Source of the DNA: Antedon mediterranea
Lineage: Eukaryota > Animalia > Echinodermata
Assembly (NCBI RefSeq): GCF_964355755.1
Contig: NC_092679.1
Coordinates: forward strand, 16,723,432-16,787,431
Direction of reading: 5' to 3'
Length of the DNA: 64,000 bases
In this document: positions 1 to 64,000 of the stretch, piece by piece
How positions within the stretch are numbered: the first letter of the stretch is position 1
Layout of the letters: each line of letters starts with the position of its first letter
Notes under the pieces: generated by a model
Seen by the model: only the letters and a program-made list of their open reading frames with translations
What the model was told of the DNA's origin: nothing
Database searches by the model: none
Position numbers and translations under genes: made by a program

Positions 1-225
1 TTATACGCACCGTGCGGTTAGATATCTATATTATACGCACCGTGCGATAGAACTATAAGATACTACAGTAGATACTAACCGGTTAGAATATACGCTATAT
101 TAACCATAGATATGAACACTATATATATTTAACGCTATAAATACAGTAGATCAAACTGCTACCACAAAATATCACAACAGTACTGTAGATAAATACACAG
201 TTAAGTCGAACAGTAGATCAAAATA

Positions 226-691
226 ACCGCTGCCACCAAATTATGTCACGAACTCCTCTTACGTATGTTTCCGAGCGGTTGAAAATACTTTAGGAACTCC
301 CTTGTGACATAAAAGTATACAAACAAAATCCACAAAGTTGTAAAATAACTCAAAAACAAAGCTTTAATTTCAATCAACTTCAACTTTTAACAATCCAGTA
401 AGCACTTTAAACAACAGCTTCACAATGACTTTACAATATAACATCCAACCTCTAATCCAACAACCTTACAATAGTTTACATCCCTTTATATACAAGATGC
501 TCCTATCCTTCTAGATCATTCTTTATACTTCTCATTATTACATGATTACAGTTTCTATTAATAGCACTTCTGGAATGTTCTTGATTGTTCTTATTAATTA
601 TACATGGTTTATTAAATCAAAACATCTTATTCTAGAATGTTCATGTAAATACTATGTTACTCTATATGTTAGGGAATGGTAATTTATTACA
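226..691 (-). mobile_element. 5' LTR of an LTR retrotransposon with a tRNA-Leu primer-binding site
   Basis: The minus strand reads TGTAAT (691) ... TATATAAAG (TATA-like, about 484-492) ... ATTAAA (363-368) ... CGTGACA (244), a 5-nt spacer, then TGGTGGCAGCGGT (238-226), complementary to the 3' end of eukaryotic tRNA-Leu(AAG/TAG) (...ACCGCTGCCACCA). The outer LTR boundary (691 versus 752) is uncertain. Confidence 0.65.
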
Positions 692-869
692 ATGATTAAC
701 ACTATATATATATTTAACGCTATAGAACACCTTAGGCCTAATACTTGTTACACATCTGTACGCTATGATACCCTATCTAACCGCGTCAGTTTATAGATAC
801 CATCGCTATTGCCCTTATATATATAATATAGCCGCATTAACGCTTATAGATACCGTATCTATAGGCCAC

Positions 870-2850
870 ACACTATAAACATCTATTTGCTAGATCTAAG
901 CGCATTAACGGTTAAATATAATGCTATACACTATAGACATCTATTCTCTAAATATCTAAGCGCATTAACGGTTAGATATCTATAGGCTACGCTATAGACA
1001 TCTATTCGCTAGATATCTAAGCGCATTAACAGTTAGATATCCATAGGTTATGCTATACATCTATTCGCTAGATATCTACGCATTAACGGTTAGATATCCA
1101 TAGGCTATACGCTATAGACATCTATTCGCTAGATATCTAAGCGCATTAAAAGATATCCATAGGCTACGCTATAGACATCTATTCGCTAGATATCTAAGCG
1201 CATTAAAAGATATCCATAGGCTACACTATAGACATCTATTCGCTAGATATCTAAGCGCATTAAAAGATATCCATAGGCTACGCTATAGACATCTATTCGC
1301 TAGATATCTAAGCGCATTAACGGTTAGATATCTATAGGCTATACGCTATAGACATCTATTCGCTAGATATCTAAGCGCATTAAAAGATATCCATAGGCTA
1401 CGCTATAGACATCTATTCGCTAGATATCTACGCATTAAAAGATATCCATAGGCTACGCTATAGACATCTATTCGCTAGATATCTACGCATTAAAAGATAT
1501 CCATAGGCTACGCTATAGACATCTATTCGCTAGATATCTACGCATTAACGGTTAGATATCTATAGGCTATACGCTATAGACATCTATTCGCTAGATATCT
1601 AAGCGCATTAAAAGATATCCATAGGCTACGCTATAGACATATATTCGCTAGATATCCAAGCGCATTAAAAGATATCCATAGGCTACGCTATAGACATCTA
1701 TTCGCTAGATATCTAAGCGCATTAAAAGATATCCATAGGCTACGCTATAGACATCTATTCGCTAGATATCTAAGCGCATTAACGGTTAGATATCCATAGG
1801 CTACGCTATAGACATCTATTCGCTAGATATCTAAGCGCATTAACGGTTAGATATCTATAGGCTACGCTATAGACATCTATTCGCTAGATATCTAAGCGCA
1901 TTAACGGTTAGATATCTATAGGCTACGCTATAGACATCTATTCGCTAGATATCTAAGCGCATTAACAGTTATATATCTATAGGCTACGCTATAAACATAT
2001 ATTCGCTAGATCAAGCGCATTAGCAGTTAGATGTCCATAGGCTACGCTATAGACATCTATTCGCTAGATATCTAAGTGCATTAACAGATATCTATAGGCT
2101 TATACGATATAAACATCTATTCGCTAGATATCTAAGCGCATTAACGGTTATTATCTATAGACTTATACGCTATAAACATTTATTCGCTAGATATCTAAAC
2201 GCATTAACAGTTATATATCTATAGGCTACGCTATAAACATATATTCGCTAGATCAAGCGCATTAGCAGTTAGATGTCCATAGGCTACGCTATAGACATCT
2301 ATTCGCTAGATATCTAAGTGCATTAACAGATATCTATAGGCTTATACGATATAAACATCTATTCGCTAGATATCTAAGCGCATTAACGGTTATTATCTAT
2401 AGGCTATACGCTATAGATATCTATTCGCTATATCTAAGCGTATTAACAATTAGATATCTATAGGCTACACTATAGACATCTATTCGCTATCTATAAGCGC
2501 ATTAACGGTTACCGGTAGATATCTATTATATAGGCTATACGCTATAGACATCTCTTCTCTAGATATCTAAGCGCATTAACAGTTAGATATCTATAGACTA
2601 TACGGTACGCTATAGAAATCTATTCGCTAGATATCTAAGCGCATTTATGTTTAGATATCTATAGACTATACGTTATATACATCTCTTCTCTAGATATCTA
2701 AGCGCATTAATAGTTTGATATCTATAGACTATACGCTATAGAAATCTATTCGCTAGATATCTAAGCGCATTTAAATGGTTAGATGATATCTATAGGCTAT
2801 ACGCTATAGACATCTATTCGCTAGATGAAGCGCATTAACGGTTAGATATA
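870..2850. repeat. Minisatellite, 57-61 bp unit, about 33 copies
   Basis: Unit GCGCATTAACGGTTAGATATCTATAGGCTACGCTATAGACATCTATTCGCTAGATATCTAA with a shorter ...ATTAAAAGATATCC variant; degenerate at both edges. Confidence 0.95.
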
Positions 2851-3672
2851 TATCGCTATAAATAATATGTAACCGTTAAAGACGGACGGGTCATCTCATT
2901 ATTCCATGATTAGTTTAGGACAACATACAGTAATCATTAGAAATATTAATGATTTATGAGATTTTATGAATATTAAGAATATTTAATGACCGAGAGTCAC
3001 ATTCGGTAAAGATTAGATGAAAAGATTAAATAATAACAGTTGTAATATTTCAGTAAAGCTGAAGCTTTATTTTGTTCATTAGCCTCCGAATACGAGGCGC
3101 CCCAAGGAATTGGTAAAATAATAAGCTGTTTTAATTTGATAATCTAAGAAACAACTCGATCTGTCCCAGGAGACTACGAAATCGTTTTCTGATTTCTGTT
3201 TGTTAACTAAACGTCGGCATGAAATTAGATGATAGTCATAATTGTAATATTGAGATTAATAATTATTATTTTGAAAACATTGAGAAATGAATTGAGATGC
3301 AGTATAATAAAAATTATATATTATAACATTCATGCGAATTTGCGGAAAACTGTTTTTTTTAATTGCATACGATAAAGCAGTTACCTTAAACTGTAAAAAT
3401 TGAAAATATGAATTATCAAAAATGGAAAACTAGGCCTACAATTGAAACATTGTACATGAGACGAAGGAAGACATCAAACATTAAAACATATGAATACTCG
3501 TGGATTGAATAATAAAATATTCATGTATTACGGTATAATCTATTTCTGATATGGGATTTTTAGTGATACCGGTATATGAAAATCAATATTGTGTACACTG
3601 TCTTTTTCAACCCCACCAGTCTGGACATTTAATAGGCCTATGTTTGTAATGGTATTCAGAGACCTTGCTAAT

Positions 3673-3810
3673 GCTTGGTTCTCACTAGAGACGTAACGCA
3701 AGGTGATCTGACCAATCACAAGCGATGGATTATTTGCGCTGTCGCTTGTCATTGGTCAACACGCTTGCGTTGCGTTTACGTCCCTACATTGTGTCCTAGT
3801 GAGAAGCACG
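3673..3810. mobile_element. Short MITE, same family as the MITE at 11682-16055
   Basis: Inverted ends TTCTCACTAG ... CTAGTGAGAA; internal ACCAATCACAAGCG and CTTGCGTTGCG blocks are shared with the 11.7-kb copy. Confidence 0.65.
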
Positions 3811-3818
3811 ATGATTAA

Positions 3819-5305
3819 AGGCTGGTTTCCTGTCGACGTAAGAAGTCGAATTTTGTAACGATTCTTGCGTTTCATACGTTTCTTACGTCTCTTACGAAAG
3901 TTGAGAAAAAATTGACGTCGTTGACGTTAGTCAAGATCGTGTCGGGCCGCAGAAAAACATCTGTAGTTATGCTGCTCCCGAAAGTTGAAATTTTAGCTGT
4001 GAAACACACGTCGTATGCTTACGTCGATTTTAGTGTTGTTACGAAAGTTGAAATTTTTTTCTTACGTCGGTCAGATTTATGACGTATTTGAAACAACATC
4101 TCTGATTGGTGTTTCTTTTTAGAGCGGGTTTTATCATTTTTCGCGCGAAATGTTGAATGATGTTATTGTACCTGTAGCTTCTCAGCATCAGTGTCAGTGC
4201 AACTCAGCATCAGTGTCAGTGCAGCACACCAACATATTATTTTTTAGTAGATAGGCTAGGCCCTAGTATTAGTAATAATACTTAATTAATACTGTACTAA
4301 TAGGAATTGATTTGACCAAAATCTAATCAAACTAGCCTATAAGGAGCCTAGGCTAGTAGGCCTATGTATTATTGTATGAATCAAAATATGAATGAATTAT
4401 CCTGGCCCTTTAGGCCTAGCCTTAAATAGTTTTCAAAATTAAAAAAAGGCAAATCATTTCGGGATTCCTATTATTATTAGACCTACCTAGGCCCTAGGCT
4501 AGGCCTTGGCCTATGGGCCCAGGCATACTTTAATCGAGCATGAGATAGTACTACCGCAGTAAGATACCCATTATTTACAGGCCTATAATAAGAATAAATT
4601 TAACAAAACAATATAAATTATACAAAATCAAGCAAACAATTTTTTTTTAAAGTTACATAATAATATTATATTGCTTACAAAGGGGCTTTCTATATCTTAT
4701 CTTGTTGCAAATGTTCATTTTCGTGACGTTTCTACCGATGCTGATTGTTTATTGCACGTCCATAAATAAGAGTATTAGATTTTGATATGAGTTGTAAACT
4801 CCCTGATTAGAACATTATTAGGCCTATTATTGACACTACTGTGCATTTGTAAAGTATGTACAACATCGTAAAGTGGGCTAAAATTATAGTAGTAAATACA
4901 TACAAATGTTATTGTCCGGCTTTATTTCACTATAAGGACATACACATTACGTCATAACTCTTGTCGCTCATTGGTTGCTTGTTACGATTGCGCTTACGTC
5001 TCTTGCGAAAGTTGACTTCAAGTCAACTTTCGTAAGAGACGTAAGAAACGTGACGCAAGGGCGTTCATTCAAGCGTAAGATCAAAAATCCCGGTTTCCTG
5101 TAAAATCGGAAGAAAACGTCGTAACGCAACAATTGTTAGGTCATCGGTTTCCTGTAAAATCGTTTGTCGTTACCATTTTTCTTACGTTGCGTCGATTTTG
5201 TAAATTTTCGATCGTAATCGGTTTCCTGTAAAATCCGCATTTCTTACGACAAATCGACGTAGTCGCAACAAAAGTGATGTTCTTACGTCGACAGGAAACC
5301 AGCTT
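3819..5305. mobile_element. Non-autonomous DNA transposon, PIF/Harbinger-like
   Basis: 24-bp perfect TIR core GCTGGTTTCCTGTCGACGTAAGAA / TTCTTACGTCGACAGGAAACCAGC; TAA on both flanks (3816-3818, 5306-5308); subterminal CTTACG/CGTAAG and GGTTTCCTGT repeats; no transposase ORF. Confidence 0.8.
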
Positions 5306-6193
5306 TAACTCTCTATACAAAACCCACATTATTCTTTTATATTTTTAAAATAAGCCTTTATATGAAAAAAAATAAAAAATTAATTAATTTAGCTATAAAA
5401 ACGACAATAAAAAGAGAAGAAAAGATATTCTTAAGTATATAATATATATTGTTATTTAATGCATGTGAACTGTATTATTTTGTATTTTTTATTGCATAAT
5501 AGTACAAATCAAGGTTTCTTAGGTAATATTTAACGGTGTTAATGCGAAATGACCAATCAATATTGTAAGCCTGTGATTAGCATATGCTATTGAGATTATC
5601 GACAGAATCTTGTAACAATGCCCTCTTCGCGGTCAAAACACATACTACTGTCTGTGTTTTACGGATGTGTTTCTGACATATTTAAAGCTTCCAAGCCTAT
5701 ACCCCCCCCCTCCCCCCGAAAACCCAACATTCGCAGAGATATATCCTAGTTCACAAATGGAATTGGAGGGAGGTTGAACAAGAATAGTGAATCAATCTGT
5801 TTTCGTTTTTCAGATTCTACAATTGCGTATCCAGATGATTGGTGGTGTTTGGGGTATTTTTAAGTACCTCTTGTTTTGCTCTGAGTATAGATTTTTAGAT
5901 TCACATTTTAATGTTGTGCAAATTCTCGGTAGAAGAGCTCATGCTTCTAGGACGAGGGTACAATTTCCTCGTCTTTAAGTTTACATTATACAGGATGTAT
6001 GTAATCTGAAGTATTGTTATTGTGATAAATAGTTTGTAATGTAATGATTTATTGTTTCCTAATAAAAATAATGTAGGTAATTATCATAGCGATTCACGTG
6101 ACGTACTTACGTCTACACAATTCTTGATTGTAATAAAATTGTTATATGAGAATGACTTAAATGACATAGCATATCATATTATAACGTACATTA

Positions 6194-7523
6194 AAGTAGA
6201 ACTCCTATTAAGGGGACACCTTCGGGAACCAATAAAGTGTCCCTATAATAGGGGTATGTCCCCTGAATATAGGTTGTTCGAGTACTGTTAAAACAAGTTT
6301 GCTTCTTGTTCGTTTCTCAAGAAGTGTCCCCTTAATAGGGGCGTGTCCCCTGAATATGGGATATATTAATTATGCGTTGGAAAACATCATAGAGGCCCTC
6401 GTTCGTTTCACAGGAGAGTTTACCTCAATATAGGAGTGTCCTCTGAATATGGGATGTCTATGTGTTGAAACACATCATTGGCCCTGGCGTTCGTTTCACA
6501 GGAGGTATCCCCTTAAAGGCCAGGTGCGGGCAAAACAATTTCTATTGATCATACATTCCAATAGTTGTCGATCTATAGTTTCCCCCATGTTTCATAATTT
6601 TTGGAATTTTATTTATGTTACACAAGCTTGTTGAAAATAAGCACTTTCTTATCAGTGGGGGGATAGTTCAAATTACACAGTAAAATCTCTATTCTTTTGT
6701 ACACAAATTTTGTAAATAGAGAGGAATTTTAAAAAGCTATAAAAAATAAACGGTGTGGTAAAAAACGTTATCAGATGACTAAATATAGGTAATATAACTT
6801 TAATATTACATTTCTGATATTTTTATTCAACTTCAGATTTTTATTTTCATGCTATAGCAAAAATTATCCACCGTATATTCACCATCTTTTTTCACCTTCT
6901 AGGGAGTCACCAGACATGTTATTACATTAGGTTAACTACCTAACTACTGAAAAAAAGTCTTCTTGGTTTTTATAGAAGAATTTTGCCAAATTTTGTATTT
7001 GACCATATTAAGGGAAATTCATATTTTTTCGTCTTGATTTCTGTTACAAATATTTTATTTATGTACAATTAACCAAATATTATATTTAAATTCATGCCTG
7101 TACTTGAGCTTTAATAGGGGTGTGTCCCCTGAATATAGTTTGATATGTGTTGAAACACATTATTGGCCTTCGTTTGTTTCACAGGAGGTGTCCCCTTAAT
7201 AGGGGTTTGTCCCCTGGTTATGGGATGGATGTCTATGTGTTGAAACACATCATTGGCCCTCGTTCGTTTCACAGGAGGTATCCCCTTAATAGGGGTGTGT
7301 CCCCTGAATATAGTTTGATATGTGTTGAAACACATCATTGGCCCTCGTTTGTTTCACAGGAGGTGTCCCCTTAATAGGGGTTTGTCCCCTGGTTATGGGA
7401 TGTCTATGTGTTGAAACACATCATTGGCCCTCGTTCGTTTCACATGAGAGGTTACCTCAATATTGGTGTGTCATTTGAATAGGGATGCATGTCCCCCGGG
7501 ATGTAAACAATGAGGTTCTACTG
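6194..7523. mobile_element. Tc1/mariner-type MITE with internal 85-90 bp tandem repeats
   Basis: TA|AAGTAGAACTC ... GAGGTTCTACTG|TA ends; repeated unit CCCCTTAATAGGGGTGTGTCCCCTG...TGTGTTGAAACACATCATTGGCCCTCGTTCGTTTCACAGGAGG. Confidence 0.6.
6517..7110. mobile_element. Kolobok-like non-autonomous element nested in the MITE repeat
   Basis: Splits a CCCC-TTAA-TAGGGG unit with TTAA duplicated (6513-6516, 7111-7114); AG...CT termini; imperfect TIR AGGCCAGGTGCGGGCA versus AGCTCAAGTACAGGCA. Confidence 0.7.
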
Positions 7524-9310
7524 TATACTGATAAATATGTTGGTGCTACTGTAAAGTCTAAATGCCAAGTACGTTTGAGAGAAAACATAATGTAGGCTTT
7601 TCATCAGTCTCCGAAGCATATTAATTTTTCAATATACAATTAATATTTATTAGTACGTTTATTAATTTAAAAAATAATGAATTTCGCAACCTTATAACAC
7701 AGTGGAATTAAATTATAAAATAATTGAACTTCTACAAATTGATGTCAATTGGTTATTTCTACGTAATCAGAGCATAGTTACACAAGACGAAAGATCCCAT
7801 TTCTAACCAACGGAACGGCTTAATTTATTCTCCTTTTAGAGATAATTGAAAATGTACTCACCATTTTGGACCACGTATAATTATTAAGCACCTTATACTC
7901 GTCAAGAGGTCTGTTTCATCTCGCCCCATTTAACGCCAGTCACAATCTAGGTACCTATAGTGTGAAACAATTTGGCAGTGAAAACACTAACTGTGGGCTA
8001 AGCATCGATCGCTGAACGTCGCTATTTCTTGAAAAACTCCGCCTGATCGGCTACCTACCCCGGGGAATCAAATGAACTATTCCATACGCGGGTGTCAAAT
8101 AATACGCATTGTGTTAAGTACGTATGCTAATTGTCAGATGAGGGCGCAGTTCAAATAGGTTCCCTGAAACGAACTCAATATATACATTTCCTATTAACGA
8201 CGTTCACAATCATTTTTAACAACACATATTTCGTTCAAATGATAGATTTTAAATTCAGTAAAATTGATTAACACGTAAGCTAGGTCTATCAAAATATTTC
8301 CATGCGCCGATTTCGCTGAGTACCGGTACCGTACATAATACCCGTAAAGTGGGCCTAAAGATGGATTCAAGATTCAATTTATTGTCACATAATATTACAT
8401 ACATGATATTTGTTTTCCTGAGCTTAGAAAAGTAAATACAATACAATTTAAAACACAATATAAAAACGTAAAACCTTAACTGACTCATATGATTACTTCA
8501 TTTTATTTATTCTGTTTGTTATTATATTGTGGAAATAAAATTAAATTGAAATTAATTATCTTGTCAATAATAATCTGTACTTAAAATGTGTAATTTATAA
8601 CAAAGAATGGCCACAAATATGCTGAAATGTTATCAGTGTGTGGGTTCCATTCTCAGCCTAACTATTGTACTTAGAAAGCTAAATAAATATAATCGTGATG
8701 GGACCATTTAAAGTTGTGCTCGAGTTAGTAAAAAAATCGACAAGGACATTCTCTAAGTGATCGGGTAATATATGAGTTCTATGCTGTTCATATATATATG
8801 ATACACTGTTAGGAGCATAAAAACGATAAACTGAAAAAACCATCAAATTATCAAATGTATATATCTTTATATATTGTATAAAGGAATTACTGAATCATTG
8901 TTACTGAGTCCTGGTGGCCGAGGTAACTTTTGTTTTTCTTGACCTGTTTTTGTTATTTTTTTGGTCAAATAAATAAATGAAATGAAATAACTTAGGCCTA
9001 AATCATAGGTTCATTAACATTATTCACTAGTAAAAATAGATTTTAAATTATTTATTCAGGGAATGATAAATATAGGCCTATCTATGTATTACTTTTGTTT
9101 TAATAGAATTATAAACATTGGTTTAAAACAAAATATTGATGATGGTATGGTAAACATCAACTAATTATTCATTAGTCCAATGTTTACAAACAAAGTCCAT
9201 GATTACTAATCCGGCTGGACCAGTTCCAACCAGCTAGTATAAGTTCATACTTAGAGCGCGCACTCACTCCTCAGCAAGCGAGAGCGACGTGTCACCGGGA
9301 ATCGTCAGTC

Positions 9311-12300
9311 ATGGCTAGCAAAACCTACACGATCGGTAGTATACTCTCCGTTTTAATTATACTATTTGCTTATTTATACAAATGCAACCTAGACGAGCAG
9401 CTCAGGGAACATTTAGATAATGTTCTTAGAAATTTACTAAAGGTTGAAAAGAAGTTCAAAATAACGCCGAAAACGAAGGTAGCGCTAGGCCTAGGTTCTT
9501 GCACAGATGCTTTCGAAGATGGTCTTGGACTGATGAAACGTTCAGGGATAGATCCCGCTGCAGAAGCGAAACACCACAGCTACATCTCGTCGAAAGAAGA
9601 CCTAGCTCAAACGTTTGCTTATTTCTTTCAACATGGTGCAGCAGCAGAGTAAGTAAGCCCTTGTTGTCTAATTTTTATTTAGGAATGTTTTTGTGACCTA
9701 TTTAGGTTTGCAATAAAACGCTTGTCATTGTTGTGATAGTATTTCTCTCACGATGTCAAATTAATTGTCGCCGTTGAGAGCGGGCTATTTTGAATTGTCA
9801 AAAATAGAAACCAAATAGTTCGCGTAAAAGCCCACTACACCAAAATGGTTCTGATGTTTGTTTTTGTTTTACCAGGTATCAAAATGATATATATACAGTA
9901 TATTTTATACAGTATATTTATATTAGGTTTTGGGGAAATACTGTATTAGGTTATTTCATAGACATTTTGTTGCATTATTTTGACGTCTTTTTTTATACCG
10001 GTAGTATTTGTTGCAGAAGTTAATTAAATTTTTTTTCATTTCAGACGTTTTGTATCAGATAAAAGCCTATTCAAAACCCTTGTACAAGAATCAAAAGTAC
10101 CTGATACACGTTGGGCCATTGGAGGAAACGCCCCTGCCATGGCCCGCAGGATGGCTATGGAAGGACTTGAAGTGTTGCTAGGTAGCAGGCTGTCGACTAA
10201 ACAAATGAAAGAGCTTGGAACCGATGTGAAATGTTAGTATTGGTGAAACATTAAAATAAAACCGTAATTTATAGATGTACCCATTTTACAGTATCTCATT
10301 GTGTACTCAGTGGCGTAATAGCTATGAGCGCTCACTGGCTAAACCCAGGGGCTCCGGAGCTTACAGTATGGAGGCCTTGAACAGGGCCTAGAGGAAGAAA
10401 ACAGGCATATGTCGAAAAAGACTAAAAACATCGGAAACCTCTGGTCTCTTATGGTTCCTAAACCAGGGCCTTATGCCTCTGCGTTACGCCTCTGTGTGTA
10501 TTTTATTATTCTATCAAAGAATGATTACATTTTCCATTTAGTCTACAGAGTATAAACAAGATATTGATAAATTCATGACAATCCCTATTAAAAAGACATT
10601 CAGATTTAACTCATAGAGAGAGTTCACTATAATATCTCTATGGATTACCAGACTGTCCAGACTTAACTAGACTTAATAGCCTAGCCCAATAGTGCGAGAA
10701 TTCACCTAGGTATAGAATACACTGATCTATTATCTTAATGATTTTCAATTTGACACCCTATTGAAATAATCATTTAAAATGGGCATGAATAGTCTCATTG
10801 TACAGTACAGTGGTATGAATAGTAAAGTGCCTCACGCAAATGAACATATAACAATTTGTGTAGAAATTCTACTATGTATATAATACCTATGCTTTTAAAG
10901 TTTTCTAAATGAGACATACAATAGAGTAAAGATCCCAAACACATCTGTTTTATAAGTTAGTGAACTAGACCTACAGTAAAGTATTGTAACAAATAGCAAT
11001 CTGATATTTTATCATATATTTTTGTAACATATATTTTAATTTTTGTACATACAAAAATGAATCACACAACTACAGCAGCTTAATTTTTGGAGTAATATAA
11101 CTTCAGCATGAACAAACCTTGAGTTTTTGTAATGTGATCAATTTAAATTTATTATTTATGAGTCCCTAAAGCTCTGTCTACACTATCAAACTAGTTTGAC
11201 AAAAAAAGTGTGATATGCTTATAAGGGTAGTAGTATGCTTAAATATCGTAGTGATATGACATCATCATGTCCATATATGGGCACATCACATTTTTTGTCA
11301 CATAAAGTTTGATAGTGTGGCTAGAGCTTTAGTCTATAATGAATAAAAGTAAATTACAATCCTTCCTATGTACTGTACTACATTGCATGGCTGTTGTTGC
11401 TGTTCAGTTTTTTTTAGTTTTGACATCACCACTGTATAACCATTGTTTTGCTTCTTAAAACATGCATTAATAAGCAGGGATTAATTTATATTGAAGTGTG
11501 TGTTCTATTTTTATAATTTATTATTGATGTAAATATATTATATTATTTTTATATTTTACAATAGCTGTTGGAAAGCCTCTGGAAGATGAAGATGTACACA
11601 TTATATTAGAATATGATAAAGATGCACAGTGGGGGACGTACAAATCACCTCGAGCAAACCGGTTAGTAATCATGTTTTCTAAAGCTTGGTTCCCACTAGA
11701 ACGTAACGCAAGGACGTAAACGCAACGCAAGCGTTTTAACCAATGACAAGCGAAGTTATAGACAGTTAGCAATCACAAGCGAATAAGCCATCGCTTTTGA
11801 TTGGTCAATTCACTTGCGTTGCATTACGTCCTTGTGTTGACATTTCTGACTCTTTGCATGTAATGTTATTGTCTCAAATCAAAAGTAATATCATCATAAT
11901 CATTGCATTGACTTCTTATGACGTTTTCTCATGATTTTCACCTTTTGTATTTTACTTACCCATTTTCGCCATCGATTTCGGCTTGATTTGTTTGTGTTTT
12001 ATTTCTCTGTTTTTTGTTTTATGTTATTACCATATTCACACAGAGTATTGACCTTTGTATGCTTCAATATTCAATACGTTTGTGCTTGGGTGGATGGGTG
12101 TTGGTGTGTGTGTGATGGTGTGTTTGTGTGTTATATCTTATTGGTATCTTAGTTTTTTTCTTCATTGTTTCTCAGTATAAAAAATCTTTAAATAATCAGA
12201 TTACATTGCCATGTGTCATTGCTTTGAACACTATTATCATCCAAGTGTTTAAGTGCCTGATTGCCATATTCATGTAGTTTTCATAATTGTTTATACCATT

Positions 12301-15300
12301 CCATAATGTTCTCTTGTTGTTTTGCAATTTTTAGTTCCTTGCCGGAGTTCTGCTTAACTCGCCTTACTTTGACAGTCTTGTTTTTATGCATTGTTAATTT
12401 TTCTTTTTTCCAATATTCAGTTTGACCTAATATTTGTTTATTTATTTATACAGTGTATATTTATTTATATATATTTTATACATATATTTTAAATTTTATA
12501 TTAACTAGTATTTTCACTGAACAGATTTCTCTTTTTATATTTTCATTTTTTACTTGATGTACAACCTTAACGCAGATGACGGAACATCGTACCACGACCG
12601 ATTATCAAACATAAACTTCTTCCCCTTGCCCAGCTATTCAGACAACCGTAACATTAACAGGAACCTTGGCAATTCTACATCTAACATTGATCCCGACTCT
12701 AATTTTTTCACCAACAGCAACCACAGTCCCTCTCAATATTATGATCCTAATGAATTTCCTGTTGACTCACTTTCTGATTGCTTCTCCACTATTCATTTCA
12801 ACTCTAGAAGCATCCTCAAGCACATTGATGAAATTAAACAACTCCTATCATCCATTAATCTGCCTTTCGATATTATTGGAGTAAGTGAAACTTGGCTCAA
12901 GTACGATAATCCTTTGGTCCAACTCCCAAATTATAATTTTGTCTCTAACCACAGAACCCATAAAGACGGTGGAGGAGTCGCCATGTATATCCTTGATACT
13001 CTACAATTCTCCATTAGAAGTGACCTACACCCACACCCTTCCAACTGCGAATCCATCTTTATTGAAATTAAACGGCCTCATCACAAAAACATTATAGTGG
13101 GTACTGTATATAGACCCCCCTCCTCTGACCCAAATCAATTCTTAATTGAACTTGACATTGTCCTTTCCAATTTAACAAAAGAAAATAAAAATGTTTATAT
13201 TCTTGGAGACTTTAACATTGACATTCTTAAACATGAATCCGACAATACTGCCCGTCAATTCATTAACACACTGTTTAGCAATCACTATCTTCCACTTATC
13301 GACAGACCATCCAGAATAACAAATTCCACAGCCTCATTATTAGATAATATTATTACAAATCAATTTGATTGTTCTCATATAAGTGGTCTGCTATATAGTG
13401 ATATCTCTGATCATCTCCCTGTTTTTAATATTTCAAACCTCTCTGATAGTTTTGCCACTAGCTCAAACAATGAAGAGATCCCATCTCTCAGACAGATTAA
13501 CAATACGTCTCTTAACAACTTTTACCATGATGTCTCTAATCAAACTTGGTTTGATATCCTTAATTCTAATGATCCTGACTTTGCTTATGACCTCTTTGAT
13601 AACACACTTAAAGCCCTTTATGACCAACACTTCCCGTTACTGAAAAGGAACAATACAAACAAGAACAAAAAAATTAAATCTTGGATGTCAAATGGACTGC
13701 TAAAATCAATAAAGTATAAACATAAACTCTATGCAAAATTTCTTCACCGCCCTTCTCCTGCCAATGAAATCAAATATAAACGATATCGTAATAAACTTAA
13801 CTCCACTATCAAAATTGCCAAAAGAATCCACTTTCATGATATTTTCACCAAGCAAAAAAAATGATATTAAGGCAACCTGGAAATCAATTAACTCTTTATT
13901 GAACCATAAAAACCGAAACCAACACAAAGGCAATACCCCTGTCAACTGTAACGGAGTACCAACTAAAGACCCCGTCATTATTTCTAAAGCATTTAATGAT
14001 TTTTTTGTCGAAATCGGACCCTCTCTTGCTAACAAAATCCCTCCCAGCAATGTTTCTTTCAAAGAATTTCTTCCTCAACCAAATCCGAAATCAATGTTCT
14101 TAACCCCCGTCCTAGAAGAGGATATCATAAGAATTATCTCCTCCTTCGATAACAATAAAGCTCCTGGTACTGATGATTTCCATACTAAAGCCATTAAACA
14201 TGTTATCAACCTTATCTCCCTTCCCTTGTGTCACATTTTTAATCTTGTCCTCTGCAAAGGTGTTTTTCCGAACAGGTTGAAGCTGGCGCGCGTTACCCCT
14301 GTTTACAAATCTGGCCCCAAATCCAACCTTTCTAACTATCGTCCTATCTCCATCCTGTCAATCTTTTCGAAAGCCTTGGAAAGAATTATCTATGATAGAA
14401 CATTTTCATTTATCAGCAAACATAACATCCTCTTCAAGAGACAATATGGCTTTAGAAAAGGACATAACACCTCCATGGCTTTGATCGACCTCACTAACAA
14501 AATTATTCATGCATTCGAAAATCGTCAATTTGGAATCGGACTTTTCATCGACCTTTCCAAGGCTTTCGACACCATTGATCATAATATTCTTCTTTTTAAA
14601 TTGTCTCACTATGGAATCCGAGGACCCGCCTTAAACGTTTTCAAAAGCTATCTCACTAACCGCTCCCAATGTACTAAATATTTTAACTCTATTTCTAATT
14701 TTTGCCCTATCACCTGTGGCGTTCCCCAGGGCTCCTTACTTGGCCCGCTTCTGTTCACCTTTTACATTAATGATATCCACCGAACCTCAAACCTGCTAAA
14801 TTTTTTTCTATATGCTGATGACACCACAGTTTTTCATGCCAACAAAAATATCCAAACTCTTTTTGACACCTTTAATACCAACGTTATCCCCTTGTCCCAG
14901 TACTTTATTGCCAACAAACTCTCCCTCAATCATAATAAATGTAGTTACATCCTATTCGGAACCCCGCAGTTGACTAGAGGTATTGATGTGTCCCCATTTA
15001 AAGTCGTTATTGATAATCAAGAAATCCCCTCTGTTAAGTATAATATTTCTTGGCATTATCATCGACAACTCTCTCTCATGGAAACCCCATATCCAAGAAA
15101 TTGAGAACAAAGTGTCTAAGAACCTTGGGATCATTTCTAGGCTTTCTTCCTTCCTCCCAACTAATATTCTCAGGACCCTTTATTGCACACTCATCCTTCC
15201 TTATTTGAGCTATGGTAACATTGTCTGGGCCAACACTTACCCTTCAAACATCATTAAACTCTCTATCCTACAAAAAAAAGCTATCAGGACTATATCTGGC

Positions 15301-18300
15301 GCTCATCCACTGTCACATTCCTCCCACTTATTCTCCAAACTCAATCTTCTCAAACTCTCGGACATTAACCTATCCCAGCAAGGTGTCTTTGTTTTTTTGG
15401 CCACTCACTCACTTCTCCCTTGCCATCTAAACGACCTTTTCGCTCCTAATAATACCGTTCATAAATATTATACTAGAACAAGAAATAACATATATATCCC
15501 TAACCATAACACCAATTATTTTCAACATAGCATTAGATATTCTGGACCTCTATTGTTTAACAATTTACCCCCCTCAATTTCCTGTGCTGCCAACCGCTAT
15601 TCATTTAATAATAACATAAAAAATTACCTTTTGTCTCATTACTGATCGATATGATTGATATGGTCGTTTTTTCCATGTTCCGTGACTTGCTATCTTTATT
15701 ATTCAATTGTCATCATATTCGCTATATGCCATGCAGCTGTACTTTTTTCTGTTCTTTTTTTATTTTTTATTCCAACTTTTATCTACTGGTTTTATATATA
15801 TTTTGTATTTCTTTATTGTCTAATTAATTTATTTTCTTTATTTATATATTTTTTTTTTTTTCTTCTCTTATTTAAATATTTTGTAAAGGCAATCCCGTCA
15901 CAAGATTGTAATCTTTTTGGGATTTGCCTTCGTCCATTTTCTTGTTTTATCACTTGCCATTTTGTTTTTGTTACTTTTGTCTTTTGGACGTGAATAAATG
16001 TTCCTTGAATTGAATTGAATTGAATTGTGTTGCGTCGCTAGTGGGAACCACGCTTTATGGAGAGTAGACCTATGTATATTACTAATCTATACCATATGTA
16101 TAATTATTGTACAATGTGTTAGTATATAAGTTGTTAGGCCTACTAGTGGTTTATGTGTTTGTATATAAGTTGTTAGGCCTACTAGTGGTTATGTGTTTGT
16201 ATATAAGTTGTTAGGCCTACTAGTGGTTTATGTGTTTGTATATAAGTTGTTAGGCCTACTAGTGGTGTATGTGTTTGTATATAAGTTGTTAGGCCTACTA
16301 GTGGTTTATGTATTTGTATATAAGTTGTTAGGCCTACTAGTGGTTTATGTGTTTGTATATAAGTTGTTAGGCCTACTAGTGGTTTATGTGTTTGTATATA
16401 AGTTGTTAGGCCTACTAGTGGTGTATGTGTTTGTATATAAGTTGTTAGGCCTACTAGTGGTGTATGTGTTTGTATATAAGTTGTTAGGCCTACTAGTGGT
16501 TTATGTGTTTGTATATAAGTTGTTAGGCCTACTAGTGGTTTATGTGTTTGTATATAAGTTGTTAGGCCTACTAGTGGTTTATGTGTTTGTATATAAGTTG
16601 TTAGGCCTACTAGTGGTGTATGTGTTTGTATATAAGTTGTTAGGCCTACTAGTGGTGTATGTGTTTGTATATAAGTTGTTAGGCCTACTAGTGGTTTATG
16701 TGTTTGTATATAAGTTGTTAGGCCTACTAGTGGTTTATGTGTTTGTATATAAGTTGTTAGGCCTACTAGTGGTTTATGTGTTTGTATATAAGTTGTTAGG
16801 CCTCCTAGTGGTGTATGTGTTTGTATATAAGTTGTTAGGCCTACTAGTGGTTTATGTGTTTGTATATAAGTTGTTAGGCCTACTAGTGGTTTATGTGTTT
16901 GTATATAAGTTGTTAGGCCTACTAGTGGTTTATGTGTTTGTATATAAGTTGTTAGGCCTACTAGTGGTTTATGTGTTTGTATATAAATTGTTAGGCCTAC
17001 TAGTGGTTTATGTGTTTGTATATAAGTTGTTAGGCCTACTAGTGGTTTATGTGTTTGTATAAGTTGTTAGGCCTACTAGTGGTTTATGTGTTTGTATATA
17101 CATTGTTAGGCATACTAGTGGTTTATGTGTTTGTATATAAGTTGTTAGGCCTACTGGTGGTTTATGTGTTTGTATATAAGTTGTTAGGCCTACTAGTGGT
17201 TTATGTGTTTGTATATAAGTTGTTAGGCCTACTAGTGGTTTATGTGTTTGTATATAAATTGTTAGGCCTACTAGTGGTTTATGTGTTTGTATATAAGTTG
17301 TTAGGCCTACTAGTGGTTTATGTGTTTGTATAAGTTGTTAGGCCTACTAGTGGTTTATGTGTTTGTATAAGTTGTTAGGCCTACTAGTGGTTTATGTGTT
17401 TGTATATAAGTTGTTAGGCCTACTAGTGGTTTATGTGTTTGTATATAAGTTGTTAGGCCTACTAGTGGGTTATGTGTTTGTATATAAGTTGTTAGGCCTA
17501 CTAGTGGTTTATGTGTTTGTATATAAGTTGTTAGGCCTACTAGTGGTTTACTGAAAATTAAACTAGACTAGGCTAAAATAGAATAAACTAAACTGTGATG
17601 TGCTCAAATATGGTAGTGATGTGATATCATCATGTCCATATATGGGCACATCACATTTTTTTGTCACGTATAAAGTGTGATAGTGTAGACAGAGCTTAAC
17701 TTTCGAATTAAGAGACGTTTAGTACTATAATTTTTCGGAGTTATCATCATGGAACAATTCTCAAGAACAAATGACTAACTTGATTCTAGAATATACTAAA
17801 ACTAATCTAGTGATCCTAAAGTTTACTGATGAATACATGCAATAGCCAAACACTGTAGTAGAATGCACTTTTATATACATATATAAACACATTAGGCATA
17901 GAACAATAATTCTTAACCGCCCGGTGATATACTGAAATTTAATTAATTTGAAATGATAAGATGAGGAAATCTGTGAGAATGAGAAAAAGTCGCCCCAACC
18001 GAGCATTCTCCCAGTTTTCCTCCTCTTAAAATGTCAGTATATCACCGGGCGGTTTAGAATTAATGTTCTATGCCTGATGTGTTTATAATATATATCTATA
18101 TATACTGAAATTTAATTAATTAAGAAAAAGTCGCCCTTGTATATTTTTTTTCTGAACAGTTTCATTGTGTATGTTTTAGGTTTATTGTGCATAGTGATGA
18201 ATCTAATCCTAGCCTCGAGTCTCTTGAAGACTTTGCAGCTGCAGTCAAAACGTTCAATCCTGCAGCTCTTGTTATCGGAGGCCTGCAAATGATGGATAAC

Positions 18301-20025
18301 TACCCATTCAAAGAAGGTATGTAACTCAACAATTAATAGCAAATAACCCATCTATGAGGGGTTAAGCCCTCAGTGCTATGATTTATTTTAGTAGCCAGAC
18401 ATCGTGAACTTCTTTCTTGTATACCGGAAAAAATACACAAGTTATGAATTACATTGTGATGATTAATTATTATTATATAACATTACTTGCCATATTCTTA
18501 CCATATGTGAACTTTTTCTTAAAAAATCTTGGGTATTTTCTTAAAAGTTAAGTCAGAGTTGCTATACAGTATGGTGTTTGTATTTGTGCATAGTAATTTC
18601 TTTCTTCTTTTCGTTACTTGAAAGTTTTTAAAAATAATTGCAATCGATTGGTTGTTGATCTTTATCTCCCTCTGTGTGCAACGCAATTAGGCAGTTATTT
18701 ATTTTAGTTACTTTTCGCTCAAGACAATATTTTTTGTACAGAGAATTTCAGCAGATAATCTATTCTATAGCCAACTAAATTACATGTGGTTGTTTTTGCG
18801 TTATTCACAAGAAATTCCTTAAGTTGTGAGATATGTTCTATGTGCTCTAGGTGCAAATTTTCATGAATAAATTAAAGAATTGTTTTGACTAGATTATCAG
18901 CTGTCGTTTTAGACATTTTAGTCAATAAATACCAGAGGGCAGCCAGCACTCAATAATGGCGTCAAATCAGTAATCAATTATTACAGTAATACTCTCTGAC
19001 GTAATCACTGTCCATTGTCATGACAATTAAAATACATTTCCACAACATTTTTCCAAAAAAAAAAGTTGTAAAAAAATCTCTGGATATTTATAATACAGTA
19101 TTCGTGTCGCCCTCTCTGTTAAATGGTTGGAATTGGGTTAATTATGAAATTACAGAACATACAGTCTGTTCATTTTAATTTTTACAAGGAAAAACGCTTT
19201 TTAGTTTTATTTACAGAAAAAATGGAACACCCTATTTAAGGGACACTTTCTCGTGAAACAAAGAATATTGTTTTTGACACTAAGGCCAGCCCCTATCGCA
19301 TTCAAAATCAACCTATTCATTAATTATTAATATAGCTTTTTCATAAATATTATACAGGTGTGCGGAAAGAACGATTACTGTTGTTACAAAAAATGCTCGC
19401 TGACTCGCCTATGTCTGTACGCAATCATTTTGAGATGGCGTCTTTCACGGACGAAAACCTCATCAGCGATGTCCTTGATCACGTTTTGCCGTTTGTTGAC
19501 TCAATCGGGACCAATGAGCAAGAACTCACTAATTTATATAGTATCCTGAAATACGGAAATGTCACGCTGGTCACTCCATCTTACCCGCGAGTGGCCACCG
19601 TGCTCGACCAAATGCGGGGAATCTACAACATTCTTAGCAATACAAAGGAAATGGAAGGTCAACGTAAATTGACCCGCCTTCACATACATACGCTAGCTTT
19701 CCAGGCAATTTTAACCACGCATAAATCATCATGGAAAAACACAATGGCTGCAGCGGCAAAATCATCGCTAACTGCTTACCGATATGTGTGCGGTACGAAA
19801 GAAATCGATGTCGCAAAATCGCGTATTCTAATGGATGAGGGGTTTTCGGTATCAACAAAGAAAGACAGTAAAAAAGTAATGTTTGAAGCGAACAGACCGG
19901 TGTCATGTTGGGACGAAAACGATTATCAGATTTGCATCGCGCCCGTTTTAGTTTGTACGGAGGTGAGACAGACCGCCGGCGGAGGGGATAATGTATCTGC
20001 CGCAGGTCTTGCTATGCAGATTTAA
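9311..20025 (+). CDS. ADPGK: ADP-dependent glucokinase, 5 coding exons
   Basis: Exons 9311-9648, 10045-10232, 11565-11661, 18180-18316 and 19358-20025 join in frame at GT-AG sites. N-terminal hydrophobic anchor; motifs [27 protein letters not shown]...[41 protein letters not shown] and [13 protein letters not shown]. Confidence 0.95.
10308..10494. mobile_element. hAT-type MITE in ADPGK intron 2
   Basis: CAGTGGCGTAA ... TTACGCCTCTG ends with a near-perfect 8-bp TSD TGTGTACT / TGTGTATT (10300-10307, 10495-10502). Confidence 0.7.
11168..11331. mobile_element. MITE of the AAGCTCTGTCTACACTATCAAAC family
   Basis: Palindromic element of about 160 bp with TA flanks. Other copies at about 17590-17698 (partial), 20265-20340 (partial), 26003-26186, 38037-38183 and 54938-55075. 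Confidence 0.8.
11682..16055. mobile_element. MITE split by the LINE insertion
   Basis: Left part AAGCTTGGTTCCCACTAG... (11682-11839) and right part ...CTAGTGGGAACCACGCTT (16033-16055) form TIRs with TA flanks. Confidence 0.75.
11840..16024 (+). mobile_element. Non-LTR retrotransposon of the CR1/L2 group (APE endonuclease + RT) with two frameshifts
   Basis: Overlapping ORFs 12554-13864 (GVSETW, VYRPP, GDFNID, SDHLP), 13731-15104 (YRPIS, QYGFR, DLSKAFD, GVPQGS, YADD at 14811-14822) and 14983-15645. 3' UTR stem AAGGCAATCCC...GGGATTTGCCTT, AATAAA at 15993, (TTGAA)n tail, TSD TTGTGTTG (11832-11839, 16025-16032). Confidence 0.92.
16123..17550. repeat. 39-bp minisatellite, about 36 copies
   Basis: Near-perfect unit TATATAAGTTGTTAGGCCTACTAGTGGTTTATGTGTTTG. 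Confidence 0.97.
17884..18087. mobile_element. MITE-like element with inverted ends of about 55 bp
   Basis: TAAACACATTAGGCATAGAACAATAATTCTTAACCGCCCGGTGATATACTGA versus TCAGTATATCACCGGGCGGTTTAGAATTAATGTTCTATGCCTGATGTGTTTA. Confidence 0.65.
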
Positions 20026-22730
20026 AATAAACTTATAAAGGTGAAAACTTTTCTATTTTTAAAAACCACCGATTATTTCTTTCATTTTTTATCTAAACCC
20101 ATCCCATCTCTTTTTCCATTATTTGTCTTTCTCGCTTCCCTCTGTTTAATGATTTACCTTACTTTGTAACTATACATAGATAAAAGAGTAGGGTTATATT
20201 TTTAAGGCGAGGTGCCAGCTTACTAGTATCCTGTTAAATGAAAGGTGAAAGTCATATTTGAGTTTGATGTGCCCATATATGGGCATGATGATATCATATC
20301 ATATTTGGGCTCATCAAACTTTTGTTGTCAAACTAGTCTGATTAAGGTCTGACTTAACTTTGATGGTGTACAGTAGTACTGCAACCATTAAAACAAAAAA
20401 TTCGGACTGATTCACACTCGTTTTTATTGTATTGTACATTTTTTGTATTTTTGAAGGTAAGTATAGTTTTGAGAGACTTCATAGTTTTATTCAAGTGCCT
20501 AATCTATATATTTTTTTATTCTGCACTTACAGAAATCTGAATCAAACTTATTTTTAAACACAAATTAGACTTATTAATTAGACAATTAAGGAGAGTGTAA
20601 AACCACCAGCTTGTTTAATGATTACACAGTGTGTTCCTATGGTTAACATCTCTGTGTGTTACGGGGTGTGTTGTGTGATGACGTGTGATGGTTTAACTTG
20701 TTGCAGGGTGTGTTGTGTGATGGTTTAACCTGTTTTTTTAGAAGTGAGAAATCATTAAGTACAAATGTACTGTAATTACTTTCATTGATATTTAGACTAA
20801 TAATTTTATAAGCATTATGAAATACAGTACTGGTGGCTTATGACATTATTGCTAGGTTTATATATAAATTCTATGACATATTGTCATGATTTTATTAAGC
20901 TATGATTTATAACCAATCAGTTCTAAATGTGTTTGTAAGTTGTGGGAAGATATTTCACTAACACAAGTATCCCCACTCTACTGTAGGAACCACATATCGA
21001 AAGCTTTAGCTTTCGTGACTGTAATCGTCAAAATATTGTCGTTTTGTTTCAAAGTTCCATATATGGCACGGCAGAAAACTTATAATTCCTTGCTATAAGT
21101 GATGGAGCATTTTACTCTTTTATTAAGTATTAAGTTAAAGTCGCTTTATTATTCTAACTTAAGATTCATTTAATAATGATATACTGTACTGAACTTTTAG
21201 TTTAGTTATGCTATTTGAGCACTGTATATTTCCCAGTTTGTTATACAGTTCAGATCGATTTGTTTACAAAGTGGGCGGAGCTTGCGCGTTGCATGTTGGG
21301 GCGTTGAAGTTAACGTTTACGTGCTCGTGTGAAAGCTATAATGTTTCTAGTTAGACACCGTACTGTTCGATACAATTAAGTTCTGATTATAAACTTTGGA
21401 CTATTCCAAGTCCTGATAAGTAGTGATGTAATTTGTACTCTCAATTCTGGCATTATTTATGATTTTATTTTGAAAATGATATTTGATTAATGGCATTACG
21501 TTTTTGTGAATTTTCATTGTTTGGTAATGTAAGTTGGTGAGGTCTTAAAATAACAAAATCACAAATATATTTAGTGGTATACATTATAGTTATCACCAGG
21601 TTGGTGAATAATTTATTTTTATAAGAATTGTTTTACGATAGTACAAGTTAATTTAATCCACAGTCCCCATTGAGATCTTATTTTATCTGGTTTTATATCC
21701 TTTGGTGATAAGCGTGATTTTAAACATGATATATGTGCATGCATTTAATACTTATGACATGTTTTTATCACAATAATTATGGCAACGTATTGTGCAATAA
21801 TAAATTTTATATGACATTATTTATGTTTCTTGCACATGAATAGCATGAACCTCCAAAAATAGATTATTGTAAATCGCTCATCTCGCATGGATTTTGGGTT
21901 ACAGATTTTAGTGTAATAAATTTCAGTACAGTAATTCTTAGCGGTTTTATTGTTTAATGTGTTCATCGCCCTTTAAGTGGGGATATAGGTGTTATACATT
22001 AATCTTGGAACAAAAAAGTAATATTTATTATCTGTGCGAACTTTGTAAACCTTTTTCGAAGCCTAACGGAAACTACCGTATTTATCTCGTTAAATACGGA
22101 GGCTTTTGTGATTTTAGCAACGATCCCAAGTGAAAATGAATAATTGAATATAAGGTAAAGATAATCCTGACATATAATTGCTCACAAGTGACTAAACTAA
22201 CTAACCTTATGTAACCAAAATGTGTGACGATATAGAGGGCGCACTATAACTTTTACAGAGTACAGTACTTCAATTCAGAGCCATACACAATAATATCGCA
22301 GGGCCCCTCGAAAGAGCAGTTTTTATTTTATTACTGAGAGGGCTACCCTACTGAAAGTAAACGAAAGTAAAACGTACTTTCTTCCTTATTACGATACGAT
22401 AGTATTTATTGTCATTTATAAAACAAGGTACAACTGAAATTTGGTTGGTTGATTTACATTTGATATAAAGACAATAACATATTAAGTTGCATTCATAATT
22501 ATCAGTGTCTCTCAATCTGATAAACCGTAAATTACCGTGTGCACTTTAAAGAACTGTGTACACAGCCACACGACCTGGAGAGAGAGATGGGCTCCATCAG
22601 GTGTATTTGGCACGCTACACATTGCCAAGCGACCCTACGGCCGGCCACACTCAATCACCACGTGACTAGTGATATGAAAACAGCAGTTAGTGTCTAACAT
22701 AAGGAAGGTAAACGTATTGGTATTAGTTTA

Positions 22731-25700
22731 CTAAAATTTTGATATTTGAAGTTTAGAGAAGGACTTAAAGCATGTAGGGCACGCCCTTTTCTCGTGTAAC
22801 TCCATGCCCTTTGAGCAAATGTGGCAGATGATGTGCTTACAAGGTATATAACCAAAAAACCCTAAACTAACGCGTCGTGTGCATAGGACGCAGGATTCAA
22901 ACTTCGTCTCATCAGCAGTGTCCGAAAATGTTCGGTACTTCTTTACCCATTTTCTTTCTCTTTCATGAAAATTTTCGGAGCTCTGTCTGCGAAAGGTTTT
23001 TTCAAACCCTGATGGCGGCGTCCTCTCGACAAAACCAGTGGGCAATGGTTCGCCGTTGTCAGTCGTTTGACGGTATATCTCTGATAATGACTGTTCGTAT
23101 TCACCCGCCTTTTCTGGATGTTTCAGACGACTTTGGAATTCACGCTGCAGCGCCTGAAGAACACGGAAATTCAAGTCAATGAACCGGATCTCCAGCATAC
23201 GCCCCTTGGCTTGGAGGAACTCCTTTAACGCGTCTGTCATGATTCGTGCATACACATCACAGGGGAAGTAGAATCTTCCTGTAATATACAAAAAAAAACG
23301 TTCACATTATTAGACAACCTCGATTCAAATAAGTATGTCGAGTGCCCGAGCGATTATGACAGAGCACAGCAAACCAAAGCCATAATACCGGCAAAGGTTC
23401 GGCACTCCTCGGCCATAGTGGAGCAGATCAACCACTTTAAACTGGTACGGTGTATACTTACGGACTTGTGTGCACTTAAAAGAACCCAGAAAGAGTAGGG
23501 GGTGTTGTTCATTTTCTCAACAAGTCTACCAGTTGAATTACTTGCGTACAGAAAGCACGAGAGTGGTCCCCTATGTCTCCCAATTGCACAAAAAATAACT
23601 AATTATACAATAGTTATTTCTTTATAGTTTATTTAGTTTGTGAAGTATTTTCCATTTGACTTACCTGTGCCAAGACCAGGGATTGCTACGGAACTCACAT
23701 TCCGCGTGTCTCTAGCTTTCTGAAGAATATTCTTACAGCTCCGTCGCAGTTGTGACTCCAAATACGTCTGATCTTGATCGGCATTCCAATTGGGCATCAC
23801 AATAAAGAACACTTTGTTACATGGCAGAACTCCTTCTGATTCAATCTCAACAATTTGACCAACAGCTGGTAAACCGTAGGCATCCATCCACTCCAGACAC
23901 CTAGCGTGGATAATTGATCCACTGTTTTTATCAATAGTTGATGAAATTGCTCCTCCACAACTGAGTTCAACGTCATTGGAGCTTACGATAACTGCAGCAC
24001 GTTCTTTAGCAATATCTCCTCTTTTAACAGTTATGTGAACACCATTGAAAATGGTATCGTACATGTATGCCTCACTAGAACTACCGGTTGACTGAAAGAA
24101 ATTTCTGCTGAGGAACGCATGGAATCGAGGGTTCAAAGGTCGTAGCGTTGATGTTGGTGATGTTTGCTTACGAGAATGCCTGTCATGCTCCACTGGTACT
24201 GGTGATTTACTCGAATAATCTCTTTCCCTTCCATTAGCTTTGGAGGGGACTTCGCTATTGCGATAACCGTTACTTTTTAGTGAGTCGTCGCTACCATCAA
24301 TGCTGTCACCATATTCGTCGTTAAGTTGATGTTCATTTATTGGTTCTAACCATTTGTCACCAGTACTTGGTGGTGGGAGAGGTTGATCTTGACCAACGTG
24401 ATTTTGCGTCATCGTTTGATCAGCTAGTTGAGTTTGAGGTATGATGGCAGTTTCCACTTTAATAACCTCTTGATAAGAATTTCGTTCGACTTCTCTAGCA
24501 AGAGCTTCTCGCTGTTCCTCTCGTGCAATAGCTTCAATACGTTGTGCCTCCCTCGTCTTTATTTGTTCCAACTCTCGCGCATAGGCTTCCCTCAGCTCTG
24601 CTTCCCTAAGCTCTTCCTTCCGGCGTTCTTCCTCTGCATCTCTTGCTTCTTTTTCTTTTCTCTCAGCTTCCTCTTTTCTCTCCCTTTCTATTTTTAAATT
24701 TGTTTCTCTTTCCATCTCTTTTGATAACATATCCTCTGCCTTTTGTAGTTCTTCTTTAACAGCTTCACTTTGTCCATAAACCCGAAGGACGTTTGAATCT
24801 GATTGTCTGACAACCATCATTGTAACTATGTTCATCAAAGTACTCTCAACCGTTTCTCTGAAATTCTCGCTTACATCGAACTTTCCAAGATCAAAACTGT
24901 GCACTGACATTTCTTTCTCGATCTCGCTAAATAGCAGTTTTAGAAGATCAACCGCGTTGTCGACGTCTGTTTCAGTTCCTGGAACGCTGTCAGACAACGA
25001 TATTTCTACAGCACCGTTGTCCGTGCATTGTATTTTCACATAACATGTTTGTCGAATTTCATCTACCTTCATTGCATGTATGCTCATCGCATATCTTATA
25101 AGGTCTGGTTCAAACTTTACACTACGTGTTACATTGTCTGCTTTGGTATCACACTCCATGTTGTCACTGTCATCCTTGACATCATCTACCGCTACTTGTT
25201 CACCAGATGTCACTGGATTATAGTTCATAACATCTTGAATTTTAGTCTGTGAGCAAACATCATCTGGTAGTGGTGGTGCTGCTGTAGGTGGTGTTCTATT
25301 CTGTATGTGGTCTAACGGCACTTCTTGTCGACCTTCAGACATCGGCTCAATATCCATGTGTTCATCTTGATTGACTACTACGCCACGTTCATCAAACATA
25401 AGCCACTCTATCTTATTTCGAAGTTGAATTAGAATTTCAAAGTTACCGCTAAAATAACATCCAGTGTCTGTCTTTGTTGACTGTAACCCTAAGTTTAACG
25501 CCATCTCATTTATTCGCTCAAAGTAATGGTTTACATCTGGTAGCCATTCCTTTGTGATATTCACCGTAGTTTCACCAAACAATGAACCCTTAAAAATGAA
25601 AACAAGACGTTAGTTATTAATTTTTAATTATAAAAGATTAATAAAGATCTGAAATTCTGAAGATTGTAAAACTACCTTGAATTTATTGCCGTTGTCTTGG

Positions 25701-27741
25701 TTCTGATTATGTTCATACTCGTACAGTGTTTCGATCTTCAACGACGCCCCGAGGAAGTTGATGCCATTCTCTCTGGAGTAAGCGATGAGCTCGGTACATA
25801 CTGAGAAAATAACAAGTTATAATAGTATAATTTAGCATGCTTTTAAAACATGTTATTGGGTTACAGTGTAGCTCTGGTTGCTGCATGCTACGTAAGTTCC
25901 CTGTGTTATTGCCATAGTCATTTTACAATATATTATGGTATTGTGTTAGTAACTGTAGGTTACGTTTTTCAGAGTAAACAACCGTAAGGTTTGAACATAA
26001 TCAAAAGCTCTGTCTACACTATCAAACTTTATGTGACAAAAAAGTGTGATGTACCCGTATATGGTAGTGATATGCTTAAATATGGTAGTGATATGCTTAA
26101 ATATGGTAGTGATATGACATCATGTCCATATATGGGCATATCACATTTTTTGCCACATAATGTTTGATAGTGTAGACAGAGCTTTAACAACCTATTCCTA
26201 ATATTAAGTGCAATTAGTTTTGAATATAAATTCACTAGTGATATTAGTTGTTTGTCGGGACTTTTAAAACATCATTATACCAACAAAGCAATAACAGAAA
26301 ATCGATATTGCAATATAATATTTAAATTATACTAAAAATACTTGTGTGTGTATTGTCCCCCAAAAACATGAACAATGAATATTAATTACATCAGACTTTT
26401 AATAGGTTATTTTGTAGTTTTAATAAAGTTAACCCCTTCCATAAAAAAAATCAACAAAATAAATGTTTTCTCATATAAAATGACAAAATAAATGGTCAAA
26501 TTCAACCAAAAACCCATTTGCTGGCAGCCAATTTGATTATTTTTTGCTTTAAATTACAGTTTCTTCAGCTAAATAATTGTTTTCGATTCAATTTTTGTTA
26601 AAAGTGAATAACTATTATGTGACATTAAAATGGCATATTCAACAACAACAAAATTTAAAAATTATTTTTTCAGGGGGACATACTTTAAAATTGAACGTGA
26701 AATCCAACAACCATAATTATACAAAGTCAAGTTCACCTGACAATACAATGGCCTTCACTTAAATAGTATTAGACTGGTTTAAATAGTATATACTGGTTTT
26801 ACCTTTGCTTTCAAAAAACACAATGATGGCAGACGATTCATCTAGATACTCAATCCGCTCTATATAGCCCGCACAATTGGCGGATTTACTGAGGTATTCT
26901 TCTAGTTTGTTTAGGAGGTCGTCTTGATTTGACGGTAGGTTGCTTACGACTGCTGTACGTTCCAGTTCGGCAGCCAGCTCCTGGTCTATCCACCGATGCA
27001 AACGCTCTTCCATCGTCCTAGAATAAACAGGACAAAAATACAGGCGTATTTAGGTATAATTAGGTAGTAGGCCTTTTATTAAGTCACCTCGATCGTAAAT
27101 AGATTTGGCCACTAATTCGAGGTACGGTCGGAATCTTAAATGTTTAGTCAATCATTATCACTTTTCAAAACTTCGTTTCTATATTTCTTTTAGATATACT
27201 TAAATACTAATTAATGCCTTAGAAGTCTATCGTGTGTTTACTATTTTTCTTTCGACACACTGTAGGTACTGTACTTTTTTAGTTACTATGTATATGATAC
27301 TATGTGTATAAACTCAAAATATAGTCTGAGGAGTGTTTCATTTCACTTGTCGCTGGTCTAAAATTCCGTTGAGAAATTTCTGTTATGTTCTCGTTCATAA
27401 TTGAATTGCTAAAACTATACTCTCGTTAGCTCCCGACGGAGTATAGTGTTTTCTGAATGTTTGGCGTTTCTCTCGGCTATTTTTACATTTTAGTTTTGAT
27501 TTAACCGTTATAGTTAATCATTTTCTAGCCCAATCTAAGCCCTTTTACTATATCCATGATACTATTTTACCCACAACATTGCTTTTTGTTTAGTAATTGC
27601 CTTTTACACAACAAATAAATCAATATGTTGTTATTTCCTGGTGAATATTCAATAATAAATATCTACTTACATGTCATCACTGAAGCCGTCAGTAGTAAAC
27701 TGTAGCTCCGGACTGCATGCATCCGGGCTATACCGAAACAT
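22731..27741 (-). CDS. Gene A: RRM-like + KH-like + macrodomain + C-terminal C3HC4 RING protein (PARP14/DTX3L-related, no ART domain), about 960 aa
   Basis: In-frame exons 27741-27671 (least certain), 27017-26803, 25800-25676, 25588-23665 and 23278-22731. RTAVVSNLP...SAIIVF (RRM-like); E/R/K-rich coiled coil; macro motifs VKRGDIAKE, GGAISSTI and SVAIPGLGTGRFYFP; RING CVLC-x12-CKHIICHIC-x11-CPTC (22770-22892), then stop. Confidence 0.85.
26351..26684. mobile_element. Non-autonomous DNA element (Kolobok-like); second copy at about 38597-38911
   Basis: TATTGTCCCCCAAAAA ... TTTTTCAGGGGGACATACT|TTAA; the internal block AAAGTGAATAACTATTA.GTGACATTAAAATGGCAT is shared by both copies. Confidence 0.7.
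27335..27348 (-). promoter_or_regulatory. IRF-E/ISRE-like motif near the 5' end of gene A
   Basis: AAGTGAAATGAAAC on the minus strand (tandem GAAANNGAAA core); motif match only. Confidence 0.35.
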
Positions 27742-28547
27742 TATGTAGGCGGAATCAACAAACTTATAAAAATCGCAGGAAGAAAGCACTGTCGTTTAAA
27801 TACCTGGAAGCGCCGAGGCCTGACGTTCAACTTCGGGTCATTAGTAATCTTTCTTTTACAAGTTGATCATAGAAGTGTGGATTTGTTTAATTCTCTTCTT
27901 TTTAAAATCGTTTTTAATGCAAATCGTTTCCAAAGCTAATAGTTATAAAAACTGTCACAACGACAATGCTGGCCTAGATTAAAGTAACTTTCAGTTAGGG
28001 CGAAGGTCGCTGTCTGTTCGTTAGTAGTTTACGGAACCTATAGTAGTACTGTATAGGCCTACAATAATGACTGTTTAATTAGGAGTGCAATGGTGCATGT
28101 ATTTTCATGAGATGATAATAGAATATCAAGTTAATCTTTCACAGAAATGGCTTTATTTCAAAGTAAATGCATTTCTTTTCTTGAAATGCAATAAACGATA
28201 CATATCTATCTATAAAATATCAAACAACTGGACGGAAAGTTGACGTGCCTCAACTTCACAAAACACAGTTTCCAATGATGCCGATACAGTTAATATTTTT
28301 AGCAAATTATAATTTCCATTTTATAGTTTATTTTCTAACTACAAATGTCAACTGCTTCGATTTTAGTGCTGATTGCTGCTTCAAATTATTATGTAGTTTA
28401 CCTTATATTTTATCAGCAAAATGATAATGCTGTTTTCGGACGGTTCAATAATTTCCGGTAACGGTTTGTTAGTATTTTCCGAGCATCTACATAATGTATA
28501 CACTTGCCTGCCACTAAAATATGTTAAAGCTATTTAAAGAAACACTA

Positions 28548-29580
28548 TAGATATACATTCTTTACTTTCTGAATAAAAATGACGACTAATCGGATACAAT
28601 TTGATTTTACACGTTTTGACATATATACGGCGCACATTGATATTTAAATTGGTGTGGTGCGAAATAAAACAATTATGACTACAAGAAGTACTTAAACTTA
28701 AACACCAAAATCAGTTATGCTATTAAAAAAAAAACACTTGGATATACATTCTTTACCTTCTGAATAAAAATAGTAAACTTTCTATAACGACTAATCGGAT
28801 ACAATATTTGACTTTACACGTTTTAACATACGGCGTACATATTGATATTTAAATTGGTGTGGTGCGAAATAAAACAATTATGAATACCTACAAGAAGTAA
28901 TTAAACTTAAACACCAAAATCAGTTATGCTATTAAAAAAAAAAAACTTAGATATACATTCTTTACCTCCTGAATAAAAATAGTAAACTTTCTATAACGAC
29001 TAATCGGATACAATATTTGACTTTACACGTTTTAACATACGGCGTGCATTGATGTTTAAATTGGTGTGGTGCGAAATAAAACAATTGTGAATACAAGAAG
29101 TACTTAAACTTAAACACCAAAATCAGTTATGCTATTAAAAAAAAAACAACTTAGATATACATTCTTTACCTTCTGAATAAAAGTAGTAAACTTTCTATAA
29201 CGACTAATCGGATACAATATTTGACTTTACACGTTTTAACATACGGCGTGCATTGATGTTTAAATTGGTGTGGTGCGAAATAAAACAATTATGAATACAA
29301 GAAGTACTTAAACTTAAACACCAAAATCAGTTATGCTATTAAAAAAAAAACAACTTAGATATACATTCTTTACCTTCTGAATAAAAGTAGTAAACTTTCT
29401 ATAACGACTAATCGGATACAATATTTGACTTTACACGTTTTAACATACGGCGTGCATTGATGTTTAAATTGGTGTGGTGCGAAGTAGAACAATTATGACT
29501 ACCAAAATCAGTTATGTTATTTAACATACGGCGTACATATTGATATTTAAATTGATGTGTTGCGAAATAAAACAATTAAA
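28548..29580. repeat. Tandem repeat, 190-209 bp unit, about 5 copies, downstream of gene B
   Basis: GATATACATTCTTTAC...CGACTAATCGGATACAAT...GGTGTGGTGCGAAATAAAAC recurs at about 28548, 28739, 28948, 29152 and 29356. Confidence 0.92.
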
Positions 29581-29822
29581 ATACAAGCTTAAAAACGGAT
29601 AAGTGCTCAGGCAGTCCATGCTATAAGCTGATGCTACACTAAGAACGGCAATCTGTCAAAAATGTGTATTAACATTTATTGTTTAAACCCACCCTGATCC
29701 TTGTTTAACATAAACATTATTAATACAAGAAATAAACTAAACTTAAAAACGGATAACGGTACTCGGCTATAACAATTGCTACAATAGAACGGCAAACTGT
29801 CAACACAACACACAGTCATTGT

Positions 29823-32800
29823 TTAAACCATTGATCCTTGTTTTCCAAAGTCCACACTGGATCCAAATGTCTTTCGCAATTCGGTCAAAAGGTATGATTT
29901 CTGGTCAATCAGTGTGATATTCTTCAGAGTTGATTTTGAACTTAGTTCATCTTGCATGGCAGTTAACATCCCGTTCACGAAAACAGTAAGAGGATAATTA
30001 AAGGCTCCTGAAAACAATACAAGAATGGTAGATATAAAACTATTCTCAAAACTTAAAAAAAAACCAATTCATTATGTCTCCTAAAAAAGGCGGAGTTAAC
30101 ATACAGTAACTGATAACAAAATATTATCAAGTCATGCGAAAAATGAATTTGCCATTGTCATTTAAATATTATCAAAATAAATAGCTCCCTCTCTAACATT
30201 GCTATACAAATCATAACTAAATCTAAATAAAATGAGCATTGATGAAAAAATGAAATTCGTCAAAAATGTCGTTCCAATTGCAAAGGTTACATAGTTTATA
30301 TCATTGATTATGGCGTGTAAAGTATTCTAAAAAGAAAATACAACACCCACCTGTTCCTAATCCAGGTATTGCGGCTGACCTAGCTCCGATGTAATGTAAC
30401 GACTTGAGTACTTCTTTGCATAACCGAGTCATAATTTTACAGTTTTCTTCAAAAGATTTAAAAACGTTACAATCCGGCATTACAAGAAACATAATACATT
30501 TACACGACAATGATCCACTACTAACGTTGAAAACCTTTCCAGACGTTGATGGTATGTGCCTAATATACCATTTCTGGCATTCTTGTTTTATTACTTCACC
30601 ACCAGCTCGCAAAATGGCACTTGCCAAACCTCCTCCCATGATCATTTGGCAGTCTACCGAGCTTACAATTACATCAACTTGTTCCTTAGTGATATCTCCG
30701 ACCTTTCCGGTGATTCTCACGTTGTTGATGTTAAAGATATCATAAGGGTTACGAGAAGAGGAGGAAGAGGAATTGTTAGAAGGAGAAGGAGAATATTGCA
30801 ACTTTGGCTGCCAAAGTATAGGTTTATCGTGACGAGATTCCAGATAGGATTTTTCTGATGGTTGATAAGCAGAGCCTGCAGAATACGGATATGTGTCCTT
30901 GGTTACAGTTTTGTTGGGTTGTTGAGTTGGGTAGGACTGAGTAAACTTTTCTTCTTCCATATTTCTTGTGTCATGCGACGTAACGTGTGATGGCTGGTTA
31001 GAGCTGCTTGTCTGAAAATGGCGGTCATAGGCAGTCTTATTTGGGTACGACTGAGTCAACTTTTGTTCTTCCATATTTCTTGTATCATGCGACGTAACGT
31101 GTGATGGCTGGTTAGAGCTGCTTGTCTGAAAATGGCGGTCATAGGCAGTCTTATTTGGGTACGACTGAGTCAACTTTTGTTCTTCCATATTTCTTGTACC
31201 ATGCGACGTAACGCGTGGCTGGTTAGAACTAGTTGCCGGCAAAGACGGAGGTGTGTAGTGTTGAGACGTTTCTTCCTTCTTAAACTCATTCATACCGCTT
31301 GTACCACGAGAAGGCACTTGTGATGGCATATCAATGGCAAACGATTCATCAGGATCGTCCTCTTTTCCATCAATGCGACCGTCACGCTTTCCTAATCTAG
31401 GTCTACTTTCGTCATCTTCTTCTTCCGTCGTACTCGTGACACGTCTCATTTGACCTCCCTTCGCATCTTCCTCGTCAACTTGTGTATTGCCATCATCGCA
31501 CTCTTTAAACAACATGGATTTTTTTATCATATGTGATCTAAAATCACCAACTGCGTTCCAATCACCTTCCAACGTTACGAATTGCTCTTGTTTTGCGTTC
31601 CAATCTTCTTCCAATTTGAAAAACCTTTTTTGTTTTGTAAGGGTAAAAGAAAGGTCCAGTTTTATGGAGAGGTGTCGTAGAAACGATAAGTCATCATCTA
31701 GGATATACGGATGTTCTTTTGTAGAAATTGTAACTTTTACATTTTCAAACGGCTCCACGGTCTGAAATTGTAAAATTGTGCCCTGATAACAGTGTCTCAA
31801 TTAGTAAGAAGTTTATTTTATTTATTTACACAATTTCTCAACAAAATTACATTCGCTCCCCGTGCCCATAGACACCTTTTCACCATGGCTGATTTCTTTC
31901 ATCAATATTGATTTTGATGGCCAGAAAAAATAGCAATTCTTGCTTTAGAGAGGAAATATTGTACAGATATTGACTGCTTAGAGGTTAAATTAAGATTTTA
32001 CATCCCCGAGTGAAGGATATTTTGTTCGAGGAAATATAAAATTCCCCGAGAACATAATATCATTCCCGAGGGATGTCAAATCTTATATTTTACCGATATA
32101 ACAGGCGATATCTGTAATATTACATAGCCAAAAACAAGTAGAATATCTGCTGGGTCGGATCAGGGAGATGTAAACTACATTAGCTATCCGACCAGGGAGA
32201 TGTAAAATACATTACAGACTTGTTTACATTGGCAGACTTGTTTACATACAATACAAAAAGGAGGCCTAGCCTAGCTATCCGACCAGGGAGATGTAATGTA
32301 TTTTACATCTCCCTGGTCGGATAGCTAGGCTAGGCCTCCTTTTTGTATTGTATGTAAACAAGTCTGCCAAGACAATAATGTTTTATATTACATAGCCTAT
32401 GTAAATACGCGAACGTGATTGGTTGAAACTGCATCACATGACTACGAGGATCGTAATTCGTATATATCCTCGAGAACGATGATATTGACTGTGTAATTTT
32501 CGCGTAATTATCGTGTCCCCTGTCATTAATCATATAAATTCTCGAGTACGATGATAATGACTGTGTAATTTTCGTGTGCGACACTCGCGTTTGCCGATAA
32601 ATAAACAAAAGTCATCTACTGGTCTTGAACTTGCGATGCAATTGTCACTCCATCACACGACAACGCTTCAACCGCTGCGCCACAGAATTTGCTTGAAGAA
32701 ATTAATCTTCTAAACTATTTAAGCTATGCATACATAGCGCCCTCATTTATTATTAGTCCACCCTAAATGTGATGAAACACCGTTTGTGATTGGTCAATAC

Positions 32801-35113
32801 TCACGGTGTAGTAACCTAGTAACTAGTACGCGCTGAACATCCGGTGATTCGGCTCCTCGAAGAGAAGAAGAAGACGAATTTTTATTCGGCCTACCTGATT
32901 ATAATATTATTATTAATAGGCTTATTGATGGAAATTCTTCTGTTAATTTCAACGACCTAGGCCTAAGTGAATATTTTATTGCCAAGGAATCATTAATTAG
33001 TAATTATCTGTATATTATTCTTCGCAAGGTAAGGTGTCTAGGCAGGCTTATTTAAATACAAATAATATAGGAGGCCTAGCCAACCCAGCAGACTTGTTCT
33101 TGGCTATATAATATAACAGATATTGCCTTTTATATCGGTTAAATATAAGATTTGACATCCCCGAGGGGATGTCAAATCTTATATTTAACCTCTAAGCAGT
33201 CAATATCTGTATAATAGTTTTTGTTACAGAGGGCAAACAATGCTGTATCTTTGTGGCGGAAAAATAACGAGACTGAATAAAGTAGAAGTTCTTTTATGAA
33301 CTTATGTTTGTACCACAATAGTTGGTAAACTAGTAGCATTAAATACAAATAAAAATATATATGTTGATGTACTTTTGGCAATTTATTATTATTTATAATT
33401 GTTTGCTAAAGTTTTTAGGACCTATATAATTAAATATGCCGTGTGGTAAAATTATGTTTTGGTAATTAAGTGTGGTAACGATGTATTCAAAACAATATTT
33501 TAAAGATCTCTTTGTTTTTCTTTAAAAACAAAATTGTAAATTTATTTGTAATCAGCTGTACCAAATTAATTAAAAATATATAACACATTTGTAGATAGAT
33601 TAAGATATTAATGGAAGTACATTGATACTTCACTTACCTCTCGTTGACCCACGTCTTCTTTAAGTGTTTTTGAAACTCGAGTAGGCCTTAATTCCGAATC
33701 AGGTGTGACGTCAGAATTCTTCAACCGATATGTATCAAATGACATTGCTTCAACTTCAGATCCATGAAGTTGATGAGGACTCTTTTCAATAACCAAATCA
33801 ATCACTAAGAACATATAAATATGATTTAAGTAAACAAAATATATGCCCAAAGCATTATTGCTGTTTAATAATTTTCCTTTGTATGATACCGTATAGGCAT
33901 ATAACAATATGGCCTAAAGTTAAATGTGTAAACGTTACAGAGGGAAAAAAATGTTGTATCTTTATGGATGAAAAATAACGAGACTGAATATAACGTATAG
34001 AATTCGGCGTGCATTTCCCTTATGAAGTTATGTATACGTTTGTACCGCAAGCAGAATTCAATAGACATGTACGTATATTGTATAACAGATATTAACATAT
34101 TATTGCACTGCCATCATAAATGCATAATCATAAAAACTATATTGTACTTAATAATACACATTATAACCAAAGGTGACGTGTGCTTACCGTTCTCTTTGCA
34201 AAACGTAATTAATGCCGCATCTGTATCGATTAAATAAACGTGTTTGATATCTCCTCCGCCATTCTTCTGCTGTCTAAAATGTGTTTCAATTTGATCTGTG
34301 ACGTGTCTAATTCTTTGGATTCCCACTACCACTAACGACCGTTTCTTGTCACTATCGGTGAGTTCTTCTGTCACTGACAAAAAACTCTTGTATGACGACA
34401 TAAAAAAAAAATCATTAGAATTTTAAATTCAAAATTATTTTTGGTACGGATAATAATGTAAATGTCTTAATACTACTGTATTTCATTAAAGAATTAATTT
34501 ATTACCCTTACTTTCTGTACGTCATCTGTATTTGTAGGTTGGTTGACTTTAGACTTCTTCAGCATACTGCTTAATGACGTCACCTCGACTGTCTGTCCGT
34601 TAAGCTTATGCGAACCATGTTCAATAACCGATTGTATCACTAAAAATCAGAATGTACAATACAAAGCGTTTGATTAAAGAATAATCAGTTTGTCTAAATA
34701 AAAGATAATATCGAATGAGATGTTATTTATTATTTTGTATTGTACGCATATAGGGTGCCCAATATTCGTTACATTATAGTGCCTTGTAGTATAGACAATT
34801 TTAGAGAGAAAAAAGAAACATCTGACGACCGGCCGGAATGTAAACAGTGAATTAGGACAATTAATTGTGTAAAATTAATTATAGTCACATGTATTATTTG
34901 CCTACCTTTTTCTTCGCCAAACGTAATTAATGCCGTGCTTTTGTCCAGCATTATAATCTTTTCAATGTCCCCTCCACCATTGACCCGTTTTCCAAAGTAT
35001 ATCTCAATTTTATCTTCGTTAGTTAATGTCGGAATTTCCGATACCAGCACCGACCGTGTCTTGGCGCTTTCACTGAGTTCAGCCATCAGTGATGACATTA
35101 CGTATTCCGACAT
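29823..35113 (-). CDS. Gene B: 2x RRM-like + KH-like + macrodomain protein without RING or ART, about 765 aa
   Basis: In-frame exons 35113-34906, 34639-34512, 34386-34188, 33804-33638, 31761 (or 31782)-30351 and 30007-29823. IEIYFGKRVNGGGDI and IETHFRQQKNGGGDI (PARP14/NMI-type RRM); macro motifs VGDITKEQVDVIV, GGGLASAILRAGG and AIPGLGTGAFNYP; stop shortly after the macrodomain. Confidence 0.85.
31960..33213. mobile_element. Non-autonomous element with inverted ends of about 48 bp in an intron of gene B
   Basis: TACAGATATTGACTGCTTAGAGGTTAAAT... at 31962 is the reverse complement of ...ATTTAACCTCTAAGCAGTCAATATCTGTA near 33210; subterminal sub-palindromes; internal perfect hairpin and tRNA-like segment. 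Superfamily not assigned. Confidence 0.75.
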
Positions 35114-35196
35114 CTTTAAAAACGACAGGAAAAATAAAAAATATTAAGTAACTTTGTGTACTATTGAACAGTAGGTCTTTCTAACATTGAAATGTG

Positions 35197-35745
35197 TTGA
35201 TATGCGTCGTTATTTGTCGACTGCGTCGTTACGGTATTTGTCGATATGCGTCGTTATTTGTCAATATGCGTCGTTATTTGTCGACAAGCGTCGTTATTGG
35301 TCGACATGTGTCGTTATTTGTCGACATGCGTCGTTATTTGTCGACCATGCGTCATTATTTGTCGACATGCGTGGTTATTTGTCGCCCATGCGTCGTTATT
35401 TGTCGATATGCGTCGTTACTTGTCGATATGCGTGGTTATTTGTCGACATGCGTCGTTATTTGTCGATATGCGTCGTTATTTGTCACTATATGCGTCATTA
35501 TTTATCACTATGCGTCGTTATGTGTCGGTATACGTCGTTATTTGTCGATATGCGTCCTTATTTGTCGACATGAGTCGTTATTTGTCGACATGCGTCCTTA
35601 TTTTTCGATATGCGTCGTTATTTGTCAATATGCGTCGTTATGTGTCGGTATACGTCGTTATTTGTCGATATGCGTCCTTATTTGTCGACATGAGTCGTTA
35701 TTTGTCGACATGCGTCCTTATTTGTCGACATGCGTCGTTATTTGT
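35197..35745. repeat. 20-bp CpG-rich minisatellite
   Basis: Unit ATGCGTCGTTATTTGTCGAY, about 27 copies, just upstream of the first coding exon of gene B. Confidence 0.93.
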
Positions 35746-36455
35746 AGATCGATAACGGAGGAGTAGGCTACTGTATAAAACCAACTTAGCAATCTTAATT
35801 AATCCTAATTATTTCTATCTAGGAATCAATCTGGTATGAGAAAATCCTTGATGGCACACATTGAACAAAAAAAAATTTCCCAAACAACATGATGGAAAAA
35901 ACATTTTCTTATTTCTGTTTCAAAATGTCTTTGTAATGTCTATGTATGCCATGAAGAAATAAGTAGCTGTGGATAGGCCTACTACTAGTACTAGGTATAT
36001 ATATGGCCTACTATCATTATTATATTATTTTATTGTCCTACCTTTTATGGTTATGCTTCCATTCTTTGTACCCACGCTATTGTTGGAGGTTATTTGCATT
36101 TATCAAACAAATACTGATTACAAAGAATTGAGAATATAACAGTGGTTGTACGGCTGATACTGTATGTACTTTAGTATATTTGCCTTTACATTATTGTAAC
36201 GATTAAGCATTCTATACACTTTTCATGTTTATCGATTACGTTACGGTGGCCTACTGTTAAATAGGCCTATCTATCGATCCTATAGCCTACGCACAAACTA
36301 AATTGAACGGACAAACACTGTATAAATTAGCCTATTATAGTATAAAGATAAAACTGTTACCGTGTAAAACGTATCTTCTTACATCGACGTCAGACTCAAC
36401 AAAAATGGAGTTTTTGTATTTGTATATATTATGTACAACATTATTTTTGGACTTT

Positions 36456-36465
36456 GGAAATTCCC
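36456..36465 (-). promoter_or_regulatory. NF-kB consensus site upstream of gene B
   Basis: GGGAATTTCC on the minus strand, an exact GGGRNWYYCC match, about 100 bp upstream of a candidate first-exon donor at 36360. Confidence 0.5.
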
Positions 36466-36529
36466 GTAGACAAGAGATCATGTATACCGCGATGCATTGT
36501 GGGTGGTATGCAAAAGTGCGCCGCCTTAC

Positions 36530-36905
36530 GACAGCCTACTCCCGTATAATCATGGACTATAAAAGTCCATGACATAACAGAAATCAATGACACATCATAT
36601 AATTGTGGTTAAATTTTGAAGGGTCAGGGTCAAAGATCAAGGTCCACAAAAAAAAAATAAATAAAAAATAAAAAAATAATTAAAAAAAAACCCTTAGTGG
36701 GACTTGAACCAGCGATCTCAACTGTGAGAGGCTGGATACATAACAATTACACCACACTTTCATCCACAACTTTGTAGTGTGCAGTTAGCCTATTTACACT
36801 TAGAACTAAAAAAAAAAATGTAAAAAAAAAAATATTCAGGGGCATTTTATGTAGGGGAATTTTACAGTAGGCGGAGGTTTGTACTCTCGGAGTACCCTCT
36901 AGTTT
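36530..36905 (+). mobile_element. Helentron/HINE-like non-autonomous element carrying an antisense tRNA-like segment
   Basis: 3' end GGCGGAGGTTTGTACTCTCGGAGTACCCTCTAGTTT (short hairpin followed by CTAG-T); 5' hairpin TCATGGACT-ATAAA-AGTCCATGA; minus-strand A box TGGTGTAATTG and B box GGTTCAAGTCC within about 36691-36756. Confidence 0.55.
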
Positions 36906-37653
36906 ATAATAAAATTATGATAATAACTTACCAAAGATGCTTTTAAATCCATCCAATGGTGTTATTTTTACCCTCGTACTACATTTGCACGAGTTAAGTA
37001 AAGCAATATGCCTATTCAACTCTGTTAACAAGTAAAAGATCCAATTGTCCGAATTATTTTTCTCATTTTCTTAATAGAAAGATGCAATCCTTAGTGGGAG
37101 AGTATGTAGACATTTTCCAATTTCTGATAAACGTACATTCGGATCTTTCTCAGATATTAATCATAGGCCTACTCGCCATCTACAAATAATTATTGGGGCA
37201 GAATGCTTAAATATAATATTTTTACTCCAAGTATTGTTCATGGCCTAGTAACATTATAGTTTTTACAGATTCTCTTAGATTTTAGACCATTAACCTTTCC
37301 AATATTATTTATTCCTTGGATAGTCTTTGGTACTACTAATTTCAGCTTTTTTCAACTTCAAACATAATTATGTTTTGGCTATTGGCAAATATGGTTTTAA
37401 TACAGCTTCAAATATAGCATCTGGCTATTCCAAAATAGGGTTTTAAGAAATGAAGAAATGTATAAAACAGCATTTATTATGAAAGAAGGTTTATACGAAT
37501 TCAATGTTCATATCTTGTGTTCTCCAAATTACACAAGTATAATACTTTTAAGCGTCTTGATAATTAAGTAAGAATATCGCGTTCATTATTGAATTATCAA
37601 AATACGTTAAATTTCCCTCCGACATAAAAAGGATGACCATCTAAATTGCTGTT

Positions 37654-40121
37654 CTACTTTGTCGTAATCACTTTTACAAATTCTGTAATGAAAAAACACA
37701 TCGTTACTTCCTTTTTGTAGAGTTTTTCAAACATTCATTTTAGGCCTCTAAAGGTACGCGAGTGGATGCCGTTTGGATGTGTGTAGAGTATCATAATAAT
37801 GGGTAGTTAAATGTAAAAACGAGTACGCGACTGTCATGTGCGATGTAAACAATATTTACGTTCGTAGTAGACTTGGCCATCGCCATCAATGCCTGCATCC
37901 CTGATCATTTCATTCACTTTATCATCAGTCAACTTCTCACCAAGGTTTGCCATCACATGCCTTAATTCAGCAGCGCTAGAAATAAACAATAAAAGAATAA
38001 ACGTAGATGGAAGAATGACTTGATAGGTTGATTCGTTAAGCTCTGTCTACACTATCAAACTTTATGTGACAAAAAAATGTGATGTGCCCATATATGGACA
38101 TGATGATGTCATATCACTCCCATATTTGGAGACATTATAAGTGTTTTTGTCGAACTAGTTTGATAGTGTAGACAGGGAGCTTTACACAAGTTGGCTTATC
38201 ATAGTTGTGCTCCCATCAACAGACAAAAGAGGATCTATACGGTAACTCGTGCATTATCGAAACCGTTGTATGTATGGAAATATTCCTACAGAAGTCCGAT
38301 CCTGACTTTCTGATTTCGTTTAATCGTGAAATTCGAATCAACAATTTTTTGCGTAGTGCTTGCGCAGGCGCAGATTGATTTGTTTACAAAGTGAGCGAAG
38401 CTTGCGCGTTGCATGTTTACGTGATCTGCGAAAATCCCTAATATCGAAAAATCTTACCTGATGTAACCACTGCTGTCTTTATCAAACACACTGAAAGCGA
38501 TTCGAATCTCTTCTTCAGTATCTGTGTCCTTCAATTTTTCAGCCATTATTGTAAGAAATTCTTGGAAATCTATTGTGCTGTCAACTACCATTTCATGTAT
38601 TGTCCCCCAAAAACATGAACAATGAAAATTAATAAAATATAACTTTAAATAGGCCATTTTAGTAGTTTTAATAAAATTGTTCACTTCTGTAAAAAAAGAA
38701 GTATTTAAATTATAAGAAGACAAACGAACCGGTTAATTTTAACCAAGAAACATTGTCTGACCGACAATATTTTTTGCTATTACATTTTTTTAGGTAAATC
38801 ATTTTTTTTCGATCCAGTTTTTGGTCAAAGTGAATAACTATTACGTGACATTAAAATGGCATTTCAACAACAAAATTGACGAAAAACTATTTTTAGGAGG
38901 ATAATATAACTTTATACTAAATGTTTCTCTCGGATAATTGAATCTAATGAATGTTCATATTGACGAAATGTGGACGGGAAAAACCAAAACTTACAGTCAT
39001 GATCGACGACTTCATCGATCATGTCCTTGAGTTCTGCCTCTGTTGGGCTCTCTCCAAGAGATCGCATGATAGTTCCGAGTTCTTTAGGGGTGATGGTAGG
39101 CCCACCATCCTCATTTTTGTCAAATAAGAAGAAAGCCTCCTTAAATTCTGAAAAAACCCAGTGTACCGATTTAAATAAAATATTATCTGTTTTTATTATG
39201 TATTTATATTGTTTATGTGGAAATTTTCCCTTGATGACATCAGTAGGTAATAACATTGAAATAAAAATACTAAAATGAATGTGTACACAAAAATGCCAAA
39301 CTGTAAGCTATACTGTATATTTCATTCACCCACAACAACTTCGCGTGCTACACGCTGGTGGTATACGAATCTTGGTTCCGCTTTGAAAGGCGAATTGATT
39401 ATGTTTTGTTTAGCGGTTTGAAAATTATATCTGTTGATTTTTAGGCCTGTAACTCGTAACGTTTCTTACCTGCAATTTGCTCCTCTGTAAATTGATCAAC
39501 CTAAATAACGATTGTGTACAAAACATTAAGCATTTAATAGTATCACACAATATTTCAATACTATGAGTTAGGATACCTTATAATGTTTAGATACTGTATA
39601 CAAATTAAATCGATTGTTTGTTTTTTTTGCTGTATGTCCACATTTACAACTAGGCTGTGGCATCATAATAATATTGATTTTATAGTGTCATATCCGCAAA
39701 AAAGTACTCATGGCTCTCTCAAGTTAACAATAGAGGGAGAAAGGGGATTCCAAGTCTGTATTTTCGTTTCGAATTTTGTCTGAAAATACAGTTAACAAGC
39801 TCAAGTAGTATACGTATGAAATGCATATATGCAAAATATTTATATTTTTACTAATATTAGGTCAAAACTCCGTCTGGACTACCAGAGTTTCTCGGTTCGA
39901 ATTTATTGTGGTGGGCCATTTCAGATTTTAGAGCAACGGTATAAAAATCTCTTGAACCCAATTGTTTTCGTGGTCGGCGCTGTTCTTCAAGAAGTTGTCA
40001 GATGAACGCATCATTTCCATAATTTGTATTGTTCACTAATTAACAATTTCAGCCCAAACAATGACCTTCGGCTGTGTATGACAAATAGCCTACTACACGC
40101 TATCCTACTAACACTCACCAT
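37654..40121 (-). CDS. Divergent calmodulin-like protein, 152 aa, open reading frame intact
   Basis: Exons 40121-40119 (ATG only), 39500-39470, 39147-38995, 38584-38458, 37975-37860 and 37682-37654, with the same intron positions as the neighbouring CaM. Product [152 protein letters not shown]. Confidence 0.8.
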
Positions 40122-40277
40122 TTTAAAATAGGTAGGCCTACAGTAGGCAGATGATATCGAGTAGTAATGGTATACAATTTAATTGGTAAGACGAATCGGT
40201 GACTGCATAATCACGTACAACGATAATATATTTATCAAGTAACAAACAACATGTATACAACATTATTTTTGGACTTT

Positions 40278-40287
40278 GGAAATTCCC
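40278..40287 (-). promoter_or_regulatory. NF-kB consensus site upstream of the calmodulin-like gene
   Basis: GGGAATTTCC inside a 39-bp block identical to 36434-36472, about 160 bp upstream of the ATG. Confidence 0.5.
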
Positions 40288-41065
40288 GTAGACACTTCAT
40301 CATAATTGCATAATGTTGTGGGTGGAACAAAGTGCGCCATCTTGCGACTGGGCATAATAGATAGAATAGCTAAAGATTATATATAAAATAGGCTTCGGCT
40401 TTTATTATATCTATGGTTACAGTACTGTAGAATAAACCCCAAACATTTCCAACCATTCAAGAAAAGCAAATGAATGAACAAGTTGATCGATCCCTCCCGG
40501 AGAGATTACAATTTTAAAAAGTAGTATGCAGTAGTAGTAGTATCGTATTTTAGTGTTTTTTTAAACGCAACCGTTTCCAGTATTTTAGTAGCCACTGGAT
40601 AATGCATTGAGAAGGAGAGGAGAAGGGTATCTTGAAGAGATCATTCTGCTGATAATTATATTATTTTCTTTCACATTTTGATAAACAAAACAGAAGACAT
40701 TAAATATGTCTGAAAAGTGCAAAATTTCTTTTAATAATGTTATTTTTACATTAACAGCAGGACATGAACAATATTTAGGCTAGGCGTATCTATAAAACAA
40801 ATTTAAATAAGACATCATAGAGAGCGTTTGATTTTCTAATCTTCAGTCCTTCTTCACACTGTATATTTATGCTATTTTAAGGTTGAGCAGAATCAAAATA
40901 TAGGCCTAGTGCAATGTAACATAATTTACAGATATATCTACTAAAATCAATTGATACGTATTGCTGGTATTTTCATAATCGTTGCAATATCGAAGTCATG
41001 CGTCGGTTAGGCCTTCGTATTTTCCATTACATAAAAACAAAATGTTGATCATCAAAAGGACTGTT

Positions 41066-45405
<4,340 letters not shown>

Positions 45406-48400
45406 TTTGTAAGAAGGTGGTATGGATTGATGAAAGGTAGTTAATCTACGGTGGTTGCAGCAGAACTGAAAGACAATCTATGTGGTGATAGGATTGCGAA
45501 CAAACGGTATGCAAATGAGCGACCTGTTGAGACGAATCGCTGATGACTACTGCACAACTACTAAATTGTTAAGTTTTATTCATGCATTCTTTGTCCGCTA
45601 GTAACCACTCAACCGATCCGTGCCAACGATTTGTATTATCCTTTACCCTGAAAATATCGAGGTTAATCTTGTATCTCATGAACTGTATGCCAATTTGTCC
45701 TATTATATATATGAGCACGGCGGATCCTGACAGAGAGCCGGGGGAATCGGGCAACACTTCCTCCCTAATAACCTAATTTGGGGAATTTCAGCTGTATATT
45801 ATTTTATATTCAATACTGCCAAACTAACATTGACAATTTGGTATAAAAATCGTGACTAATAAATTAGCATATGGTTAATAATACGCATTTGCGTTTGTAT
45901 CTAGGCGCGCCTATATTTTATTTTCAATCAAATTCTTGACAGAAGATAAATGTTATTACTTGACTAATGCTTACAAAGCATTTGGCAAGTATAACAATTG
46001 CTTGGTATGATCATGGACCTATACATTAGGTCCATGGATGAATGTATACATTATTTTTCTGAACGGTTTTTAGTCGCGTCCAACGTGTCGGTTGGTCGGT
46101 AAACACTAACTTGAGCACGTGACTTCAGCCACATGTATATGGCCTTAATTGTTTTTAGATTCATATTGCTAACCAAAGCTATCTTTACTTTGGAATCTTG
46201 CTAAACATTTAAGTGTATTCCTTACTTATTTTCAAATAGATATATACCTACAGACCATGCCTATTGATTTTCATGAAATAATGTTGATGAGGTCACAAAC
46301 GTATATTAAAAGCTGGAGTTATATATATGTATCTTCAATATTGTCCAAAATAACAAATATCGCGCTCTCTTCCGGGGTGCGCATTTTCCAAGTTTCTGAG
46401 CGCATTGAATTATAAGTATAAAACTTTATTTAGAATGACCCATGCAACAACAACCAAACTTATTATTTGTATTTGTTCAGGGCCACAATATTATATATTA
46501 AAAATAACCTTACAAAGTATAAGCAAGTCTACTGAATTACTGTAACAATCATTACAAATTCAGTTGACCATATTTGGTCAGTTAAAATAATTCGTATTTT
46601 TTACATATTGGTAATTAGATGCAAAGTTAATCGAAACTCTTTACTCATAAATAAAAATTGGAATCGATCGCTATACTGAGTTTCAATTATGTATTGTTTT
46701 CTTATCATTTCTTGTATAGCAGTAAAACTCGAACCAGTAAAAAACAAACAATTAAATTTATATATAACTCTGGCGTTATATTGTCTTAATGCACTGCGAC
46801 TCATGATTACAATAAACTTTGAATTGATTGATAATATAATTATAGCTAATTTGTTATCTTAAATTGAATTATATTATTATTATTACCTGATTAATTCAGA
46901 GCACGAAAGGGAGTGGCAATAATTATTCAATAATTTTAGAAATTATGTCCGTGACTATTGTGTCGTTATTGATGATAAAAAATTTACACAAATAATAAAA
47001 AGAAAATAGAGGTCAGCTTAGAAAAGAACTCCTGGATTCAGGGATTGTTGTTAAAAAATTAAATAATTGCAGCAGTGTTTTCTGTTATAAAAATAAAATA
47101 AATCCTATAAAAATACAATAATGTACTATCGTATTATTACTTAATCGCATTCAGCATATAACTGCAAATATGTCAAGTTTAAATCAATCATATACTCGGT
47201 CTATAGTTTACAACAAAAAACTAATGAAAAAAGTCAAGTCAACTTTTCCTTCGGACAGACATGCGCAACAGCGAATCAGCTGGCGCCTTTTATGCTAAGT
47301 TGAAAAAAGTTGGTGACGTCGGCCATATTTTGAAATTGTTTATGATTAACATAAAGATGAAAAGAAATAGACTTTAATATGTCTATATATCGTTGGTTCC
47401 CTTCCGCATGATTGTTAATTATGCAAGTCAAAACAAATGCCCACGACGAATGCTATCGATCATAATTCTTGTTTTAATCGATGAGAAAAAGGCGGACGTT
47501 TTGTAGATTCAATAAACCTGGCTACTTTTTCTAAACTAGAGTTAAAAAACTGGCGATTTCAAATGTACAATAATGCAGGACAATAATATATGTCGTTTAC
47601 AGGAACGATTAAATAGACACTGTGATTTATGTACTCAACTAAAATTAGCACACTGGGAACTACTTTCGAAAGAGAAACTTGTCACAAAATGAGACCAATT
47701 GTTTAAGTCAAATTTAAAAAAACTTAATTTGTGTTTTGTATGTAACATTATGGTTGAAGGATGGGGAAGAGGATAGGTGCAAAGAGGAAAAATTTTTAAA
47801 TATATTCTTTATTTTGTAACGAAATATTAATTAACATGTTTTACAAATAATATACCACTAAACACAGTAAAACATTGCGATGTAATACTTTGTTGAAACT
47901 ATCACCGTCGTAGTCGATTGAAATAGTACAGTACATGTAACGATACACTACGACGTATGTTTATATATAATGTTAAACAATTTGTGAAAACCACCTCTAT
48001 TCGGGGCAAATCATAAATTCGATTTAATCGGTAATAAATATTAAATTACGGCGACTGAAAACGCTAGCTCATTATCCGTTTCAAAAAAAATTATATCCAA
48101 CCTCTGCAGCACAGATTGAAAAAAAAATGGATCAAATTTCTGTTATGAGTATACAGTACTTTCCTTTACGACGCCTGAGGGAATAGACACTTGTGGAACG
48201 ACACAGAGATTGGAATGTTCCATTCATCGCAAATCAATACATTTGTATAAACGTATATTAAATCTATCAAAATAGTATTTTTTTAAGAAAACATCAACAT
48301 TATGATACTGTACTCGAGCTGTTCAACCGGTTTTCAGCTATTAAAAACAATTATCGTAGGAGGAGATAGGAAAATGCGAAGCCTCCTCGCATTTTTGTGG

Positions 48401-48766
48401 CGGATATTTTTCAAGATGGACATCCATTAGACAGTGTATACCACGATCGAAAAACACCCCTATTTGGGGCAAATCGTTGAACCTAAATTCGTTTTAATCG
48501 TCAATAACTAATTATCGAACTCAATTTAATTAGTAAACAGGGTTACATCAGGTGGTTAAAATCAGTACCGAAAGTACGAACCAACTTTATATACCATCGA
48601 GTAAACATTCTAGAAATAACGCGTGATTTACCGAATTTTGCCCTTACGTAAATTTATATATAGATACCTGCTGACAACAGGACGGAAGTAAGATAATATT
48701 TTCTTTTGCAAGTTCAACGCAAAATTTGGGACGTGGTTACTGCATATACGGCAACCGTTGCACATG

Positions 48767-49570
48767 CTGATCGGCAGTGACCTTTTCACGCTTACCTGAT
48801 CGGCAGTGACTTTTCTACTCTTCCCTGATCGGCAGTGACCTTTTTCACTCTTCCCTGATTGAGAGTGACCTTTTTTCACTCTTCCCTGATCGGCAGTGAT
48901 CTTTTTCACTCTTCCCTGATCGGCAGTGACCTTTCACTCTTCCCTGATCGGCAGTGACCTTTGTCACTCTTCCCTTATCGGCAGTGACCTTTGTCACTCT
49001 TCCCTGATCGGCAGTGACCTTTGTCACTCTTCCCTGATTGGCGGTGACCTTTGTCACCCTTCCCTAATTGGCAATAACCTTTGTCACTCTTCCTTGATCG
49101 GCAGTGACCTTTTTCACTCTTCCCTGATCGGCAGTGACATTTGTCACTCTTCCGTGATCGGCAGACCTTTGTCACTCTTCCCTGATCGGCGATTCGGCAC
49201 TGATCTTTATCACTCTTCTCTGATCGGCGGTGACCTTTGTCACTCTTCCTTGATCGGCAGTGACCATTTTCACTCTTCCCTGATTGGCGGTGACCTTTGT
49301 CACTCTTCCCTGATCGGCAGTGACCATTTTCACTCTTCCCTGATCAGCGGTGACCTTTTTCACTCTTCCCTGATCGGCAGTGACCATTTTCACTCTTCCC
49401 CGATCAGCGGTGACCTTTTTCACTCTTCCTTGACTGACAGTGACCTTTTTCACACTTCCCTGATCGGCAGTGACCTTTTTAAATCTTCCCCGATCGGCAG
49501 TGACCCTTTTTCACTCTACCCCGATCGGCAGTGACCCCTTTTCATTCTTCCCCGATCGGCAGTGACCCTT
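48767..49570. repeat. 30-bp minisatellite
   Basis: Unit TGATCGGCAGTGACCTTTGTCACTCTTCCC, about 27 copies. Confidence 0.93.
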
Positions 49571-49759
49571 TTTTTTAGAAAAGTGGGATGAACATTAATA
49601 TAAGACAAAAAAAGAACATCAGTAATCGTCATCAATATATTGTGCTATGTTACTATGTAAACATTTATATTATTTTGTACTTACTAAAATAACGGCTTGT
49701 GTTACAGTATATAACACATTGTTTTCATTTATTATGCTTCACAAGACAGACGCAGACAC

Positions 49760-50265
49760 ATGAAAGTATGACGTGATCTATAATGTGACAGTATTATGAC
49801 GTAATCTATAACGTGAAAGTATTTGACGTGATCTATAACTGATGTGATAGTATTATGACGTAATATATAAGGTGAAAGTATTATGACGTGATCTATAACG
49901 TGAAAGTATTATGACGTGACAGTATTAAATATTATGACGTGATCTATAACGTGAAAGTATTATGACGTGATCTATAACGTGAAAGTATTATGACGTGATC
50001 TATAACGTGAAAGTATTATGACGTGTCCTATAACGTGAAAGTATTATGACGTGTTCTATAACGTGACAGTATTAACTATTATGACGTGATCTATAACGTA
50101 AAAGTATTATGACGTAATCTATAACGTGACAATATTATGACGTAATCTATAACGTGATATTATTATGACGTGATCTATAACGTGACAGCATTATGATGTA
50201 ATCTATAATGTGAAAGTATTGTGACGTGATCTATATCTTGAAAGTATTATGACGTAACCTATAAC
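49760..50265. repeat. 28-bp minisatellite
   Basis: Unit ACGTGATCTATAACGTGAAAGTATTATG, about 17 copies. Confidence 0.92.
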
Positions 50266-51105
50266 AAGAAATATTTAACATGATCTAAACTAGTAGGCCT
50301 GGTTAAAGATTAGTGTAAAAGGCATTCCATGCGTTACAGGCGGTTAAGGCTTATATATTATACAGTAACAATTATAAGATACCTTAAAACTAATGAATAC
50401 CATGATCTACAAAAGTATAAAGTGGAATAATGATTGTATTATAATATGGATGTTCTAATCTCTAATAACATTATATGACTAGTAAAGTTATTATATATAT
50501 TATGTAGTTTCAACATTGTTTAAATATTTTAATAATACTGTAATAATATACGAATGTTTGGAGTATCAACTTTCCCATTATGATTATACACATGTTAGCA
50601 TACTAAGTGGACGCCATTTATATCGATTGCAATGATTAATATCAAGTACCATAATAAGATAATACGTGGAATGTTGGAGTCCACCAGCGGACGTTTTATC
50701 GTTTGATAATGTACGGTTGATAAAGATTTAACAACCCGTTCCATTCATCATAAACATTGACGAGTATTTATTTATTTATAGGCCTATACAGTATACAATT
50801 TCACAGTGTAAAAGGCAGTTTAGATCTAGAAGATCAGGTGATCTTTGCTTTAGTTCAAGTAAGATTGTTTGGCAATCAAGGTATATTTAGCAAATCATAA
50901 TTTGGTACATTTATTTACATAATGCAAGACATTTGACATTTACATGTTAAGACCAACCTGCGGTCATGGTGCATGCTATGTTATGTTTTGTTGATTGTAT
51001 ATTGTTAAAATAATTGTTTATGTATGTGTTTACAAGGCGGCTCCTTGATCACAGTATCTGCTATTTGTTGTTAGCCACAGTAAACAAAACACTCTATTCT
51101 AAATT

Positions 51106-54100
51106 CTACTTTAGTGGCTTTCGGCAAACACCACAGTTTTGATTGTTACTTTCTAATTGTCGGAAACAACTTCCACAACATGCGTGCGAACAGTACACTG
51201 GAGACTTCTTATTCCGCAGAGGTCCCCAACAAATTGGACATTTCTGATCATGATCGCTGGCAAACTGATCTGTAGGCCAAGCATTACTGTGTATGCCTAC
51301 ACTTGAGAGATTATCCTGGAAGTCTTCTTCAAGAAATGCAGAAGAGAAGTACCCAGTATCCATTGAACTTCTCGACAGTAATGTTGGATCACTAGTCGGG
51401 ATATTTGTGTTCAATTGCGGCAATCTTTCTTCGATTAAAGAAATCCCCCTTTCATCCCAGTCTACTATTCGAATCTCCCTTACATGTTTAGTTGGTTTCA
51501 CCAAGAATCTAGAAAGTGCATTTACAAATGATTTTGCAAAAACACTACGTGGTATACCATAAGAAGCTGTAGATCAAAAGAAAATGGTGTAAGAAAGTCA
51601 ATACACAAGAAATAATAAGCAATACTGCATGCTTTACGAGTATACCATCATTATGTCACTTTTAAACTACGCACTTTTGCCGCAACGCAACGTAAGCACA
51701 TACTCTTCTATTAATTTCGCACCCCCCTCTTACGAAAAAATAAATGATCATTGTTGCAACGTGCGCAATATGTCTACGGCACCATGATTACGTCACTAGC
51801 TCTGGCACGCAAGGTTATATTCTTACGGCACTTTGCGCCGATACGTTGCGTCTACATCTTGTTGCGTCCTAATGAGAACGAAGCTTTAAGAGCGTTCTTT
51901 TGCAGCATATATAATTGATTGATAATGTTTATCTATACCCATAACTTGCCAACACATTATTAAAGACTTACCTGTTCCAAGAAGTGGCAGTACAATCGAA
52001 TTTGCAGAGAGATTATCTCGTCCAGCTTTAAATATTTTGAACAACATTCCTTCAAGAAGTTGTTCTGTGCCATATTCATTCCAACGAGGAACCACGGCAT
52101 TTACAACATGTGAGCAAGCAATGCCTTCATCAACGTCCACCCATACAATCTCACCATCTCTCACATTTCCATGATTCATGATCCAACGGGCACATTGTGA
52201 TTTGAACTTTGGCCCACAAAGTTCACTAATTTGTCCTGCAATACCTTGATTACATTGCAGTCCGTTATCTGATGAGCAGACAATGACACTTGCAAATTCA
52301 TCGAGGATGTTACTTTTTGTCCCGATAACTTTAACATTTTTAACTGTAATTTCGAAGATTTTACGACTACCAGAGCACATAGAATCGGAAAAATCACAAC
52401 CACCTCTCTGTCCATTACCTCTTTTAGAATTAGCTGAGGGAAACGATCTCTTGGGGATCACAGCACTATCAAACTGATGTCCATTTGTTATCCCTGTTGG
52501 TTTCCTACTGCTTGGTTGATGAACACTCCCATTACGTGGTAAGGGGTTTGTTCGAGTATCCGACGAGTTAGGCTTTACTTTTTGGACTGCTTGTGAAGTG
52601 GTGGCAGTCAAATATCTACTACTACCAGGAGAACCAAGCATCTCTCTAAATTTGGTCTTAGCAGAATTAATATCTTTACTCTTTCCATAGATATAGAATT
52701 TGTTTCCAATTACTTTTACCAATACAGATTTTGATTGAGTCAACTCTTTTTCTGCAGGAATATATTGCTTTGAATCTGCTTCCTCTGGTGTCAGGGTAAA
52801 CATTTCTTCTTCAGTATTTAACTCGATGGTGTCTGTTAAATTTCTAAATTCCTTAGTAGCTTCTTGTAGCCCCTTGGTATTATCAGATACATTTGATTTT
52901 ATGATAACTGCTGTTCCTTTTTGATTGATGGTAACTTTATTTTTTCGTTGTATGTGATCCAAATCACTGGAATGAACTTTTTGAACATAATTCAATAGGT
53001 TTTCTGATCCCTTTACCGTGTGTGTTGTACTTGAGTGTTGAAAATGAGTGTTACTATTAAAAGAATGAGTAGAATCTTGCGTGTCTTTACTCTTTGAGTC
53101 ATGTTTTGTTAATGAAGGATTGTTATGGATGCCTGTTCTCTTTGACGCCGTTGATGAAACTGACGTTGATGTTTTTCCACTAGAAGGTCCAAGCATCTGT
53201 TTAAGTTTACTTTTAGCAGCATCGATGTCAGGTCGTGTTCCATAGAAGTAGAATTTTCTTCCTACGACCTTCACCAGTAGTCGCATTGATTCGGTCAATT
53301 CTTTTTCGGCAACAAAATAATTCTTCGATTCTGCTTCTTCTAAGGTCAATGTAACAACTTCTTCTTTAGTCTCTGATGTAACCTTTTTTATTAAGTTCTT
53401 CAGTTCTTCAACAGCTTCATGAGTGTTATCGGATCCAACTGATTTGACGGTAACAGTTGTTTGGCTTGTCCTATCAAAATTTACTTTATTTTGACGTTGC
53501 ATCCGATCTAATTCTTCATGATGGAAAACTTGAATATAATTTAAAGCGTCCTCTTTACCTTGTACACTGATTGGTCGACTTGAATCACTGATTGTTTTTC
53601 TGTTGACACCTTTTGGTTTAGGACATTTCTCTTCTTCGTAATCCATTTTTTCACTGTCATCACTTGAAAATACATCTTCCACTTTATCTTTAAATTGTAC
53701 ATCGATTGTTGACCTGTTGGTACCTTTGGGTTTTGAACATTCTTCGTCACTTGAAAAAACATCTTCCACTTTTCCATTAGAATATACATCACATAGATTC
53801 TGTTGCCGACCGGAGTATCCACTAGTAGAAGTATGTGCCTCTTCTGACCTTTGATTAGAAACTTGCACTGTTCTTGTTTCATATTTAGTCTTCGAGTCGT
53901 GTTTTGTAGCTGTCGTTGAGTGATTGCTATTTCCACTAGAAGAGGTTGTAGACTGTGAAGACGTGGTGCCACTAGAAGATCCAAGCATCTGTCTAAGTTT
54001 GCGTTTAGCAGCATCGATGTCAGGTCGTGTTCCATGGAAGTAGAATTTTTTTCCTATGACTTTCACCAGTAGTTGCACTGAGTTGGTCAATTCTTTTTCT

Positions 54101-55715
54101 GCAGCAGAATAATTCTTTGATTGAGCTTCCTCTGAGGTCAAGGCAACCACTTCTTGTTCAGTCTCTGTTAACACCTTTTCAACCAGGTTCCTCAATTTGT
54201 CTGCTGCTTTATGAATATTACCAGAACCAGCTGATTTTATGATGACAGTGTTTTGATTTGTCTGATCAACAGTTACTTTGTGTTGACGTTGAATCCTATT
54301 TAAGTCTTCAAAATGGACAGCTTGGATATAATTCAATGCATCCTCTTTACACTGTATACTGATTGGTTGACTTGAGTCACTGGTTGTTGGTCTGCTGTTA
54401 CCTTTAGTTTCTGAGCTTTCATCTTCGCAATCCATGGTTCCACTGTCGTCACTTGAAAATACATCTTCCACGTCCTCATTAGACGATGCATTGCCTGTAC
54501 CTCTATGTTGTTGCCAAGTGGAGTAAGCATCGCTATTGGATGTGTATGCTTTTTGTGACGTTTGATGCCATTGAGTTGCAAACCGTTTCTCCTGAAACAA
54601 ATATTTAAAAGTTTTAAAATTGATTTTTTTTGTGGAAAGTTTTTATATATTAGATAACAAATCTTGTGAATAAATCCTTTAACAATCCAGGTATTTACTT
54701 TTGAAGACATCTATTAACAAATAGGAAACAAATTATTGTTGATGTTACACTACCATTTTGGTTGTCCTTGCTTCTTTGGTTTGTAGGTGAACTTTGACAT
54801 TTCCAATGACATGACACCTTGATGACCTCATTAACGAAGATGCCACTGTGATGGAAAATAAAAAGAAAGTGAAAACAAAATTATTTTACACATGTAGAGA
54901 GTTTTTGGAGATGCTTCTTTGTGAAGTATGATTAAAACAGCTCTGTCTTTTTTTGAATTGCCCCGTGTGGGATGATTAAAGAATTTTGAATTGAATTGAA
55001 TTGAATTGTCTACACTATCAAACTTTATGTGACAAAACAAATGTGATGTGCCCATATATGGACACGATGACGTCACTTTTTAGTGATTATTCAATCTCAT
55101 ATAATTTAGTGACTACTGTTTTACATGATATCCACTAATTAAATTTAAATTTACGACCACATCAATTCTATAAAGGGAATTTAAGTCATCTATGATCTTT
55201 GTTAATACAGTACAAACTTTATTGCGGCAATAGAGGGCAGTGTAGGGGTTTTTCTGTATTGGAAATGCAATTTGTCGTATTCGAGTGGGACCGTTGAGTA
55301 GTAATGGCATACTGACTCAATGGCATATTTATGATGTGTTTGTCCCAGAAGTTGATTGGCTGTGCTAGGGGTACGCGCTTACCCCTTCTGACATCTAACT
55401 ATTAATGTTATATGTATTGTTAGCGTTCTGTTTAAAAACAATCCTGGATTTTCCCGCCCCGCAAGATTTAAACCTACCGTCAGGATTATCAAACATGATA
55501 ACTGCTGTGTCTTCATCAACCCTTATGATCGTATTTATATCACCACCACCATTTCGTCTTTTTCCAAAGTAAAGTTCCAGCTTGTCCTCGCTGTACCCAT
55601 TAATCTCTTTGATACCAGTCACCAGCACAGAATTTGGATGCTCCACACACCTTACAGGATCCATCACACACCCTTCTATTCCGAACAAGACATGTACATT
55701 AGAGGGAATTGTCAT
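51106..55715 (-). CDS. Gene C: RRM-like + 3x KH-like module + macrodomain + C-terminal C3HC4 RING protein, about 1120-1136 aa
   Basis: In-frame exons 55715 (or 55664)-55478, 54845-54754, 54591-51972 and 51566-51106, with a probable non-coding exon ending at 56461. LELYFGKRRNGGGDI; macro motifs SNILDEFASVIV, QGIAGQI, CSHVVNAVVP and SIVLPLLGTASYGIP; RING CPIC-x11-CSHACCGSC-x10-CGVC (51124-51240), then RKPLK and stop. Confidence 0.85.
54948..55005 (+). mobile_element. Extremely 5'-truncated LINE/SINE 3' end inserted in a MITE TIR
   Basis: GCTCTGTCT-[TTTTTTGAATTGCCCCGTGTGGGATGATTAAAG...(TTGAA)4]-TGTCTACACTATC: TGTCT is duplicated; short stem, ATTAAA signal and (TTGAA)n tail. Confidence 0.65.
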
Positions 55716-56609
55716 TTGTGTTTTATCGGAACCTTTTCCCTTTACAATAGACATGTTTATGAGGTGCATAGACAAAAGGTCATGGTGATAAAAAATTAAA
55801 GATTTAGATACAACGGACTGACCGTCTGACGGCAAACAATGAGTTGGATTAGAGATGCAAGTAAGGGAAACTGTACGCCTACCAATGGGTTCTGCGGCCG
55901 ATATTTGTCAGCTCATGGTGTCAACCGAGGAGCAAAAAAGTGACTTAACTCTATTTTAGGTAATTCCATTTTCTTATAATCAATCAATCAAAATAACATT
56001 TATTTCCGTCATTCATACACAAACATAGGCTATGATTTCTTACAATAGGCCTATACAAACATAAAAGAGCCACAGGTTTAAAAAAGAAAAGCTTGTGCTG
56101 ACAGTGAAGGAGACAGGTGCTACATTCTTTCACTAGAATAGAATTATACTAATTCCTGCGTGAATAGCCTAGCTACATTGGTGGCTCAGGCTCAGAGCAT
56201 TTTAGTCTTTGGCTTAGAATTCTTCGTAGTTTATCAGTAATTATTCAATACAAATAATTAGGTTGATAAGAGATTCTGAAGTCGACCACGAAAAGTATAT
56301 TTTCATGGGCAATCCAGACGTTTTCCCGCCGGCAGCCTCATAGTGCCAACGCCCTACAGAGTCTAATCCTTGGCCACATGTGCGCGCCTAAATACATAAA
56401 TAAACCGCAACCCTCCCGACTCAATCATCTGAAAAACTTACTAATATTTATATTACTTACCCTTTCAAGCTTCCTCTGAAGAACTATACGACCACCACAC
56501 TAATTTAGTTCAGATTCAGTCTGAAGTCCATCAAACTTACACTCTACTAATGGATAAACCAAATGATGTAATAATTCTATTTTCAATGCATTTGTTATTC
56601 TAATAATCC

Positions 56610-56633
56610 TGGGAATTCCAGTGGGGAATTTTC
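56610..56633. promoter_or_regulatory. Two kB-like motifs upstream of gene C
   Basis: TGGGAATTCCA and GGGGAATTTTC in tandem, about 150 bp upstream of the 56461 donor; imperfect matches. Confidence 0.35.
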
Positions 56634-56997
56634 TTATCGATAACGTATAGCGCCCTCTTTAAACCCATTGAAAACTTGTTTTTAGAGTTTCCGGCCATAA
56701 TATTATATCCACACATTAATTTGTGTTTTTGAGTCGAGTTTATAAAATAAAGTTAGAGTTCAACCAAATTTGTTTATTCGTAGGCCCTACTGTTTTATTA
56801 TTTTGCTATGAGTTGCTGACCGGAAAAGTTGGGGGTGGTTTACTATTTTCAGATGCCTAATTTAAGATTAGTAATAGTAACCCACTACTCTAATAGTAAC
56901 CCCCATTCTAATAGTAACCCACCAACTCAAAGAATAATAACACAGGGTTACCATTAGAATAATTACGGTATTCCATAAACATGTCGTATTAATACAT

Positions 56998-57604
56998 TAG
57001 GGAGGTTTCGCAACCTTACGAATACGATAACGAAAACGGATACGTCATACATTTGTGAAACTTTTGAGCTGATCCCCATTTCATATTCGTAAAGCGTAAA
57101 AGCGTCATAATAGGGAGGTTTCGCAACCTTACGAATACGATAACGACAACGGATACGTCCACGCACACGTATTCGTTTTTCGTAAGCCAGTAAAAATCTG
57201 TTTCGCATTGCAACAAAATATGACTGCGGTAAATTTGAGCGAAACGCAGGTACGTGTTGCTTGGTGCTTGGCTGCCTAGGCCTAGCGTAACATCAAAGCG
57301 AGTGAAGACTTTAAAAACTGCTATTTATCAAAGTTGACCTGGCATTTTAGTAAATTACTTTAGTAAATTACTTTCAATAAAGGTATAATTATATTATAGT
57401 CATGAATCATTCCTGATTTAAATGCAAAATGTGCAAAATAGATCAAAAACTATACTCGTTTTGTAGTTACGAATATGACTGGTGATATTCGTCAACACGA
57501 ATACGCTTTACGAATATGAAATGGGGATCAGCTCAAAAGTTTCACAAATGTGTGACGTATCCGTTTTCGTTATCGTATTCGTAAGGTTGCGAAACCTCCC
57601 TATT
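56998..57604. mobile_element. Harbinger-like MITE with an adjacent inverted copy of its own right end
   Basis: Element 57111-57602 has TIR TAGGGAGGTTTCGCAACCTTACGAATACGATAACGA.AACGGATACGTC; 56998-57098 is the reverse complement of about 57502-57602. Confidence 0.75.
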
Positions 57605-60600
57605 GAGGCAGTTTTAACTTGTTTGATTTTTTCTATCTACCCTTGAAGCTCTTTGATTTATATAAATAGGCTAATTAGTACATGTAGGCCTATTTTATGG
57701 GGCTATCATCAAATCTTGAATGGTAATTATACCTCCTCCATCAATACAAAAAAAATGAATAGAAAATGAATTATAAGACAAGAGCTTGTAGTTTTTACCT
57801 TATCGGTTGTATTTTATTTAGTTTCATTAACATCGTGTTCACGATCTCTATTTAAAACTAAGATATCTCTATTTAAAACTAAGATATCTCTATTTAAAAC
57901 TAAGATATCTCTATTGCTTGAATAAATGACAGCTTGGCGCGCCATACTTTAAGAGGATCGTTGTATAGTGTCAAGTTTGGTTTTCTACATTGACGTTGCA
58001 ATGATAGCTAAACTCCGCGGTAAATCTGGTTATCTATTGGCGAAGGTTGCCAGATTTCCGAGAACGAATTTCGGAATTGTTCGGGTTTTTCACGAATGAA
58101 AAATCATGTTGTTTCCGACAAACAATGGTCGTGGAAGATTATAATGTTTATGATACTTCGCTCTACTAACACTACAGACGACTTACAAGTTCTACAAATT
58201 AATAATAAAAAACACGATAGTAGGTGTTCAATATATATTTCAATGCACTTTAAAGTAATTTACAAATTATAACTTATAAGCATGCGTTTCATTTAATTGT
58301 TTTCAAGAATTAAGTGTTGTAATAATAGGCCTATTTATTTATAAAATTGATTTATTTGTAATAGCAGCAAAATAATTATTACTAGAGTAAGAGAATTTTT
58401 TAAGCAAGCATGACTATTACTTTCCCCAGCTTGCATTGCAATATTTGCCGAACAAACTTTATTATTGTCATTATTTAAAATGTTAAATTACCGTACTGTA
58501 AACGGCAGATCTTAGTAGTAATGATAGTGTTGATTTATATTCTTGTTTAAATTAACAAGTTAGGCCTAGGTTTAATAACATAAGTAAGTTCATTATTCAT
58601 AGCATTGTACTAAGATTCATTAAAACACTATACTTCATTTTAATAGTTATCTGAAATATTATATTATCAATAACATACAGTGTTAAATGACGTTATTATT
58701 GCATTCATGAATAGCATTTATAACAGTTGTTACCGAGGCCGCATGTCAAGAGATGTTCACCCCGCCACGATCTAATTTTAAGTTGTTTAAAAGGAATGAG
58801 AGTTAAAAGATCAAAATTTCCAGGGGATTCAATCATTTTAGGAATAACTAGCTAAAATACCACGATTCTGAATTATCTTCTTTCATTCTGTTACATAGAT
58901 CACCTAGATGAACACATTCAAGTGTTATAGATAACTAAATGTCCTCTTGATTATGCTTGATTGTACATGTTCTGGTGGTGCATCCAGAATGGATTTTGCT
59001 TCGTCCGATTGTCATTTAAAAAAAGAATAAAGGTTTGTCATGTACAAAATAAGAACATCCTCTTTGATAATATACAGAGTAACTTGATGAGTTGTGAGAT
59101 AGTTCCATCAAAACGTATTCATGAAAAGAAAAGACAGATAAATAAATGCCATATCTGAAAGCAAGGTAGATTCAACTTTAAAGTAACAACTGTGGTCATA
59201 TCAGGTTGACTGTTTTTACCTAAACTAAAATGTTGAGAACATCATCTTGGTATTAACTTCTTGGGTAGGTTCCAGCACATGAAAAGAAAAAATAATTCTA
59301 AAGTATAAACAAAACTAGACTCGAATTTAAATGTGACTCGTTGTTGTACCTGAAATATTAAAACATAATCTTGAAATTATTGGTGATGAGTTGCTTCCCG
59401 TTCATGAAAAGACAAAAAGAAAACGTTTAATTTAAATTTTAAAACTGTCAGTGGTTGTTTTTACCTAAAATGTTGGAGACATAATCTTAATATTAACTTC
59501 TTGGTGATGAGTTGTGGAACTTCCGGAAAATGAAAGGAAAAATAGAATTACAAAGTTATATAAAAAATTATATTTGTATGTAAAACGCTTAGGCTAATTA
59601 CTTCAACTCGAATTTATAAACAAATGTTGCTAACATCATCATGTCGACTTCTTGTTGGTAAGTCGTAGTAATAGTGCTCTCGCCAATTAATGAAAAGAAA
59701 GAATTATCAATGTTTTAAACATAACAAAACTAAACCATACATTGGTATTGGTATTGGCTTGTAATAGCTCAATCATGGCTCTAACAATATTAGATTGCCT
59801 TGGCTAGACTAGAGTAGTATAACGTGATTAAATGTTCATACCTAAAATGTTGATATTGACTTGATTATGTCGTGTCGCCATCAGAAAGCATTTATAAAAA
59901 AAACCCAATAATTATTACACACTTAAAACAAATAAAGTTTGGTGGATAAAGTTGTAGTTAACAAATGTGACTCTTCTTACCTAAAATGTTACACCAGCTT
60001 GGTGTCGATTGTTGATGTAGTTCCCCCGATAAGTATGAATGAAAAACAACATTTAAAAATAAACACTTTATTAGTTATTGATTTTAGCTACGTGTATGTA
60101 TACAGGCCACCACACAAATATTAATTACTCTATTACACGGTTATAAACAAATCAATTTTACGTTTTTTAATATTTTGGTGGATAGAGTTTTAGATAATAA
60201 TTATGACTGCTCTTACCTAATATTATGTTGACAACATTAGCCTGGTGGTATCAAGGTCTTGTTGATTTTAGTTTACTCGACAAGTATCAACGAAAAAAAT
60301 AAAGAAAACAGTTTAGCTATATTTACCTAGGTGCGCTTATAAAAGATACACATATTTTCCACAAAAATATTTAAAGAAATAGTATTTGATTAGCGGTATT
60401 AAAAATAAATTTGAATAATTTTGTTTACCTGAAATGATGTATCTCTTGATCATCATTTTGTAGTCGTCGCAGGTTTGTATGAAAATAAAATATAACAAGT
60501 TAAGTATACAGTAATAAAATGAGGATTTATTTTAGTAGGAAAAACGTTTAAAATGTAATAAAATAATATAGATCGATGTATTACAATCTTAAATACAATA

Positions 60601-61306
60601 GAGTAATAATTTACCTATCTTGGTTTAAAGGATGATTGTGAATAAACGTCATGTACTTTTTAGCAAGACTGTATCGTCGTAACATAAAAATAGAGAAAAA
60701 ATATAATTAATATAAGAAAAGTGATGTTTTATAAACGCGAGAGCTTTTTGTTATGTTTTTGATTACAATATATTGAAATATAAAAATTATAATAAAGAAT
60801 TATAATTAAAAATTATAGGACATCTAACCTTGTTTAAACAAATAAAAGAGTTTTTTATTACTTTTTTTTTATAATAGGCCTATGTTAAAAATAGAAACTA
60901 TAAGTCTTATATTAAAATACATTACAAGGAAAAATTTAAAATTAACAAATTGTATATACTTACTTTTTTACAATACTTACCAATAGCAACTTAAAATGTT
61001 CGTTTTTAAAATAATGTTTTGTGAGCTTCATCTCTTTTGTAATTTTATTTAAAATGTTTAATTAAGAATGAACTTAAAAAAGAAACACACATAAATTGGC
61101 GGGATTTTATTATTAATGTTCTTGATTGTCATTTTAATACTATTTATTATCAATATTTTCATTATTACTATATTATTATTATTTTATTATAATCATTATT
61201 GAACCATAATTAATATTAATGTATTCTTATTATTATATCTGAGCTTTATTTGTTTATATTGTTTATATGTTAATATGTTAATAATTAAAAACTATATTTA
61301 AAAAAA

Positions 61307-62810
61307 CTAAGGCCCGTTGATACCCTGGCATGTTGGATTGCTCTTCTCCCTTTCTTTATAGATGTCCAAGATGTTGATTACCCAATCCAGAGATGGTCGA
61401 TCTTCTGCGTCGAAACATGCACAAGCCTTTCCAAATTCAACCATGTCACTATGTCTAATTGCCACTCCTACAATACGTATACCATAACCGATGGAATACA
61501 CGTCACCGCTAACAGAATCGCAAGCACCGTCAATGTATTTTTCTGGTGCTACCTCTGGATGATTATCCATGTATTGAATTACTTCGTCCATCGATGAAAA
61601 AATTACCTTTCTGTTACCTCTTGGATATTCTACTCTGCATGCCATCCCGAAGTCTGTAAGCTTCGCTCTGTGGCTGGTTCCGTCGTGGTGGATCAGAATG
61701 TTTCTCGCAGCTACATCGTTGTGGAGAATCCCGCGTTTGTGCATTTCGTTGAGCGCAATGACAACCTCTGATGTCATAGAGATACATTCAAGCGCGCTCA
61801 AAGACGGCTGTCCGGTTCGCAATACATCCAGGAATGTGGTACTGGAAAGGCTGAAGGTATTTCCGATAAACTCCTGCACCATACAGCATATGTCACCTTG
61901 GCGGAAGACGCCAAAGACGCGAGGAACAGAAGGCAGATCGTCTAAAAACTTCATCACACGCGCTTCTGCCAGCATCTTGGCCCATGCATGATTAGGATTG
62001 CTGTAACTGTTCAAAAAAGCCGTCTTGACTGCGACGAGGTGATAGTGGCCTGGAAAAAGATCGGATGTCATCAGGTCAACGCGGCCAAAACTTCCCTGTC
62101 CAAGACGTACAGGATTACTAAGGTGGGAAACACTTGAACTAACTAATAACCGAGCAGGCGGCAGAATGTCAGCAAGTTTTATTGTAGCCTCTATATCGTT
62201 AAGGATGGGTTTAGGTGTTGAAGTGGTGGTGTTACTTTTCGAAGAACGGGACGAACCATTGAAGCTACTGGCAGGTGACAATGGCCATTGCGATGATAAC
62301 GATGATGACACACTACAAAGACGTTTCCTTTCTGGTATCTCACCGGGTGATAACTCTGATGTTGGTTGTCTGAAAATGCGCTGGACCGGAGCGGTAGACG
62401 ATGAAGATGATGATGACGACGAGGAGCTATAAACACGTTGCTTTGGAAGAATCACCTCCCCTGGTGATAGACCTGGTGTGGTAAGTATCTGGCCAGGAGA
62501 AAGCGCGAATTTTAAAGATGACGATTTGGATGACATTGGCCACAGAGACGAATGTGATCTTGATGACTTTGATAGAGACTTTGATGATGACTGTCGTACT
62601 GATACGTATACCCCTGGCAGTGATGCCGGTGATGCCGACACTGTGCCCGCTGATAGAGATGATGATGATGATAATGACGACGATGACGTTCTTAAGTTGC
62701 TATCCGATGATTCGTCACTTTTGATACACAAAAGATGAAGCACTGCTGCCCAAATCCTTCCAAATACTGACTTTCTTCTTACTTGCTGGGGTGCATCTGG
62801 TTGAGATCTA
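61307..62810 (-). CDS. Protein kinase exon (Ser-rich region + non-RD kinase domain); true start codon not located
   Basis: LGQGSFGRV, VAVK, AEARVM, HNDVAARN, TDFG, VAPE, DVYSIG and DRPS. The frame stays open upstream of the GTG at 62743 to about 62840 without an ATG and passes a pyrimidine-AG acceptor near 62810, which implies an upstream exon. Confidence 0.8.
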
Positions 62811-62899
62811 CTTAATTTGGAAAAAAATTTACAATAGATTTATTCAATAATAATTTAATATAAGATCTGTATAATAAGATTAAGAATATGCTCCCCCAG

Positions 62900-64000
62900 C
62901 TATCTTGGTATTGGTAGGCCTTAGACTACAGTATATTATCAGGCGTACACAACTATAAGTAACCTTATTATTACTACTACTAGAGCTAGTCTTGTGTGTG
63001 GTACTTAGAACTTACGTAAGCTGTCTACTTCCTACTAGTAGTCCTAGACTACAGAGAGGCCCAATAGCTAGTCTAGTAGGCCCTTACGGCCATATCTTGA
63101 ACTGTAAATCATACCCAACTAATAATAAATGTTTATGTTAGGTTAAGGCCGTAAGGGCAAGGGTCTATTATTATTATTTACTATTAGTATTACTGCTAGG
63201 GGAGGCTAGTTTAATAGTTAGGCTATTTGTAGACTAGACTTGGTGAATCTGGTAGACTATCTAGGCCTAATTAGTAATAATAAGTAGGCCTATTCTATGG
63301 TTACCGTATGCTAGTACTACTTACTACGCTAGCCTAGGCCTAGACTAGTAGTAGTAGTACTAGTAGTAGTCCCTAGCTAGCTAGCTAGCTAACCTCTAAG
63401 CCTAATTGATAGGCCCTAACCTAGCTAGGCTTCTTAGGAGGCCTAAAGCATATCATATCCAGTTAGCCTAACTAGTAGGCTCACCTCTATCTAGCTAGGC
63501 TAGGCTAGCTAGCTAGCTAAGCCCTAGTTAGAAGTCTAGCCTATCTATATTTTAGGTAGGCCTAGGCCTATCTTAACGCTAGCTAGATGCCCTACTAATA
63601 CTAGGCCTAGTAGGCTATCTAGGCTAGGCCTACTACTAGACTAGTACTAGTCTAGGCCTATGTAGAGTAGGCTACTATTTACTAAGTACTAGACTAGGCC
63701 TAGGCATATTATTATTAGTAGGCATAAGCCTCTAGACTAGGCCTAGGCCTAAACCTAGGTCTAGGCCTAGCTAGCCTAGGGCCTAGGCTACTACTGTACT
63801 AGCCTAGCCTAGTAGGTTAGGCTAGAGGGGCCTAGTTAGGTAGGCATAAATTAATACTAATAATAGGAGGCCTAGGCTAGGCCTAGGCCTAGGCCTAGGT
63901 AGGCTAGGGCCTACTACTACTATCTAGGGCCAGGCCTAGGCTAGGCCTATAACAAAGTCTACTAGCTAGGCCTAGGCTAGCGGCCTAGGCCTCGGCCTAG
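62900..64000. repeat. Low-complexity tract built from TAG/CTA/AGGCCT palindromic words
   Basis: Irregular concatenation of TAGGCCTA, CTAG, TAGCTA and TAGTAG with no fixed period. Confidence 0.85.

What the first reader, a model, noticed from the sequence alone, without database searches (positions are those of the whole stretch)
22731..55715. Family of three macrodomain genes, two ending in a RING: candidate single-chain ADP-ribose-directed ubiquitin ligases
Seen: three paralogous minus-strand genes (A, B, C) share a PARP14/DTX3L-type RRM-like start, KH-like modules and one macrodomain. They also share a phase-1 intron after the RRM A(I/L/V)I.F strand, a phase-0 intron before the large exon, and a phase-1 intron inside the macro PxLGT|(G/A) motif. 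A and C finish the macrodomain and encode a C3HC4 RING in the same last exon, then stop; no WWE, ART or Deltex C-terminal (DTC) domain is visible. Established: in vertebrates the ADP-ribose-reading macrodomains (PARP9/PARP14) and the RING (DTX3L) sit on separate proteins that form an interferon-induced complex, and DTX3L has a DTC after its RING. Inference: A and C put reader and E3 in one chain and could ubiquitylate ADP-ribosylated host or pathogen proteins in invertebrate innate immunity. I cannot confirm that the architecture is undescribed.
Basis: partly seen in the sequence, partly recalled or inferred. Interest (0 to 1): 0.88.

Follow-up and report, generated by a model that had tools for sequence, protein, structure and literature searches.

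The report
Truncated Deltex ligases with ADP-ribose reader
Two neighbouring feather-star genes join an ADP-ribose-reader-type macrodomain to a RING finger and stop there; they are likely shortened copies of the already known invertebrate macrodomain-bearing DTX3L ligase that lost its tail domain, and would therefore tag ADP-ribosylated proteins with ordinary ubiquitin rather than make the Deltex ADP-ribose-ubiquitin hybrid mark.

Summary
Three intact minus-strand paralogues (A, B, C) of a crinoid (RefSeq: Antedon mediterranea) carry an RRM and one macrodomain; A and C end in a C3HC4 RING. No DTC was found in the window. C is spliced as modelled in an RNA-like run, and A and C orthologues in Anneissia japonica end at the same place. 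One correction: B has no double-KH module.

The novelty premise is weaker than proposed. Reader plus RING in one chain is the common invertebrate DTX3L layout (RRM-KH-Macro-RING-DTC: sponge, coral, molluscs, brachiopod, hemichordates, amphioxus), and a 2026 preprint already says DTX3L once carried a macrodomain. Layout, a matching double-KH module and an apparently shared exon point to A and C as DTX3L offshoots cut just after the RING; the macrodomain tree agrees but is not decisive.

What seems undescribed is the combination: DTC lost and the macrodomain's catalytic Asn replaced by Asp. The predicted result is a non-erasing mono-ADP-ribose reader fused to a conventional RING, RNF146-like logic. 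No binding or ligase activity was tested. Verdict: new variant of a known kind; interest 0.5.

The parts
26803..27013 (-). Gene A exon 1 (RRM-like start); RefSeq adds a short upstream coding exon beginning at 27741
   Evidence: (RRM_PARP14_3 19.3 bits, below cut-off)
25676..25800 (-). Gene A exon 2 (end of RRM region)
   Evidence: same in RefSeq P0001
23665..25588 (-). Gene A exon 3: small alpha/beta module, double-KH-like module (about 25129-24716), charged stretch, first two thirds of the macrodomain (from about 24040; motifs GDI, SSND, CGGAI, PGLGT)
22731..23278 (-). Gene A last exon: macrodomain C-terminus, linker, C3HC4 RING (22892-22770), 12 more residues, stop
   Evidence: X1 contig spans 23282-22438 unbroken
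33638..35113 (-). Gene B exons 1-4 (35113-34906, 34639-34512, 34386-34188, 33804-33638): two RRM units
   Evidence: not covered by the RefSeq fragment P0002 and not checked against RNA
30351..31761 (-). Gene B exon 5: low-complexity region with a 114-bp repeat and first two thirds of the macrodomain (GDI, SSVD, MGGGL, PGLGT); no double-KH module detected
29823..30007 (-). Gene B last exon: macrodomain C-terminus then stop; no RING
   Evidence: RefSeq P0002 ends the same way
55478..55715 (-).
   Evidence: X1 loose end at 54846 reads this exon
54754..54845 (-). Gene C exon 2
   Evidence: joint 54590/54753 in X1
51972..54591 (-). Gene C exon 3: three double-KH-like modules (about 54369-53977, 53574-53185, 53028-52630) and first two thirds of the macrodomain (SNI, CSSD, CNQGI, PLLGT)
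51106..51566 (-). Gene C last exon: macrodomain C-terminus, linker, C3HC4 RING (51240-51124), 5 more residues, stop
   Evidence: joint 51566/51972 in X1, contig runs on to 51047

Best explanation
Genes A and C encode RRM-KH-macrodomain-RING proteins that stop right after the RING; they are likely crinoid offshoots of the invertebrate macrodomain-bearing DTX3L that lost the DTC domain, and are predicted to bind mono-ADP-ribosylated targets through a non-erasing macrodomain and ubiquitylate them on lysines through the RING. Shown: genes, splicing of C, domain content, absence of DTC, Asn-to-Asp change at the macrodomain catalytic position, conservation in a second crinoid. Inferred: origin from DTX3L (about 0.85); loss of hydrolase activity with binding kept (about 0.65 for A and B, lower for C); canonical E2-dependent lysine ubiquitylation; inability to make the ADP-ribose-ubiquitin ester, which needs DTC; an antiviral or stress role. 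B, with no RING, would be a reader-only paralogue.
For: Layout: of 34 non-crinoid macro+RING sequences among the 282 fetched, 32 have a DTC after the RING. Exon: 7 short hits that look like single-exon genomic ORFs begin at macro profile position 120-126, where the crinoid intron falls (124); 6 of them run through the RING to DTC position 43-46. Double-KH module: crinoid profile against the macro-DTX3L pre-macro region gives hhalign 97.8%, E 9e-13, 128 columns, against 45.9% and 68 columns for PARP14; its 8 best non-crinoid hits all bear a DTC. Tree: five crinoid macrodomains form one clade (100/96) placed among DTX3L macrodomains, outside the starred PARP14 Mac2/3 and PARP9/14 Mac1 groups. 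Fold: the A model matches PARP9 MD1 (Z 28.6, rmsd 1.6, 187 aligned) and PARP14 MD1. Residues: catalytic Asn is Asp in A, B and Antedon C, against Asn in 20 of 23 DTX3L first macrodomains; that substitution removed hydrolysis in two viral macrodomains and left ADP-ribose binding intact in the one where it was measured (PMC7729036, PMC12632316). Constraint: A macrodomain 168/186 and RING region 51/57 identical between the two species. DTC is required for ADP-ribose and nucleic-acid ubiquitylation (PMC12687431, PMC11460948).
Against: No binding or ligase assay. AU tests do not reject a PARP origin of the macrodomain (p 0.33 with Mac2/3, 0.18 with Mac1). The PxLGTG loop looks like PARP14 Mac2/3. 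The exon boundaries of relatives are read from protein text, not DNA. A has Ala at the third glycine of loop 1 and Phe, not Arg, after the last RING cysteine; Antedon C lacks the Pro of CPxC; C's pocket is degenerate and only 56% (macro) and 41% (RING) identical between species; Anneissia C keeps the catalytic Asn. The A double-KH module alone scores about equally against DTX3L and PARP14 profiles (11 and 12 bits). The fold model was built on an alignment rich in Mac1-type rows, which may bias it.
Confidence: 0.5

Rival explanations
1. The proteins are DTX3L-derived RING ligases, but targets are chosen by the RRM and KH-like modules (RNA or a PARP14-type partner) and the macrodomain is a protein-interaction or vestigial module that no longer binds ADP-ribose. 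Most plausible for C.
For: C's pocket motifs are degenerate (SNI, CNQGI, GTASY; Anneissia SDI, CDSGL, GIATC) while its double-KH module is expanded to three copies. Human DTX3L uses its KH region to bind PARP9 (PMC10955461 abstract).
Against: A keeps the adenine-binding Asp and is 90% identical in the macrodomain across species. C keeps the third loop-1 glycine, and Asp-to-Asn at the adenine site was tolerated in a tested macrodomain.
Confidence: 0.25
2. The RINGs are weak or inactive, and A, B and C act as readers, scaffolds or decoys that shield ADP-ribose marks or tune an intact DTX3L/PARP14 complex.
For: B has lost the RING altogether. A lacks a basic residue after the last cysteine and has an atypical loop length; Antedon C has CGVC. 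The Pfam RING scores are near cut-off.
Against: All eight zinc ligands are kept in both species; the A RING region is 89% identical across species. The residue after the last cysteine is also variable in DTC-bearing relatives. The RING is modelled with pLDDT about 80.
Confidence: 0.15
3. The genes arose independently from a truncated PARP14-like gene that captured an unrelated RING, converging on the DTX3L layout.
For: AU tests do not reject grouping with PARP macrodomains; RRM matches PARP14's Pfam model; loop 2 reads PxLGTG as in Mac2/3.
Against: The RING shares an exon with the macrodomain C-terminus, as appears to be the case in DTX3L relatives; the double-KH module is DTX3L-like; loop-1 length and fold are Mac1-like.
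Confidence: 0.08
4. The stops are artefacts or recent decay: transcripts continue to DTC exons, or the genes are pseudogenes.
For: Poly(A) sites were not mapped; RNA support comes from one run and is indirect for A and absent for B.
Against: Same C-termini in two species; no DTC in the window; an X1 contig runs from macrodomain through RING past the stop of C; frames intact.
Confidence: 0.02

Closest known systems
Invertebrate macrodomain-bearing DTX3L (RRM-KH-Macro-RING-DTC), e.g. Branchiostoma CAH1268233 annotated DTX3L, Ptychodera XP_070564848, Oscarella, Lingula
   Same: Domain order RRM, double KH, single macrodomain, C3HC4 RING; apparently the same intron inside macro loop 2 with the RING in the following exon.
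   Different: No G[NDT]QP motif or DTC after the RING; catalytic Asn replaced by Asp in 4 of 5 crinoid macrodomains, whereas 20 of 23 relatives keep it.
Human DTX3L-PARP9(-PARP14) complex
   Same: RRM, KH-like modules, RING and macrodomain reader acting together.
   Different: Reader in cis, no DTC, no ART domain, so the ADP-ribose-ubiquitin ester chemistry is predicted to be absent.
RNF146/Iduna (RING + WWE), and CHFR (RING + PBZ)
   Same: One chain holding an ADP-ribose reader and a RING; listed as such in PMC12687431. Lysine-directed, PAR-dependent action of RNF146 is recalled knowledge.
   Different: Reader is a macrodomain, expected to see mono-ADP-ribose or chain ends, not WWE or PBZ; unrelated origin.
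PARP14/PARP9/PARP15 macroPARPs
   Same: PARP14-type RRM and a macrodomain whose best structural matches are PARP9 and PARP14 macrodomain 1.
   Different: One macrodomain only; no WWE or ART by Pfam.

Membership tests
Deltex / DTX3L | C3HC4 RING near the C-terminus | tested here: met
   A and C: eight ligands, Pfam RING hits. Not present in B.
Deltex / DTX3L | DTC domain directly after the RING | tested here: not met
   Stop 12 (A) or 5 (C) residues after the last cysteine in both species; DTC profile finds nothing in proteins or window.
Deltex / DTX3L | N-terminal RRM | tested here: met
   Pfam RRM_PARP14_3 above cut-off in B and C, below it in A; shared with PARP14, so not diagnostic.
Deltex / DTX3L | Double KH-like module before the macrodomain or RING | tested here: met
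   A and C: hhalign 97.8% to macro-DTX3L; KH folds top the structure search, Z up to 8.8, rmsd 3.2, 74 aligned. Not detected in B.
Deltex / DTX3L | D2 oligomerisation domain after the RRM | tested here: inconclusive
   A small alpha/beta unit is modelled at moderate confidence but profile comparison is not significant and Pfam gave no DTX3L alpha/beta hit.
Deltex / DTX3L | Ubiquitylation of ADP-ribose or nucleic-acid 3'-OH | not testable with these tools
   Predicted absent because it needs DTC in cis.
macroPARP (PARP9/14/15) | C-terminal ART domain | tested here: not met
   No PARP or WWE hit at E 0.1 in P0001-P0005.
macroPARP (PARP9/14/15) | Two or three tandem macrodomains | tested here: not met
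   One macrodomain per gene.
MacroD-type ADP-ribosyl hydrolase | Macro fold | tested here: met
   Model of A, pLDDT mostly over 85 in the domain; TM 0.92 to PARP14 MD1.
MacroD-type ADP-ribosyl hydrolase | Asn/Ser of the NAAN motif plus hydrophobic-aromatic pair in loop 2 (criteria of PMC10221186) | tested here: not met
   Asp in A (both species), B and Antedon C; Anneissia C keeps Asn but has Thr-Cys in loop 2.
MacroD-type ADP-ribosyl hydrolase | ADP-ribose binding | not testable with these tools
   Pocket residues partly kept; no assay.
RNF146-type reader-RING ligase | WWE reader domain | tested here: not met
   No WWE hit; analogy of logic only.
RING E3 ligase | E2-dependent ubiquitin transfer | not testable with these tools
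   Sequence features mixed.

The most novel reading that the evidence does not exclude
Crinoids turned the ancestral eraser-plus-Deltex enzyme into a dedicated mono-ADP-ribose-directed degrader: DTC removed, hydrolase switched off by the same Asn-to-Asp change that biochemists use to make a pure reader, RING kept under strong constraint. Gene A would be a natural single-chain macrodomain E3, the mono-ADP-ribose counterpart of RNF146, and similar DTC losses in a freshwater mussel model and an unnamed fragment would make this a recurrent evolutionary route.
Probability: 0.35. Interest if true: 0.75.

Novelty: new variant of a known kind. Interest (0 to 1): 0.5.

Why it matters
Whether mono-ADP-ribose can act as a degradation signal without Deltex ester chemistry is open (PMC12759070 abstract start calls its role in turnover elusive). 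These genes are a natural deletion experiment that separates macrodomain recruitment from DTC catalysis and gives a compact protein to test it.

Tried and rejected
Whole genome not held, so other Antedon DTX3L or PARP14 genes and exon maps of relatives could not be checked at DNA level. Word-based homologue search with the last exons found only the four crinoid proteins; weak evidence by the tool's own note. Atlas search with C's last exon gave only generic RING hits under 0.8; the macro+RING part gave Macro-RING-DTC clusters at 0.84 and 0.80, leads only. PDB sequence search for the RINGs did not list a Deltex RING; best were RING2 and BRE1, weakly. D2-domain homology suggested by eye was not supported by profiles. 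PDB profile search of the KH modules gave only a spurious-looking MMS21 hit. AU tests were not significant. No run on record as RNA was listed; X1 was treated as RNA only because it shows spliced joints that X2 lacks. In one search the joint table was filled by a high-copy repeat, so no splice joint of A was displayed. No complex prediction was run, since no binding pair is claimed. Considered and rejected: B and A as one gene (B has an in-frame stop and RefSeq separates them); onward splicing after the RING (only weak donor-like sites near the stops).
Full report
Observation. The window is animal DNA with no whole genome held. Homologue search returned the three proteins under RefSeq names for the crinoid Antedon mediterranea and two orthologues from Anneissia japonica. 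Pfam finds one macrodomain in each, an RRM (two in B, sub-threshold in A) and a RING in the last exons of A and C. A profile of 14 DTC domains finds nothing in the window or the proteins. The double-KH module occurs once in A, three times in C and is not detected in B; a model of A's module returns KH folds as best matches at modest Z.

Are the ends real? Run X1 shows joints at 51566/51972 and 54590/54753 that run X2 lacks, and one X1 contig reads from the macrodomain through the RING and 59 bases past the stop of C. For A, X1 contigs break at the exon borders and one spans the last exon and about 290 bases beyond the stop, but no joint was displayed and intron sequence is also covered. This is one run of one study, and poly(A) sites are unmapped. 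The Anneissia orthologues end 12 and 5 residues after the last RING cysteine, exactly like A and C. None of the X1 differences that were listed changes a zinc ligand or makes a stop (16 rows were not shown).

What is it related to? A profile of the four last exons was run against 1.84 billion representatives; 150 of 1295 hits were listed, 147 non-crinoid. By my own profiles 35 of the 147 carry a DTC, 29 a macrodomain and 27 both (the DTC profile was built from 14 of these hits). Pfam on 34 hits that I picked for long matches confirmed Macro plus DTC in 15. Named ones come from a sponge, molluscs, a brachiopod, hemichordates and amphioxus; a third search added a coral and more molluscs. Over all 282 proteins fetched, 32 non-crinoid macro+RING sequences have a DTC and 2 do not: a Sinanodonta gene model (P0209) and an unnamed 150-residue fragment (P0137). 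Neither was checked against transcripts. [quoted passage not shown] Its Figure 1d and supplements could not be seen and may show DTC-less or echinoderm cases.

Origin. Three lines favour descent from macro-DTX3L. First, 14 of the 147 hits stop at DTC position 42-46; 6 of these, plus P0137, begin at macro position 120-126 behind text that lacks the PAIS motif, which is where the crinoid intron lies (124). They read as single-exon ORFs of a macro-tail, RING, DTC-start exon, and the crinoid last exon would be that exon cut before G[NDT]QP. This is inferred from protein text, not DNA. Second, the crinoid double-KH profile matches the DTX3L pre-macro region at 97.8% over 128 columns and the PARP14 one at 45.9% over 68; its 8 best outside hits all bear a DTC, though A alone does not discriminate. 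Third, a 71-row tree puts the five crinoid macrodomains in one clade among DTX3L macrodomains. Against: AU tests do not reject placing them with PARP Mac2/3 (p 0.33) or Mac1 (p 0.18), no echinoderm DTX3L was in the set, and D2 homology was not shown.

Mechanism. The A macrodomain models confidently and matches PARP9 and PARP14 macrodomain 1 best (the alignment used was rich in Mac1-type rows). The Asn that positions the distal ribose is Asp in A (both species), B and Antedon C, whereas 20 of 23 DTX3L first macrodomains keep Asn. By the criteria of PMC10221186 (passages) none of the five is a predicted hydrolase. The same Asn-to-Asp change nearly abolished activity in one viral macrodomain (PMC7729036 section 3.4) and abolished activity while keeping ADP-ribose binding in another (PMC12632316 passages). 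A and B keep the adenine-binding Asp; B keeps GGG, A has GGA, C is degenerate but keeps the third glycine. A is strongly conserved between species (macro 90%, RING region 89%), C much less (56%, 41%). DTC supplies the pocket and His-Glu pair for attaching ubiquitin to ADP-ribose or nucleic acid, and the RING alone does not suffice (PMC12687431, PMC11460948 passages). The most likely working model is therefore recruitment by a non-erasing macrodomain and ordinary RING-E2 transfer to lysines. That canonical RINGs default to lysine, and the roles I give to the loop-1 glycine, the CPxC proline and the residue after the last cysteine, are recalled knowledge. An immune role rests only on the family.

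Novelty. Eight paper searches listed no paper on a DTC-less macro-RING protein or on these crinoid genes; for most papers I saw only the listing and abstract start, and subscription journals are largely outside the library. PMC13224862 (passages), 10.1101/693333 (passages) and PMC10955461 (abstract) added background only. It fails the defining Deltex test (DTC) and is not filed as a Deltex member, but it descends from one with probability about 0.85. Verdict: new variant of a known kind, interest 0.5.

Noticed in passing
window 44031-41075 and 39148-37660, minus strand: Two tandem calmodulin genes between B and C: one looks canonical, the other is a diverged calmodulin-like copy with changes in EF-hand loops.
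   Followed up: partly
window 9203-20022, plus strand: ADP-dependent glucokinase gene, tail to tail with gene A (Pfam ADP_PFK_GK on first and last exons).
   Followed up: no
window 62839-61310, minus strand: A 510-codon stop-free frame with a serine-rich start and a divergent tyrosine-kinase-like domain (HND and DFG motifs; Pfam 6e-21). It looks intronless, so a mobile or viral origin is possible; not tested.
   Followed up: no
window 12521-15642, plus strand: LINE-type retroelement (endonuclease then reverse transcriptase by eye), split over three frames, inside the glucokinase gene span.
   Followed up: no
window about 26000-26660: Very high-copy interspersed repeats in intron 1 of gene A; a similar element lies near 55080-54990 in intron 1 of gene C.
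   Followed up: no
P0019, P0033, P0051, P0053, P0114, P0172, P0194, P0209: Mollusc DTX3L-like proteins carry a second, degenerate macrodomain that forms its own clade (100/99), separate from PARP14 Mac2/3.
   Followed up: partly
P0193 (Mya), P0214 (Dreissena): Two-macrodomain bivalve proteins that group with mollusc DTX3L macrodomains but show no RING or DTC by Pfam: possible parallels to gene B, or partial models.
   Followed up: no
P0114 (Haliotis rufescens): Gene model joining an N-terminal RING and B-box to Macro-RING-DTC; may be a real TRIM-like fusion or a merged model.
   Followed up: no
invertebrate macro-DTX3L set: 20 of 23 first macrodomains keep the catalytic Asn, so these proteins may combine an ADP-ribose eraser and a Deltex ligase in one chain; I saw no test of this in the papers read.
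   Followed up: partly
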